NCBI GenBank assembly: GCA_963737155.1
Contig: CAVTRN010000002.1
Span: 32,001 to 96,000, forward strand
Direction: 5' to 3'
From: Nitrospirota bacterium
GTDB taxonomy: Bacteria > Nitrospirota > UBA9217
Length of the DNA stretch: 64,000 nucleotides
Shown: positions 1 through 64,000 of the stretch, piece by piece
How positions within the stretch are numbered: position 1 is the first letter of the stretch
How the letters are laid out: each line of letters starts with the position of its first letter
Position numbers and translations under genes: made by a program
Notes under the pieces: model-generated
Told to the model about the DNA's origin: nothing
Database searches by the model: none
The model's input: the letters and a program-made list of their open reading frames with translations, nothing else

Positions 1-2
1 CC

Positions 3-1997
3 GGGGATGAGGAATGGTATCTTAATGAGGTCTGCCGGATCATTGTGGAGGTCTGCGGCTATGCCCTGGTCTGGATCGGGTTTGCAGAGAAGGACGAAGG
101 CAGGACCGTAAGGCAGGTGGCTCACTTCGGCATTGATGAGGGCTACCTTGATACAATACATATCACGTGGGCGGATTCAGAACGCGGTCAAGGTCCTGTC
201 GGAACAGCCATTAGAACAGCCAAACCTTCCATCGTACGCGACATCTTCGGCGACATTGCATTCGAACTTTGGCGCGAAGATGCTGTCAAGAGGGGATATG
301 CTGCGATAATCAGCGTCCCACTTCTGACAGGGGGAAAAGCCTTCGGGTCTCTCAACATATACTCCAGACACCGAGATCCATTTTCCGAAGAAGAAGTGCA
401 ACTGCTTAATGATCTGGCCGCGGATCTGTCTTACGGCATTGCCGCTATTAGGCTGCGTACCGTGCAGGCGGAAACGGCATCGGCGCTGCAGAAGAGCGAG
501 CGCAAATACAAAAGCCTTGTTGAAACGACCATTGACGGTGTTTATCAAAGTGATTTAGATGGTAAATTTACATTTATAAATCAAGCTGGGGCCGAGATAT
601 TCGGTCATGGAGCGCCGGATGAAATGTACGGCAAAGCTGTTATCGACTATTGGGTTGATCCTGGAGAAAGAATTAAGTTCGTCACCGAATTAAAGAATAA
701 AAAAACCCTGAAATCCTATCCTTTGCGGGCGAAAAAGAAGAATGGAGTTGAGATTCAACTGGAGATGTCTAGCCACATTATTGAGGATGATCTGGGTCGT
801 TTCACGGGGATAGAGGGCATATTGCGAGACGTGACCGAGAGGAAAAAACTTGAAGTCCAGCTCCGCCACTCTCAAAAGATGGAGGCAGTCGGTACTCTGG
901 CCGGGGGTATTGCACACGATTTTAATAATATCCTAAATGTGATAAGTGGGTATGGCTTGATGGTGCTGAACAGTCTGGAAGCCGATAGCCCTTCAAAGAA
1001 ACACATGAATGAGGTGCTCACCGCTGCTGATAGGGCTGCGAATCTCACCAAAAGGCTGCTTGATTTCAGCAGAAAACAGGTTGTTGAAGTGAAGCCTATT
1101 AATATCAACGAGCTTATCCTCAACCTGCAGAAAATGCTTGTCCGGATTATCAGAGAGAGTATTGATTTTAATGTGGTCCTTGCGGACAGACCCTTGATAG
1201 TGCTGGCAGATGCCGGGCAAATTGAACTCGTGCTGATAAACCTTGTCACAAATGCCAAGGACGCGATGCAAGAGGGCGGACGGCTTACGATTAGCACTGG
1301 ATTTGAGGAATTGTATGATGAGCATGTTGTATTATATGGATATGGAAAGCCTGGCAAGTATGCGCTTATTAAGGTTGCTGACACAGGTCACGGGATGGAC
1401 GCCGAAACTCAGAAGAAGATATTCGAGCCCTTTTTTACCACAAAAGGTATTGGAGAAGGGACAGGGCTTGGACTTGCAATTTCCTACGGGATAATAAAGC
1501 AGCATGATGGATACATAAAAGTCTACAGCGAGCCAGGACAAGGAACTGTATTCAAAATATACCTGCCTCTCAGTAATGCAGCGGTATCTTCGGACAAGAA
1601 GACGGGGGCTGACTTCGCAGTCAAGGGCGGAAATGAGACCGTCCTTGTGGCCGAGGATGACGCTTCCTTGAGAAATTTGACAAACATAGTGCTGGAGTCC
1701 TTCGGTTACAGTGCTATCCTGGCAGTGGACGGCGAAGATGCCATCACAAAATTCATGGAGAACAAGGAACAAATTAGCCTCGTCCTGCTTGATACGATTA
1801 TGCCGAAGAAAAATGGGAAAGAGGTCAGTGACACAATCAAGAAAATCAATCCCCGGATGAAAATACTTTTTACGAGCGGATACTCCATGGATATTATCAA
1901 GACCAAGGAATCGGCAACAGCCGGTTCAGACTTCATCCAAAAGCCTTACCTGCCGAAAGACCTTTTGAAAAAGATGAGGGAGGTTCTTGATAGATGA
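3..1997 (+). CDS. Hybrid sensor histidine kinase (GAF-PAS-HisKA-HATPase-REC), 5' end outside window
   Basis: Frame open from window start; H-box AGGIAHDFNN, N-box NLVTNAKDAM, G-boxes DTGHGMD and GTGLGL, C-terminal receiver VLVAEDD...LLDTIMP. Confidence 0.93.
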   Translation, partial: GDEEWYLNEVCRIIVEVCGYALVWIGFAEKDEGRTVRQVAHFGIDEGYLDTIHITWADSERGQGPVGTAIRTAKPSIVRDIFGDIAFELWREDAVKRGYAAIISVPLLTGGKAFGSLNIYSRHRDPFSEEEVQLLNDLAADLSYGIAAIRLRTVQAETASALQKSERKYKSLVETTIDGVYQSDLDGKFTFINQAGAEIFGHGAPDEMYGKAVIDYWVDPGERIKFVTELKNKKTLKSYPLRAKKKNGVEIQLEMSSHIIEDDLGRFTGIEGILRDVTERKKLEVQLRHSQKMEAVGTLAGGIAHDFNNILNVISGYGLMVLNSLEADSPSKKHMNEVLTAADRAANLTKRLLDFSRKQVVEVKPININELILNLQKMLVRIIRESIDFNVVLADRPLIVLADAGQIELVLINLVTNAKDAMQEGGRLTISTGFEELYDEHVVLYGYGKPGKYALIKVADTGHGMDAETQKKIFEPFFTTKGIGEGTGLGLAISYGIIKQHDGYIKVYSEPGQGTVFKIYLPLSNAAVSSDKKTGADFAVKGGNETVLVAEDDASLRNLTNIVLESFGYSAILAVDGEDAITKFMENKEQISLVLLDTIMPKKNGKEVSDTIKKINPRMKILFTSGYSMDIIKTKESATAGSDFIQKPYLPKDLLKKMREVLDR

Positions 1998-3178
1998 GTG
2001 AAAAGATACTGCTCGTTGACGATGAAGAGGCCAATCTCAAGCTGCTCATCCAGTGGCTCATCCCATTAGGCTATGATATTGAACTTGCATCAAACGGGGA
2101 AGAGGCGGCGCAGAAGACCAGAAGCAGCAGGCCTGACCTGATAATACTTGATATCATGATGCCGGTCATGGATGGCTACGAAGCCTGCAGGATTTTAAAA
2201 GCAGACCCAGAGACAAAGAATATACCGATCATTATGGTGACGGCGCTTCACGAAAGGGAATCAAAATTAAAAGGGCTCTCGGTCTCCGCAAATGATTTTC
2301 TTTCCAAACCCATCGATCAAACCGAATTAATTATACGTGTTAAGAACCTTCTCAAAATCAAGGCATATGAAGACTTTATGCTCAGGCATAATCAGATGCT
2401 TGAAGAGGAGTTGATACACTCGAATAAGATGTCTGCTCTAGGGATGCTCGTCTCGAGTGTAGCTCACGAGGTGAATAATCCGAACAATTTTATCATGTTC
2501 AACAGTTCGCTCCTATCAGGTGTGTGGAAGGATATAGCAGCGATCCTCGACCGTTACGCGGCAGAGGATCCAACCTTCCGTATTGCGGGCTTGCCCTATA
2601 CCGAGATGCGCGAGGCTATTCCGAAACTGCTAGCGGGCATCACCGACGGATCCCGCCGAATCAAGGACATGGCGAGCCGATTGCGCGAGCTTTCCTGCGA
2701 GGACCGGTCAGGACTGGACGGTGTAATCGATGTCAATGCTGCTGTGCGGAGCGCGGTGATGATCATGGAGAATCAGATCATGAAGTACTCGGAAAATTTT
2801 GCGTTGGAACTCGCAGAATCGCTGCCCCCGGTGCCTGGTAGTAACCAGCAAATCGAACAGGTGGTCATCAATATAATCCAGAATGCACTGCAGGCGCTGT
2901 GCGACCGGCAAGGTATGGTTACGGTGAAGACCTTTTCCGATAATGCGAAACACCAGTCTGTTATCGAGGTGCGGGACAGTGGTCAGGGGATCTCCACTCA
3001 GAATCTTAAGCGCATCAAAGAACCGTTTTTTACGACCAAGCTGGATTTGGGAGGTACTGGTCTGGGTCTGTACATATCGAATTCGATTATACAGGACCAC
3101 CACGGTGCCCTTGATATTCAGTCCGAAGAAGGAAGAGGGACAACTGTCCGGGTTCACCTACCGGGAAAAGAAGTCTAA
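1994..3178 (+). CDS. Response regulator receiver fused to histidine kinase (REC-HisKA-HATPase)
   Basis: ILLVDDE...DIMMPVMDG receiver; VAHEVNNP H-box; DSGQG and GTGLGL; ATGA overlap with upstream gene. Confidence 0.92.
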   Translation: MSEKILLVDDEEANLKLLIQWLIPLGYDIELASNGEEAAQKTRSSRPDLIILDIMMPVMDGYEACRILKADPETKNIPIIMVTALHERESKLKGLSVSANDFLSKPIDQTELIIRVKNLLKIKAYEDFMLRHNQMLEEELIHSNKMSALGMLVSSVAHEVNNPNNFIMFNSSLLSGVWKDIAAILDRYAAEDPTFRIAGLPYTEMREAIPKLLAGITDGSRRIKDMASRLRELSCEDRSGLDGVIDVNAAVRSAVMIMENQIMKYSENFALELAESLPPVPGSNQQIEQVVINIIQNALQALCDRQGMVTVKTFSDNAKHQSVIEVRDSGQGISTQNLKRIKEPFFTTKLDLGGTGLGLYISNSIIQDHHGALDIQSEEGRGTTVRVHLPGKEV

Positions 3179-3440
3179 TTTGAGCTGATGGATGACCTTC
3201 TACCCAATAACTGATTCAGCCAGAAGCGATAATCTCAGGTGTGCATGATACAACCAGCTATTCTTTGCCATCGTCAAAACATTGGCAGTGCAAGATAGAG
3301 GATTTTATGCAAACACTTCACATAATAGGTGTAGAGCGCAATATCCAGAAAATGCAACTCTTGTGATCTTCATGATGTAGTTCACGCCTATACGGGAGGA
3401 ATTGATTTACACAATATTATACTATTGGTGTCTGTAATCT

Positions 3441-3543
3441 CGAAGATCAGAGGTTCAAATCCGGCCAACGCTACCAAATATATCAATGGGTTACAGCATA
3501 TCTGTAACCCTCTTTTTTATTATCAGGACAGAAACAGGACAGC
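3441..3543 (+). repeat. tRNA-Met 3'-half repeat copy 1 (chimeric T-arm) + terminator + CAGGACAG direct repeats
   Basis: cgaagatcagaggttcaaatccggccaacgctacca (3441-3476); hairpin gggttacag..ctgtaaccc plus T-run (3488-3518); caggacagaaa/caggacagc (3524-3543). Confidence 0.85.
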
Positions 3544-3644
3544 TTATTATTAAAAACTAGTTTATATTTCGTTATAAATATTGTATAATTATATACAAAT
3601 AATTGTACGAAATTATACAAATATTTGTACTTATTAATACAATA

Positions 3645-4224
3645 ATGGAATATAGAATTGATAAACAAGCAGTGCTAAACATAATGGAACAATGGAATCT
3701 TTTTTTACGAAAAAAGGTTCATCTCATTGCCTGTAGCGGAACCGCGATGACGTTATTAGGTGTTAAGTCTTCGACAAGGATATCGATTTCATGGTTCCAA
3801 ATGAGCCCGAATACGAGAATCTGATCAAGGTCCTTCAGCAACTCGGTTATGAGCAGGAGACAGCATCCGGGTGGAAACGAAAAGACGAAATCTTCAGATT
3901 CGACCTTTTTAAGGGGAACAAGATCCATACAACGGAATTGCCGAATCACCCCTTAAGAAAGAAAATCATACAGTTCTGAAGGAGTATTCACGCTTATATA
4001 TAGGGATACTGAATCCATACGATCTTATCGCGAGCAAACTGTTCCGCGGAACAGATGTTTATTTTCAGGATTGCCTCATGCTAGTAAGAGCCAATCGGAT
4101 CATCAACGTCGATCGTCTTAAACGCCACTACGAAGAAATGGTCAACTATGATGTTTCAGAACAGCGGATCAGTCCGCATATTGATCACCTTATCGAACTC
4201 CTCAGAGAGGAAAACCTAGTATGA
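3645..4224 (+). pseudogene. Frameshifted nucleotidyltransferase (DUF6036-like, AbiEii-like fold)
   Basis: Pieces in different frames join to give IACSGTAMTLLGVKSST/KDIDFMVP...LNPYDLIASKLFRG...DCL; stop overlaps next start (ATGA). Confidence 0.7.
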
Positions 4225-4892
4225 CTAACAAAACTTTGATGGAAAAAGTAGCGCGGCTTGGATTGCCGCTCATGGAGACTAGCGAGGAAGTAGACGTAAA
4301 CCAGACTCTTGCCGAAGTCGTGAAAAGCGGTGATATCCGGCTTTGGGAAGGATTTCCCGTTTTGCTCTTAAACTCAATGAAGGACAACAACTTCAAGTAT
4401 GAACAGGTCTCAAATAACTTGACACCGAATGAACGAGCGACATTTCACGCGTTATTGCTTTTGTCGTTGACCCTCTATTTGAATTATCATCTTTCATTTT
4501 CATGGGTGAAACAGCTAAAGAACAGATTTTCGGACGAAGAGAAAAGTCGACTAAAGCAACTACGGAATTGGCTTGCCCATAACGATTCTTTTGTTTATAA
4601 CAACACGCGGTTTGACGCAATACGCCTAAAGAAAATGTTTGAGCTTTATTATGAGAAGGATGCAGAGAAGGGCAGGCAGAAGAAAGAAAGTTTTGAAAGT
4701 CTTTCTTTTGAATATTCATTATCTCAAATGTTTTCTCCCAAACAGAAAGAGTTGCTCAAGAAGAGGCTGGAGGGGCTGCCTTTGACAAAGACGGAACAAG
4801 AATATTATTCCCGGACAGTCAAGAAAAAGCTTGCCGCCCTGGCCAATTCGGAATTGCATCATACGGCACAGCGGTTATTGCAGCAGAGATAG
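4221..4892 (+). CDS. Hypothetical protein translationally coupled to the nucleotidyltransferase (putative TA partner)
   Basis: 223-aa ORF, ATGA overlap with upstream pseudogene, lies between tRNA-fragment repeats. Confidence 0.7.
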   Translation: MTNKTLMEKVARLGLPLMETSEEVDVNQTLAEVVKSGDIRLWEGFPVLLLNSMKDNNFKYEQVSNNLTPNERATFHALLLLSLTLYLNYHLSFSWVKQLKNRFSDEEKSRLKQLRNWLAHNDSFVYNNTRFDAIRLKKMFELYYEKDAEKGRQKKESFESLSFEYSLSQMFSPKQKELLKKRLEGLPLTKTEQEYYSRTVKKKLAALANSELHHTAQRLLQQR

Positions 4893-5005
4893 GCGGATCA
4901 ATCTGTACCCCTTTTTGTAACCCTCAGTGGGGAAAATGACCGGATGCTTAGACTAAGCGGAGACCAGCCACCTTCAATGGTTTATGCGTTTTTGGTCTTT
5001 TAGTA

Positions 5006-5091
5006 CTCATAACCCGAAGGTCGTCGGTTCAAATCCGGCCCCCGCTACCAAACTTATCATGGGGTTACAGCTTACGCTATAACCCTTTTTT
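5006..5091 (+). repeat. tRNA-Met(CAT) 3'-half repeat copy 2 (anticodon loop to CCA) + terminator; att-like
   Basis: ctcataacccgaaggtcgtcggttcaaatccggcccccgctacca matches the 3' half of initiator tRNA-Met; no 5' half or D-arm upstream. Confidence 0.92.
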
Positions 5092-5106
5092 CTAACGGTT
5101 CTAATG

Positions 5107-5212
5107 CCCTGCCTTGTGTCCCGCCATAATAAAAATCGCAATTGTGAATGATAAGCCATTGAATTGATTGGGCGGGGATAGGGGAGATATCAAATCGGCA
5201 TCGGAGAGACTA
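5107..5212 (+). repeat. ~105-bp spacer element X with terminal imperfect inverted repeats; second copy at 12826-12934
   Basis: cctgccttgtgtcccgcc..cgcaattgtgaatgataagccattgaattgattgggcggggataggggagata aligns with cctgtctcgcgtcctgcc..cgcatttgtgtatgataagctcttgaattgtttgggacgggaaaggggagaca. Confidence 0.8.
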
Positions 5213-5327
5213 CCCGATGGTCAGAGGTTCAAGTCCGGCCCTGGCTAGCAAACTCATCATGGGGTTACAGCATTTGCTGTAAACAATTTTTTTATCAGGC
5301 TGCATCAGGACAGTTACAATACAGTTC
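5213..5327 (+). repeat. tRNA-Met 3'-half repeat copy 3 (chimeric T-arm) + terminator + three periodic repeats
   Basis: cccgatggtcagaggttcaagtccggccctggctagca; gttacagc..gctgtaaac plus T-run; caggctgcat/caggacagtta/caatacagttc. Confidence 0.85.
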
Positions 5328-5490
5328 GAAATATGTAACGTTAAAACACCCGCGACTGCCGCCGGGGAGTTTCACCCTATACAGATTCCGAAGGATAGCT
5401 ATCAGACGTTACGATTCATTCCAGTCTAACCCACCGGCAATTCTACAAGTCGTCATTCCAAATGATGTCTGCCCACTTAGTTGTTCATCT

Positions 5491-5790
5491 TTATGTATGC
5501 TCAACACTAGCGTGCAATCGCAAACCAAGAGCGCGTACTACCTTGAGTATTGTGGCAAACTCCGGGTTGCCGTTGGGAGAGAGGGCTTTATAAAGGCTTT
5601 CGCGGCCAAGTCCGGCTTTGCGAGCAACCTGTGACATGCCCTTTGCTCTGGCAATGTCTCCCAAGGTTGCCGCAATCAGAGCCGGGTCGCCATCCTCGAT
5701 GGCGGCTTCAAGATAATTAGCCATGTCCTTGTCGGTCTTCAAATAATCCACTGCGTCCCATTTTGTCGTTTTAAGTTTTTCTTTTTTCAT
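5491..5790 (-). CDS. Addiction module antitoxin (HTH, HI1420/HigA-like)
   Basis: WDAVDYL...YLEAAIEDGD...ARAKGMSQVARKAGLGRESLYKALSPNGNPEF. Confidence 0.9.
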   Translation of the reverse strand: MKKEKLKTTKWDAVDYLKTDKDMANYLEAAIEDGDPALIAATLGDIARAKGMSQVARKAGLGRESLYKALSPNGNPEFATILKVVRALGLRLHASVEHT

Positions 5791-5799
5791 GTTGTCCTC

Positions 5800-6090
5800 C
5801 TACAGAATCCGTGCCAAGTCGAGGGCTTTTTCAATGTCCCGCGCCTGTGTGCGTTTATCGCCGCCCGCAAGCAGGATTACCACTTCCCGGCCGCGCTTTA
5901 TGAAGTAAACCCGGTAGCCAGGACCGTAATCGATTCGTAGCTCCGAAACGCCCTCTCTCACAGGCGACACGTCTCCAGGGTTCCCTAGCATCATGCGCCG
6001 AAGCCGCGCGTTAATTCTTGCAACGGCCTGTCGATCACGAAGCCCCGTAAGCCAACGCTCAAAAACATCAGTCTTCCGAATTTCGATCAC
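5800..6090 (-). CDS. RelE/ParE-superfamily toxin (HI1419/HigB-like)
   Basis: GNPGDVSPVREGVSELRIDYGPGYRVYF...LLAGGDKRTQ; toxin upstream of antitoxin. Confidence 0.9.
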   Translation of the reverse strand: MIEIRKTDVFERWLTGLRDRQAVARINARLRRMMLGNPGDVSPVREGVSELRIDYGPGYRVYFIKRGREVVILLAGGDKRTQARDIEKALDLARIL

Positions 6091-6147
6091 AGACTAATTG
6101 TATCCTATGGGATTCAAAAAGCAAGCTCTATTTTTGAGTTATCTCCG

Positions 6148-6788
6148 AACTCTTTATGGTACTTTCAAAAGTCGCCACATGCTGAGGATTGTTGTGGAGG
6201 AACGGAGTTTCGATTCTTATTCTGCCGGGCACATAATTGTAATAATAATCTATGCCATGCCCTTCTTCATCAGACGTTTTTGCCTTAGACATAATAAAAT
6301 AACTTTTTTTTCGAGAACGCTGGTGATTTGTTCATGTTTGATCTTATTTTCATCGAAATGAATTAATGCGCTGCCGGTAACAGCGTCGGTTTCTACCGAC
6401 GTTATCCCTTCCAAACTCTTTATGGTACTTTCAAAAGTCGCCGCATTGCTGAGGATTGTTGTGGAGGAACGGAGTTTCGATTCTTATTCTACCGGGCACA
6501 TAATTGTAATAATAATCTATTCTATGCCCTTCTTCATCAGACGTTTTTGCCTTAGACATAATAAAATAACCCTTTTCCTCGAGAACGTTGGTGATTTGTT
6601 CATGTTTGATCTTATTTTCGTCGAAATGAATTAATGCGCTGCCGGTAACAGCGTCGGTTTCTACCGACGTTATCCCTTCCAAACTCTTTATGGTACTTTC
6701 AAAAGTCGCCGCATTGCTGAGGATTGTTGTGGAGGAACGGAGTTTCGATTCTAATTCTACCGGGCGCATAATGGTAATAATAACCCAT
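6148..6788 (-). pseudogene. Tandemly repeated (~267-bp unit, ~2.4 copies) HMA2-like domain gene with frameshifts
   Basis: Unit restarts at 6148, 6414, 6682; ATG at 6788 gives MGYYYHYAPGRIRIETPFL..., continuing EGITSVETDAVTGSALIHFD after a +1 shift. Confidence 0.75.
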
Positions 6789-7428
6789 CAAATATTCCTC
6801 TCCTCTATTATTAAAATACGACACAGCACTGTTTAGCAAAGTTAAGTTATAAGTTAAGTCGCTTCAGGGTTAAGTGTGGGAGCCCTAATATGTTGATATA
6901 AGCTGTTTTCGCACTGAAAGGGGTAACTGATCGATAATGCAAGGCTTTCCACCTTAACTGCTGGGGTTTATTCTTTTTCCTCTATTCTACATTTTGGTGC
7001 TTCCCACACTCGTTCCGGAAGGGCCTAAGTTAATAGTATGTTGATTTCTTATACATCATAAATTATATAAAAACTATTAGAGATATTCAATCTCCCGTTT
7101 CAGCTTTCACCCATTTCGGTTAATTATTGAAAGGTTTTACTCTTTCTCGTCGCCCAATGGCGGCATGTTTAATGGTTGGAGTAACAACATGTATAATAAA
7201 ATTAGAGTCCTGTTTCTGTACACTCGATTAAGTAAATTCGTGTAGCGAATTCTGGTGGTCCATTCCTTTTTTACAAGGACTGAACTCAACACGCGGGCCT
7301 GTCGGTAAAAAACGCAAGACGTTCAAACATGATATAATATTGCAGAGTACAATCAATAATAACTAAAAGCTATCTTTGAAAACCATAAGTCATAATTAAT
7401 CGACAGGAACGAGTTTATTCGCCGGCAA

Positions 7429-7731
7429 ATGAAGTTTACGGCATTTGCCTCAATAATTCTGGTTTTGTCTCTCGGGATCGGAATTGGAGGGTATCATAGT
7501 TTTGGGAAACTGCCTTGGCTAGATGCCTTTCTCAATGCTTCAATGATTTTAACGGGAATGGGCCCAATCGATCATCTTGAAACGGACAGTGCCAAGTTAT
7601 TTGCTGCTTTTTATGCACTTTATAGCGGCGCAGCTTTTCTCGCGTTTGTTGGTGTACTATTTGCGCCTTTATACCACCGTTTCTTTCATAAATTTCATTT
7701 TAACATGGAGGATACTAAGGATGATCATTAA
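7429..7731 (+). CDS. Small two-TM membrane protein with pore-helix-like segment
   Basis: TM - WLDAFLNASMILTGMGP - TM; N-terminus possibly degenerate. Confidence 0.7.
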   Translation: MKFTAFASIILVLSLGIGIGGYHSFGKLPWLDAFLNASMILTGMGPIDHLETDSAKLFAAFYALYSGAAFLAFVGVLFAPLYHRFFHKFHFNMEDTKDDH

Positions 7732-7981
7732 ACAGGGTATTGCTGTTGTAGTGCCTTAAAGTATTACACTGAATATATTTGTATTGGTATTCCTCAGCTA
7801 TTAAGCGGTAGCGTGTTCTGGATAAGTCTCCATTAAGGGAAATTCGCCGAATAAGACCGAGGAGAAAAACCTGGAGGTTATCGCCGGTAGTACAACACTT
7901 AGCCACACTCCATCAGAACTGTCCGGCCTGCAGAAATGATCGGAGGAAACAATCATAAAAGGCAAGAGGGAGGCGCAAGGC

Positions 7982-9667
7982 ATGCGGTTGCCCTTTTTTC
8001 AGGGAATCATTCCCATCAAAGGTTCGCAGGCGCTGACGGATATCATAGCCGGTCTCACGCTGGCCGCCCTCGCCATTCCCGAGGTGATGGGCTACACGAA
8101 AATATCCGGGACCCCCGTAATCACCGGCCTCTACACCATCCTCATCCCGATGACTCTATTCGCACTTTTCGGCTCATCCCGTCACCTTGTCGTCGGTGCC
8201 GACTCTGCGACGGCGGCTATTCTTGCCGGTACTCTCACCGGGATGGCCGTGATCGGGTCGGCTCAGTGGCTTGCGCTGGCTGAAGTCCTGGCGGCTCTGT
8301 CGGCCGGTTTGCTGATCATCGCCCGTATCATTCGCCTGGGGTTCCTTGCGGATTTTCTGTCTCGAACGGTGCTCATCGGGTTTTTGTCAGGTGTAGGCGT
8401 TCAGGTCGCTCTTGATGAAATCTCGACCATGTTAGGGCTTCCGGGAGGAGGGCATGGTCCAATCCAAAAGATCGTTAACGATCTTCATCAGGTCAAACAG
8501 ACGAATTTCTACGCCCTGGGTGTCTCCCTGGCCGTGCTTGCGGTTATCACCGGATCAAAAAAGATTTCAAAAAAGATCCCTGGTGCGTTGATCGCAGTAA
8601 CAGCAGCCATTGTCTCCAGCTCGGCGCTCAATCTTGAAGCTCACGGCGCACATGTGCTTGGCGCAGTTCCGAGCGGCCTGCCAGCGATCGGACTGCCTGA
8701 TGTGCATTGGGATACCGGCCTTATTTTGAAATTGCTTCCCACCGCGTTCGCCATGTTCGTGGTGATCCTGGCCCAGAGCGCGGCGACATCCCGCGTCTAT
8801 GCAACTCGCTACAACGAACGATTCAGCGAAAACGTGGATTTGGTGGGCCTGGGCCTTGCTAATGTTGGCGCCGCGCTGAGCGGGACTTTTGTTGTGAATG
8901 GAAGCCCTACCAAGACTCAAATGGTCGATAGTGCCGGCGGTCGCAGTCAGCTCGCCCAGATTACTGCAAGCTTCATTGTCCTTCTAGTGCTGCTTTTCCT
9001 GACGGGTCCGCTGGCCAGCATGCCAATTGCCGCCCTCTCCGCGGTAGTTTTCCTGATAGGCGTTGAATTGATCGATGTCAAAGGGATGCGGAAGATCTGG
9101 GTACAACGCCCGCCGGAATTCTGGGTGGCGTTGATCACGGCTATCGCGGTGATTGTAGTCGGTGTCGAGCAGGGTATTCTCCTTGCGATGGTACTGTCAC
9201 TCATAGAGCACGTGCGGCGAAGCTACCGATGTAAGAACGCCGTACTCGCACCTGACGAGAAGGGTGGCTGGCGGGCGTTGCCGGTGGCCACTCCTGAACA
9301 AGTCCGGCCCGGCCTACTACTATATAGCTTCAGTCATACTATGTACTATGCAAACGCCGAACAGCTCTCGACAGAGGTTGTCGAACTTGCAAAGGGGGCT
9401 CAGCCTCCCCTGATCTGGTTCTGTATCGACGCGTCGGCGGTTGCAGATGTTGATTTCACTGCGGCATCAACTATTCGCGACATCTACGGCATCTTAGAGA
9501 AGGAGGGCATCCGGCTTGTGTTTTCCGAAGTTATTGACCCCGTCAAGGCTGAGTTGGACAGATATGAGCTTACCGACCTGTTTGGGAAAGATGCCTTTTA
9601 CGATACAATCAATGCAGTAGTAAGTGCATATGACAATAGGTCTGCAGGCAACCAAGACAGGAAATGA
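7982..9667 (+). CDS. SulP family inorganic anion transporter with STAS domain
   Basis: DIIAGLTLAALAIPEVMGY, LFGSSRHLVVGADSA, C-terminal DASAVADVDFTA STAS motif. Confidence 0.93.
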   Translation: MRLPFFQGIIPIKGSQALTDIIAGLTLAALAIPEVMGYTKISGTPVITGLYTILIPMTLFALFGSSRHLVVGADSATAAILAGTLTGMAVIGSAQWLALAEVLAALSAGLLIIARIIRLGFLADFLSRTVLIGFLSGVGVQVALDEISTMLGLPGGGHGPIQKIVNDLHQVKQTNFYALGVSLAVLAVITGSKKISKKIPGALIAVTAAIVSSSALNLEAHGAHVLGAVPSGLPAIGLPDVHWDTGLILKLLPTAFAMFVVILAQSAATSRVYATRYNERFSENVDLVGLGLANVGAALSGTFVVNGSPTKTQMVDSAGGRSQLAQITASFIVLLVLLFLTGPLASMPIAALSAVVFLIGVELIDVKGMRKIWVQRPPEFWVALITAIAVIVVGVEQGILLAMVLSLIEHVRRSYRCKNAVLAPDEKGGWRALPVATPEQVRPGLLLYSFSHTMYYANAEQLSTEVVELAKGAQPPLIWFCIDASAVADVDFTAASTIRDIYGILEKEGIRLVFSEVIDPVKAELDRYELTDLFGKDAFYDTINAVVSAYDNRSAGNQDRK

Positions 9668-9716
9668 GCAAGTTCGTCCAGCGGATTTGGAGTTTGTCTC
9701 ATTAGCTGATTTGAGA

Positions 9717-10508
9717 TTAATTCTTACTGGAAGGACGGTTCACAAAGTCTTCGATTACGTGGCGCAATCGAATAATTTCTTCTTGGATGTCTTGAAGCGA
9801 CTTCTGACGTGCAATTTCTGTATTTTGATCTTTGGTGACTCGATCAATGAAAAATGTCGCAATGAGGGCAGTGAGATACCCAAAAACCGCTATCGCGTAG
9901 ACAGATATGGCGAGACATAGAATGCGCCCGCCGGTCGTTTTTATTGGATAGCCGCTACCGATGTTCGTTATCTGCATGGCCGTCCACCAAAGAGCATTCG
10001 GATATGTGTGAATACTTTGAGGATCATCGGAGATTCTCTCAAAATGGAGCATCCCGGCTGCACCAGCGAAGATCACCACAAGGGTGAATGTGAGCACATA
10101 AGCGGCACCGCGGCGTCCGAAGGAACGACGAATAGAACTCATGCCCTGTTCCGCTGATGCGAAAATCCAGATCACCTGCATTCCGAAAGTCGCAGTCAGA
10201 GCACGTACCAGCGGGAAGGAATTCATGAAGGGGAAAAATCGCAGTACAGAGGCAAGAATCGCTAAAACAAAGAGCCAATTCCTTTTGAAAAAAGCTTTCT
10301 GATCGTCAACAGTCGCCAGACGCACGGCGAAATAAAAAATAAATAAAATCCAAATGCCTGTGCCACAATAAGATATCACGGGATTTGTGCTGTAGACGAG
10401 CTCGGTGATTAGTATGCAGAGCCAGACAAAACTGAGAAATAACATCGGCAGTTCGAGTATTTTCTCCAGAGCTAAAAGCTTCGGGTATTTTGGCGTATTG
10501 AGAGTCAT
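9717..10508 (-). CDS. Ion transporter / potassium channel family protein
   Basis: Multiple TMs, ALWWTAMQITNIGSGYPIKTTGGR pore region; start probably MTLN at 10508. Confidence 0.8.
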   Translation of the reverse strand: MTLNTPKYPKLLALEKILELPMLFLSFVWLCILITELVYSTNPVISYCGTGIWILFIFYFAVRLATVDDQKAFFKRNWLFVLAILASVLRFFPFMNSFPLVRALTATFGMQVIWIFASAEQGMSSIRRSFGRRGAAYVLTFTLVVIFAGAAGMLHFERISDDPQSIHTYPNALWWTAMQITNIGSGYPIKTTGGRILCLAISVYAIAVFGYLTALIATFFIDRVTKDQNTEIARQKSLQDIQEEIIRLRHVIEDFVNRPSSKN

Positions 10509-10904
10509 CAGCCCCCCTATTTTGCGGCGAGAGGATTGTTTGTCTTTCATGGCCGCATTATATTTGCAAAGGATCTTAGCAAAATCTACAGCGAGACAGA
10601 CAATTGCATTCTCAGACCCTAGAGTGCACGCTATGGTATGAAACATCACCAGATTGCAAAAGCCACTTGTGATCAGACTGTAGGATGGACCAATGCGCGT
10701 ATCCGGCGCTTCTGTTGAAAAATAATGCTTCGAACGCCTCCGTGTGAATGCTCCACCATAGCCCCGGTAGTAACAATAAGTTTTAGTGAACTTGCCTCTG
10801 ATATGTCCTTAATTATATCAATTATTAATCGCTTATGCTCCGGCCGATTTTTTGGCATACAGTCAAAGTATTTTATCATGCTTAGATTTATAAAACAGTC
10901 CTGA

Positions 10905-11033
10905 AATACCCAGCAGCTTGCTGCTGGGATGAAAAGGACATCCTGGCGAAGCCAGGATAAGTCTTCAGCTTCTTTGTTGTGCTTTTTTAAGGTTTCAAGT
11001 TCCGATGCCCCGCAGCTTGCTGCGGGGTAATTC
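10905..11033. mobile_element. Pair of GC-rich palindromes, MITE-like / IS200-IS605 end-like
   Basis: cccagcagc-tt-gctgctggg (10909-10928) and ccccgcagc-tt-gctgcgggg (11008-11027); no transposase between them. Confidence 0.6.
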
Positions 11034-11655
11034 ACTCTCTTTCATGTGCGTAAGTCCCATCATTGTAATGCACAGTTTGGAAATTACTGCAGCTGAAAAT
11101 ACGTAAACTATAAACACCTGGACAAATCCCAGAATAATCTGGCCGACAACATATCTGTCTAGACATATAACGTTCATCTTGTCGTTCTCTACACCTTGAT
11201 GGGCGGAAATGTATCGTCAAAATTCGACATTTGAATTTATTGATTGCTTTTTCGAAGCATTATTAATAATTAGCTTGCCGCAGAACTATCCAATATAAAT
11301 TTCGAGTAATACAGAGGTGCATCAATCGGATAAAGTAGGCTTGTCAAATACTACTTTATCTAAAAAAGGATATTCCCGAGAACAAGTTTAACAGTATTTT
11401 TCGGAAAGATTATGCGTATATTTTCGCAGTAGGATTTTATAAGAGCGGCTAGGGAAACATGAGCAGAATAAATGCATAAATAATTTGAGCGTTTGGCCAG
11501 CTTGTAGCGATTTAGTGCTGGCAAGAAGAACTCATTTTAACGTAAACATAATTGAAACAGCACCCAAAATTAACTCCATGATTGACAGAAGTATTCTCCA
11601 TTGCTATTGATAATTGCCAATTGGTAAGATATAATGGCAATTATTGGAGGCGGGC

Positions 11656-11919
11656 ATGAAAACAACGCTGGACCGTTTCGGACGAGTAGTGATCCCCAAG
11701 GACATCCGGGATCGGCTGGGATTACGGCCGGGGGCGGAAATTGAGATTGACGAGAAAGGCAATGAGGTCGTGCTGAAACCCGTTGAACACGAACCCCCGC
11801 TCAGGGTGAAAGAGGGCATCCTTGTTTTCTCAGGGTCAGCGACCGGAGATATCAGGGGCGCTGTTCGGGCGCATCGTGAAGAACGGCTGAGACAGGCTGC
11901 GTCCGGAAAGAAATCATGA
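11656..11919 (+). CDS. AbrB/MazE/SpoVT-family antitoxin
   Basis: MKTTLDRFGRVVIPKDIRDRLGLRPGAEI; RBS ggagg; upstream ttgcca..tggcaa inverted repeat. Confidence 0.9.
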   Translation: MKTTLDRFGRVVIPKDIRDRLGLRPGAEIEIDEKGNEVVLKPVEHEPPLRVKEGILVFSGSATGDIRGAVRAHREERLRQAASGKKS

Positions 11920-12350
11920 AAGCGCTGCTCGACACCTCGGTGCTCGTAGCCGCACTCGTGGAGCCGCACCCAGAGCATCTGCGCGCGCTTCCGTGGCTTG
12001 CAAAGGCGAAATCGAGGTCAACTGAACTGGTGATATCCTCTCACACCATCGCCGAACTCTACGCCGTGCTCACAACCCTGCCGGTCAGTCCGAGGATCAC
12101 ACCGGGTTTTGCATGGCGGCTTATCCACGAAAGTATTGAGCCTCATGTTTCTATCGTGTCACTCACATCCTCCGAATATATTGCAACCGTCAGACACCTG
12201 AGCGAAATAGGGCTTTCCGGAGGCGCTGTTTATGACGCTCTCATCGTGAAGGCTGCGCAGAAGGCCGAGGCCGATCGCATAGTGACCTTTAACGTGAACG
12301 ATTTTAAACGTGTCTGGCCCGAAGGTGCGAGCGATATCGTCGCGCCATGA
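11916..12350 (+). CDS. vapC: PIN-domain (VapC-like) toxin
   Basis: LLDTSVLV...AELY...YDALI...IVTFNVNDF acidic residues; ATGA overlap. Confidence 0.9.
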   Translation: MKALLDTSVLVAALVEPHPEHLRALPWLAKAKSRSTELVISSHTIAELYAVLTTLPVSPRITPGFAWRLIHESIEPHVSIVSLTSSEYIATVRHLSEIGLSGGAVYDALIVKAAQKAEADRIVTFNVNDFKRVWPEGASDIVAP

Positions 12351-12734
12351 ACACGCGCTGTGTAAGCGCTTACGTAACGGCCTGTAAGAGATTTGTGTCA
12401 CATAAAGCGTCTCCACATCATCAACTATAGGGTCATCTTCGTCGATGAATGAAACGTTGTGCTCGTTTACGAAGTAAAGCATAGACAGGAGGCATACTGT
12501 GATTAAGTCACAGATCGTGAAAGAAAACGACAAACCGGTGGACTGCGGTGTCTATCTATGGGAGTCTGTAAATGGATGGTAGGATTCTTACAGCATTTTT
12601 AGCATCCGAGCGATTTGACTGACGAAAGACAGGAGATCAGAAATGCCGTAAATCGGTTGAATAAAGTCATTAGTCGCGAGTATTAATATCCGGCTCACCC
12701 TGGAAGCGAAGCTTAAAAGATCCTTGGTGTCTGC

Positions 12735-12934
12735 AACCCGAAGGTCGTCGGTTCAAATCCGGCTCCCGCTAGCAAACTTATCATGAGGTTACAGCATTTG
12801 CTGTACCCCTATTCTTTTTTAACATCCTGTCTCGCGTCCTGCCAATAAAACGCATTTGTGTATGATAAGCTCTTGAATTGTTTGGGACGGGAAAGGGGAG
12901 ACATTGAGCATGAATGAGGGAGCCCACCCGAAGA
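12735..12934 (+). repeat. tRNA-Met 3'-half repeat copy 4 + terminator + element X copy ending in the first bases of a further fragment
   Basis: aacccgaaggtcgtcggttcaaatccggctcccgctagca; ggttacagc..gctgtacc; X element; ends gagcccacccgaag. Confidence 0.88.
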
Positions 12935-12974
12935 GGGTTTTCCCGATACAGACGGTTTTGTCGGCGAGGTAGCT

Positions 12975-13220
12975 TTATGAATTAACATTGAGGGTCTGGA
13001 GCTGGGTGACCTCCTGTTTAAAATATCGAGGAAGACCGCTTAAAATTGCGTCAAGTATGTCTGCAACTCGGGGGAACTTTCCTTTTACGGCTGCCAGCCG
13101 TTTCTTGTCGCGTCCGCAGACGATGACCGTGCTGCCGCGCCCGTGAAACGCCTCGGCAATGTCGAGACCGATGCCGCTGGTGCCTCTTGTTGCGAGAACG
13201 GATCTGCCCGATAGTTTCAT
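12975..13220 (-). pseudogene. Truncated short-chain dehydrogenase (N-terminal Rossmann part)
   Basis: VLATRGTSGIGLDIA...VIVCGRD, then similarity lost. Confidence 0.75.
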
Positions 13221-13274
13221 GGCAGCTCCTCATCAAAGGCATGATGGCTGATAAGGTCCTTCGCTGATTCTCTT

Positions 13275-13790
13275 TTAAATCAACGGCAACAGGCTGCTGA
13301 AGTCATTATTAATCCCCATCATCTCTAAATAAAGAGAAAGCATGCCCCGATGATGGGTTTGGTGATTAAATATATGCAAAATGGAACCCCCGACATTTTT
13401 ACTGACCGTCTCCCCTCTCATATTCGCAAATGATAATGTCTTATCCAGATCGTTTTCCGTAAGCTCATCCATAAGCATGATTAGTTTTTTATCCAGTTCA
13501 TCTCTTTTAGAAAGGTAGTCAACAACGGCAACGAAAGGCTGCGAACCATAGGTTAAGTTCTGATCGAAAAGGGGATCTTTAAAATATTGAAAATCCCTGA
13601 ATTGGCCGAACCTTTTGAGCCAGCTGAAATCACTGATATAAATATGGCCGCACAGGTGCTCCATGGTCTTGAAGTATCCCGCTAACTCCCGGTTCCACTG
13701 CGTGTTACTTAACGTGCGAATTTTGTCAGCCATTTTTTGATTTGCAACCAGATTATACTGCGCCAACAACTTGCATGTCTTGATATCCAT
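13275..13790 (-). CDS. DinB family protein
   Basis: YNLVANQKM...HI...D..W...HIFNHQTHHRG. Confidence 0.9.
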   Translation of the reverse strand: MDIKTCKLLAQYNLVANQKMADKIRTLSNTQWNRELAGYFKTMEHLCGHIYISDFSWLKRFGQFRDFQYFKDPLFDQNLTYGSQPFVAVVDYLSKRDELDKKLIMLMDELTENDLDKTLSFANMRGETVSKNVGGSILHIFNHQTHHRGMLSLYLEMMGINNDFSSLLPLI

Positions 13791-14551
13791 ATAACCTCCT
13801 GATCCGTGATAGGGGGACAGGAACGACCTTAATTCTTATTGTTTCCACTACTATAGAGTCATCGATCAGAAATCGTGTACCCGTTGCTATATAGTTTAGC
13901 AGAAAAAGATGCCATGATTGATCTGATGTATGATCGGATCTCAGCATGATTGGAAATTATCAGATTTTGCGGCCCAGAAAACAGACAGTGGCAGCCCCAC
14001 GGCGCAGAAAAGGCCGTCCGCATGCAAGCGCTTGCCTTAATACAAGCAATCAAGCCCATATCAGGGGGTAGCTTCCATTTACAACGGCGGGCTCTATGTA
14101 GCGAGCATCAGCAGTTTTGTATATGTGATCGACCGCAGAGGGGATAAAATGTAGTTGACGGGAAGATACGAATAGAAAAAATAGATTATCAGTGATTTTT
14201 TTGGTGAGGATGGAAAAAAGTTGAACCCTCATGGGATTGCTACCGCGACATTTTGAGTCTCGGTTGTATGCCAGTTCCACCACATCCCCGGCTAATTTTT
14301 TAGCCAAATTTTAGCGAGGTTTTTAAAGCAGAGCGTTACTGACCGGTTTTGAAAGGGAAATAATTCTTAGACGCAGAAGACCTCAACGGATATTGAGTCC
14401 TCTTTAAAAGTATATGGGGGAGAAAATCCAGGGCAGTCCGTAAGATTCCTTAGGGGGGAGACTACCTTAAGTGGTCAGGAAATGCATCTTTCCGCGAATC
14501 TCAAGGCTCTCAATCCTTGACATATGTAATCAATTGTAGTACATTGTATAC

Positions 14552-15049
14552 ATGAAGATTGTATTTGATTCTTCTGCGCTTATTCTACTAGCAAAAACAG
14601 ATCTGCTTCGGGAAGTGGCGAAACAGGTTGTTATAATTATTTCAGAAGATGTAAAGAGAGAATGCCTGGTAAAAAAGACTCCTGACGCGGAACTCGTTTC
14701 CCTTCTTATTCAAGAGGGAAAGATCATCGTGCAGGAAGCAGTTGATGCCAAGGCAATCAAGAAACTCCAGATGGATTTTCGGATTGCAAAAGCAGAGGCG
14801 GAGGCGGTTTGGTTGGCTAAAAAATATGAACTTCCAATAGCCATTGACGACGGGCCGGGAATAAAGGCGAGCAAAGTGCTTGGACTGCGGTTTTTAACGG
14901 CAATACACTTCCTGCTTCGCCTTTCATCTCACAATAAACTGTCACCGGAATTGGCGCAGGAAAAACTTACGAAATTGGCCCAGATGGGGAGATACAACAC
15001 GAGAATCATCGAAGATGCGATGAACCGGTTGAAAGAGGGGAGAGAATAA
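14552..15049 (+). CDS. PIN-domain protein (DUF3368-like toxin)
   Basis: IVFDSSALILLAK...EAEAVWLA...IDD. Confidence 0.8.
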   Translation: MKIVFDSSALILLAKTDLLREVAKQVVIIISEDVKRECLVKKTPDAELVSLLIQEGKIIVQEAVDAKAIKKLQMDFRIAKAEAEAVWLAKKYELPIAIDDGPGIKASKVLGLRFLTAIHFLLRLSSHNKLSPELAQEKLTKLAQMGRYNTRIIEDAMNRLKEGRE

Positions 15050-15051
15050 CT

Positions 15052-15336
15052 ATGGGTGTAATAAGTTTACGGCTTGAGAATTCAGAGTTGCGGCGCATCG
15101 ATGATCTTTCCAGCCAGGAGCATAAGGGACGATCGACGATTGCCCGTGAGCTTATTCAACAGGGCTTGCAGTTTCGGATGATAAAACAGTACCGGGAGGG
15201 GAAGCTGTCCCTGGGAATCCTGGCAAAGAGCCTTGATGTCTCGATCGGCGAGGCAATCGATATGCTGGCCGAGTTCGGGATAGAATCGCCTGTTGAGTAT
15301 GAAGATTATCTCAAGGGTTTGGATGTTAAGTGGTAA
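15052..15336 (+). CDS. UPF0175-like antitoxin (RHH + HTH)
   Basis: VISLRL...RSTIARELI...YREGKLSLGILAKSLDVS. Confidence 0.8.
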   Translation: MGVISLRLENSELRRIDDLSSQEHKGRSTIARELIQQGLQFRMIKQYREGKLSLGILAKSLDVSIGEAIDMLAEFGIESPVEYEDYLKGLDVKW

Positions 15337-15386
15337 TTATTTTGTGATGTTTCATTAATCATACCTTCACGTCGGTTACCGGTCCT

Positions 15387-15826
15387 GATCCTGACCACTT
15401 CGTTGGTGAGTTTAGATACATAACGTTCGGCATGTCTGCGATGGGCAGAGTGCTTGTGATTATTCATGCCGACGCAAAAGACACAATCAGAATAATGAGT
15501 GGTCGTGTGGCGAGCAAAGGAGAACGAAAGCTTTATGAAGAAGAACAAACCATCATCTCAAAATGAACTTTGTGAGGAGTACAGGCGAGCGGATTTCACC
15601 GGCCCGCTGGTACGAGGTAAGTATGACCACCCGGTTGCGCGAGGCATCGAACATCATTGTCCTGAAACCAGATGTTGCGGCGGTATTTCCTAACGGAGAA
15701 GCAGTCAATAAAGCCTTGCAATCCCTGATCGCAGTTGCTCGAGCAACGACGAGTCTGAAAAAGCGGCCAAGCGTGCGCGACAATAAAGTCGGTCTGCCTA
15801 GCCTCGTGTTTCAAATAGTAAGATAG
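15387..15826 (+). pseudogene. Decayed BrnT toxin C-terminal half plus frameshifted antitoxin
   Basis: DPDHFVGEFRYITFGMS..RVLVII...IRIMSGRVASKGERKLYE, then MKK..EEY..DF..VRGKY / VLKPDVAAVFPNGEAVNKAL. Confidence 0.8.
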
Positions 15827-16105
15827 CGCAGTTAAGAAAATCGCAATTCAATGGTTATTTCTTCAGACCTCTTCGATGCCTACCTTAACTGCCCATCCAA
15901 GTGGCGGTTCCGTTTTAAAAATGAAGTGGCTACTGGCATATGTATTCTCAGGTCCACACAGGACGTGTGGAATTCATTTATTCTGGTCAAGACAGGATAT
16001 GTGTGGAGTACGTGTGTATGTCCGCACATAATGTGCGGATAGTGTTGAGATATTAAATTATATATGAAAATCATACGTAAAATTTTGTGAAAAAAGGCGC
16101 TCAAA

Positions 16106-16228
16106 GAGCCCGCCCGACGGTCAGAGGTTCAAAATCCGGCCCCGTCGCCAAACGTATCAGGAGGTTACCGTATTTACTGCAGCCCCTTTTTTTATCAGGA
16201 CAGTAACAAGACAGCTACAGGAAAGTTC
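16106..16228 (+). repeat. tRNA-Met 3'-half repeat copy 5 (chimeric T-arm) + terminator + three 11-bp repeats
   Basis: gagcccgcccgacggtcagaggttcaaaatccggccccgtcgcca; hairpin plus T-run; caggacagtaa/caagacagcta/caggaaagttc. Confidence 0.82.
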
Positions 16229-16442
16229 GACTACCCGCTCATCACCCTTGCAGCATGCCAGTTTCCCACTCCGGATATCCTCTTGCACACCTTGAAATCA
16301 CTTCGCTCAGGCAGGTTATAATGGCGTTGTCATTATTTCCGCACCAAAAACGGATAAAGCCTGTGCATCTGTCATTGAATATAGTTGACATCTGATGAGA
16401 GGGAGTGCTATCTTATAGACATCTATTAGAAAAGAGGGTGCC

Positions 16443-16706
16443 TTGGTATACGAAGACTTTGATTGGGACGCAGCCAACATCGAACATATAGCTGAACACA
16501 ACGTCACTCCGGATGAAGTAGAAGAAGCGTGCGTGGGCGACCCGTACACGCGCAAGACCGGTGAGGGCCACTATCTAGTTTACGGAGCCACTGACAACGG
16601 CAGATATCTTTTCATTGTTGGCATTAATAAGGGACGCGGTGTTTTCAGGACCATTACGGCACGAGACATGACTGATCGGGAAAAATCATTGTATAAGAGG
16701 AGATGA
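16443..16706 (+). CDS. brnT: BrnT family toxin
   Basis: FDWDAANIEHIAEHNVTPDEVEE...GATDNGRYL...RTITARDMTDREK. Confidence 0.88.
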   Translation: MVYEDFDWDAANIEHIAEHNVTPDEVEEACVGDPYTRKTGEGHYLVYGATDNGRYLFIVGINKGRGVFRTITARDMTDREKSLYKRR

Positions 16707-16972
16707 TCCGTATGAGTAAAATGAAAAAAATACCTAAATTTAAATCAGAAAAAGAAGAGGCCGATTTTTGGTCAACACACGATAGTACCGGGTACGAATC
16801 AGAAGAAACGAAAGTCAAGTTTGTACGTCCTAAGAAAAAGCTCGTATCTCTCAGGCTGGACGATAAAACGATTCATCAGCTGAAAAAAATCGCGGAGAGC
16901 AAAGGTATAGGTTACCTTCAACTGGTCCGCATGTGGGTGCTTGAAAATCTCAGCAAAACAAAGGCCGCTTGA
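16703..16972 (+). CDS. BrnA/CopG-like antitoxin
   Basis: IPKFKSEKEEADFWSTHD...VSLRLD...LKKIA..KGIGYLQLVRMW. Confidence 0.88.
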   Translation: MIRMSKMKKIPKFKSEKEEADFWSTHDSTGYESEETKVKFVRPKKKLVSLRLDDKTIHQLKKIAESKGIGYLQLVRMWVLENLSKTKAA

Positions 16973-17274
16973 TTAATGTTAGAAGCATATCAAGTGTTTT
17001 AGTTGGGTGGAGTCTGCGTTATCGGCGTTCCAGTAGTTACAGCAGGTTCTGTCGAAACTTGCTTGAATGTTGACTAGTCCTCGTCGTTCTTCATAACAAA
17101 GTAGTCGCCGGTTACAGCCATCGTATGAGGTTGAAGATGTTGATTGCTCAGTAGTTGCACCCCCGGCGTAATCGAATCGCCGTTCATTTCGAAGGCCTAC
17201 TTGGAGCGCCGTAAAAAAACTGTCTGCTCCCTGGTTTGGTATTTTTCTCCAAGGATAAACCCTGAGGCAACTGT

Positions 17275-17604
17275 TTGTGTGCTAACCCTTCAACAAAGCT
17301 GTTGTTCGAAATGGGTAAATCACTCGGCTACACTTTTGACGAAATGCATGTTAAACGAGCGATCTATGCACCAGAAGCTCATGCCCAGAATGAGAATGAA
17401 GCCTTGCTTATTCGGCGAGGTTTAATCGGGTTGCTGTCTGGAAATGCCCGTCTTAAAATGGACGTCACAAGCCATCCTGTCCGTGAAGAAATGCTTGCGG
17501 AGCAGAAGGTCCTTAGGGATGGGATACAAGAGTTGATCGATGGAAAGCGGAAATTAGGAGTTTTTATTTCCCGTGAAGCCGATAGTAAGCAAAAGGATAC
17601 GTAA
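17275..17604 (+). pseudogene. 5'-truncated conserved hypothetical fragment (DUF6680-like)
   Basis: LLFEMGKSLGYTFDEMHVKRAIYAPEAH motif without a credible start. Confidence 0.5.
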
Positions 17605-17863
17605 CAATCCGATGGAATAGCCCGTTACGCGTCTCTTCCCCCTTTTCATACCAGCTGTATTACAATCTGCTTAGGCGCACCTACCCTGCATTGAGGAAAA
17701 AGATAGATATGATTTTAATGTTCATACTCTTCTACCACCCAACGCCGATGAGTTACGTAATCGATAAGTGCTCCTTCGCTTTATAGACGCGACCGTCAAA
17801 GACCGATCCGGCTTCTGTTTGAGAAGGCGGAGGAATCGTCTGTTCATCAAACTTCACTGCATC

Positions 17864-18946
17864 TTACTTTTCAAAGAGCTTCGAGTACGTCCCGTACCCG
17901 TCCTTTACCAAGTCCTCCTTGGGGATGAACCTGAGCGCCGCGGAATTCATGCAGTAGCGCAGGCGCGTCGGAGCCGGGCCGTCGTTGAACACATGACCAA
18001 GGTGTGAGTTGGCATGTTTGCTTCTTACCTCTGTCCTGACCGAAACCAAACTGCGGTCCTCTTTCGTCACAATGTTGCCGGGTACGAGTGGCTTGGTGAA
18101 GCTCGGCCATCCGGTGCCTGAATCGTATTTGTCGAGGGAGCTGAACAGGGGCTCGCCGGAGACGATATCGACATAGATCCCTGGTCTGTGGTTGTCCCAG
18201 TACTCATTGCCGTAAGGCGGCTCTGTGCCTTCCTGTTGAGTCACATTGTATTGTATCGGGGTCAGTTTTTTTCTCAACTCTTCTTTGGACTGCTTCACAT
18301 AAACAGCTGTATTATTGGCTTCATCATTCTCTGTGTGTATCATGGCCTCCTTTCCCCAAACCTTTTTTAGGTACTGATCGCGGCCCGAATTGTACCGGTA
18401 AAACTTATACCGGATCGGGTTCTTTTTCCAATAATCCTGATGGTACTCCTCAGCACGGTAAAAGGGGCCGGCAGGTCGGATCTCAGTAACGATTGGTTTA
18501 TTGAACCGCCCCGATCGTTCAAGGTCCTTTTTCGATTCTTCCGCCAGCCGCTTTTGTTCCTCGTTATGATAAAAGATGGCGGACATGTACGACGGCCCTC
18601 GGTCAACGAACTGACCACCGGCGTCAGTGGGGTCAATTTGTCTCCAGAACACATCAAGGAGCTTCTTGTAGCTCACCATCGCAGGATCATACATGATTTC
18701 CACGGATTCCAGGTGGCCCGTGGTTTCGGAAGTCACATCCTCATAGGTAGGATTAACTGTATGCCCGCCGGTATAGCCGGAGATAACCTCCTTTACTCCG
18801 TCCAGTTTCTCGAAAGGCGGGGTCATGCACCAGAAGCACCCTCCCGCGAAGGTCGCTTTATCAAGAGGCGGCATAGTACCCGCGTTGGCTTGGGTTACAG
18901 TGAGCGGCAGAACCAGTAATATCCCCATCAATAATTTCTCAAGCAT
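17864..18946 (-). CDS. msrAB: Exported bifunctional methionine sulfoxide reductase MsrA/MsrB
   Basis: Signal peptide; [16 protein letters not shown] (MsrA); [20 protein letters not shown] (MsrB). Confidence 0.96.
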
Positions 18947-18948
18947 GG

Positions 18949-19311
18949 TCAGTTCCTCTCTTTCATCTTCATTGTTTCCACATACGTCCCTGCCTTCTTC
19001 AAGGCCGTTTCCATCTCTTCAATCGTGATCACCTTCGGATCGTAATAAACAGTATCTGTCTCATGAACATAATGAAAGCCTGTCTCGATCTTCTCAATTC
19101 CCCTTAGCCCCTGCAGGGCCGCCTTGCCTTCGTCATAGCACTTGACCTTGAAGATCACCTTCGACGTTCCCGCTTCCTGTGCCAAGGCTACGCGGTCACC
19201 TGAGAACAAGGACAGGTATGCCGTCCTGACAGCTCCGCCTGCATGGGTGAGCAGCACAATGAGCGCGAAGACGAACACCGCTATGCCTGTGGCGATAAAT
19301 TTTGTCTTCAT
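18949..19311 (-). CDS. Exported small HMA/ferredoxin-like fold protein co-transcribed with msrAB
   Basis: Signal/TM; single Cys (KCYD); [21 protein letters not shown] resembles an HMA C-terminus. Confidence 0.65.
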
Positions 19312-19409
19312 AAACCCCTCCCCGAGAGAAATGTCTCATGAACTTGTTTCGTCACAGGTTTTCCTCTGTGCCCTTTGTAGTTTCATGATTTATCCCTCTG
19401 TTTGATTAA

Positions 19410-19463
19410 AAGATACCTTTTTAAGGTCACGAAATCATCACAATGGGATAATATGATGGTCAC
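19410..19463 (-). promoter_or_regulatory. 39-bp GTGAY repeat box + -10 (copy 1)
   Basis: Minus strand gtgacc-atcata-ttatcc-catt-gtgatg-atttc-gtgacc-N9-TATCTT. Confidence 0.75.
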
Positions 19464-19579
19464 GTGGATGTATAAACCTAAAGACTGATTGGCTATGGGC
19501 GAATGGTTATGGAAGGTCCCGGTTAACGGGAGGTTGAAGGAGTTAAGGGATAACCGGCGCGAAAAACGCGCCAGTTATC

Positions 19580-21202
19580 TCAGAACTTCTGACTTTTGCT
19601 AAACAGTCCGGATGCCCCGCTGGGAGCGGGCGGCATCGCTTCAACGATCTGTGGGGTGTTGCTCCCGTCATAACAGCGCACTGTGAAAGTGTGTTTGCCC
19701 GGCTCGAACGGCCAGTCATAGCGCCAGATCACCCATGTCATTTGCGACAAAGGAGTTCTAATCTCAGCCGTCTGCCAAGGGCCGTCATCAACCTGAACCT
19801 CGACCTTCGAGATTCCGCGGGCGCCCGCGTGGGCGATGCCGCCGATGGGCACCAGTTTCCGCTGGTCAGCGCTGATTATAGTCATATCGACAGCGATGGT
19901 GTCGATCACGGACGTTGCCTTCATCTTTGCGACCTTGTCCCAGCCACGGACCACCCAGTAGCCCGGTTCCCAATGGTCCATTGCCTCGATGGACTCAATC
20001 CATTTGGGCTGTTTCATCCCGTGTACGTCCGGAATGTAGATCCGCAGCGGAAAGCCATGGTCTTCAAGCAGCGGCACCCCGTCCCAGGAATATGCCAGCA
20101 TTACCCGCTCGTCTGCCACGATCGTCGCGAGGGGCAGGGTTTCCCAAAATCCGTCTGCTGAACTGATTTTCAGGTGCGTGGCGCTGGGCTTCAGGCCGAG
20201 GTCAGGCAGGAGGCTCTTCAGGCTGACACCGGTCCAGCGGGTTGTTCCTATAAGATCGCCACCCACCGGATTGGAGATGCAGGACAGAGTGACGAATTGG
20301 TGCAAGGGTTCATAACGCTGGATGTCGTCCAGGCTGAAGGACAGAGGCTTTTCGACATGGCCTCCTATTTTGAGCCGCCACATCATGCCATCGATCTTCG
20401 GCGGGGTCGTGTTGATGTCAATGCGGTAGTGCCGCTCCAGGGGGGTGAATTCGGGTCGTGTGCCGGGTGCAGGTTTGACCGCGGCCCCGGCGTTCGGCAG
20501 GACGTGCGTTGCGGACCAAGGCATCAGACTCGACAGTTTCATCCGGCTGTGGCGCTCCGACAGAAGACCAACCATTGCCCCGCTCACCGTGATGGTCGCA
20601 GTGAACCCCGCAAGCCGGATCAGGAATTTACGCCGGCTGACCCGCTGAACGGATGGCAGGTCCGAAACCCGTTCAACGGACGCGCTGAGGTCGGACAGTC
20701 GCAGGTAAGACACACCGAAAGCCATCCCCCAGGAGGAAAAGACGAACAGGATCCAGAGCGCGCTAACCATCGGCGGGGCAACGGCTGTCTTGCCGAGATA
20801 GGAACTGATGAGCACGGCGGGAATGGCAGCGAACAATCCAAGGAAAAAGCCAGACACGTAAGCATAGCGGCCTCGCAGCACGCGCAGCACGCTGAAGAGA
20901 ATGGCGCCGGCAACGACGCCTGTGATGAACAGGCCGGCAATCCCCATCGTCTGCTCAATAATCTTGGCGGCTACAGATGTGGGACCCAGGTGCAACCCCC
21001 GAATGGCAGCAACCATGGCGCTGATGATAAATTCGATGAACGCTCCAGGCAGTACGCGGGTCGTCCAGTCGAATACATCAAAAGGGACGAAGGGCAGGTC
21101 CGCCAGCCTCCATCCCGCGTAAAAGACGGCGATCAGTGCTGCGGTCAGCAATGCCCCGACCATTGAGCCCATAAGAGCTCCTGGCGTGCCCCGCATCTTC
21201 AT
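19580..21202 (-). CDS. Membrane-anchored sulfite-oxidase-family molybdopterin oxidoreductase (MsrP/YedY-related)
   Basis: TM region, internal SRRKFL, TLSCISNPVGG, HGFPLR, GMKQPKWI, dimerisation domain. Confidence 0.9.
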   Translation of the reverse strand: MKMRGTPGALMGSMVGALLTAALIAVFYAGWRLADLPFVPFDVFDWTTRVLPGAFIEFIISAMVAAIRGLHLGPTSVAAKIIEQTMGIAGLFITGVVAGAILFSVLRVLRGRYAYVSGFFLGLFAAIPAVLISSYLGKTAVAPPMVSALWILFVFSSWGMAFGVSYLRLSDLSASVERVSDLPSVQRVSRRKFLIRLAGFTATITVSGAMVGLLSERHSRMKLSSLMPWSATHVLPNAGAAVKPAPGTRPEFTPLERHYRIDINTTPPKIDGMMWRLKIGGHVEKPLSFSLDDIQRYEPLHQFVTLSCISNPVGGDLIGTTRWTGVSLKSLLPDLGLKPSATHLKISSADGFWETLPLATIVADERVMLAYSWDGVPLLEDHGFPLRIYIPDVHGMKQPKWIESIEAMDHWEPGYWVVRGWDKVAKMKATSVIDTIAVDMTIISADQRKLVPIGGIAHAGARGISKVEVQVDDGPWQTAEIRTPLSQMTWVIWRYDWPFEPGKHTFTVRCYDGSNTPQIVEAMPPAPSGASGLFSKSQKF

Positions 21203-21379
21203 AGTCTTTCCTCTCTTTCTTAATGAATAGGGTTGTTATGACCCACGTTCGGTAGTCCTCTGTTACTATATCAACAGGATAAATGTCAAACGGAGAAATG
21301 AATAGGAATCCCGTGAATTCGACCAAGGACCCCTGTGTCCATACACTAACGACTAGTTCGATCCCCGCTTGATCGTTGA

Positions 21380-22064
21380 AGGCATGTAGCCAGACTGGGA
21401 CTCATCCGGTCCCCCGGCAGGAGCCTTGGGACATACGTCATAGAGGTAGGCGGCTGTCCGCAGGTATGGCACCGCTCCACTTCCCGGTGATTACCCAGAT
21501 ACTGCTGTACCATGATGATGAACGCGGCATGGCTCCACATAAAGGGTAACCAAAACCACATCTCCAGTAAAGGGATTAACCTGCTCTGCGAGGACCCCTT
21601 AAGACAACGCCCTTTCGCAAGCGCAGTTCAAAACGGCGACTGACTTTCGCACCTCAACCTTGTTCTTTGCCTTTTGATCAGATATGCATACCATAATGTA
21701 CAGATGATTCAAGGGTTCCCGGGGATGTCGGCACGGTCACGCTCTGATAGCGGTCGAATTCGTACCTCGCCAACCCACCGATCTCTGTCTGACGCCAGAG
21801 CTTTTCTTTCAGCGCTTTGATGGTATTGACAATCTTTCCATCCGATGCCGAGAAAACACCGAAGGGGAAGAGTCCGCAGAGGCTTGCATCAAACCTAAAG
21901 TCCTTCTGCAGTGAGCCAACACGCTCGGAAACTCCGTTCATGAAAACATGGCCTTGGGCGTGGTTCTCGCTGCCCATGCTTGGAATGCAGAAGTCCCGCA
22001 CAAGCCCTGACTTATCAGACAGAATCAACAGAGAGCCATACCTTATTGGTATGTCCCTCGGCAT
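21380..22064 (-). pseudogene. Glycoside hydrolase family 15 (glucoamylase-like) remnant with large internal deletion and frameshifts
   Basis: MPRDIPI..ENH N-terminus joined to DASL..GGLARYE..Y, PWIICTLW, GVLAEQVNP, WSHA. Confidence 0.8.
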
Positions 22065-22647
22065 GTCATCCTGCCTTTTCGAGGCTTAACTACAAAGGAG
22101 TGAGAACAACGCGATAAGCTGGCCAACTGGATATCTTTCAACGATTATATCATATACACGCGTGGACAAGTATGGCAGGTCAAAGGATCATGTTGTCACA
22201 TTATGCCGGAATGAAATAGGATACATGTAAATGCTTAAATGAAAAAGATATTCTTGCCAGTGCTGAGAACCAAGGAAAAAAGTCAAAGGGCAATTGCAAT
22301 AAACATTGCAGTGTAAGAAACCCCCAACTCCCGCTGGGGGGAGTCATTCGCCGCCTTCTAGGCCGTCATGGTTTTTGTTTTTCTCAGGTTTAGATATTTT
22401 ATGTAAGCGGATATTGACAACATTGTTTCAGGACAATCGCTATGGCATTCCAAATACTATATTCTATGAAGTCTCCTCGTGTAACTCGCCCACCCGGGGA
22501 TGGGGATCTCGTTAATTTTACAAGCAAGCCTGACGATCTTAGGCTGAGCCGACACATCTCCAAACAGGAGGCAGGTTTTTTGTGCGGCCTGATCAAGTAC
22601 CATAAGATCGCATTCTTTCTTTAAGGAAATTCAGTCGGCTTACAGCT

Positions 22648-23088
22648 TCATTTCATCATGCCTTCATTCATTTTTTTGCCTTTGTCCATCATCATCTGAC
22701 CCTCTTGCATCATCATGTCGCCCTCTTTCATCATCATGTCGTTATCCATTTTACCTTTTTTCATCATCTTTCCGTCTTTCATCATCATCTTACCATCCTT
22801 CACCATCATGTCGTCCTTCATCTTTTTTCCGACCTTCTCCATCATCTTCCCATCCTGCATCATCACGTCGCCCTCTTTCATCATCGTGTCTCTATCCATC
22901 ATGCCTTCCTTCAACTTCTTGCCTTCATCCATCATCATCTGCCCCTTCTTCATCATCGTATCGCCCTGTTTCATCGTCATGTCATTGTCCATCATCTTCT
23001 CATCCGCTTGGACGAATTTGATCCCCATTGAAAGCATCAGGACTATCGTGGATATAATTACTGTGGCAAATACAAATGTCTTTTTCAT
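22648..23088 (-). CDS. Secreted methionine-rich repeat protein
   Basis: Signal peptide ending VQA; about 38 Met in about 118 mature residues, MMKxG repeats; RBS aggagg. Confidence 0.85.
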   Translation of the reverse strand: MKKTFVFATVIISTIVLMLSMGIKFVQADEKMMDNDMTMKQGDTMMKKGQMMMDEGKKLKEGMMDRDTMMKEGDVMMQDGKMMEKVGKKMKDDMMVKDGKMMMKDGKMMKKGKMDNDMMMKEGDMMMQEGQMMMDKGKKMNEGMMK

Positions 23089-23415
23089 GGAAAATCCTCC
23101 TTTAATTGTTTAATAAATTCTAAAACTTGTTTTCAGACAGCCAACAGAATTATTTGCAGAAACTTAAGAGGCACCCGCAATTTTCCAGGCCATGACTTCA
23201 TAAGATTGCTTTTATCATTATAGATCCTCCTTTTCAGTTAAGTTCGATTTTTCCGTTTATTCGATCATTGCGTTTTATTGCAATTTACTACCTGACAAGC
23301 GAAATCAGCGTCAGATCGGGATCTCCACTTAAGATCGAGAATACAGTTGTGACAAGTAGAACATTGATAATTTAAGTGAAATTAAAATGTCCTTTTGAGC
23401 TCTCTGCAAAGACAA

Positions 23416-23441
23416 GGGTGCACTGTATACACGCTGCACCC
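23416..23441 (-). terminator. Probable intrinsic terminator after beta-propeller gene
   Basis: gggtgca..tgcaccc hairpin. Confidence 0.45.
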
Positions 23442-23491
23442 CCTCTCTGTTTTTGACCACTGATGCCCCTTTGTTTGTTCAGTCACCTGTC

Positions 23492-24592
23492 TTAGCGTGC
23501 CGCTATGCCTTGTGCAAAAATAGAGAATCCACCAGGGATTGTACCCAAATTTTTCAAGCTGCCGTCGTGTTCAATATGGAACATGTCTACAGTTCCATTC
23601 GCAGGGTCCAACGCATAGAGAAAACGTCCGTTACCTGTTATGGACATATCGAGAGGCGTGTTTCCCGTGCCAGCAACACCGTTAAGCAGAGTAAGGGTCC
23701 CCTCTACAGTCATGTCTGTATAGGCTGAAATGGAGTGGGTGCCCGGGTTGTCAGTAAATATTTCTCCGCGCTCATTGCCAGCTATCCAGCAGGCCGCTAT
23801 CTGCTCGTTGGGCACTGATCCGCTAATCACCTGCAAGGTGTCATCTGGCTGAATCTTGTAAGACGAAACCGCATTGGTGCCCGCTTCAACCACCAGCAGG
23901 TGCCCCCATTGATCAAAAATAAACCCAAAGGGGGTAACGCCGTAGGATGGTGAAGTTACAGGGGTCGTGCCTGGCAATCCGTCATGGCCTACGGAGTAGA
24001 CGAGAATCTTATTGTCTGCTTTATCTGTAACTACCAGTGTCTCGCCCTCTGGATCGAATCCCACCTGGGCAAATCCTCCGGCTCCCAACGGCCGAGTGGA
24101 CATAGTGAGAGCGATCAACTTACCTGCATGGCCTAGGCTGAATCCAGTAATGTTCGGAGAGCCCCCGGCATTCAGGACGTAGACAAGGTTATGGAAGACG
24201 GTCACGCTCACAGGAAATACTCCACCAGAATCAACCTTGTCGACCAAATCCAGCCCATCTCGCAGGACTCTGAAGACGGAAATTTCATTACTTCCTGCAT
24301 TAACAGCCACGAGCCAACTGTGGTCCTCGCTGAGCACGAGTGACCCCTGTGAACCCAGTGGATCTAACGCGCTGCCGGAACCGGTCCCGCCTGTTGCTAT
24401 TGAGCCTGCATTTGTCAAATTGCCCTCGTAGTCCCGATCAAAAAAAACCACTTCATTACCACCGGCGGCATTAGTCATGGCGTACACAGCCCCGGCCTTT
24501 TCGTCGTCTCGCGCGCCGTCTGCAAAGACTTCGATGGCCAAGATCATCAGTATCGCTGCAGTCATAACTGCTACTAACATTTTCTTATTCAT
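23492..24592 (-). CDS. Secreted beta-propeller lactonase-family protein
   Basis: Signal peptide; VYAMTN, AVNAGSNEISVF, AACWI, GRFLYAL blades. Confidence 0.85.
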   Translation of the reverse strand: MNKKMLVAVMTAAILMILAIEVFADGARDDEKAGAVYAMTNAAGGNEVVFFDRDYEGNLTNAGSIATGGTGSGSALDPLGSQGSLVLSEDHSWLVAVNAGSNEISVFRVLRDGLDLVDKVDSGGVFPVSVTVFHNLVYVLNAGGSPNITGFSLGHAGKLIALTMSTRPLGAGGFAQVGFDPEGETLVVTDKADNKILVYSVGHDGLPGTTPVTSPSYGVTPFGFIFDQWGHLLVVEAGTNAVSSYKIQPDDTLQVISGSVPNEQIAACWIAGNERGEIFTDNPGTHSISAYTDMTVEGTLTLLNGVAGTGNTPLDMSITGNGRFLYALDPANGTVDMFHIEHDGSLKNLGTIPGGFSIFAQGIAAR

Positions 24593-24954
24593 TGTTTCCT
24601 CCTTGTCTTCATTATTGAAAATTGTCTGGAGGCACTCTGCCTGATTAGTAAACAGTGACGCACTAGATCCACCTCATGTCCTACCTTTAGCATCCCTCCT
24701 TTCGCTGATACTTATTATGACTCGTGAGCAATGACACATATGAAGCAGGATGATTTATAAACCGCATTGCTATATTCTTCGTGGTTACCAAAGCGAGAGC
24801 AGTCGACAAATATGCAATTAACGAAATGAGTGATCCAGGAACGTTGGTTTAAAGCCGCAATAAAAATCAGACTGATTGTAATTTTTCTTATTTGTTTAAA
24901 TCGGCAAGTGCAGAATATCGGATTTTTTTAAACTTTACTTTCAAACTTGTGGAA

Positions 24955-25008
24955 AGTATAGCTGACGAAGGTCACGAAATCATCACGGAAGGATAAAATC
25001 TTGGTCAC
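24955..25008 (-). promoter_or_regulatory. 39-bp GTGAY repeat box + -10 (copy 2)
   Basis: gtgacc-aagatt-ttatcc-ttcc-gtgatg-atttc-gtgacc-N9-TATACT. Confidence 0.75.
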
Positions 25009-25058
25009 GATAAAGGCTAATTCTAAAGACTGGGTCTCTCAAGTTCGATCTTGTGGGA

Positions 25059-26543
25059 TTATGCTTGAGTTTTATAAACAGGCAGGGTGAACGTAAAGGA
25101 AGTGCCGACATTGACGGCGCTTTTAACTTGGATATCGCTCCCGTGGAGTTCCAGGATTCTCTTGACAATGGCAAGACCAAGCCCGGCCCTATCTGCGGCC
25201 TTCGGACGTTCTCCCTTTAGCCGGGAAGAGCGGTCAAATAGTTGCACAATATCCTCCGGCCGGATGCCAGAGCCAGTATCCGAAACCTGCATTTCCATTC
25301 GTTCGTCTTTGGGAATGACATTGACACAGATAGATCCATCTTCACCAGTATATCGGACGGCATTTTCTATAAGATTTTCAAGTACGCGTTCGCATAACCC
25401 AATATCAGCGAGCGCCAGGGGAAGGGATCCCGCAGCGTTCGTGTGAAGATTGATTTTTTTCATCTTGGCAACGAGCTGGAACTTCTGCAGAACATCCTGA
25501 ATGAGTTCGCCCAGAGAGAACGGCTCGAAGCTAACCTGAACATCAGGAGAATCCAATTTTGCGAGTTCAAATAGTTCGGAAACGAGTTTTCCTAATTGCT
25601 CGGAACGCTTGATGGCAATCGTGAGATAGCTCTGATGTTGCTCAGGCGTCAACCCTCCTTCCTTAATGAGCAGGGTCTCGAGATAGCCCTGAAGTGAGGT
25701 CAGCGGAGTTCGAAGATCATGCGCAATATTCGTCACTAATTCCCGCCGGAGCGCATCGGCCTCTCTAAGTTCCTTTATTTGGTGAACGATGCGATCGGCC
25801 ATATGCGTGAAGATCGTCCCGAGCCGGTCGATTTCGTTTCTTGAGCCGGTTCGAAACTGGCTCAATAAATCAGGAGGCCCTGAGAAATCACTCTGTCTGA
25901 AGGTTTCCATGGTCGCGGTTAGACTCTGGAGCCTTCGAGTCATCCGGCTGAAGAGAAGAAGCGCGGTCAGTAAGGCAAACAGCAATACTCCTGCTGCAGC
26001 CCACACACTGAGACGGAGGATGTAGCTGCCTTGAAGCATCTGGGCGACTGTATCAAATTCCTCGCCACCCAAGATAACGTAGACGTATCCTTGCATGCTG
26101 CCTTCCAGAGCGATTGGTGAAACGGAGAATATTTTCTTATGTGTAAGATCGCGCGGATCGTCACCCATAATGGGTAAAGAGGATGTTCCGTTCAGAAGCT
26201 GTTTTATGGGACTTAATGAAACAGTCTGCCGTTTCATCTTTCCAGGAGGCGCGGAGAACGCCAGGATAGTGCCGTTCGGATCGAGGAGATAAACCTCGAT
26301 GCCAGGGTTCACGACCATCAGCATGCGAAAGATATCCTGAAGGGATTCTTGATTGACCCGACCGTCTTTTATCAAGATTTTTTCCATCGCTAAATTCTGC
26401 GCTAGCGTACGGTTGAGTTTCTGGTTCACCTCCTGAAAATACATCCGGGTAGTGTAGAGCGTCAGCAGGATGTAAAGTACTCCTATCAGACAGAATATCC
26501 CCACGAGCACAGCGGCCAGTTTGAAGTAAAGGGTTTTAAACAT
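25059..26543 (-). CDS. Membrane sensor histidine kinase (HAMP-HisKA-HATPase)
   Basis: Two TMs, HAMP, IAHDLRTPL, NLIENA, DTGSG, GLGL; start MFKTLY. Confidence 0.93.
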   Translation of the reverse strand: MFKTLYFKLAAVLVGIFCLIGVLYILLTLYTTRMYFQEVNQKLNRTLAQNLAMEKILIKDGRVNQESLQDIFRMLMVVNPGIEVYLLDPNGTILAFSAPPGKMKRQTVSLSPIKQLLNGTSSLPIMGDDPRDLTHKKIFSVSPIALEGSMQGYVYVILGGEEFDTVAQMLQGSYILRLSVWAAAGVLLFALLTALLLFSRMTRRLQSLTATMETFRQSDFSGPPDLLSQFRTGSRNEIDRLGTIFTHMADRIVHQIKELREADALRRELVTNIAHDLRTPLTSLQGYLETLLIKEGGLTPEQHQSYLTIAIKRSEQLGKLVSELFELAKLDSPDVQVSFEPFSLGELIQDVLQKFQLVAKMKKINLHTNAAGSLPLALADIGLCERVLENLIENAVRYTGEDGSICVNVIPKDERMEMQVSDTGSGIRPEDIVQLFDRSSRLKGERPKAADRAGLGLAIVKRILELHGSDIQVKSAVNVGTSFTFTLPVYKTQA

Positions 26544-26547
26544 AAGC

Positions 26548-26735
26548 TTATGCCTTTCGTGTTTCTTCGGGATCGGAGAACTTGTAGCCGACTCCAAAGA
26601 CGCACAAAATGTGAAACACCTGAGCAGGGTTGTCTGTGGCCCTCAGACAGTTGATATGAATATTGCCATCACGTTCGTAGCCCTCATCCTCGTAACCCCG
26701 AACTAAATTCAGCAACTCCTTGCTTACGTGAAAGG
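26548..26735 (-). pseudogene. Remnant C-terminus of a second OmpR-family regulator
   Basis: KELLNLVRGYEDEGYERDGNIHINCLRA..GVGYKF parallels the end of 27122-27841. Confidence 0.85.
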
Positions 26736-26796
26736 TTATTACTTTACGGATTTGGTCCAGACCGCATACATGATTCATGCGCAGTCGTCTAATCAA

Positions 26797-26850
26797 AGGA
26801 TACCCTGCAATGGTCACAAAACCATCACAGCAGGATAATATGTTGATCAC
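26797..26850 (-). promoter_or_regulatory. 39-bp GTGAY repeat box + -10 (copy 3)
   Basis: gtgatc-aacata-ttatcc-tgct-gtgatg-gtttt-gtgacc-N9-TATCCT. Confidence 0.72.
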
Positions 26851-26999
26851 AGGAAAAGGGAAGTACTAAAGGCGCAATTGGTCACTACCGGTCATGTGCT
26901 TACGTTATAACTGAGAGTTGTAAACCGACAAGCGGACGTAAAGGTCGTTCCGTACAATAACTAACTACGAACTTCGTTGGGGCTCTCATGCAGTTCGAG

Positions 27000-27118
27000 G
27001 ATTCTCTTGGTGAATACATCCGGGCGGTGTACAGCGTGAGCAGGATGTACAGGACGCCGATCAACAAGAACAGCTTGATTGGAACGGCAGCAAGTCTGGT
27101 GAAAGGTTTTTAGACACG
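27000..27118 (-). pseudogene. Remnant N-terminus of a duplicate sensor kinase
   Basis: FLLIGVLYILLTLYTARMY matches FCLIGVLYILLTLYTTRMY of the intact kinase. Confidence 0.8.
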
Positions 27119-27121
27119 ACG

Positions 27122-27841
27122 CTACCCCTTGTCCATATCTGCTGAATCGGAAAGCTTATAGCCAATCCCCCTCACACTCAAAATGTACCGAGGTTGGGCA
27201 GGGTTTATCTCGATTTTGGCCCTGAGGCGGTTAATATGGGAATTGACCGTGTGCTCGTAGCCCTCATACCCGTAACCCCAGACTAAATTCAGCAGCTCCT
27301 TGCGTGTGTTCACCCTTCCTGGACAATTCATAAAATGGAGTAACAGGTCGAACTCTTTGGCTGTCAACATTACAGGATTTCCTCGGAGAGTAACATTCCG
27401 CTTTTCAACATCAACCACGAGATCGCCTGCCTGGATCGTTTCGTGCGATTGATGCGCCGCCTCCAACTTAAGCGCCTCCACGCGACGGAACAGAGCCTTA
27501 ACCCGCGCCATAAGTTCGCGAATGCCGAATGGTTTTGTCAGGTAATCGTCTGCTCCGATCTCCAGGCCGAGAACCCGGTCAATCTCGGAAGACCGAGAGG
27601 TCAGCATTAAGACGGGAATGTAGGTCGCGGCGGTTCTCAAACGCCGACAGATCTCCAGCCCGTCTATGCCTGGCAGCATCAGATCCAGAATAATCAGGTC
27701 GTGTTTCTTCGAGAGGGCTTGCTCGAAACCAGCATTGCCGTCAAAGGCCAAATATGCTTCGTATCCTGTATCCCTCAGATGAAGCTCCACAAGATGAGCG
27801 ATATCTTTATCGTCTTCAATTATAAGAACTCTGCGAGGCAT
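27122..27841 (-). CDS. OmpR/PhoB-family response regulator
   Basis: VLIIEDD, DLMLPGIDG, GADDYLTKPF, winged helix HTVNSHINRLRAKIE..RGIGY. Confidence 0.95.
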   Translation of the reverse strand: MPRRVLIIEDDKDIAHLVELHLRDTGYEAYLAFDGNAGFEQALSKKHDLIILDLMLPGIDGLEICRRLRTAATYIPVLMLTSRSSEIDRVLGLEIGADDYLTKPFGIRELMARVKALFRRVEALKLEAAHQSHETIQAGDLVVDVEKRNVTLRGNPVMLTAKEFDLLLHFMNCPGRVNTRKELLNLVWGYGYEGYEHTVNSHINRLRAKIEINPAQPRYILSVRGIGYKLSDSADMDKG

Positions 27842-28013
27842 ACTTTTCTACTCTTTCAGCATATTTGTCTTGATAATAGTAAAAAGTATATCATAAAAAT
27901 ACCGGAAAATTTTGCTGCTACTCTGAAAATACTCATTCCCAGTTATTTAAACGATAAGCTTCCGGTTTCGCATTTCTATTGCTTTCAACAATGGAAAGGT
28001 GGGACAATTTACC

Positions 28014-28862
28014 ATGGCCGAACTGCACGATCCCACAATATCCCGTTTCCAAAGATACTCGATACTCCTGCTGGTGCTGGTTGCCGGTACCGCGGCCTAC
28101 TTCGCAATTGAAAGGGGGCAGCATACCATGAGCCCGAGCGCTTTTGCTTCCTCTCCCAACTCTTCGAAACCCCTGATCGACACCTTCGCGCCAAAACAGA
28201 TCGCTACGGCCACCTTTGCAATGGGCTGATTCTGGGGCCCGGACTCCCGGTTCGGGAGCCTGGCTGGCGTTGTCAGGACGCGCGTGGGGTACGCAGGCGG
28301 GAAAAAACAGAACCCCACCTACCATGCTCTCGGCGACCATACCGAGACCATCCAGATCGACTACGATCCCTCTAAGATATCGTACCGCGATCTGCTCAGG
28401 GCCTTCTGGACTGGTCATGATCCTACCTATCAAAACTGGTCCCGTCAGTACGCCTCCATTATCTTCGTGCACAACGTCGAACAGCGGCGGGAGGCCGAGG
28501 AAACGAGAACAGAGGTCGAACAGGAGCGAGGCAGGAAGGTCTATACTGAAATCGACGCGTACAGTGGCTTTACTCTTGCCGAAGACTATCATCAGAAGCA
28601 CAGTCTCCGTCAGTTCCCGGCCTTCTACGAAGAGCTCAGCCGCCTCTATCCTTCCTTTAACGGCTTCGTTGCTTCGACGGCCGTAGCTCGGGTGAACGGA
28701 TATCTCGGTGGCGAGGGCTCCTATGAGGAACTCAAAAAGGAAGCGGACAGTCTTGGTTTGTCCTCGGCGCGGAAAGAGGAACTCCTCCAACTCGTAGAGC
28801 GGCAGAGGGGTAGGCAGGACTGTCCAATACCGACGAAGGGTCTTGCCGCAGGCGCTCACTGA
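28014..28862 (+). CDS. msrA: Selenocysteine-containing methionine sulfoxide reductase A with N-terminal TM/signal (UGA at 28227-28229)
   Basis: TFAMG-UGA-FWG at the MsrA GCFWG site; frame continues to TRVGYAGG, DHTE, AEDYHQK; hairpin downstream of UGA. Confidence 0.92.
28241..28260 (+). promoter_or_regulatory. Bacterial SECIS-like hairpin
   Basis: ctcccg-gtt-cgggag, G-containing loop about 20 nt after UGA. Confidence 0.7.
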
Positions 28863-29045
28863 TCGGAAAGATCCCTTTGGGGCAGATTCTCAACGTTTGT
28901 ATGATCGGGAAGAAGATTATGTTGCAGCAATAGATTCATATACACAAGCACTTAAGTTCAGTGAGGATTTAAATCTCAGCTGACACGATCGTCTCATTTC
29001 GTATCGACACTGCTGAATTTACATTATAAACCAAAAGGAGAAAAC

Positions 29046-29687
29046 GTGAAAAAAGCACTTGTTGCAGCAGCACTACTATCACTGACACTTGCAGTACCCG
29101 CATTCGCAACTGAGGGTGGTCAGACGCCGAATACGCATAGCCAAGCCTTAGTGCTCTTTGAGCAGGGAGAAAGCTTACTTCAAAGCGACAAGTACGGAGA
29201 AGCCAAAAAGGCTTTTACCGAGGCGATTGCCCTGAATCCAAATTATGCTGAAGCCTATGACAGCCTAGGGAAAGTTTTTATGCTGCAATTAAAATACGAT
29301 GAAGCAACAAAAGAATTTGCCAAAGCAATCAATCTCAACCCTGACGACTACACGGCTTACTTCAATCAAGGAATTGCATTTTATCATTTGGGGAAAACTA
29401 ACGAGGTCATCCATAATTTCACTGAGGTTATTCGCCTCTACCCCAATAACCAGGCCGCTTACAACATTCGCGGCATTGCCTATTTCGAGCAGGGAAAACT
29501 CGACGAAGCTATCCGCGACTATTCAAAAGCCATCGAGCTCAATTCAGGCTATACTAAGGCGTATAATAATCGTGGAATTGCTTATTTGCGACAGGGGAAA
29601 ACTGCTGAAGCAGAGCGTGATTTCGTTAAATCTGGACAACCTATGCCTGGAGCAACAGGAACGCGTCTTAACGAATGTGCCTTTTAA
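29046..29687 (+). CDS. Secreted tetratricopeptide repeat protein
   Basis: Signal peptide AFA; about five TPRs (AYNIRGIAY...AIELN). Confidence 0.88.
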   Translation: MKKALVAAALLSLTLAVPAFATEGGQTPNTHSQALVLFEQGESLLQSDKYGEAKKAFTEAIALNPNYAEAYDSLGKVFMLQLKYDEATKEFAKAINLNPDDYTAYFNQGIAFYHLGKTNEVIHNFTEVIRLYPNNQAAYNIRGIAYFEQGKLDEAIRDYSKAIELNSGYTKAYNNRGIAYLRQGKTAEAERDFVKSGQPMPGATGTRLNECAF

Positions 29688-29989
29688 TTGCAGGCAGAAT
29701 ATATTTGATAATTTATTATTTAACCCACCTGATGTGATTGGGCAGTTGTAAATGTTTGTGAGACCTGCAATATTGAAAACACAGGAATCTAAACGGGAAT
29801 TTAAACCAACACCGGTCCGCTTGACCCGCCTCCTGGCGCTTCGCGCCTAGCAGAGGGAATGCGCGGACCAGAGTGCAAAAAGTCGGGGAAGAACGCCAGC
29901 CGGCCCATGGTGTGACGGCTGCTTTTGGACCCAACCAGAGCAAGAAAGACCGTTTTTGTAGAGTTCCTCAAAAAAACTTACCATCTGCA

Positions 29990-30396
29990 GTTTTCGCAAT
30001 TAATTCATCCGCCAGCATATGTTTCTCCCCCATGCAACGATTGGACAAGGCGTCTTTATTGGCGCCAATAGTGTAATTAGCCCAGGATGTATTCTCAAGG
30101 ACCACACATTCATCCACAGCGGAGTGACCGTAGGGCATGACACGATCCTTCACGACTACGTGCGTTTGAATCCCGGATGCAATATAGCCGGCCATATTGA
30201 AATATATGACAATGTGGAGATTGGCCCTGGCGCAAACGTAATAGAAGAACTCATTATTGGTAAAAGCGCTGTGGTTGCGGCCGGAGCAGTCGTTATCAGG
30301 GATGTAAAAGAAAAAACACTAGTTGCAGGTGTTCCAGCGATTGTAAAGAAAGTCTATGATAGACGAGCCAGTGAAATGCAAACATTAAAATTATAG
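29990..30396 (+). pseudogene. 5'-truncated sugar O-acetyltransferase (NeuD/PglD hexapeptide repeat)
   Basis: LIHPPAYVSP/HATIGQG (frameshift)...VGHD...AGAVVIRDV..VAGVPA. Confidence 0.75.
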
Positions 30397-30471
30397 TCGC
30401 ATCAGGATAAAGTGTAGGAAACCCCACTATGTTGATATAGGCTGGTTTCGCACTGAAAGGGAGGTTCGGGC

Positions 30472-30651
30472 GTGAATATTCAGGAAGTCAGAAGCATAGC
30501 AAGAAAAATGGGGATTGACACAAGGAAAGTGACTGTGACAGACCTTGTCAGGGATATTTAAACAGCAGAAGGGAACAGACCTTGTTTTGCTACATCCTCT
30601 GTTCAGACATGTGGTCAAATGAATTGCATGTGGCGTTCAGATTGCAAGTAG
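30472..30651 (+). pseudogene. Small SAP-like / Cys-rich protein with internal TAA
   Basis: MNIQEVRSIARKMGI...DLVRDI*TAEGNRPCF..CGQMNCMWRSDC; RBS ggagg; stop at 30559-30561. Confidence 0.75.
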
Positions 30652-31030
30652 GATTTTAAAATCAGATTAATAAAAGTTGATACTTATTTCCTCCGTGAGA
30701 GAGCATCACCTGTTCTCTGCTATTACCCTAATTCAAATCCTATAGGAGCCTGTGCATAAATCACATGAAATATTTATACGAATATTATAGTATTGGCCAT
30801 CACGCGTATAAGGAGACGCTCGATGGCCTGCAATTTCAAAGACTGCAACCGAAAGAGACTTTATAAGGGCAGGAGATATCCTTTATATCCTTCACAGGCT
30901 TTACATGAATCATATTGTCATCAAAACGCTTTTCAATTTTAATTGAGGAGGGAAGTTTCTGCATTCACCTGTAGAAAGACAGGGGAAATTATAATCACAG
31001 TTGGTAGTCTTTTTTATCGCTTCATTCAAT

Positions 31031-31279
31031 TTAATCAAGAAACTTGCCACCACTTATTTTGTCAAATGGTTCATCGAACGCTCCTAAAGGGTATTCAAAT
31101 ATCGTCCGTGTATATGATATCTTTTTGCCGCAATTGCATTTAATTAGGTCTTCAGCGGTATGAATGGCTTCTGATCCCATTTCCCTGTCATTGTCGCTTT
31201 CAACTAAATCAAAAATGAGTTCAACGTTAATTCTATTCTTACATTTTTCACATTCTATAATCGCTGATGTTGGTGGCAT
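31031..31279 (-). CDS. Small putative zinc-ribbon protein
   Basis: CEKC...REMGSE...CNC..EYPLG; RBS aagga; AT-rich. Confidence 0.6.
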   Translation of the reverse strand: MPPTSAIIECEKCKNRINVELIFDLVESDNDREMGSEAIHTAEDLIKCNCGKKISYTRTIFEYPLGAFDEPFDKISGGKFLD

Positions 31280-32050
31280 TAGATTAAATTTCCTTTTGTT
31301 TTATTAGAATATCGGGAGCTTACAATAGTTCGATTACCCATGCAATTATAATCTTTGGGTTGGGATGTGATGTCGTCAGATTTACTGATAAATCGGTGCT
31401 CCCAGTGTTGAAGCAATGATATCCTCAACATCTTCATTGGTCAAGGCTAGTTCTTCATTCATTTCCCTAGCTCGGTCTTTTGCTCTGGTGTAGGTACATT
31501 GCCGGCGAGCCCAAAATGCTGCCCTCAGAACGGGAATAGCACTATGGGTAGCAGGAAAGCTCTTTCAATGGCAGTGAAACAAATTGACAATCGGAAGAGG
31601 CAGACGGCTTTAAGTTACTTGGTGGTGAATTTAAATTTTATCGGTAGGAACTCATTAGGACTGCCTGAACATTACAGATAAAAAAACGTACCTTGGGTTT
31701 AAAGTTACTCGAGGTGAATAGCATCTTCTTCCGCCTTAACAGAAGCATTAGGCTTCCCTCTTTGTAGCTGATGAGGGCTTGCACACTGCAATCTGGTTTA
31801 GGTGAATTAAATACAGTTAACCTCGACTTCAAAACCCAAGGTATTTCATGAAATGAATGGATGCTTTATCACATTCCTTATCAATATCGAACTTATTTGT
31901 GCTTATATTATTAATCTAGCACTTTAAATATAAAAGTCAAGGTGGGAGGAACCCCCTTTTCAGTTGCATAATCCTTATTGCTCCGTGTCTTGCCTAAGTC
32001 GGAAATGTGCGCCGTCTGAGTTAATGGACATCTGGTAGAAAATTGCGTCT

Positions 32051-32308
32051 CTAGTGAGCAGGACCCGTCACTGTAGCCACATTGTTCCGCACGAGGGAGT
32101 ACAGATATGCCTTGCCGGCTCTCCGCTGCTGCACCGCGCCGAGATCGACTAGGGAGCCTAGAGCCTGAATTGCCCCCCGGTGACTGAGTCGCGCAAGCTC
32201 TCCTACCTGCCTGCCGTTCAGGGGTTGCGGAGAGGTAAAAAGAACACGAAGGATGCGGATTTTCGCAGGACTGCCGAAGACGGATTCTAGTGTGTTGCGG
32301 AACATCAT
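32051..32308 (-). pseudogene. Truncated winged-HTH (N-terminus typical of HTH-nucleotidyltransferase antitoxins)
   Basis: LESVFGSPAKIRILRVL..GRQVGELA...L.DLGAV..RAGKAYLYSL, then breaks off. Confidence 0.6.
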
Positions 32309-32458
32309 GCATGGATACTATACTATCCATAAGAATATGCCAAGTATCCATTGTCAATTTTCTACTACTGGATATATTCCCTGGCCCTTGCCTCTTGACG
32401 GAAGGGCGTGAACGGCATATAGTCAGAATATCAGAAAATCATATTTTCGGAGGTGCCT

Positions 32459-32731
32459 ATGCCCACAGTCCGCATTCGTGAGCGCGGCCAGGTAACCATA
32501 CCTTCTTCCTATCGGAAGGACCTTGGCCTCGAAGAGAACGATTCCCTGAACGTGGTCAAGATCGATGAGATGCTCATCCTTACGCCGCGGAAACCCTTTG
32601 GCGACGCCGTGGCCAGGAAAGTCGAAGCCGGCATGAAGCGCAAGGGGCTGACCATGGACGATCTTCTGGACAATCTGAAAGAGCAGCGCAAAAGGTATGC
32701 TCGTGAGGCCTATGGCAAGGTCAAAGCCTAA
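32459..32731 (+). CDS. AbrB/MazE/SpoVT-family antitoxin
   Basis: VRIRERGQVTIPSSYRKDLGLEE. Confidence 0.88.
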   Translation: MPTVRIRERGQVTIPSSYRKDLGLEENDSLNVVKIDEMLILTPRKPFGDAVARKVEAGMKRKGLTMDDLLDNLKEQRKRYAREAYGKVKA

Positions 32732-33164
32732 AGTCTTTCTGGATTCAAGCGCGCTCATCGCGGGGGTCGCCTCCTCAAAAGGCGCAGCCCGCGAGGTCCT
32801 GCGTCTGGCGGAAATAAGGCTCATTGAAGCGATCGTGTCGCGCCAGGTGGTAGTAGAGGCCGACCGGAACATCACGGCGAAGCTCCCTGAATGGCTCGAT
32901 GATTTCCGTGCCTATGTGGAAACGCTTGCTCCGGTACTTATCGAAGACCCTTCTGCCAGAGACGTCAAACGGTATTCTTTGCTTATCGATCCCGGCGATG
33001 CCCCGATCCTGGCTGCAGCGTCGGCGGCAGAGGCGGACTATCTTATCACCTGGGACAGAAAGCATTTTATGACGAAGGGGCCGCAGGCTCTCTCCCGTCC
33101 GAAAGTCATGACGCCGGGCGAGTTTCTGCAGGAACTCAGAACGTCGCTGAATGAGGGAGCATAA
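32712..33164 (+). CDS. PIN-domain toxin
   Basis: VFLDSSALIAG...E...DPGDAPILAAA...YLITWDRKHF. Confidence 0.88.
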   Translation: MARSKPKVFLDSSALIAGVASSKGAAREVLRLAEIRLIEAIVSRQVVVEADRNITAKLPEWLDDFRAYVETLAPVLIEDPSARDVKRYSLLIDPGDAPILAAASAAEADYLITWDRKHFMTKGPQALSRPKVMTPGEFLQELRTSLNEGA

Positions 33165-33326
33165 CATTGCTTCAGCTTTTATAGCTACGCTGCTACTGTT
33201 GGTTCGTCCAAATGCTGGAACATCATAGAGATGTAATTTCTTTTTGTGACTTGCCCGGTGTTCCGGGAGACTTCATCGCGTATCCGGACCGGGAAAGCAA
33301 CAACCATATTCATATCATGATCTTCT

Positions 33327-33725
33327 TTGGGAGTAGAATATGTAAAATCGCTTATGTTTTTAACCATGTCGTTGAGATTGCTTCTGAAAAAAGCACCACT
33401 CACGACGGCATTCATACAAACAAGAGGATATCCGGTGATACAGGCAGAGATTCACAACAGGCTGAATGTCATCGACTTATCCGAGGAGGCCTCGTACCCT
33501 GACCTCGCTCGGAAAGAGGATGTACTAACAAGCAACGTCTTTGGTATCCTCAAGAATTTCGACGTCAAGATTCTCAACAAGCTCCTGGAGGTCGCCAAGG
33601 TTCCTGTCAAGCTTAGCTACAACGACTTCTGCCTTGAATTTTGTCCCACTTTGTCGATGGTACTTAGCTTTGTGAGCGAAAACGAATTTGAGTACGATTT
33701 CGATCATATTGTTCTCGGCCTGTAA
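33327..33725 (+). pseudogene. Fragment of hypothetical protein (EDVLTSNVFG motif, possibly a nuclease N-terminus)
   Basis: RKEDVLTSNVFGILK motif; short and apparently truncated. Confidence 0.35.
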
Positions 33726-34067
33726 CTTCAATTTTTTTATTCTGCTTTTTTATTTCCCTATAAGAATTGGCCGATTCCGTTTAATCCACGAACTTAATCC
33801 GACAAATCGACATTCATTCCGACGAATCTTCTGGGTCGCGTCGCTTCTATCGATGATCACATAATACAGCATGTATTTCTCATTTTATGATATAGTTTTA
33901 TGTCATTTGGCCCCGATTGCCCACGGCGTATATACGGAAGCGTTCGTACTTCATGAAGGCGTTAAGCGCTGGACCTTTCAACATTGAAAGTTTCATATCG
34001 AATCTTTGTTCTAAACGACGTTGAATGTTTCTGACCTTGTTACTCGGAGTTCTGTGGCTGAATACCA

Positions 34068-34820
34068 ATGAGTATGATTAAATTTCCTCTTCTTTTCGTA
34101 GCAGGTCTTGTTGCTGGGCTTATTGACGCCATGGCAGGAGGCGGTGGGATCATTACCATTCCCGTGCTGTTAGGCATAGGTATGCAGCCCCAGATAGCAC
34201 TCGGAACGAACAAGCTCCAGAGCACTTTCGGCTCGGGAAGCGCCATGCTGCATTTTACCAAAGCCGGCGCTGTGGACATCCGGGATTGCGTGGCAGGAAT
34301 CGTCTGGACCGCGTCTGGCGCTGCGGTCGGTACTATGGCTGTGCAGATGCTCGACCCGTCCTTTCTCCGCCGGGCAATTCCTGTCTCGCTCATCGCCATT
34401 GCCCTGTTCATGCTTTTCTCGCCCCATCTTGGCATTGCGGATGTCCGCGAACGGATGCGAAAGAATTCATTCTTCGCCCTATTCGGCTTGCTAATCGGGT
34501 TCTACGACGGCTTTTTTGGGCCTGCGTCTGGCACCTTCTGGGCCATGGTGTTCGTACTCTTTCTTGGGTTCAATTTGACACGCGCCACTGCTTACACCAA
34601 GGTAATGAACTTTACGAGCAACCTGGTCTCGCTAGTCTTCTTCCTGGGAGGTGGATTCGTATCTCTTCCTGTGGGGATCGTCATGGGACTAGGGCAGTTC
34701 GCAGGCGCGCGCATCGGATCGCGCTTGGTCATGAGCAAAGGCAGCCGCTTCATCCGGCCGGTTTTCATCGCCATGGTTCTTGCTGTCAGCGTAAAGCTCC
34801 TGTGGCAGAATTTTCGGTAA
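34068..34820 (+). CDS. TSUP (TauE/SafE, YfcA-like) transporter
   Basis: AGLIDAMAGGGG..ALGTNKLQ..GFYDGFFGP. Confidence 0.92.
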   Translation: MSMIKFPLLFVAGLVAGLIDAMAGGGGIITIPVLLGIGMQPQIALGTNKLQSTFGSGSAMLHFTKAGAVDIRDCVAGIVWTASGAAVGTMAVQMLDPSFLRRAIPVSLIAIALFMLFSPHLGIADVRERMRKNSFFALFGLLIGFYDGFFGPASGTFWAMVFVLFLGFNLTRATAYTKVMNFTSNLVSLVFFLGGGFVSLPVGIVMGLGQFAGARIGSRLVMSKGSRFIRPVFIAMVLAVSVKLLWQNFR

Positions 34821-34959
34821 GGGATGCGTAAACTCACTGAAGGGCGTTCAGAAAGTTGATGCGGTCTTGATTGCTCTTGGAGACGGTTATTTTTATTGCT
34901 GCGAGAGTCGATGAGGTTCTGCCTGAGCTGCACCCCTGAGTTTGGGCGGTCAGGTCTAC

Positions 34960-34992
34960 AACCCGAATGTCATCGGTTCAAATCGGGCCCCC
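34960..34992 (+). repeat. tRNA-Met 3'-half repeat copy 6 (degenerate, no terminator)
   Basis: aacccgaatgtcatcggttcaaatcgggccccc, preceded by gtctac similar to the copy 4 flank. Confidence 0.7.
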
Positions 34993-35027
34993 TTTATGCA
35001 CTGAACAATGAGGCCAGTGAGCTTTTA

Positions 35028-35258
35028 TTATCGACTGTCGCAAACAACTTGCCAAGCACTCTTTTGATGGCGAGAAGAGTACCAGTCAACAAGCTGACGT
35101 ATCATTTTTTGATACGATGTGTGATGCCTCTTGGCCTCTTTATTAAAGAATTCAACACTCGACTTTTTTAGAGCAAGCGTTACCTTGACATTGTCTTCTT
35201 TAAGTACCAACTGATCCGGTGGTGGCAGAAAATCGTTTATTACTTTCAATTTACCCAT
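35028..35258 (-). CDS. Orphan CopG/BrnA-like antitoxin, probably 5'-truncated
   Basis: (YTDEP)MGKLKVINDFLPPPDQL..KVTLAL..SVEFF..SYQKMIRQL. Confidence 0.7.
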   Translation of the reverse strand: MGKLKVINDFLPPPDQLVLKEDNVKVTLALKKSSVEFFNKEAKRHHTSYQKMIRQLVDWYSSRHQKSAWQVVCDSR

Positions 35259-35345
35259 CGGTTCATCGGTGTATCACCTAACCCATTTATCAGTTTGACA
35301 GACTGGTTGGGCAGTCTCGCCATTTCTCTCTATTTTCTGAATTAC

Positions 35346-36713
35346 TCAAAAAATAGCCCGTCCCTGTTTCTTGCCTTCTTTTAAATTGGCACTATCATTT
35401 AGTCCAGTCATCAGTCGCAGCGGCCGAACATTTGGCTGCGACGTCTTTTGCCATTTATAATGGAATGCCAAGTTTAGCGGCAACGTCCACCATAAATGGG
35501 CTGGTGACCGCGATAAGCGTTTTGCTATGCTTGTAAGTGAATAAAAACGCGCATTCGCATACCGAAAGCCAGCTAATAGTTCTGCTACGTTCATCCGCTT
35601 TGGTTGATAAACCACATCTCCACGACTATTATATTTGCTCCAGTCTCGCGTTAATATGCGTCCCTCGGCTTCCATATTTTGAAAAAGCGGGGTACCGGGA
35701 AATGGCGTTAGGATGTTGAAGGTTGCGTTCTCGACCCCCATTTTTTCCAAAAAATCGAGGGTATCCTCGAAAATCTCCGGTGAATCATGATCAAATCCAA
35801 AAACAGTTCCTGCTTGCACAGCAATTCCGTGCGCATGGATTCGTTCAATAATCTGGCTATACTCCTCCACCCGATTAAACCCCTTATTAACATCAGTCAT
35901 GCTTTTTTGGGAGATTGATTCCAACCCCAGAAACAATTGCTTGCATCCGCTCTGCGCTGCAGCCTCCAAAAAGTCATCATCTCGACCGGCATGAACACTC
36001 GCTTGACTACTCCACCACTTACGATATGGAGCTATGGCGCGAAACAATTTTTTTGCGTACTCCGTATCACCGGCAATGTTATCATCCCAAAAAATAATTA
36101 TTTTCCCCTTGAAAGAAGCATATTCTGCCGCGACCTCCTCTATCGGGCGCTTGCGCAGCTTATGTCGATACATGACAGCAATGGTACAGAAGTCACATTG
36201 GCCAGGACATCCCCGGGTCGCGAATAAGACTCCATTGGTATAGTCATGTCTGTGAAATAGATCCTTGCGGGCCATGGGAATGTTTTCAAGAGACAACACG
36301 CCGGTTTGTTGATACAGGCAAAGATACGATCCCGCTTCAAAGCCTTTTAAGAAATCTTCCCATAAACCCTCTGCTTCCCCGATAAATATCACATCTGCGT
36401 ATTGACTGGCCTCTTCTGGCAGCAGCGTTACATGCGGACCGCCCATCACTACACATATTCCCCGTGACCTAAAACGTTTGGCGATATTATAGGCATGAAA
36501 TGCACTTGGAGTATGAAATGTAATTCCAACCACATCTATGTTGATGTTCCAATCAAATTTATCCGCTTCTTCATCGACGTGAATCACCTCCCAGCCCGGT
36601 GGAACTCTAGCGGCCAGATAGGGCATGGTAATCTGTTGAAAGTTGAGGACTCGTGATCGCCTCACTCTCCGTATTTCCGGCGCAGAAGCCGTTATCAACA
36701 GCAGCTTTGGCAT
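35346..36713 (-). CDS. B12-binding domain radical SAM protein
   Basis: VVMGGPHVT..GEAE; TRGCPGQCDFC; DDN; GLES. Confidence 0.92.
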   Translation of the reverse strand: MPKLLLITASAPEIRRVRRSRVLNFQQITMPYLAARVPPGWEVIHVDEEADKFDWNINIDVVGITFHTPSAFHAYNIAKRFRSRGICVVMGGPHVTLLPEEASQYADVIFIGEAEGLWEDFLKGFEAGSYLCLYQQTGVLSLENIPMARKDLFHRHDYTNGVLFATRGCPGQCDFCTIAVMYRHKLRKRPIEEVAAEYASFKGKIIIFWDDNIAGDTEYAKKLFRAIAPYRKWWSSQASVHAGRDDDFLEAAAQSGCKQLFLGLESISQKSMTDVNKGFNRVEEYSQIIERIHAHGIAVQAGTVFGFDHDSPEIFEDTLDFLEKMGVENATFNILTPFPGTPLFQNMEAEGRILTRDWSKYNSRGDVVYQPKRMNVAELLAGFRYANARFYSLTSIAKRLSRSPAHLWWTLPLNLAFHYKWQKTSQPNVRPLRLMTGLNDSANLKEGKKQGRAIF

Positions 36714-37217
36714 GTTTACTATAGAGTTGTCCAACCAGTTATTATCGAAACGGATACCATCACAATCAGAACGATTATCCGGCGTTAACGTGTTTAGCAA
36801 TGAATATGCTAAAGAGATCAAGAAATTACGCAGAAGTATAAGCCTGATCTAAAATGATGTCAACGAGAGAGGCGAGATTGTCGATACTTACAAGTATCGA
36901 ATGCAGGTTGACTTATAGCCTGATGAGTCTGTTAACTACATCGGGTAACGATGTCCTGATATTGACAATTACAGGTTGATACTTGATGTGTTTTAACGAA
37001 TGGAAGCCACAACAGCTCAGGAAGTTTTTGTTGCCAGTAAAACCATCATCGTCATAATATCCAAAATTAAAAAAAGATTTTTTCACCTTCCTCGCAATTC
37101 TGGCCATCCGGCCTTCACCTACAATCTTGCAGCCATGTTGACAATAAATCTATGAAGAATACGGGTTCAAACTTTATACGAAAAAAAATAACCAGCGTGG
37201 CGCGATGGGTTAGATCC

Positions 37218-37464
37218 TTATACTCGCTTGATGAAGCGTAAGGCGAAAATGATCACAATCGCGCCGATGGTTGCAACGATAATTGCGCCGAGTAGACCCC
37301 CACCCAAGGAAACACCAAATGAGCGAAACAGAAAGTCCCCCAAGCAATGCGCCTACCACGCTCACGACGATGTCGCCGATGACACCGAAGCCGCCACCCT
37401 TTATGAGCTGTCCCGCTAGCAACTCAGCCACCAAACCAATCAAGATGAACCAAATAAATTCCAT
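37218..37464 (-). pseudogene. GlsB/YeaQ/YmgE-family membrane protein, frameshifted paralog of 45967-46212
   Basis: 247 nt versus 246 nt for the intact copy; conserved 3' flank. Confidence 0.85.
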
Positions 37465-37778
37465 AATTATTCCGCTTCTACGATATTCGCTTCTTGCTTT
37501 AAGTATGTTGCCTCTTAGCGCTGTGAGGAGGGAGTTTCGATGAATTATTTGCACCGCGTATTTGAATGCTTTGCTCTATCTTGACCATCTGAGGTTGTTC
37601 ACCCTGAGGGGCAAGTCAGATATATTAATCGATGCGCACCGAGTATGATCCGCTTTACGTCGTCTCTTTCATGGATACAGTTCGAAGTTAAAGTGTTACA
37701 AAGAATGGATATTTCGCGAGAGGAAGTAATGCATATGGAACGTTTCGAAAAGCAATTTATTATCCTTCCTTAATTCCC

Positions 37779-38336
37779 TCACTTTACCAACGCATAGTTC
37801 AAAAGAACATTCCCGTTTCCAAAAACACGCGTCTTTGTTAGCTTAAGAGAGAATCGGTCTTTCACTCCTTCGAACATAGTCTTTCCCTTTCCAATAACGA
37901 TTGGATTCAGCAGGATTTGGTATTCATCGATTAATCGATCCTGCGCCAATTGCGACACAATGCTGCCACTTCCGAGCACGGTTAGGTCCTTTCCCGACTC
38001 CTGCTTCAGCTTTCGGATTTCCGTCAACATATTATCCTTCACCAGTCTCGTATTATTCCAATCAGCCTTGGTCAGAGTCCGAGAAAAGACGATTTTTTCA
38101 GCCTTGTTCATTCCTTGGGCCACGATTGGATCATTCTTGATAGCTTCTGATGTAGGCCAATAGCTCACCATGAGCTCGTACGTGACGCGGCCGAATAAGA
38201 GCGTATTACCAGAATTCGAGGCCATTTCTGCCAGTTCCTGGAACTCCTCATCCACATTATGCCAAGAGATGTCGCCTCCTTGGCCAGCAAAATAGCCGTC
38301 CAGTGTGACCAGATTGAATACAATTAATTTTCGCAT
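37779..38336 (-). CDS. Dihydrofolate reductase-like (RibD C-terminal) protein
   Basis: MRKL..VTLDGYFAG..LLFGRVTYE..GSGSIV..LIDEY. Confidence 0.9.
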   Translation of the reverse strand: MRKLIVFNLVTLDGYFAGQGGDISWHNVDEEFQELAEMASNSGNTLLFGRVTYELMVSYWPTSEAIKNDPIVAQGMNKAEKIVFSRTLTKADWNNTRLVKDNMLTEIRKLKQESGKDLTVLGSGSIVSQLAQDRLIDEYQILLNPIVIGKGKTMFEGVKDRFSLKLTKTRVFGNGNVLLNYALVK

Positions 38337-40093
38337 GAATATCACCTCTAAAAAAAATGTTGGGCACACGATTATTCCGAGCACCAGGGACGCGAGTAGC
38401 TTTAGGCATTAATGCGGACAATCTACGGTTGCAGCTCTATATTGATTCTATTTCGCAAATTGACAAGTATAAAATAAAGATACAGTCAATAATAAAAAAA
38501 CTGCTATGCTGACACCAGTGACCCCTGCTCCTTGTATCTCACTTTACACAGTTCTTATCCTCTTTCCCAGCGTGAAATAAATCGTTGCCCCTTTTCCAAC
38601 CTCTCCCTCCGCCCAGACCCTTCCTTCGTGGCGGCGAACAATCCGTTCAACGATGGTGAGGCCAATTCCCGTTCCTTGAAACTCTTTTTCGGAATGAAAT
38701 CGCTCGAAGGGTCGAAACATCCTCTCGGCATAGGCAGGAACGAACCCGGCGCCGTTATCTTTGACAAAATAAATATTCTGTCCGTCGTTTACCGTAGCAC
38801 CGAACTCGATGAGAACATTCTCGGTCTTCGAGGTAAATTTCCAGGCGTTATCAAACAGATTGGTAAGCGCTATCTTCATTAGGCTGGGATCAACAAGGGC
38901 GCGCAGGCCTTCAGCGATTATCGTATCGACGTTTCTCGCAGGATTGGTATCGCGGAGGGTGGCTACAACGTCGGATGCGAGACTGCTCAGATCACAATCC
39001 ATACGATCAATATCCTTACGTGATATACGAGACAGCCGAAGGAGATCCTCGATGAGCTGGCTCATCCGGTCCGAACCGTTCATGATGCGGGTAAGATAAT
39101 CTCTGCCCTCCGTATCGAGCTTGTCCGCATAGCCTTCAAACACAATTTCAGAGAAGCGCGATACTGCTCGAAGGGGAGCTCTCAAGTCATGGGAGACGGA
39201 GTAGGTGAAGGCTTCGAGCTCTCTGTTGGCAGCGTCCAGTTCAGCAATCTGGCTCTTCAATTGCTCGTTAAGCACCCTTATCTGTTCCTCCGCCTTCTTT
39301 CGTTCGGTAATGTCCCTGACAAGCTCAATGCCCGCGATGATTTTACCGCTGGCATCACGTATGGGTGACGCAGTATTTTCATAATATAGAACACCCTTAT
39401 CGGAGGACACCTTTCTTTCTGCCGTATGAATTTGTCCATCTTTGAAAGATAACTCAACGGGGCATCCCCTGCATACATGATCAATTCCCTGGAATGCCTT
39501 ATAGCAAATTTCTCCGACATGATTTCCTACGATATTTGTCACGATTTCATTTTGATACATTAACCTGTAGTTCGTATCACGAATTGTGATGCCTTCACCA
39601 ATCGCTTTAATAATTGCCTCGGATTTCAACCTCTCCTCTTCCGTTATTTTCATCGATTCTTGCAGACTTATTTCACAAAGCTTGCGTTTGGTAATATCAC
39701 GCCATATTGAATGCAAAACTACGCGGTCGGAGAAAGACAACGCTTGAGTAATGACATGAATATCTCTGATTTCCCCCGTCTTAGTTTTGAGTTTGACCTC
39801 AAGCTCAGCGCTCCCGATGCCTATGATTTTCTTGATACTATTCAGCACCTCTTCTGGGCTTTCAACAGATTCGATGTCGGCTATACGGAGATTTTTAAAT
39901 TCCACTCGTGAGTAGCCGAGCTGTCGGTGGGCAGCATCATTGAATGCAATAAACTGCCCCTTCGTATCAATGATTAAAATACCGTCAGGGGATTGGTTGA
40001 ATACGGTTTGATATAGTAGTTCTGCCCCGGGGAGCTTTTCTTCTGGTCTTTGCTTTTCGTTTTTTATCCGTTTTACTCCTTCACCGTTGATCT

Positions 40094-41617
40094 CAGGTTA
40101 TACTGTTTTTAGTTGAAATTGAAAAGAGTGGCTCCCCCGTGGCATAATCCACGGTAGAGAGAGAAAAAAGAAAGGAGCCACTCAATGAAGGATACCACAA
40201 GGAAGAGAAAAAAGGCAATACGAGGAATTGAAGAGGCATACGGAAGGCGGGAGATCATCGAACAGATGTATTGTGTCTTCGCAAAAGGGAAACAGGGTTT
40301 TGATGAATGCATGAAGGAAATGGGCAGAATGATGGCAGAGACGATCATGTACATCGAGCGGGAGGAGATTGCCGGCCCCGACTACCAGCCTAACAGTCCC
40401 GATCTGCGGAAGTGGGCTAGCCAGGGCGGTTCCGTCTATATCGGCGATCAGAAGATCCCGGTGACCCACCCTCGGCTTCGAGGTCCGGCGGGTGAGATTG
40501 TACTGCAGAGCTATCAGAAGATGAAAAAACCGGAAGTCTTCGCAGAAGAATTGCTTGGAAAGGTGCTTCGGGGCATATCATGCCGGAAGTATGCGGAGAC
40601 AGTTGTAGATACGGCACGAGCATTTGGAGTGTCCGCCAGCACGGTATCGAGCCATATCGTCGCGGCAACAGCAAAACAGCTTCAGGAGTTTAAGGAACGG
40701 TCACTCACGTCATTCGTTCCCTTTGCGGTCTTTTTAGACACTGTTCACCGCGGCGGAGAGGCATTCATCGTGGCGCTGGGGCTTGATATTGCCGGAAAGA
40801 AGCAGACATTGGGGTTCTGGCAGGGGGCGACGGAGAACCATGAACTGTGTGAAGAGCTGTTTTCTGATATAGAGCGGCGGGGTCTGATACTTTCACGACG
40901 AATCATCTGGGTTACCGATGGCGGCAAGGGCGTAATCAAGGCACTCCGGGATCGCTTCGGTAAGAAACTCATCCATCAGCGGTGCACGATCCACAAGGAC
41001 CGGAATATACAGCATCATTTGCCGAAGAAATACCGGAAAGGCGCACACTGGAGGTTCCGGACAGCCCTGGAGCAGAATAATTACGCGGACGCTCGTCAGA
41101 TGCTTCTGGACATGGAGAAATGGCTTCGGGGCATTAATGAGTCGGCGGCTGATTCGCTCATGGAAGCGATAGAAGACATTCTCACCCTTCATCGATTGAA
41201 GGTCCCCGCTCTCTTGAGGAAGACGTTGCATTCTACCAATCCTATCGAGAGCATGTTTTCCACGGTGAGAAAAGCAGAAGGCAATATAAAGCGCTACCGC
41301 GACAGCAAGATGATGCAGCGCTGGCTCGCTTCTGTCCTCTTATATGCTGAACAAGGATTCAGAAAGATCAAGGGCCACGCCTTCATCGCGGACGTGATGA
41401 AACGGATCGAAGCGGAAGAATTAAATGACCTAACAGTCAAAGAGGCTGCGTAAAGGGGGATGGTTAGGTATGGCTCGGCCTCAGAAAACTCACATATGGC
41501 GATCCTACGAATCCGATTTTATAAACAGCGATGATTTACACCGTTGAACCGATAAAAATACTTTAGCCGAAGGGAACGGGCCACTCAGATAATTTCAACT
41601 AAAAGCTTGACCTCGTC
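40094..41617 (+). mobile_element. IS256-family insertion sequence, 1524 bp, 8-bp TSD GTTGATCT
   Basis: IR core ttttagttgaaatt...gagtggc starts 13 nt inside each end; TSD at 40086-40093 and 41618-41625. Confidence 0.9.
40185..41453 (+). CDS. IS256 (Mutator) family DDE transposase
   Basis: GISCRKY, VFLD, VTDGGKG, QRCTIHK, STNPIES. Confidence 0.95.
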   Translation: MKDTTRKRKKAIRGIEEAYGRREIIEQMYCVFAKGKQGFDECMKEMGRMMAETIMYIEREEIAGPDYQPNSPDLRKWASQGGSVYIGDQKIPVTHPRLRGPAGEIVLQSYQKMKKPEVFAEELLGKVLRGISCRKYAETVVDTARAFGVSASTVSSHIVAATAKQLQEFKERSLTSFVPFAVFLDTVHRGGEAFIVALGLDIAGKKQTLGFWQGATENHELCEELFSDIERRGLILSRRIIWVTDGGKGVIKALRDRFGKKLIHQRCTIHKDRNIQHHLPKKYRKGAHWRFRTALEQNNYADARQMLLDMEKWLRGINESAADSLMEAIEDILTLHRLKVPALLRKTLHSTNPIESMFSTVRKAEGNIKRYRDSKMMQRWLASVLLYAEQGFRKIKGHAFIADVMKRIEAEELNDLTVKEAA

Positions 41618-42096
41618 GTTGATCTTCACCATAAACTTCCTCCCGTTCGATGCTGAATAATAAATCATACGGCTGAACTTGAAGCAACCGAAAAGGAAAA
41701 CGAATACCGTTCGAAACATGGTATTGAAGAATCTCAATCTGCGACGTTAATTTCACAAGTACATTCGCGCCACAACTTCCCCAAAGTTTCACGTGAGGTA
41801 CGGCAAGCCCTGCAAGCTGCTGACGTAATCCATCACATTAAATGGAGGACGATAGTAATCTGTGGGCGCCCTAATGCTGAACAGATCAAAATCGCCGGGA
41901 TCTGGAGGTTCTTGAGGTTCCATAGTGTGATTTGATATCTAGCCTCGCGGAAGCCTGTATTTATGCTTGAGAAAAACAAGCAATCGACACTTTTTTTACA
42001 TTTCCGACTGAGGCAAAACAAATCAATTCGCTGCGTCTCCCAACAACACCTGAAGAGCTACCCGCAATAAGTTGTAGTATTGACATTATTGACTAA

Positions 42097-42215
42097 AATA
42101 AAAAAGCCGAGCAGATCGAAAGAATTTATCCTTCGGCAGCTCGGCTGTCTTGGTCTTATAAGACCCGTGGCTTTCCGTCCCCCTCTCGCGAAGGGTTTGG
42201 CTTTTATCGGGGTTT
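42097..42215 (-). ncRNA. Cyclic di-GMP-I (GEMM) riboswitch with overlapping intrinsic terminator
   Basis: cgataaaagccaaacccttc-gcga-gagggggacggaaagccacgggtc...gacagccgagctgccgaa, then gctcggct + U-run complementary to agccgagc. Confidence 0.9.
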
Positions 42216-42523
42216 ATCTATTAACGGACAGTGGGGGATAAGTAATTACAATATAGCAGAGATCAAGTGTGAGCGCAGATAATAAATGGGGTATTTTGAG
42301 GGCATCTCATGAAATGATTAAAAAAGTGGCAGGCGTAAATGACATGATTACGAGATGAAGATTTGATGTTTCAACTGATTGCAACTTCAACAAGTGCAGG
42401 AAGGAACCCGCGATATTCTATATGAACCAAAATTCTTTTCTTCATCCGGAACATATTAAGCCTCAACGATAAAGACAACTCAGCTGATTCCACTCGTAGA
42501 GTTATTATTTGTTAGTATGGTAA

Positions 42524-42780
42524 TTACGACATTCTAGCATCAAAAACAAAAGGCAAGGGGTCACTGATACAGATTTTCTTAAAATCGCGGTGAGCAGGGT
42601 TAAGCACATAGTTCCAGCTTCTTGGAACGAGAACAGAAGGGACCTTTAAAACAGCAGTGCCAGCCTTTACCCAGTTAGAACGGATATCTTTTGTCGAATC
42701 TTGCGGCGGCTCTCTGGTCCAGTCATCGGGGAGATCAGATGCTTTCAGCTTTTTAAAATTGATATTCCCGAGAGCGTCCC
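42524..42780 (-). pseudogene. RES-domain toxin C-terminal remnant
   Basis: LPDDW..P...W...AVLKVPSVLVP..NYVLNPAH.DF...FDAR. Confidence 0.8.
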
Positions 42781-42941
42781 CATGAGCAAACGTTAACAAA
42801 TTCCAGTATGAAGTGTTGACTGTTGCATAGTATAGAAACACTAAAGATTCAGACGAAGCTATCAATAATCACGGATTGTAAAATGCACATGAGTGAACGG
42901 GCGAGGGACAAGGCGGCTTAGACAAAGAAAAGATCACGACG

Positions 42942-43382
42942 CTACGTCGGAGATCCCGGATCACGATCAATATGCGCTGCCCGATGTACGAGTCGCCATC
43001 CCTCTGGCATCTTGCGCCACTGGTCGCGATATATCCCGGAAACCGTTGGTAGCGGTCCAGCCTCGGCGACACACTGATGAGTAATAAGAACCATCGTTCG
43101 TGTGACCGCTGAATCCGATGTCAGCTTGTCAAACAGAATGCCGGATTGGTAGTGTCTGCTGGTGAATCGTCCACTGCGATCTTGCAGTCGCTGCGTAGCC
43201 CATTCGCGAATCTCACTTCTCGATTGCAGTCGGACCGAGGGTCTGGCCTTTCCAGGGACGAAGATCTCGAACACACCGTTCTCGACGAACAGATGGGCAA
43301 AGCCATCGACGTCCTGGCTGTCGTACGTATACGAGTACTGAGCGATCATCTCGTGTATGGAGAGCTTGTCCTCGATGCTCAT
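42942..43382 (-). CDS. SnoaL/NTF2-like protein
   Basis: DKLSIHEMIAQYSYTYD..F..DG-like start; GIYRD..RK..GWR. Confidence 0.85.
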   Translation of the reverse strand: MSIEDKLSIHEMIAQYSYTYDSQDVDGFAHLFVENGVFEIFVPGKARPSVRLQSRSEIREWATQRLQDRSGRFTSRHYQSGILFDKLTSDSAVTRTMVLITHQCVAEAGPLPTVSGIYRDQWRKMPEGWRLVHRAAHIDRDPGSPT

Positions 43383-43949
43383 CGTTGTTCTCTCATGAAG
43401 ACACTTGCGGCTGAGGCGTTATGATTCTGCCAGACTTTATTAGGGACGGAATGGACCCCGAAAATGAAACATGGGGGCCTGAAAATACCTTACGAATATT
43501 TTATGATTTTAGGCTCACGGGAGCGCTCTGTCAAATAATATCTTCAAAGTCACGGCCCTCCACCAATCCTCAGGAAAGATTATGGAGGAGCGTATCCCGT
43601 GTCGTAGTCTTTGACTCTCCATGATGGACTCGAACAAACAAACCTTATGTGATTAATTCCCGATGTATCCATTAAGTCTAGAGTATGTGCATGATTCAGG
43701 CAGTAAGGTTGAATTAATAATTCAAATGGAATTATTCACTCGCTTTGCGATTCCGGTTCCCTGAGGTCCTACAAGCTTACTGTGCTGTTGACAAAATTAC
43801 TATACCTACTAGTGGTTGACAGTCGCATATTGCCGGCTGCGGTTTCCGTATGAAGTATGGCTGAAATGAAGACAGCCTGACAGAAGAAGGAAAGACACAG
43901 GAACGACCGCCCCGGTGGTGGTAGCTCGAATTGATTGTGAAGCAGCAAA

Positions 43950-44600
43950 TCATTTTACCCGAATACCTTCGATCAGCAAGTAGACATCATGCTTTAGATA
44001 ACGCATCCCCGTCACTTTCAGGTTGGGATTGCTCTGGACATGCGTGAGTGTCTGCCGGTCGAATCGCGCGCCGTACACCTTTTCAACGAAGGGTGTGAAT
44101 AGATTTTGCCGTCTCCTCAATTTGGGTCTCTCTGAATATTTCATCTCCAGCAGTCGAAAACCACCGCCTGGCTTCAGCACGCGGCCGAACTCCGCAATCG
44201 CTTGGTTCTGCAATTCCTCGGGCAGGACGCAGCAGAGAAAGAACGCCACCACCCAGTCATATCCGTTCGACGAAATGGACTCCATCCTGCAGGCGTCTTC
44301 ATGGACGAATCGGACCGTACAGGATGCTTCTCCACACCGTTTCGACGCTTTCTTTAGCATAGCGGGACTGAAGTCCACGGCGGTCAGGTTCACTCCGGGC
44401 CGGTAATATTTGAGGTTTCGACCGGTCCCGATTCCTGCTTCCAGGACCTCGCCGTTCAGGTCGCCCAAAATCCCCGGCCTCCATCTGCGGTATTGGAACT
44501 CCCAGGGGAAATCCAGTATGTCGTAGAACCAAGCTGTGACGGCGTACCGCTTCTGATTCAGCAGGTTCAGTTCGTGCATATTGAGTTCTTTCAGATTCAT
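43950..44600 (-). CDS. Class I SAM-dependent methyltransferase
   Basis: VLEAGIGTGRN, VDFSPAML, RVLKPGG. Confidence 0.92.
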   Translation of the reverse strand: MNLKELNMHELNLLNQKRYAVTAWFYDILDFPWEFQYRRWRPGILGDLNGEVLEAGIGTGRNLKYYRPGVNLTAVDFSPAMLKKASKRCGEASCTVRFVHEDACRMESISSNGYDWVVAFFLCCVLPEELQNQAIAEFGRVLKPGGGFRLLEMKYSERPKLRRRQNLFTPFVEKVYGARFDRQTLTHVQSNPNLKVTGMRYLKHDVYLLIEGIRVK

Positions 44601-44628
44601 CAGTACACTCTTTGATCTCTAACAGATC

Positions 44629-45462
44629 CTACTTTGCTGTACCCTTGAGAATGCTGCCGATATCTTTATCATCGTATTGTTCTCTTCTCCAACGGTAAGG
44701 CATATCGATTATCATACCCGGTTCTTGTATCGTGTACAGAGCCCGCAATGCTTCTGCCAACACCACGCGCTGCTGTGACATATTAAATGGCTCGCCGAAG
44801 GGATGACCGAACGGCCATCTGAGAAATATGGTCCTCGGCGGCTTTACCTTTTCTGAATATTCCCGTACGATCGATACGCCGATCGTGGGGATTCCCGCCT
44901 TCTCTATTTCCCGCTGTATCAATCCCACGGATTGGTTGCAGATGCCTCATCCCGGTGTCAACAGAACGATATCGACATTGTCGTTTTTGAGACTCCTGGC
45001 GACTTCAGGTGCGTTTTTACTGATGAGCGTAGGGATGTGCCTGCCTATTATGTGCCCCATGAAACTGTAATGAAAGTCCGCAACACGACCGATGTGTCCT
45101 TCCTTTTCTAATTCCTTGAGCCTTTCTACGGGGAAAACGATGTTGATGTCTCTATCGGCATCAGCATGATCATAGTAGTCGTGGGTGATCATCAGACTCG
45201 AAAGTGGCCTTCTGAGATCGATAATCCTGTATGACGGGTCGCCCTCGCGGTCTTCCATATTGAAGGGTTCCTGATCTATGTGATGAACACCTGCCGTTGT
45301 CACGATTGCTATCGAGGATTTATCGAGGGCCTTTGCCACCGGGGCCCAGGGGATATCAAGAGATTTGCACGGGTCGTAGGAGGCGATAAATCTCTTTGCG
45401 AGCGACGGGAAAAGAGTAATTATCTTCGCAATTAATTTATTTTTTAATCTGCCAATGTTCAT
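44629..45462 (-). CDS. Selenoprotein of PrdB/GrdB (reductase selenoprotein B) family, UxxC motif (UGA at 44947-44949)
   Basis: IAIVTTAGVH, D.N..FP..RL..L..EG.IG, VLLTPG-UGA-GICNQSVGLIQREIEKAGIPT, PPR; both ORFs in the same frame. Confidence 0.92.
44914..44941 (-). promoter_or_regulatory. Bacterial SECIS-like hairpin
   Basis: ctg..caatcc-gtg-ggattg..cag just downstream of the UGA. Confidence 0.72.
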
Positions 45463-45966
45463 CAGACATTCGTAATCTTACGAGTTAGTTGATGATTGAT
45501 TTTCCTGACGATAGTTATATCACGTGATCGGAGCTTCTATCTGGATGTGCAGCCGGTGGATAGGGTAAGCACTTGTCTGCCTTTAACCTGCGTATTTCTC
45601 CGATGATGAAGCACTCCCTGCTTGGAATATCATCAACGTGATAAAAGAAAAAGCCGAGATGTTCCCGATTTTTCATCGGGAATACCCTTATGAGCGTTGC
45701 TTCACTACTGATTCCTGATCGCTTCCTCGAGTTGGTCCCGTGACACATCACAACCCCGGAGCACGACTCTTCCGTCGATCTCTCTGGATGGAAACGTCGG
45801 CATTGACACCATATCAAGAAGACCGAAGCTGGTCTTCTTCAGGATTTCCACTTCAAAAGAAGGTCTTCTTTAGTTCCGCGGCCGCGGCGCTGATCTGTTT
45901 CCACCTTCCCCCCCTTGGGGGCCGTTAAAATAGAGACGAATTCGCATTGGGCGTCGGGCTAGATCC

Positions 45967-46212
45967 TTATGCTCGCTTGATGAGGCGCAAGATGAAAATG
46001 AGCACTATCGCGCCGATGGTTGCTACGATAATGGCGCCGAGTAGGCCCCCACCCAAGGATACACCAAAGGCGCGAAACAGAAAACCTCCAAGCAATGCGC
46101 CTACTACGCCCACGACGATGTCGCCGATGACGCCGAAGCCGCCGCCCTTCATAAGCTGTCCTGCTAGCCACCCAGCCACCAAGCCAACCAAGATGAACCA
46201 GAAAAATTCCAT
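45967..46212 (-). CDS. GlsB/YeaQ/YmgE-family stress membrane protein
   Basis: GLVAGWLAG..MKGGGFG..DIVVGVVGA..GG..ATIGA. Confidence 0.92.
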   Translation of the reverse strand: MEFFWFILVGLVAGWLAGQLMKGGGFGVIGDIVVGVVGALLGGFLFRAFGVSLGGGLLGAIIVATIGAIVLIFILRLIKRA

Positions 46213-46484
46213 GATTTTACCCCTCCTACAAAAGACCCATTTATACGGACCGCTTCACGGAAATGAGGTTCAACCAGTTATTAAATACTTACGGGGCTAT
46301 GATATAACTTTGCTTCCCGTTCGGTGCTACCCAAGGCGAATATTTACATGTCTATCGAAAATCCTTGCCCTTCGTATTATTACTAGCATACGGTTTCCGA
46401 TATTAGCAATCCCCTGTCAATATTCCGCCGGAAGTACCACGTATATTAATCAAATTATATCATACCTGGCCTGTCAAAACAGAC

Positions 46485-47936
46485 TCAGGGTTGTCGTACA
46501 GCACCGTTATAAAAGACCTCGCATTTGCCGCCTCGAAAGAAACGTATTGCCTTTCTGTAAAGATGGGTGAATTGGCCTGCAAGGGACTCTGTTGCGCTAA
46601 CTGCGCTGACCGTGGGGCTTCCGAGGGGACCGCTGATGCTTTGTTCCATATTTGCGCATCCCTTGTCATCGAGAAGCGCCACGGTTACATTATCATATCG
46701 TTCGGTGACAAGGTTGAGCTTGCCTTTAAGTGCGACCCGATTATGGCTCGTCGCAAGGGCGCAGTCCGTAGCGTCCGCAATACCGTCCTTAATCTTCCAA
46801 TGCGAGATGAACTGCGTAATCGTGCCTTGCCCTCCCCGGGTCTGGTAGTAAACGTCTCCGAACCGGTACGTCTTGAGCGCAGCAGTATTGATGATCGGGC
46901 CAAGCGGGCCAACGATGAAGAAAGCGCCGAGGTCGACCAGGTGGAACTCCTGGCTCGATTTATACGATAAGAGGACCTTGTCGAGATCCATAGTATAAAT
47001 GACGAGATTGTCACCCCGTAAAGAAATAGTACCGTTTATACCGTTGATCAGAACGCGACTTCCCTTCTGGCTCATCGTCAAGGAGGCAGAAAGATCACTC
47101 TTTCCGCCGATCACCTTTTTTATTCCGAAAGACTCCTCAAGTTTTGCAAAGTCCAGTGTCAACACTTTCAAATTGAGTTTATACACAGTATCGACTCCTG
47201 ACAAATCTATCGTGGCATCTCCTTCACCCTTCCCGCCGAAGATATCCATGGTAAGGTGCATGAGGCGGATTACTCCATTCTCCGCTTTTAGAGAACTCTT
47301 GACGTTATTGATTTTGAGGTCCTTTTTCCACACCTCCTTGCAGCCCAGGTTTCCCGTAAATAAGACCTTCGTTGTAATATTGTCTTTTGCGGAAATGTCT
47401 ATCGAGAGGTCCTTAATAGCCAGACTGATTTCTTTCAACTCGGTCTTTTCACCCGTTTTCTTGTCAAGATAGACCAGTGTCCCCTGGGACAGCCTGAGTT
47501 CCTTCAAACTGAAAGCTCCCGTCACCCCTCCTTCTGCTGATTTATTTTCAGCACTTTCGAAATTATATTTCCCCTCGTTGTCTTTCACGATGGAGATAGT
47601 CGGCTTGACAAGCTCGCAACTGGTGACCTTGAGTTTCTTCGCAAATAGGGGGATTATCTCAACCCCCATCTTGAGTTTTTTGATGGTAAGAATCGCGCCT
47701 TCATTGTTGGCGACACGGATATCATCAGCCGACACACTAAAGGGAAAGAAAGAGAGCCCCATCTTCCCATTGATCTTAACATTGAGGCCGGTCGCCTGTG
47801 ACGCAGCAGTTTCGATGCGGTGCTTGTAAGAGTTAATGTTGAATAATAAGACGGCGGCAATTGCAGCGATTACAATCAGGACGACGACGCCCGCGATCAA
47901 CAGAATTTTATTCCTTTCCGCTACCATGGCTTTCAC
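46485..47936 (-). CDS. AsmA family protein
   Basis: N-terminal TM, NINSYKHRIE..ATG..V.ING..GLSFFP, beta-rich body. Confidence 0.85.
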   Translation of the reverse strand: MKAMVAERNKILLIAGVVVLIVIAAIAAVLLFNINSYKHRIETAASQATGLNVKINGKMGLSFFPFSVSADDIRVANNEGAILTIKKLKMGVEIIPLFAKKLKVTSCELVKPTISIVKDNEGKYNFESAENKSAEGGVTGAFSLKELRLSQGTLVYLDKKTGEKTELKEISLAIKDLSIDISAKDNITTKVLFTGNLGCKEVWKKDLKINNVKSSLKAENGVIRLMHLTMDIFGGKGEGDATIDLSGVDTVYKLNLKVLTLDFAKLEESFGIKKVIGGKSDLSASLTMSQKGSRVLINGINGTISLRGDNLVIYTMDLDKVLLSYKSSQEFHLVDLGAFFIVGPLGPIINTAALKTYRFGDVYYQTRGGQGTITQFISHWKIKDGIADATDCALATSHNRVALKGKLNLVTERYDNVTVALLDDKGCANMEQSISGPLGSPTVSAVSATESLAGQFTHLYRKAIRFFRGGKCEVFYNGAVRQP

Positions 47937-48449
47937 TCCGTGATAAACTCGTAATTACTTTAATTATACTAATATTTTTTTGCTGTGTAAATTCATGCTC
48001 AAAGAATGAGCTTCGGGATGTTTGAAGCGGTACTGAACAAGGCGAATAACAATTTCCGTCAGGAGTTTTATTCAACATTATTTGACTACACTTGATGAGT
48101 ATTAAACATATGGAAACTTCAACAGATACTGAATGAAATGTTTGTTGTTACGAAGAATAGGAACAACACAACTTCAGGATGCAGGTGTGTTGTTGTCTTG
48201 ATATAGGAAAAACAGGATTACAGTCTGAAATTAACGTCAAGGAAATAGGCAAAAAATGTGCATAGTGTCGCCAAACGATCTTCGGGTCTGCAACTCGAAG
48301 GTCATTATTTATTCCAACGAAGAAATAAGAGCTCATAATCATGTGATTTGCGGGGATGGCGAGGCGCAATTTCGGTTGGAACCGATACTATCGTTGGCCG
48401 ACTACAAGAACGGGAAATTAAATTGAATATAGTTTATATTGATGATAAA

Positions 48450-49217
48450 ATGCAAAATATGAACAATTTATATCTATGGCTAACGCTGATTTTCGGACAC
48501 TGGCAAAATTGGCTCATCGGTGCAGGAGTCGGCGGTGCTGTTGTTTTTATCCTTTATAAATTAGAACTTTTGCAGGGTGAGTATATACCTAAGTTTTGGT
48601 ACGTCATGATGTTTATTTTTTTATTTCTGCTTGCTTCATCTTTTTGGGTATGGAAATATGAACATAACGCGTATATGCATGCAAAACAGGATTTAGCCAT
48701 TGCACAAGATAAGAATACAGTCAAGTTGACGGGGAAAATTACCAACGTAATCATCTCCCCTTTAGATATAAGAGGGTATTGGTATGTTTTATTCTTCGTG
48801 TCAATGAGGAATGAGGGAGCGGATACCGTGGTAAAAGATTATCGGGCGGAAGTTTCTACTGACGGACAACTTATTGATCTTCAATTCGTGCCTATTCCTG
48901 ATATCTCTGCTAAGGGCTTGGTTATTGGCGGTAGAGCATATTACCCCATGCATTCAATTTATATAGCTACGCAAAATACTTTAAAAAAAGGCGATGAAAA
49001 GAATGGTGTTATTTTATTTGGGTTTAAAGGCAAGACTGAATTTCAGGGTCTTAACCCAAAGTGGATTATATCTTTCAGTGACTATTTAGGGAAACGCTAT
49101 GAAATCACCTATACTGATAAAGCAGCCCAATCCCCATTCATATTTAAAAAGGACCCATTTCCTGATGTATTAAGCCCAAATACCAACATCACAGGCTCAA
49201 CTCTTAAAGAAAGATAA
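48450..49217 (+). CDS. Hypothetical membrane protein (AT-rich)
   Basis: Two N-terminal TMs plus soluble domain; start uncertain. Confidence 0.6.
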   Translation: MQNMNNLYLWLTLIFGHWQNWLIGAGVGGAVVFILYKLELLQGEYIPKFWYVMMFIFLFLLASSFWVWKYEHNAYMHAKQDLAIAQDKNTVKLTGKITNVIISPLDIRGYWYVLFFVSMRNEGADTVVKDYRAEVSTDGQLIDLQFVPIPDISAKGLVIGGRAYYPMHSIYIATQNTLKKGDEKNGVILFGFKGKTEFQGLNPKWIISFSDYLGKRYEITYTDKAAQSPFIFKKDPFPDVLSPNTNITGSTLKER

Positions 49218-49514
49218 ATACAAAAACTTGACTGGTCCATTAAATTCAAGGTTTACTCAATCGTCCAGGATGAAATAGTGATGTTTAGAAGATACGCAAC
49301 AACAAATGTTACAGTATGCCCGATACTTTGGGGATTTAGGTTCTCAGAGTGCATTGATACCGATAGGATGGTTTGTATATTCCAACCAGCGGCTACCCTC
49401 TAGCATCAAACCGCCCCGCGTGTCAGCCTAATGTCCCTAAGTCACAACCGGTAATCCACAAAATTTTCGACCAGCCGCCCATCTCCTTCCTGCGATACAG
49501 CGACCCGCTAAGAC

Positions 49515-50285
49515 TCAATTGCTAAGGAGAATATACTGATTCAGCAGCTCGACTTTTCCAAGATCATAGTTGAAAGGTCGAATGCGGGTAATTTGATATA
49601 CTGGGTTAATCCTCTTTTGAAGTTCAGCGAGTACGGGCATTGGCACGAGAAAATGGTTCAAGATCACCTTGGCTGGAGATACAGATATCTTGTTGTCGTG
49701 GACCTCTAAGCGAAGCGCAGCATAACCTTTGAGCCGGTTATCTATTATGAACTTTTCAACGAGTTTTCTATCCTTAATGGGAATCGTATTGACCGGAATG
49801 TCAAACTCTAATTCAATGAAGGGGGGTGTGAATTTTATCAAAAATTTGTCGTAATGAAAGTTTAGTCTCTTCGCTGTCTTTTCAAATTCGTTCTTTATCG
49901 TTTGTTCCGAGACCAACATCCCGATCTTAAAATCCGAGTAGGAATTAATTGCAAAAATGTTCGATTTTTTTAAAGTTACGAAATCGATTTGAGGATTGGT
50001 ATATTGCACGGTCACGTAGTCGGCCGGTAAAATGTTTTTTGGCATTGACACGAATTTGATGAGCAAAGACTCCAACTTCCCGCCTTTATCTGTTTCCCTT
50101 TTCGTTTTAATCTCCACTCTTTCACATGTTACGGTCTTTCTTAATGCTTTCTCAATTTCACTATCAAGAGGTTCACGGGAATACAACAGATTGGGTGTAG
50201 CCAATAAAAGGCCGATTACAGACAATAAGACCATAATCAAATGAGTAAAGGCATGCTTGGTTTTATCTTTGAACGAGTTTGCCAT
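49515..50285 (-). CDS. Hypothetical exported protein
   Basis: N-terminal hydrophobic segment; overlaps upstream gene. Confidence 0.7.
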   Translation of the reverse strand: MANSFKDKTKHAFTHLIMVLLSVIGLLLATPNLLYSREPLDSEIEKALRKTVTCERVEIKTKRETDKGGKLESLLIKFVSMPKNILPADYVTVQYTNPQIDFVTLKKSNIFAINSYSDFKIGMLVSEQTIKNEFEKTAKRLNFHYDKFLIKFTPPFIELEFDIPVNTIPIKDRKLVEKFIIDNRLKGYAALRLEVHDNKISVSPAKVILNHFLVPMPVLAELQKRINPVYQITRIRPFNYDLGKVELLNQYILLSN

Positions 50286-50667
50286 TCTCAATGTATAATT
50301 CCTTTGCATTATAGAGCTCAGGGTTCGGGACGCTGATGCGGTAGCAACTGGCACTTCCACTATCGTACAGGGTGTACAGGTAAGCTTTTCCGCTCACCGG
50401 ATCGTTGCCAACATGATCAAGGAACGCAGGCTGGAGAAGTTCTAATTTCCGAGGATACTCCATGTTTATGACGAAATAAGCCTCTACGGCCTTTGAAAGG
50501 TTCTGCAAATCCGACAGAACTCTTTCTCGTGAGGTAGCGTAAATCTGTTTCGGCGGTTCATAATTACTTACGCCTCCTCTCCAGTAAAGGACAGCGACAT
50601 AACCAATGAGTGCCACAGTGATCACAATAAGTATATAAGTGAGCAAGCGGAATTTGTTCTTTCGCAT
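50263..50667 (-). CDS. Hypothetical pseudopilin-like membrane-anchored protein
   Basis: TM, then DLQNLSKAVEAY...YP..LE.L.P..L....DP.SG..Y.Y resembling GspG-type cores. Confidence 0.6.
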   Translation of the reverse strand: MRKNKFRLLTYILIVITVALIGYVAVLYWRGGVSNYEPPKQIYATSRERVLSDLQNLSKAVEAYFVINMEYPRKLELLQPAFLDHVGNDPVSGKAYLYTLYDSGSASCYRISVPNPELYNAKELYIENGKLVQR

Positions 50668-51268
50668 AGTCAGGTTTCTTTTCCGTTAGTTTTTAACCTG
50701 TAGCCGAATCAAGGCCGAGGGGTTATATTTGTTGCTATCAATGTGAGGCGATACAATCTTCTTTGCGGGATCAGAGGACATTCTTCCTTCAAACTTCAGC
50801 GTTCTTCTGTTCAAAGTGGTTGATAAGTTTTTGTATTATACCAAAATAAGCTTTCAGTTTCCACGTAATTAATAGGCACTCTTCTGGAAAACTGATTGTA
50901 CAGCGGGTTGTAATTCGCTCAACCTGCAAAAATTCATGCTTGAGGAATTTCGGTCACTTCCAACGGGAATTATCCTCCGTGATGTTTAACATGAGGTATT
51001 GATCAACACATGAAGGTCGGGAGTGTGACTTTCAGGAAGGAAAACTCGACCTATGTTTCAAGAAAAAACTGTTAATATTCATATTGAAAATCGGTATCGG
51101 ATTCACCTACAATCATGCAGTAGTGTTGACTAAATTTCAATGCATAATACTACATGGAAATTGTAAATGAACTGCTCGGCTGAGAGGGGCAGTTTTATCG
51201 ACCCTCTCAAACCGAACAGTTAGAATCGTCATCGGGTTTCACTCGTTCTCCCCGACCTGCCCGCTGAA

Positions 51269-51714
51269 TCATCTTAAACATAACTCCATATACTTTGTTG
51301 TTAGCCCTGGGCTAAACCGGGATGGTTCGATATGTTTGAACCCCAAACGTTTGTAGCGTCCTATGGCAGACTTTATGCGTCTAGAGTATCCGGCCTTTTT
51401 TTCATATCCCGAATTTCTTGCTTCTTGAATCAGTGCGATGCACAATTTTCGGCCTATATCCTTATTCTTGAATTGGTCATAGACATATAGACGCTTCATC
51501 TCACAAACAGTGGGATCAAGCATTCTCAGACCTACGCCACCCGCAAGCTCGTCTTCGTGCCATGCGAGAAACAAAAGACCGTTCGGAGGGTCATACATTG
51601 AAATATATGATAATTCCTTCTCGATACATACTGAAACGATAGATCAACGTTGAGCCGGCGAACGTAGTCTTTCACTAGCTTGCTTGGCAAGAAGAAAATC
51701 AGAATCTTTTTCAT
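51269..51714 (-). pseudogene. GNAT acetyltransferase with frameshifts
   Basis: LNVDLSFQ / YDPPNG..GGVGLR..CEMKRLYV..GRKL. Confidence 0.8.
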
Positions 51715-51936
51715 AAGGTATTATTACACGCATTTTTTTAATCCATTAAAAAGCTGTCAGAAAAACAGGACTATAGCACAGGAGTAGCGAGTTATCAATA
51801 CGTGGACGAAAAGTAGTACTGACAAAATCGCAGACATTATCTCCAACTGAATCATACTTTTATCCCATTGACATTAACAAATATTTGCGCTTTCTTTAAA
51901 TTATAAGAAGTTTTATTTCAAATAGGGAGAATTGCT

Positions 51937-52488
51937 ATGGCAAAACAAGAAGGCAAAAGAGATTTTCAAGCGATCATGGAAATATACAGGAAAGTGGGTA
52001 CTCCGAGCGAGCCTCATAAACGGCTGGCGAAACTGGAGGGAAGTTGGATAACTAGGACCAGGGGCTGGATGGAGCCTGACAAGCCGTCGATAGACTCGAC
52101 CGGCACGTGCGATCAGAAGCTGGTCCTTGATGGGCATTACCTGCAGCAGGTCTATACGGGTGATATGATGGGACTCCCATTCTCCGGCATCAACCTCTTG
52201 GGATATAATAACCATACCGGGAAGTATGAGTCGGTTTGGCTCGATTCAATGAGCACGGCCATATACTATTTCGAGGGGACCGCAAGCGCGGATGGAAAGA
52301 CCATTACGCAGGAATGCAGATATGACGACCCGGTAAGGGGCCCTTCCGTCTGGCGCAGTGTGACCAGGATCAAAGACGACAATACCCTGGAGTTCGAGAT
52401 GTTCATTGCCCCTAAGAGAGGCAAGGAAGAAAAGATGATGGAAATGACGGTTTCACGAAAGGAAGCCGTCGCACGGAAGGCAGCATAA
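51937..52488 (+). CDS. DUF1579-like protein
   Basis: PSEPHKRLAKLEGSW..GMPF-like..GYNN..KYESVWLDSMST. Confidence 0.8.
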   Translation: MAKQEGKRDFQAIMEIYRKVGTPSEPHKRLAKLEGSWITRTRGWMEPDKPSIDSTGTCDQKLVLDGHYLQQVYTGDMMGLPFSGINLLGYNNHTGKYESVWLDSMSTAIYYFEGTASADGKTITQECRYDDPVRGPSVWRSVTRIKDDNTLEFEMFIAPKRGKEEKMMEMTVSRKEAVARKAA

Positions 52489-53147
52489 GTCTAGCTACTT
52501 TGGGGGACGTTATTTCTAATCTTCTTTGTTGCTTTCCATTATCAACACTGGGAGTTAACAGATAAGCAACGAGTGAAACAACGTCCCCGGTGAATATAAG
52601 TTTCTAAAGTAACAATAATAAATCCTTGCGCCATGGGCAGAATGATTTTGTGATTGTGTGCTTATTATTCAACATACTTTTTCAAAAGTTTTCTTTCAGT
52701 CTCCTCATCGACTGGAGAACGCCGTCCTTTTCATATCATAACATTCATAATTCTCGAGGATGTCAGCAACCGAAAAAATTGGCATTTGAGGGTGGTATTC
52801 GATGAGGAATTCTGGATGAGGCAACGATAAGAACTTCAGGAAGTTGTTGTTGCCTTAAAACTATATCATAAAATGCGTGAAACACACTGTATTATGTGAT
52901 CATTAACAGAAGATACTGTCCTTGGTTATTCCTTTCATCCTGACACATCTATATAAATATTCTACCTGACTTTGGTGTCCACTTTATCCATCCTACCTCA
53001 GGGTCTGAGGGCTCTCCTTTTTGCAGTCCTCTACTTGTAAGTTTATTCCTTTCTTCTTCCACTAAACAAGAGCGATGCCTCGGGCCTGATAACCAGCATA
53101 CTCTACCGACCCTGGTGCAAACATTCGAGATGTCTTATCCTTGCTCA

Positions 53148-53699
53148 TTAGGCTTTTGTTGGCCCAGATCGTTGTTTTGTAGCCGATTTTCTCCGTAAGG
53201 CGCTAGTAGCTATTTTTGCAGGTTTGTTTACTTCCGGAGATAAAATCAGCCGGGGAGGCATGTGTTGCGCCCCCAAGAGGATCGCCATCTGGTTCAGTGC
53301 CTGCGAAATGCTTTTTAATCTATTGGAACTCAGTTTTTCAAGCCCTGCCACCAGGAGGCCTTGGGCCACTTCAGGTGCTTTCTTAACCAAGGACTTGCCC
53401 TGTCCTGTTAATTCCACTCTCACCACGCGTCGGTCTTCAGTTGAGCGTATCCGTATGACCAGTTCCTGTTTTTCAAGACGATCCAGAATGCCGACCACCG
53501 TGGCAGGGTGAAGGTACATGCGCCGCGCGATCTCTGAAACCATAATTGGCGCCTCCTGAGCGATTGTCTTAATCGCCCAGAGCTGGGGGCCTGTCAGGCC
53601 TGTCTCATGCTCGGCCTTTTTCGATTGTTCGTTGACAGCCTGAAATACTCTGCGCAGATTATCGATGATTTCCGCCACTGTTTCCGATCTCTTGCTCAT
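53148..53699 (-). CDS. MarR family transcriptional regulator
   Basis: GLTGPQLW..SEIA..LHPATVVGILDRLE..DRRVVRVELT. Confidence 0.92.
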   Translation of the reverse strand: MSKRSETVAEIIDNLRRVFQAVNEQSKKAEHETGLTGPQLWAIKTIAQEAPIMVSEIARRMYLHPATVVGILDRLEKQELVIRIRSTEDRRVVRVELTGQGKSLVKKAPEVAQGLLVAGLEKLSSNRLKSISQALNQMAILLGAQHMPPRLILSPEVNKPAKIATSALRRKSATKQRSGPTKA

Positions 53700-53751
53700 G
53701 GAGTACTCCCCTCATAAATAGACTTGACAACGCCGTAACAACGTGGTAGTT

Positions 53752-53765
53752 GTTTGTATACAAAC
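53752..53765. promoter_or_regulatory. Perfect palindrome, candidate MarR operator
   Basis: gtttgtatacaaac, 53 nt upstream of marR and next to TTGACA. Confidence 0.55.
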
Positions 53766-54057
53766 TATTGTAACACATACAATACGGAATGCAATTAAAA
53801 TGAATTACTCCCTTAAAACATATGGAGGGCCGGGGTTCAAAAAATAACGTCTTTCAATTAATATAAATAACCGTTAGAAAGGAGTATGGAAAGATTATGC
53901 CAGGTTGAAGACTATTCAAAGAAATTTAGCAGTGGATGCCCATGGATTTTTAATTATGCTTGTAGGCACAAAGACAGATCAACATTGAAAGGTGATTTAT
54001 AACTACGGCACTTGAACAGCAGAAAACGACACCAGTAATGCAAGGAGGAACAACGAT

Positions 54058-54609
54058 ATGAGTCGCAAAAGCTTGTTGTATCTAATATTTGTCTTATTAG
54101 TCGGTATGGTGACTTTGTGGGGTTGTCCGAAAAAAGCAGAAGTGACAACGACGCCTGAAGCACAACCACAGGCAGAAAAGGTGATGCCCCCGGCCACACC
54201 GGTTCCATCGACTGAAGCTGCACCAGCCGAAATGCAACCCGAAGCAGCGAATGAAAAGGCCGGAACGATGGCGGAAGGACTCAAGCCAATTTATTTTGAA
54301 TTCGACAAGTCATTTATCCGTGACGATGCACAGGCCATTATGAGGGCTAATGCTGAATGGCTTAAAGCGAACCCCAAGACAACAATTAAGATCGAAGGGA
54401 ATTGTGATGAACGGGGGACAAAAGAGTACAACCAGGCGCTTGGTCAACGTCGTGCAGAGAGTGCAAAAAAGTATCTGACCGAATTGGGCATTGCAGGGCA
54501 CCGCATCTCACTCCTCAGTTATGGTAAGGAAAAACCGGTCTGCAGCGAACATGATGAAACCTGCTTGCAGAAGAACCGGCGTGATGATTTCGTCGTTACC
54601 GGTAACTAA
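54058..54609 (+). CDS. pal: Peptidoglycan-associated lipoprotein
   Basis: Lipobox LWGC; IYFEFDK, IEGNCDERGT.EYN.ALG.RRA, SYGKEKP, KNRR. Confidence 0.93.
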   Translation: MSRKSLLYLIFVLLVGMVTLWGCPKKAEVTTTPEAQPQAEKVMPPATPVPSTEAAPAEMQPEAANEKAGTMAEGLKPIYFEFDKSFIRDDAQAIMRANAEWLKANPKTTIKIEGNCDERGTKEYNQALGQRRAESAKKYLTELGIAGHRISLLSYGKEKPVCSEHDETCLQKNRRDDFVVTGN

Positions 54610-54967
54610 GTATGCTGGAACCGGGAAGTGCATGTACCTACCCAGCTGGAGTTTCGATAGTCGAGTTGCCGCCGTCGGGAAAGTTGCTCGAGGGATGATC
54701 GGGAAATGGCAATGGGCATTTTTACCCCGGAATATGTCTTTCTCGCCGTCGTTCTGCTTGTTGTCGCATATCGCATGATGATAACGTCGAATACGTATGA
54801 AGAATCCGGCGAATCGTCGATGAATAACGACAAGAGAAAACGGCTTCATTGATGTCGATGTGCACGGTATTCTCCAGCAGGACATGCAAGGATTTAAAAA
54901 AAACTGTTGGCGGACAGAACCACATAGGTTGCCGTGCGAAATAACCAATTGAACAGAAGGTAACGTA

Positions 54968-55329
54968 ATGAGCAATTTGGACAAGCTTAAGTGGGCAGAA
55001 TTAAAGGCTGATTTGGAAAAGGGTTTAGGGAAAGAATCGTGGCTCTCAAGAAAGGCGCCATGGTCGTCAGAAAGAGAGCAGGCGAATTGACGGAAGAAGA
55101 AGATTACCAATATAAACTTTTCGCGCTGAAGGCAAAAGTGCACAATAGTATTTCCGACCTTGGTGCAAGGGTGTATACACTGGTGGCGACTCAAGGCGGA
55201 ATAAATCCTGCTCTCGATGCCACGGTAAGGGACATTATTGCGCAGGTTAAACGCTACGAAGCTGAGATCAGCATTCTCGAAAATAACCCACGAAAACCAT
55301 TAAAACGGAGAATCGAAAAAGCCGCGTGA
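54968..55329 (+). pseudogene. Conserved hypothetical coiled-coil protein with one frameshift near 55035
   Basis: MSNLDKLKWAELKADLEKG / IVALKKGAMVVRKRAGELTEE. Confidence 0.55.
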
Positions 55330-55452
55330 TTCCTACCGGCTGTCACAGATGCGCACTGATTCACTTTGAGGCGCCGGAGCTTTAGAGCACTTCGGCGTCC
55401 GTTTTTTATCATACCTTGCAAGTTAGCATAGCTAGGAAGGATGGCATATTGA

Positions 55453-57228
55453 GTGTTTGACTTTCTCAAAGCGAAATCTCTCCAGGCCTACCGCATGGCT
55501 GCGGGCCTTGGTACAGACGAGAACACGTTTCTTATTATTTCCTCAGTGATTGTAGGTGTTCTCGGGGGCGCTGCCAACATCCTGTTCCGCTCAACCTTGC
55601 AGTTCGTCCACAATGTCATTTTCGTGCACGGTTCTCAGCTGCTGGGTATCACCCGGGGCGGATGGTACCGCGCGCTGGTCCCTTTGCTGCCGATGACAGG
55701 AGCGCTTTTGCTGATACCGCTTTCCCTTCTTTTCCCGGGCGAGGTCAACGGATACGGCTTTGCCAAGTTTCTGGAAGTGGTAAACATCAAAGGTGGTTTC
55801 CTGAAATTCAGGAATATCATTCTCAAGACTGTTGGGCCGGCCTTGACGATTGGCTCGGGTGGATCGGCAGGCGTTGAGGGCCCGATCGCCATCATCGGCG
55901 GTACGGTGGGATCCGCGGTGGGACGCCTGTTCAAAACGTCGGGGAACCGCACCAAGCTCCTGATCGCGGCAGGTTCGGCCGCCGGGATCGCGGCAACCTT
56001 CAATGCTCCGATCGCGGGCGTCATGTTTTCCACCGAGATCGTGCTGCTGGGCGATTACGAGATCGCGTCATTTGCCGCCATCGTGATCGCCTCGGGGATC
56101 GCCACGGTCGTTTCCCGCGGTTATTATGGGGCCACCCCCGCCTTCATTGTGCCGCAGTACGAACTGGTGAGTATCTTCGAACTTCCCCTTTACCTTGTGC
56201 TCGGCCTGGTCATCGGTTTTACATCCGTTTTCTATGTCCGCACATTCTACCGCTTGAAAGACGAGTTCGAAACCTTAAAAATGCATCCCCAGATGAGGCC
56301 CGTGCTGGGTGCCCTTCTGGTGGGATGTCTAGGCATATTCCTGCCGGAGATCATGGGCAACGGTTACGAGTTCATCGAAAAAGCGCTGCATGAAAACATG
56401 CTCTTCCCGATTCTCATTTGTCTTGTTTTTTTCAAAGTCGTGGCCACATCGATCACACTCGGGTCCGGCGGAGCGGGCGGTGTTTTTGCGCCGGCGCTTT
56501 TCATCGGAGCAATGACGGGCGGTAGTTTCGGGTACGTGGTGCATAGGTTGTTTCCTCATTTAACGGCGACGCCCGGTGCCTATGCGACCGTCGGCATCGG
56601 CTCATTCCTCGCCGCAGCAACTCACGCGCCGCTCACCGGCATTTTTCTCCTGTTCGAAATGACGGGGAACTACAAGATTATCGTGCCGCTCATGTTCAGC
56701 TCCATCATAGGGACCCTGATCGCAAAGCGGCTGTATCATGACTCCATTGACACAGCAGAGCTCACCAGGAAAGGCATCAAGCTCCATGCCGGCAAAGAAC
56801 AATCCATCATGGGTCGCATAAAGGTCGGTGATGTTTTGGTCACCGACGTCGTGACCGTCACCCCCGAGACGCCCCTCCATCGGCTGATCGAAATCATGAT
56901 AGAAAAGGAGCGATTCTATATCCCTGTTGTCGATTTCGCCGGGGAAATGGCGGGAATCGTGTCCATTCACGATGTCCGTCCCGTCCTTCTAGAGGAACGG
57001 GTGACTCATATTGTGAATGCCGGAGACATCGCGACGGTAAAAGTAATCGTGCTTGCGCCTGAGGACGATCTAAACACGGCCATGGAGAAGTTTTCCAAGA
57101 AGGACATTGAGGAAATCCCCGTAGTGGAACGGAAGGGCTCGAAAAAAATCATAGGCATGGTGAAGCGTAAAGACATAATCGGCGTTTATAACAGGGAAGT
57201 CCTGAAAAGGGAGAGCGGACTGGAGTAG
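55453..57228 (+). CDS. ClC chloride channel/antiporter with CBS domains
   Basis: GSAGVEGP, AATFNAPIAG, GGVFAP, two CBS domains. Confidence 0.93.
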   Translation: MFDFLKAKSLQAYRMAAGLGTDENTFLIISSVIVGVLGGAANILFRSTLQFVHNVIFVHGSQLLGITRGGWYRALVPLLPMTGALLLIPLSLLFPGEVNGYGFAKFLEVVNIKGGFLKFRNIILKTVGPALTIGSGGSAGVEGPIAIIGGTVGSAVGRLFKTSGNRTKLLIAAGSAAGIAATFNAPIAGVMFSTEIVLLGDYEIASFAAIVIASGIATVVSRGYYGATPAFIVPQYELVSIFELPLYLVLGLVIGFTSVFYVRTFYRLKDEFETLKMHPQMRPVLGALLVGCLGIFLPEIMGNGYEFIEKALHENMLFPILICLVFFKVVATSITLGSGGAGGVFAPALFIGAMTGGSFGYVVHRLFPHLTATPGAYATVGIGSFLAAATHAPLTGIFLLFEMTGNYKIIVPLMFSSIIGTLIAKRLYHDSIDTAELTRKGIKLHAGKEQSIMGRIKVGDVLVTDVVTVTPETPLHRLIEIMIEKERFYIPVVDFAGEMAGIVSIHDVRPVLLEERVTHIVNAGDIATVKVIVLAPEDDLNTAMEKFSKKDIEEIPVVERKGSKKIIGMVKRKDIIGVYNREVLKRESGLE

Positions 57229-57325
57229 CTGGCTGACGTCCCTATAATCCGTTCGCAAAGGGTAACAGGTGTTCCTATACGCGACAGCGTGAGTCTGCGT
57301 AAAGCGATAAGTTAGTTCTCACTGC

Positions 57326-57975
57326 TCAATGGAGTCTGCCACCTCCGTCAACGTCCAAGATGGCTCCAGTAGTAAATCCGTTGGAGAGCAGGTAAAGCGC
57401 GGCTTGTGTGAGCTCGTCCGGTTTACCCGCCCGACCCACAGGAAGGTTGCCGCTCATCTGCTTGAAGAAGGCCTTCTTCTCTTCACCTGATATCCAGTTG
57501 TAAGCCGGCGTGTCCACCAAACCAGGCGAGAGAATATTCACACGAATTGGAGCAAGCTCCTTTGCCAAAGTCATGGCCATACACATGATCGCTCCATTTA
57601 CAGACGCAACACCTGCCGTTCCTGGAATTGCCGAGCGGGCAGCTCCGCCGATCGTGAAGAGGATTTACCCTCCCTAGCGGATGAGCGGAGCACCATATTT
57701 GGCATACAGAAAACATCCCCAGAACTTCGTCTTAAATGCGCTCTCGAGGGCGGGCGATTGAATTTCAGACCGCTTGCCCCATGCGGGTAGTCCCGCACCC
57801 ATCAGCATGAGGTGGTCGAAAGCACCAAGCGTGCTGAAAAACTCCCGCACCGCATCTTCTTTTGAGAAATCCAGAGTCCGGCATAGCTCCTTCTCCTCTA
57901 CATAATACAATCAAGAATTTTCACAAGTACAGATTTCCGAATTACAATCGTTCCACCGATGATGAAGGAGCCATG
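57326..57975 (-). pseudogene. Short-chain dehydrogenase, multiply frameshifted
   Basis: IIGGT..., FDHL, TKFWG, LAKELAPIRVNILSPG, DVDGG in different frames. Confidence 0.8.
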
Positions 57976-57976
57976 T

Positions 57977-59782
57977 CTATTCCCGTGATTCTGAATAAAG
58001 TTCAACGATCTCCTCCAGCAGTTCTGCAACACGCTCCCAAGTAATAATACCCACGACATTAACGGAGGACGAAGTCGATCCTGGCTGCCTGAGCACGATT
58101 GCGATTGCAGCGTGCGATCGGTGCAGGTGGGCCAAAATGCTGTCCATCGTCTCGTTCTCGCGGGCATAGATGAAGTCACGCCGCATCACGTCGGCCACGG
58201 AATGCCAGCCCTTGCGTTCGGTCTCTTGGGCGGACAGCGCATAGTCCCTCGGAGCGACGCCAATGATATGGCCATCGTCCATGACGAGGAACCACCGCAC
58301 GTCCGGGTGCTCTATTGAGCGACGGGCGAGAACCTCCAGACTATCCGAGGACGATACCATCACGACTGTTATTTGCATGATATCTCGCGCCCGCCGGACA
58401 TGGAACAGATTCGTCTGGAGGGCAGCCGGAATATAGTGATCCCGGCGAGCGAGTTTCATTGTGTAAATGCTTTCGCGGGTGAGCAACGTGCGCGTGCCGT
58501 AGCTCAGCGCTACAGTAATTGTCATAGGAAGAATGACGCTATAATCCAGGGTCATCTCAAAAATCATGACGATCGCCGTCATTGCAGCACCTGTAGCTCC
58601 ACCGACCATGCCCGCCATGCCGGCGACGGCGAACGCAGCCGGACTTACCGGTACGTGCGGAAGAACATGTTGGAGAGCAATCCCAAATGCGCCTCCGGCT
58701 GTTGCGCCCAGAAACAGGGACGGCGAGAATATTCCGCCCGAGCCTCCCGACCCCAGGGTCAGAGATGTTGCTAGGAGTTTCAAAAAAAACAGCAGTACGA
58801 GAAGATGGACGGCGTGAATGTCTCCAGTCAGGATGTCCTGGACCGTCGAGTAGCCGACGCCCTCGACATAATAATGACCCGTCGTGGACATGAGGCCGTA
58901 AATTAACCCTCCCACCGCCAGCATGCCAAAAGCATGGCGCAGATAGGGATTGTTTACCGTGCGTTTCTCGAAAAAATCTTCAGCCAGGTAGAGCGAATGA
59001 ATATATACGGCGGAAGCCAGGCCCATCATTATTCCCAGCGCGGCATAGGGGATGAGGAGCCAGGGACTGAGCGGATGGAAATAGGGCTGCTGGAGTGCAG
59101 GGATGACGAAAGACGGATGAACCCCGAAGAACAGCCGGCCCACGTACGTAGCCGTGACCGTAGTTACTGCGACGGGTACCAGCGTGGCAACACTCACTTC
59201 TTGCAGCAACAGTTCTACAGCAAACAAGATGCCGCCGATGGGCGTATTGAAGGTCGCAGCGATTCCAGCTCCCGCTCCAGCGGCAACCAGGGTGATGCGC
59301 TGCTTCGTCGTCATGGAAAAAAGCTGGCCCATGGTGGATCCAAATGCCGATCCGATCTGGGCGATCGGTCCCTCCCTTCCCACGGACCCGCCGCTGCCAA
59401 TGGATAGTGCCGAGGCAAGGGACTTGAACAAGGCGACTACGGGACGGATTGCGCCCTTGCTGTAGTACACGGCGTCCATGACCTCAGGCACGCCGTGGCC
59501 CTTCGCTTCCGGAGCAAAATGGGTGACGAGGAAGGTTACTCCCATCGAGCCGATCACCGGTACGAGGACGACCAAGGAGCCCCAGGGGCTGGCTGCAGCG
59601 TGGACGTTCGCGTCATAGGCGGCCGATAGTCTGCCGTAAAAGAGTGCGTTGTGCACCAGCGCGATGAGTGCGCGGAAAACGACGGCTCCCAAGCCGGCGA
59701 TCCCGCCGGTCAAAACGGCAAGGAGCATAAAGCGCGCCCTTCTCATGGGCCTCATCAACATGTCGAAAGGTGTATTAGTCAT
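57977..59782 (-). CDS. ClC chloride channel/antiporter with CBS domains
   Basis: GHGVPE, GREGP, AATFNTP, GGIFSP; start uncertain. Confidence 0.93.
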   Translation of the reverse strand: MTNTPFDMLMRPMRRARFMLLAVLTGGIAGLGAVVFRALIALVHNALFYGRLSAAYDANVHAAASPWGSLVVLVPVIGSMGVTFLVTHFAPEAKGHGVPEVMDAVYYSKGAIRPVVALFKSLASALSIGSGGSVGREGPIAQIGSAFGSTMGQLFSMTTKQRITLVAAGAGAGIAATFNTPIGGILFAVELLLQEVSVATLVPVAVTTVTATYVGRLFFGVHPSFVIPALQQPYFHPLSPWLLIPYAALGIMMGLASAVYIHSLYLAEDFFEKRTVNNPYLRHAFGMLAVGGLIYGLMSTTGHYYVEGVGYSTVQDILTGDIHAVHLLVLLFFLKLLATSLTLGSGGSGGIFSPSLFLGATAGGAFGIALQHVLPHVPVSPAAFAVAGMAGMVGGATGAAMTAIVMIFEMTLDYSVILPMTITVALSYGTRTLLTRESIYTMKLARRDHYIPAALQTNLFHVRRARDIMQITVVMVSSSDSLEVLARRSIEHPDVRWFLVMDDGHIIGVAPRDYALSAQETERKGWHSVADVMRRDFIYARENETMDSILAHLHRSHAAIAIVLRQPGSTSSSVNVVGIITWERVAELLEEIVELYSESRE

Positions 59783-60057
59783 GGCTATCAGATCGATAAT
59801 TCGGACTCCCCATTCCATCCGCCTCACTTGTACCTGTATAAGAATATCTCTTCCTGACACGGGCCTCTTTCACTGGATATATATGAGTATATCAGGAACC
59901 ATTTATGAAGGACAAAGCTTCTTATTCATAAGCGTGAATTACTCCACTCCAACGCGCAGTTCATTTTGGCGCAGTTTGAAAATGCTAAGCAGCGAGGATA
60001 TTTGATATAGAGCGAGGTCAATCATGTTGATTAGGCATTTTCGGGTAGCACTATCGG

Positions 60058-60138
60058 ATGGACAGTGACATGATGATGAACTAGGGCGATACGATGATGA
60101 AGAGTGGCCAGATGATGATGGATGAAGGCAAGAAGTTG
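60058..60138 (+). pseudogene. 81-bp remnant of the Met-rich protein gene
   Basis: MDSDMMMN*GDTMMKSGQMMMDEGKKL versus MDNDMTMKQGDTMMKKGQMMMDEGKKL. Confidence 0.8.
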
Positions 60139-60743
60139 AGCAAGGGCAAAAATACAACTTGTAAATTACACGGTTGCGATAAATGGAAACTCGTCTACAG
60201 GAAGCACATCATATTTTATTATGTGATTGAATCAGTGCATACTCCAATCTGAATTATTGCCCAAGATGCAATGCTAACTGTACCATGGTATCGAATCCAC
60301 TGATATTCCTCTCCTTTTATCTGGATCTCATAGCTAAGTCTTTTTCTATGTCTTTTATTTTTTATTAACACCCGATTTCTGTTTTCCATGATCTCTCCCT
60401 GGCAATACTTCCATGCCGTGCCAAAGGTCCTTCACAAAATCCAGATGTATATCACGAATCAGCAATGAGTAGAAAGCTTACTTCATCCTCCCTCACAGAG
60501 GCAAGAAAATTATGAACGGAACTCATCATAAATTTTTCTGGCCCGCCTGCCCAGACATTAATCTCGATTTCAGGTGAAGCTTCTTAAGGTCTCTACTACT
60601 TTCGACGCTAGCGACTTGCCGCTTGCAGGTAGGTCTGTAATGAAAAAAAGTGTAAATAATTATATTCAATAATATAATTTAATGCTTATATATCAATATG
60701 TTAATCTGACTTTCCACAAGATTTAGAAAGCACTTGCACCCTC

Positions 60744-60804
60744 TTGACAACTTTTATATTTTTTGGTAAAAATCGAATTGGCACTCTACCAGTGAGAGTG
60801 CCAA
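60744..60804 (+). promoter_or_regulatory. Sigma70-type promoter with CIRCE (HrcA operator)
   Basis: TTGACA at 60744; TTGGCACTC-N9-GAGTGCCAA at 60778-60804. Confidence 0.9.
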
Positions 60805-60860
60805 TAAACGGACTGAGATCTACGCAGTAAAATAAATCAGCTAAAGAAGGAGGGAATATC

Positions 60861-61289
60861 ATGTTATGGACGGATTTGGACAGATTCGGATTTCAGGACC
60901 CTTGGCGCATATTCGATCGTTTGAATCGCGCGACCTCAGGATTACCTGCTCCATCAACGAGCGAATTTCCCATGGTCAATGTCTGGATGGATGGCGACCG
61001 AGCGATCATCACTTCAGAGCTGCCCGGCGTCCTGCCAACTGATGTAGACATCTCGGTGGCAGGCAAGTCGGTGACGCTGCGGGGGGCTCGGGCATCGGAG
61101 GACACGTGCGAGGGCGAATGCCGACACCGGCGCGAGCGTTGGAGCGGGTCATTTACACGGTCCATCGAGCTGCCCTATCTCGTGGACCAGGACAAGGTCG
61201 AAGCCAGATTCAGCAAGGGCGTACTGGAACTCACCCTGCCTCGGGCCGAGGCAGACAAGCCGAGAAAGATCGCCATTAAGTCTGAATAG
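60861..61289 (+). CDS. Hsp20/alpha-crystallin protein
   Basis: ELPGV..DVDI..RER..GSFTRSIELP..A.F.KGVL.LTLP. Confidence 0.95.
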   Translation: MLWTDLDRFGFQDPWRIFDRLNRATSGLPAPSTSEFPMVNVWMDGDRAIITSELPGVLPTDVDISVAGKSVTLRGARASEDTCEGECRHRRERWSGSFTRSIELPYLVDQDKVEARFSKGVLELTLPRAEADKPRKIAIKSE

Positions 61290-61306
61290 AAAGGAGGAGG
61301 CAGACA

Positions 61307-61711
61307 ATGACAGAGGTAAATCGGGAAATGACCAAGAAGGAAGCAAGCGTGCCAGAAGGGGTGGAACGCACGAAGCCGCGAAGGGTCTTCAAGCCTGACG
61401 TGGACATTATAGAATTGAAGGACGAAACAGTTTTGACCGCCGACCTGCCGGGCGTAGACGAGCATTCGCTTGATATCACTCTTGACAAGAACGTTCTTAC
61501 CATCAAGGGGGCTGTGGAGCAGAAAATCCCAGCGGGATACCGGCTCGCCTACGGAGAATACGAGGTTGGGGACTACGAGCGGGCCTTCACACTTTCGGAC
61601 GAGGTGGACAAGGACCGCATTCAGGCATCTGTTAAGAACGGCGTTTTGAGGCTGGTTTTGCCAAAGTCGCCGGTTGCTAAGACAAGAAAGATCGCGGTCA
61701 CGGCCGCTTAG
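61307..61711 (+). CDS. Hsp20/alpha-crystallin protein
   Basis: PDVDIIE..ADLPGV..YERAFTL..NGVLRL.LPK. Confidence 0.95.
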   Translation: MTEVNREMTKKEASVPEGVERTKPRRVFKPDVDIIELKDETVLTADLPGVDEHSLDITLDKNVLTIKGAVEQKIPAGYRLAYGEYEVGDYERAFTLSDEVDKDRIQASVKNGVLRLVLPKSPVAKTRKIAVTAA

Positions 61712-61732
61712 GAACGTAATCAAACGAAGGAG

Positions 61733-62236
61733 GTGGACATTATGGACATCAAGAATCTCATCCCTTTCGGTAAGAAGAACATCGAGGTTCGACGAGAAGA
61801 AAATCCTTTTGCCATGATGCAGCGTGAAATGAATCGTATTTTTGATTCCGTCAACCGGAACTGGGGACTCGGGGCATTCCCTGAGTTTACAGGATCGTTT
61901 ATGCCACGCCTAGACGTAACTGAGGACTCCAAGGCATTCACCATTACTGCTGAACTGCCAGGCATGAGCGATAAGGACATTGACCTTTCTCTATCCGGCG
62001 ATACGTTAACGATCAGGGGCGAGAAAAAGGAGGAGAAGGAGGAAGAGGATAAAAACAAGAACTATTACTACTCTGAACGCTCCTACGGTACCTTCTTAAG
62101 ATCAATTCCGCTTCCCAGTCAGGTCGAGACGGATAAGGTGGCCGCGAGTTTCAAAAAGGGCGTTCTAACTATAACACTGCCAAAAACTGCCGCGGCTTTA
62201 GATTCAACAAAAAAAATATCCGTGAAGGGTGAGTAA
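61733..62236 (+). CDS. Hsp20/alpha-crystallin protein
   Basis: AELPGM..ERSYG.F.R.IPLP..KGVLTITLPK. Confidence 0.95.
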   Translation: MDIMDIKNLIPFGKKNIEVRREENPFAMMQREMNRIFDSVNRNWGLGAFPEFTGSFMPRLDVTEDSKAFTITAELPGMSDKDIDLSLSGDTLTIRGEKKEEKEEEDKNKNYYYSERSYGTFLRSIPLPSQVETDKVAASFKKGVLTITLPKTAAALDSTKKISVKGE

Positions 62237-62326
62237 ATATGCATGAAAGAATTCTATTATAAACATGTTTACCCAGACTGGCTATCGGATAAGCGAATGA
62301 CGATGTTGTGAAGGTTGAAGCGTGTT

Positions 62327-63175
62327 ATGAACACAGTGAACACAATTGGTTTGATGGTTTTTATGACACTCCTTCTTATCTTTGTGTGGGCAGCCATTGG
62401 AGGAAAGAGTGGGGGGTGATGGCATTCGCCCTTGCCACGATCATGAACGCCGGCTCCTACTGGTTTAGCGATAAGATCGTGCTCAGGATATACAATGCGC
62501 AGCCGGTGACTGAGTCCCAGGCCCCTGAGCTTTATAGTATGGTGCGAACGCTGGTTCAGAAAGCTGAAATGCCCAGCCAAAAGTTTATATTATCCCCGAT
62601 GAGACACCGAATGCCTTTGCTACAGGTCGGAACCCCGAGCATGCGGTTGTTGCTGTTACGCAGGGAATCATGAGGATTCTCTCCCGGGACGAGTTGGCCG
62701 GCGTTATTGCTCATGAACTGGCCCACATCAAACACCGGGATGTGCTGACAGGCATGATTGTTGCGACCATTACTGGTTCCATCAGCATGCTGTCACAGAT
62801 GGCCCAGTGGGCAATGATCTTCGGCGGAGGCTGCCACAGAGACGACGAGGGCAGCAGCCCTGTCGCTGCTCTGGTTATGATGGTCGTTGCACCAATCGCG
62901 GCTATGATGGTGCAGATGCCATCTCACGGACACGCGAGTTCGAGGCGAACAAGGGAGGTGCACAAATATCCGGAAATCCTTCCGGCCTTGCCAATGCACT
63001 ATTGAAGTTGGAGAAAAGATCACAATTGATCCCTATGCATGATTCACAACCGGCAACGGTGCAGATGTTCATTGTGAATCCATTAACAGGCGAGAGTCTG
63101 TTGAAGCTCTTCAGCACCCACCCGCCTATCTCGGAAAGAGTCCGGCGTTTGAACGAAATAGCACGAGTAAGATAG
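62327..63175 (+). pseudogene. htpX: Zinc metalloprotease HtpX with about 3 frameshifts
   Basis: YWFSDKIVL / [19 protein letters not shown] / SRTREF.A..FSTHPP in different frames. Confidence 0.9.
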
Positions 63176-63254
63176 ATCGTGCCTTAAATGGGACGAAAGG
63201 CTCGGGTGTCATTCGAGGCTTGATAATCGAAATGCCTGTGACCCGAAGAGAAAC

Positions 63255-63887
63255 ATGCACAGAAAAATCATTGCTTCATTAAAAGATATCTGCAATGAAC
63301 AACGGCGTGTCAATTCGCGGACACTCGAAGCAGTCATTGTGCTCGCGATAGAGATTGCACGCGAGGGCCGTGAAGGAAGAAAGATCGGAACTCTATTTGT
63401 TGTTTCTGATGCTGAAAAAACGTTGAGTTATTCGCGCTGCCTGATGCTCGATCCTCTCCTGCATCATCCCGATGAGGCGAAGCATATTGAGAATCCGGAC
63501 CTGCGCGAAACTGTAAAAGAGCTGGCCCAATTGGATGGAGCGTTCATCGTGTCCGATCCCGGCATCGTGCTCTCCGCCTGTCGTTATGTCAACGCTTCAT
63601 CCGATCACATCAATTTGCCGCTCGGTCTGGGCAGTCGTCATATGGCGGCCGCATCCATTACCAGGCTGACCGACGCTGTGGCAGTTGTCGTGTCGGAAAG
63701 CTCTATTGTCAGGGTATTTGACGACGGAGAGATCATAGCAGAGATACTGCCCGAACTGTGGCTGCTTCACAATTTCAGTCTCCACCTGGCACAGCCCTAT
63801 TCACGACATAGTGACCACGAGATGAGCATATTCGCCAGGAGCGGTATTCTCGCAAAGAGGGAGGATAAGGTACAAGAGATGCAATAG
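63255..63887 (+). CDS. Diadenylate cyclase (DisA_N/DAC domain) protein
   Basis: AREGREGRKIGTLF, LDGAF, GLGSRHMAA, VVSES. Confidence 0.88.
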   Translation: MHRKIIASLKDICNEQRRVNSRTLEAVIVLAIEIAREGREGRKIGTLFVVSDAEKTLSYSRCLMLDPLLHHPDEAKHIENPDLRETVKELAQLDGAFIVSDPGIVLSACRYVNASSDHINLPLGLGSRHMAAASITRLTDAVAVVVSESSIVRVFDDGEIIAEILPELWLLHNFSLHLAQPYSRHSDHEMSIFARSGILAKREDKVQEMQ

Positions 63888-64000
63888 AACAAGAATTAAT
63901 GAGAGCCTATATTATTTCATATATTAGGGGGGTTCAAACAAAATGAAGGCATACTATAAATACCGGAGTATTATTCGTTTTGCATGCATGAGTGTCATCC

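Follow-up and report, generated by a model that had tools for sequence, protein, structure and literature searches.

The window analysed here is a stretch of 64,000 nucleotides on contig C2 of a Nitrospirota genome (G000). A preliminary description had placed in it six plus-strand copies of the 3' half of the initiator tRNA-Met (tRNA-fMet) gene, and sequence matching bears out their number and positions. No intact tRNA-Met and no PF00589 match were found in the window, in line with the same description. The copies and the genes lying between them, in window coordinates, are as follows.

3437..3545 (C2:35437-35521), + strand: copy 1, tRNA-fMet 3' part with hybrid T stem, terminator and putative arm of family A (two AGGACAG repeats)
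5007..5095, + strand: copy 2, which begins within the anticodon loop and has a terminator and a putative family-C arm (TTCTAAC repeats)
5096..5208, + strand: doublet spacer from copy 2 to copy 3, ending in core GAGACTACCCGATG
5209..5325, + strand: copy 3, with core, hybrid T arm, terminator and putative arm of family A
5491..6090, - strand: HigA-like antidote (dnstrm_HI1420/HTH_3) and HigB-like Gp49 toxin, 0.17 kb past the copy 3 arm
6431..11035, unstranded: cargo between copies 3 and 4 (HMA-domain protein, SulP sulfate permease with STAS, ion-channel protein, unknowns)
11644..12350, + strand: VapBC-like pair (AbrB/MazE-type antitoxin, PIN toxin) that lies 0.39 kb ahead of copy 4
12733..12934, + strand: copy 4 (family C), spacer and core 4b (GAGCCCACCCGAAG, at 12921-12934)
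12935..16108, unstranded: unit U45, 3174 nt, no integrase, placed exactly at the core of a doublet
16105..16225, + strand: core 5 (GAGCCCGCCCGACG) and copy 5, with hybrid T arm, terminator and putative arm of family A
16443..16972, + strand: BrnT toxin and CopG-type BrnA antitoxin, 0.22 kb past the copy 5 arm
17275..34820, unstranded: cargo between copies 5 and 6 (DUF6680 fragment, MsrAB, molybdopterin oxidoreductase, lactonase-like protein, histidine kinase, response regulator, TPR protein, hexapeptide transferase, TauE/SafE exporter)
32453-33164: second AbrB-PIN pair, within the cargo of the copies 5-6 unit
34956..34992, + strand: copy 6, truncated (tRNA positions 38-70, 30/33 identical), without terminator

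When the 15-mer GGTTCAAATCCGGCC was matched with up to three mismatches, the window yielded nine matches against 1.91 expected, and none of 100 shuffles reached nine or more. The six copies differ from it by 0, 0, 1, 1, 3 and 1 mismatches, respectively; the other three matches, all on the minus strand and with three mismatches each, look like chance. Copy 2 is the best preserved (77/80 identical to the gene plus flank). The hairpin GGGTTACAG..CTGTAACC follows copies 1 to 5 and is absent after copy 6, as first described, and it is the terminator of the intact gene at G000:C1:66303-66379(-). The 5' flank common to copies 1, 4 and 6 (ttggtgtctgcaaccc-like) is also real, but it had been taken for non-tRNA sequence; its alignment to the tRNA's anticodon stem-loop (tcgggctcataaccc) shows it to be a diverged tRNA-like core and not unrelated sequence. 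In copies 1, 3 and 5 the T stem is unable to pair (5' AGAGG, 3' CCGGC). Such stems never came from a working tRNA unless they mutated later or arose by a crossover in the T loop, an observation that speaks against serial accretion.

In the five copies that retain the gene's own terminator, it is followed by a short stretch of direct repeats that, judged from sequence, form putative arms of the type found beside a recombination core. Over the genome as a whole, at least three families can be told apart: A (AGGAC[AG]G, two or three times), B (GTGGGCCGGT, two or three times) and C (TTCTAAC, twice). Across the whole G000 genome, two of three family-A pairs and two of three family-C pairs are located at tRNA-fragment sites; the family-B pattern is too loose for specificity, with 17 matches in the genome and one at a fragment. 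The doublet spacer is conserved after family-C copies, twice in G000 and also in the congeners G011 and G001.

The gene on contig C1 is the sole initiator-type tRNA-Met of G000. A profile scan of the genome returned this intact gene and 19 fragments, every one on C2, and the copies are not scattered genome-wide: 15 of the 19 lie inside C2:24-336 kb (312 kb) and 16 of the 19 are on the plus strand. The four far-off fragments stand at 420 kb, 628 kb, 798 kb and 1.59 Mb of C2. Three of the 19 fragments are inverted. Other tRNAs of G000 have fewer fragments, three each at most. In 14 of 18 copies the match to the tRNA sets in at the anticodon stem-loop (tRNA positions 32-42), in the other four at positions 20-28, and in 16 of 18 it extends 18-57 nt beyond the gene end into the terminator, so that the fragments start at a fixed sublocation and reach the gene end or beyond. 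The repeated 3' part is of the kind left by tyrosine integrases, as had been proposed. Copies farther from the presumed gene end are not consistently less similar to the tRNA.

Congeners carry the same repeat, with 23 matches in G001, 22 in G011, and six each in G014 and G016. In G011, fragments run on behind the intact gene (C3:519522), on its own contig and strand, as far as 777616, and G014 has the same arrangement, an intact gene heading a co-oriented array of displaced 3' fragments on a single contig. The gene and the array of G000 are on separate contigs, so their orientation and adjacency are deduced; the start of C1 is presumably joined to the start of C2, and GC skew is compatible with a C1(rc)-C2 join without proving it.

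The window units lack an integrase of their own, as first described, but the system as a whole is not without one. Outside the window, G000 has the intact tRNA-fMet gene, two intact tRNA-fMet-type integrases, intA and intB (Arm-DNA-bind_2 and Phage_integrase), and two remnants, at C1:22.6-26.4 kb and C2:13.3 kb. The genome has 11 PF00589 matches in all, none of them in the window or beside the array head. The 3 kb around each of the six window copies contain no integrase or remnant, and neither do the tRNA-proximal units of G011 (6.4 kb) and G014 (4.6 kb). No scar was found between the three tandem integrase paralogues on C1. The search for a tyrosine integrase beside an intact tRNA-Met, suggested in the preliminary description, succeeded in the congener G002, where an intact 413-aa enzyme (Phage_integrase, SAM-like and weak Arm_4 domains) abuts the tRNA-fMet gene and is followed by HTH_3 and HTH_17 genes (regulator, excisionase-like) and then by defence-type cargo. 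C-terminal remnants of this integrase type adjoin a degenerate family-C site in G000 (C2:281042-281197) and recur at the orthologous position of G011. Of its named relatives, intB is closest to a Marinospirillum one (48% identity), which lies 1 kb downstream from an initiator-type tRNA-Met; a terminator, three direct repeats and an AlpA-like gene accompany them. We infer a pairing of integrases with arm families.

Between the window copies, the units 1-2, 3-4, 4b-5 and 5-6 are att-flanked and without integration and transfer genes (CIME-like). The same holds for single-TA units elsewhere: a 1.1-kb Phd+ParE unit between scars in G001 (C11), a 1.7-kb Xre/MbcA+RES unit between scars in G011, and a 1.07-kb unit with a 165-aa protein and RHH partner in the unrelated metagenome contigs L045/L046. 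Cargo at the locus differs between relatives: G000 and G011 have shuffled blocks in common and no global synteny. Window positions 17.8-27.9 kb are common to G011 C3:648.8-658.2 kb at 88-89% identity, and some blocks exceed the similarity of rpoB (91% identical between the two), with 95.6% over 1341 nt and 96.7% over 1194 nt.

A toxin-antitoxin gene within 0.5 kb of every copy had been reported, and this holds for copies 2 to 5, four of the six, whose neighbours are the HigB/HigA-like pair (5491-6090, copies 2 and 3), AbrB-PIN (copy 4) and BrnT/BrnA (copy 5), but not for copies 1 and 6. Searches with Pfam and PHROGs found no NTase pair beside copy 1. The neighbour of copy 6 is the TauE/SafE exporter, its nearest TA pair (AbrB-PIN, 32453-33164) is 1.8 kb off, and the "orphan CopG" assigned to it comes down to a sub-threshold DUF6364 match on a 76-aa ORF. 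The enrichment in TA genes is strong regionally and modest locally: four toxin families have 13 of their 24 matches in 8.7% of the genome around the locus, a region set after seeing the data, and neighbouring fragments in this test are not independent. TA genes begin 64-220 nt past intact P' arms, where an integrase is normally expected. The excess beside scars may reflect elements that carry TA pairs at their ends, together with units resisting inter-scar deletion by virtue of the TA pair they hold.

Unit U45 deserves a separate account. It contains an SDR fragment, a DinB-family protein, small ORFs and a TA-like pair made of a 165-aa protein and a 94-aa RHH/UPF0175-like partner, and it is flanked by a duplicated 14-nt core. 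Copy 4, its spacer and core 4b form the left junction of the occupied site, and core 5 with copy 5 the right one; the empty form of the site is the copy 2-spacer-copy 3 doublet, 7.6 kb away, and it is also present in G011. On a soil-metagenome contig (X1, 1164 nt, depth 5.45), the right end of U45 is joined to its left end via an 11-nt core; X1 is an assembled contig of a ~97%-identical strain, and a circle or a tandem copy would give the same junction.

Taken together, the anatomy and distribution of the repeats, the congener arrays, and the integrase at the tRNA with its remnants point to classical tandem accretion rather than to an integron or a MITE. We consider it highly likely that the repeats are hybrid attachment sites (attR-type scars) left by serial site-specific integration into the single initiator tRNA-fMet gene. 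The process as such is known; what is unusual in this genome is its scale and the small size of units that amount to one gene pair. Each incoming element would bring a copy of the tRNA 3' half, the terminator and a P' arm. Recombination, with a crossover probably situated in or near the anticodon stem-loop, would restore a working tRNA gene and displace the older 3' half downstream. Many rounds of this, involving at least three element families with distinct arm repeats and predicted arm-binding tyrosine integrases as recombinases, could have produced a plastic zone that exceeds 300 kb and abounds in TA, defence and accessory genes; the window would be its proximal part. We propose that most integration modules have since been lost, which would make the window units non-autonomous, and that old scars may double as secondary landing sites. 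Counting against this reading are the lack of an integrase near the window copies and in the tRNA-proximal units of G011 and G014, the separate contigs of gene and array in G000, the irregular course of identity to the tRNA along the array, and the missing scars between the integrase paralogues on C1.

A different reading, which we regard as possible but doubtful, takes the units for active non-autonomous cassettes of 1-3 kb with their own att arms, many holding one TA pair, that would be excised in trans as circles and re-inserted at the tRNA or at scars. If integrases acting in trans move small units in this way, the array would be a gene-capture platform with a logic like that of integrons or cis-mobilizable elements. 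The original suggestion of small integrase-less cassettes survives in so far as the units have no integrase within and several are single TA pairs, but membership among integrons fails. U45, with its duplicated core and its empty site in G000 and G011, fits trans movement, as do the single-TA units between scars in G001, G011 and L045/L046, the TA genes at the usual integrase position, one identical P-arm sequence found with differing cargo, and the presence in G000 of intact integrases for trans action. The occupied and empty sites and the X1 junction favour the movement of integrase-less units in trans, without proving it; the end-to-end junction is known from the metagenome strain and not from G000, and tandem duplication would look alike. 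A HigBA pair directly after the tRNA in one of two G005 contigs is another point for cassettes, but as G005, a metagenome-assembled genome, has 6% contamination, the two contigs may derive from different strains. Selective decay would likewise leave TA-only units, and the one element found whose integrase directly adjoins the intact tRNA gene, that of G002, is autonomous. That the initiator-tRNA locus of this genus works as an integron-like capture platform made from tRNA-derived att sites, in which TA cassettes keep the array from falling apart, is a tentative idea.

Two further explanations do without integrative elements. Spread by transposition of a tRNA-derived MITE or SINE-like element, near TA genes by chance, would suit copies that are short, numerous and non-coding, a few of them distant and three inverted. 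It is extremely improbable in view of the concentration and shared orientation of the copies, the arrays beginning at an intact gene in G011 and G014, and the match of every copy to the gene and its own terminator, ending at the anticodon stem-loop; the alignments showed neither terminal inverted repeats nor target duplications, and the arm repeats and adjoining integrase indicate site-specific recombination. Segmental duplication or homologous recombination of the tRNA locus without mobile elements is very unlikely as well. Repeats of 90-330 nt could permit unequal crossing-over, and C2:25-27 kb resembles C2:64-67 kb within G000, but only the 3' half is duplicated in this genome, three unrelated arm families follow one core, cargo differs among units and is in part closer across species than rpoB, and integrases and their remnants are present.

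Serial accretion at the tRNA-fMet gene has several known counterparts. Chromosomal (super)integrons are long arrays of small units, many of them TA pairs thought to be stabilising, in which one recombinase acts in trans on repeat-bounded units. The present array is likewise long, with small units of which many are TA pairs; it differs in its tRNA-derived att sites with arms, which are not the imperfect palindromes of attC, and in genes lying on both strands with their own signals (HigBA on the minus strand). IntI, attI and Pc were not found in G000, as judged on the 11 PF00589 matches. Islands and prophages in tRNA genes reportedly leave a displaced 3' fragment as a direct repeat, through sublocation-specific integrases that cross over in an anticodon or T loop flanked by its stem and whose genes adjoin the tRNA gene; the displaced fragment is common to both, a crossover of this kind is probable here too, and an adjoining integrase gene is seen in G002. 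Typical cases comprise one to a few islands, whereas the one gene studied here has 19 scars, with three arm families.

The ssrA islands of Dehalococcoides are arranged in tandem, with more than 12 co-oriented direct repeats of the ssrA 3' end in a highly variable region; in the parts of the account drawn on here, some units have an integration module beside attL and others lack it, the latter proposed to be cis-mobilizable elements kept by accretion (McMurdie et al. 2011, PMC3146451). Both systems share a single-copy essential RNA target with repeats downstream and units of both kinds, and an integrase ORF running into the att site. According to the same parts, Dehalococcoides uses a tmRNA target, a 20 bp repeat within 100 kb, the serine recombinase DsiB and reductive dehalogenase cargo, in contrast to an initiator tRNA, a 40-105 nt repeat with terminator and arms spread over more than 300 kb, tyrosine recombinases of at least two types, and TA/defence cargo that includes single-TA-pair units. 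The tycheposon islands of Prochlorococcus, in the portion of their description used here (Hackl et al., bioRxiv 10.1101/2020.12.28.424599), are also seeded by tRNAs, with new elements displacing older ones inward, and show scattered partial tRNAs and fragmented integrases in persistent islands with adaptive or defensive cargo. Their sites are seven other tRNA or tmRNA genes, and they carry a defined module for integration and replication; that portion does not describe TA-only units or the re-use of scars as landing sites.

For annotation, the finding accounts for 19 pseudo-tRNA-like sequences and provides an island-delimiting rule for the genus: a tRNA half, a terminator and an arm. The locus is also a tractable case for asking whether TA pairs persist in arrays by blocking deletion, and whether units that lack an integrase but keep intact att arms can still move. 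More broadly, the case shows how a flexible region exceeding 300 kb, in which much of the genome's TA and defence repertoire is concentrated, can be seeded by a single essential tRNA gene present in one copy.

The six plus-strand copies of a tRNA-Met 3' half announced in the preliminary description are all present (window positions 3441, 5006, 5213, 12735, 16113 and 34960; copies 1 to 6), with zero to three mismatches to the T-arm 15-mer. With up to three mismatches, this 15-mer has nine matches in the window against 1.91 expected, a number reached in 0 of 100 shuffles. The window corresponds to C2:32001-96000 of a two-contig genome (G000), for which ARAGORN predicts 48 tRNA genes, three of them with anticodon CAT; only the gene at C1:66303-66379 on the minus strand matches the repeats. 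Its anticodon stem has three G-C pairs and its positions 1 and 72 are mismatched, both hallmarks of bacterial initiator tRNAs. The GGGGTTACAGC..GCTGTAACCCC hairpin and T run found 3' of this gene also lie 3' of copies 1 to 5, bearing out the common terminator reported for five copies; the repeat unit thus runs from the anticodon region to CCA and includes the gene's own terminator. The "(ttggt)gtctgc" flank of copies 1, 4 and 6 exists as described, but its supposed non-tRNA origin does not hold: its counterpart in the alignment is the 5' strand of the anticodon stem together with the loop, and it is a diverged tRNA-like core site. Neither the repeats nor the spacers gave a match to an Rfam family. 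The T-stem strands of copies 1, 3 and 5 (window 3441, 5213 and 16113; 5' AGAGG, 3' CCGGC) are unable to pair, and matching fragments in unrelated metagenome contigs (L045:4913 and L045:5983) have a pairing stem, AGAGG/CCTCT. Either drift or a crossover in the T loop with an att site of foreign type may account for the unpaired stem.

Immediately 3' of the terminator lie short direct repeats, which sort into families among this genome and its congeners (G001, G002, G011 and G014).

Arm-repeat families
Family A: AGGAC[AG]G, two or three times; window copies 1, 3 and 5, the G000 gene, and sites in G014, G011 and G001
Family B: GTGGGCCGGT; the G011 gene, and sites in G014 and G000
Family C: TTCTAAC, twice; window copies 2 and 4, the G001 and G002 genes, and further sites

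Genome-wide, two of three family-A pairs and two of three family-C pairs in G000 are located at such sites; the family-B pattern was too loose to inform (17 matches, only one at a fragment). A core flanked by arm repeats is the att layout of lambda-type systems with an arm-binding tyrosine integrase, and by analogy we infer that the core and its family-specific repeats form a putative att site for such an enzyme. The terminator hairpin was dropped as a candidate attC-like site, the conserved core and the arms being outside it.

Fragments in G000 were counted by BLAST and then with a profile made from 43 copies, which returned the intact gene and 19 fragments, all on C2. Sixteen are on the plus strand and 15 fall between 24 and 336 kb; the other four are at 420 (minus), 628, 798 (minus) and 1594 kb. 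The remaining eight of the 28 profile rows were reverse reads of the palindromic terminator (six) and two other tRNA genes. When 18 copies were aligned to the gene and its flank, tRNA identity set in between positions 32 and 42 for 14 of them and between 20 and 28 for the other four; in 16 it extended 18-57 nt past the gene's 3' end. Other tRNAs have left fewer fragments (Leu-CAA 3, Thr-CGT 3, Gly-CCC 2, SeC 2). Two tRNA-Leu(CAA) 3' fragments are at C2:204594-204648 and C1:46151-46192. The fMet fragment C2:203594 is 1 kb away from one of these, and the region also harbours scars left by other tRNAs.

The repeat was matched in 26 of 31 genomes searched, with 23, 22 and 6 matches in the well-assembled congeners G001, G011 and G014, and 6 in G016, of a second genus. 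Two congeners show the gene and its array together.

Gene-headed arrays in congeners
G011 C3:519522-519598: intact gene, array on the same contig and strand
G011 C3, fragments after the gene: 525975, 560365, 570613, 574113, 597679, 599393, 658428, 719155, 729462, 777616
G014 C17:116027: gene; fragments after it at 120624, 128549, 146718 and 173669

An intact gene followed by co-oriented fragments is the signature of tandem accretion. These arrays make it likely that C1 position 1 joins C2 position 1 in G000, with which GC skew is compatible without being decisive. Such a join would put the tRNA-fMet gene some 90 kb upstream of the first scar, with the two oriented alike. The last 1.12 kb of C2 recurs six times elsewhere on that contig at 98.7-100% identity and is probably an insertion sequence at which assembly failed. 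Upstream of the intact gene lie near full-length, diverged second tRNA-fMet copies and a 5' fragment (G011 C3:492792-492867 and 504890-504923; G001 C8:499635-499709), so that this side of the locus has also been rearranged.

As first reported, the window contains no integrase. A tyrosine integrase beside an intact tRNA-Met was seen in G002, where the tRNA-fMet gene (C86:47202-47278) is abutted on the opposite strand by a 413-aa integrase with Phage_integrase, SAM-like and weak arm-binding domains. Next come genes for an HTH_3 regulator and an HTH_17 (excisionase-like) protein, and beyond them the cargo is of defence type (HEPN-like protein, Z1-domain helicase, DNA methylase, GHKL ATPase). The integrase ORF crosses the terminator and acceptor stem (L055:9257-9278, on the same contig) and takes its TGA stop from the complement of the T loop, which is reminiscent of the way dsiB overlaps ssrA in Dehalococcoides. 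Remnants of the C-terminal part of such an integrase adjoin a degenerate family-C site in G000 (C2:281042-281197) and head the orthologous 25-kb block in G011; broken integrases also follow G011 fragment 525975.

Integrase genes of G000
C1:22635-26392, minus strand: three tandem arm-binding paralogues, two intact and one remnant
C2:13279-13746: a further integrase remnant

The two intact genes, intA and intB, share 69% identity, and both encode Arm-DNA-bind_2 and Phage_integrase domains; no att scar separates the tandem genes at C1:22635-26392. The closest named relative of intB (48% identity), in Marinospirillum minutulum, shares its strand with an initiator-type tRNA-Met and is located 1 kb downstream of it; between the two come a terminator, three CCAAAATGTGC repeats and genes for an HTH protein and an AlpA-like protein. 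A family-wide search with intB found nothing in the one other same-genus genome sampled, and was redone on five named congeners. The G002 element, intA, intB and the remnants together indicate that predicted tRNA-fMet-acting integrases exist in the genus and in G000 itself. Near-identical 313-aa and 295-aa PF00589 proteins, present in 11 places in G011 and nine in G001, look like IS-like elements with tyrosine recombinases; G001 has several recombinase trios besides.

The best-supported explanation, which we hold with good confidence, is a classical one: elements were integrated one after another at the initiator tRNA gene by several families of arm-binding tyrosine integrase. After integration the units would have lost their integration modules, and old scars would have been reused as secondary landing sites. 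The locus is neither an integron nor a MITE.

Cargo of the window units
Toxin-antitoxin (TA): HigBA-like, two AbrB-PIN and BrnTA pairs
Other: SulP, ion channel, DinB, MsrAB, molybdoenzyme, two-component system, TauE

A c-di-GMP-I-GGC riboswitch aptamer (RF03167) was also recorded at window 42131-42211 on the minus strand (70.5 bits, gathering score 59). The claim that every copy lies within about 0.5 kb of a TA gene stands for four of the six and fails for two. In the ORFs adjoining copy 1, where an NTase pair had been proposed, Pfam and PHROGs scans detected neither an NTase nor any other TA family, and the ORFs immediately following the tRNA genes of G000, G001 and G011 were likewise negative. 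Genome-wide searches of G000 returned PIN 8, ParE 3, NTP_transf_2 8, Gp49 5 and PemK 0. Thirteen of these 24 matches fall within C1:1-80 kb and C2:1-340 kb, 8.7% of the genome (binomial P 1.6e-8, for a region chosen after the data were seen). A toxin-family match occurs within 1 kb for three of 14 fragments, where random placement in this region predicts 0.83 (P about 0.05), and none of the fragments at 150-336 kb has one within 3 kb; the local association is modest.

The first reading saw integron-style cassettes mobilised in trans. Integron identity is lost, and the mobility of small non-autonomous units is kept alive by a few structures. Copy 2, a 113-nt spacer and copy 3 form a doublet, which recurs split: copy 4, spacer and core 4b on the left, core 5 and copy 5 on the right, and between them a 3174-nt unit (U45, window 12935-16108) in which no integrase was found. 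The duplicated 14-nt core flanking U45 is GAGCCC(A/G)CCCGA(A/C)G, and the empty doublet also occurs in G011 (597684-597979). An ARAGORN tRNA-Phe(aaa) inside U45 (window 14202-14289, minus) is probably false, Rfam giving no tRNA at its gathering threshold. Contigs of four soil-metagenome runs (small word shares, 0.07-0.23) were placed on window 3000-17500 with patchy cover, the uncovered parts being uninformative. One contig from run X1 (1164 nt, depth 5.45, about 97% identical) passes from the right end of U45 through 11 nt (ACTACCCGAAG) to its left end.

That small TA units are still-mobile, non-autonomous cassettes is a tentative proposal, to which we give rather low odds. It draws on the insertion of U45 in a doublet core whose empty form is known, on the X1 junction, on units holding a single TA pair and on the place of the TA genes, which start 64-220 nt past intact arms, the integrase position in the intact G002 element. 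Against it, the X1 contig may represent either a circle junction or a head-to-tail duplicate, which look alike in contigs. Single-TA units comprise Phd and ParE between scars 1.1 kb apart in G001, and Xre/MbcA and RES between scars 1.7 kb apart in G011. In the metagenome-assembled genome G005 a HigBA pair lies directly 3' of the tRNA in one of two contigs sharing a 99.8% identical upstream flank; its right boundary has no convincing degenerate tRNA fragment. The 165-aa and RHH/UPF0175 pair of U45 (70% amino-acid identity) recurs in unrelated metagenome contigs between two fMet-like fragments 1.07 kb apart, surrounded by ordinary metabolic genes. The small units may instead be a residue spared because addiction prevents deletion. 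The two accounts both fit the present data and are mutually compatible.

In the parts of the sources available to us, the closest described systems are the Dehalococcoides ssrA tandem islands (PMC3146451) and the tycheposon-seeded islands of Prochlorococcus (bioRxiv 10.1101/2020.12.28.424599), from which the G000 locus, on those parts, differs in target, repeat anatomy, scale and its one-TA-pair units. No description of a tRNA-fMet-anchored TA array was found in the literature searched, most subscription journals being outside its reach.

In relatives the units carry TumE with an SNF2 helicase, NTase/HEPN and Wadjet JetABC. The rpoB genes of G000 and G011 are 91% identical (80-82% for four other relatives), and the 360 kb around the G011 gene share with G000 only shuffled blocks, global synteny being absent. 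Some blocks exceed rpoB identity, at 95.6% over 1341 nt (NTase/HEPN and P arm) and 96.7% over 1194 nt; the Wadjet unit and its family-A arm are 89% identical between G011 and G001. The sequence after G011 fragment 658428 is that found after the intact gene of G000 (78% over 849 nt). On these comparisons, units are gained, lost, moved and exchanged between species.
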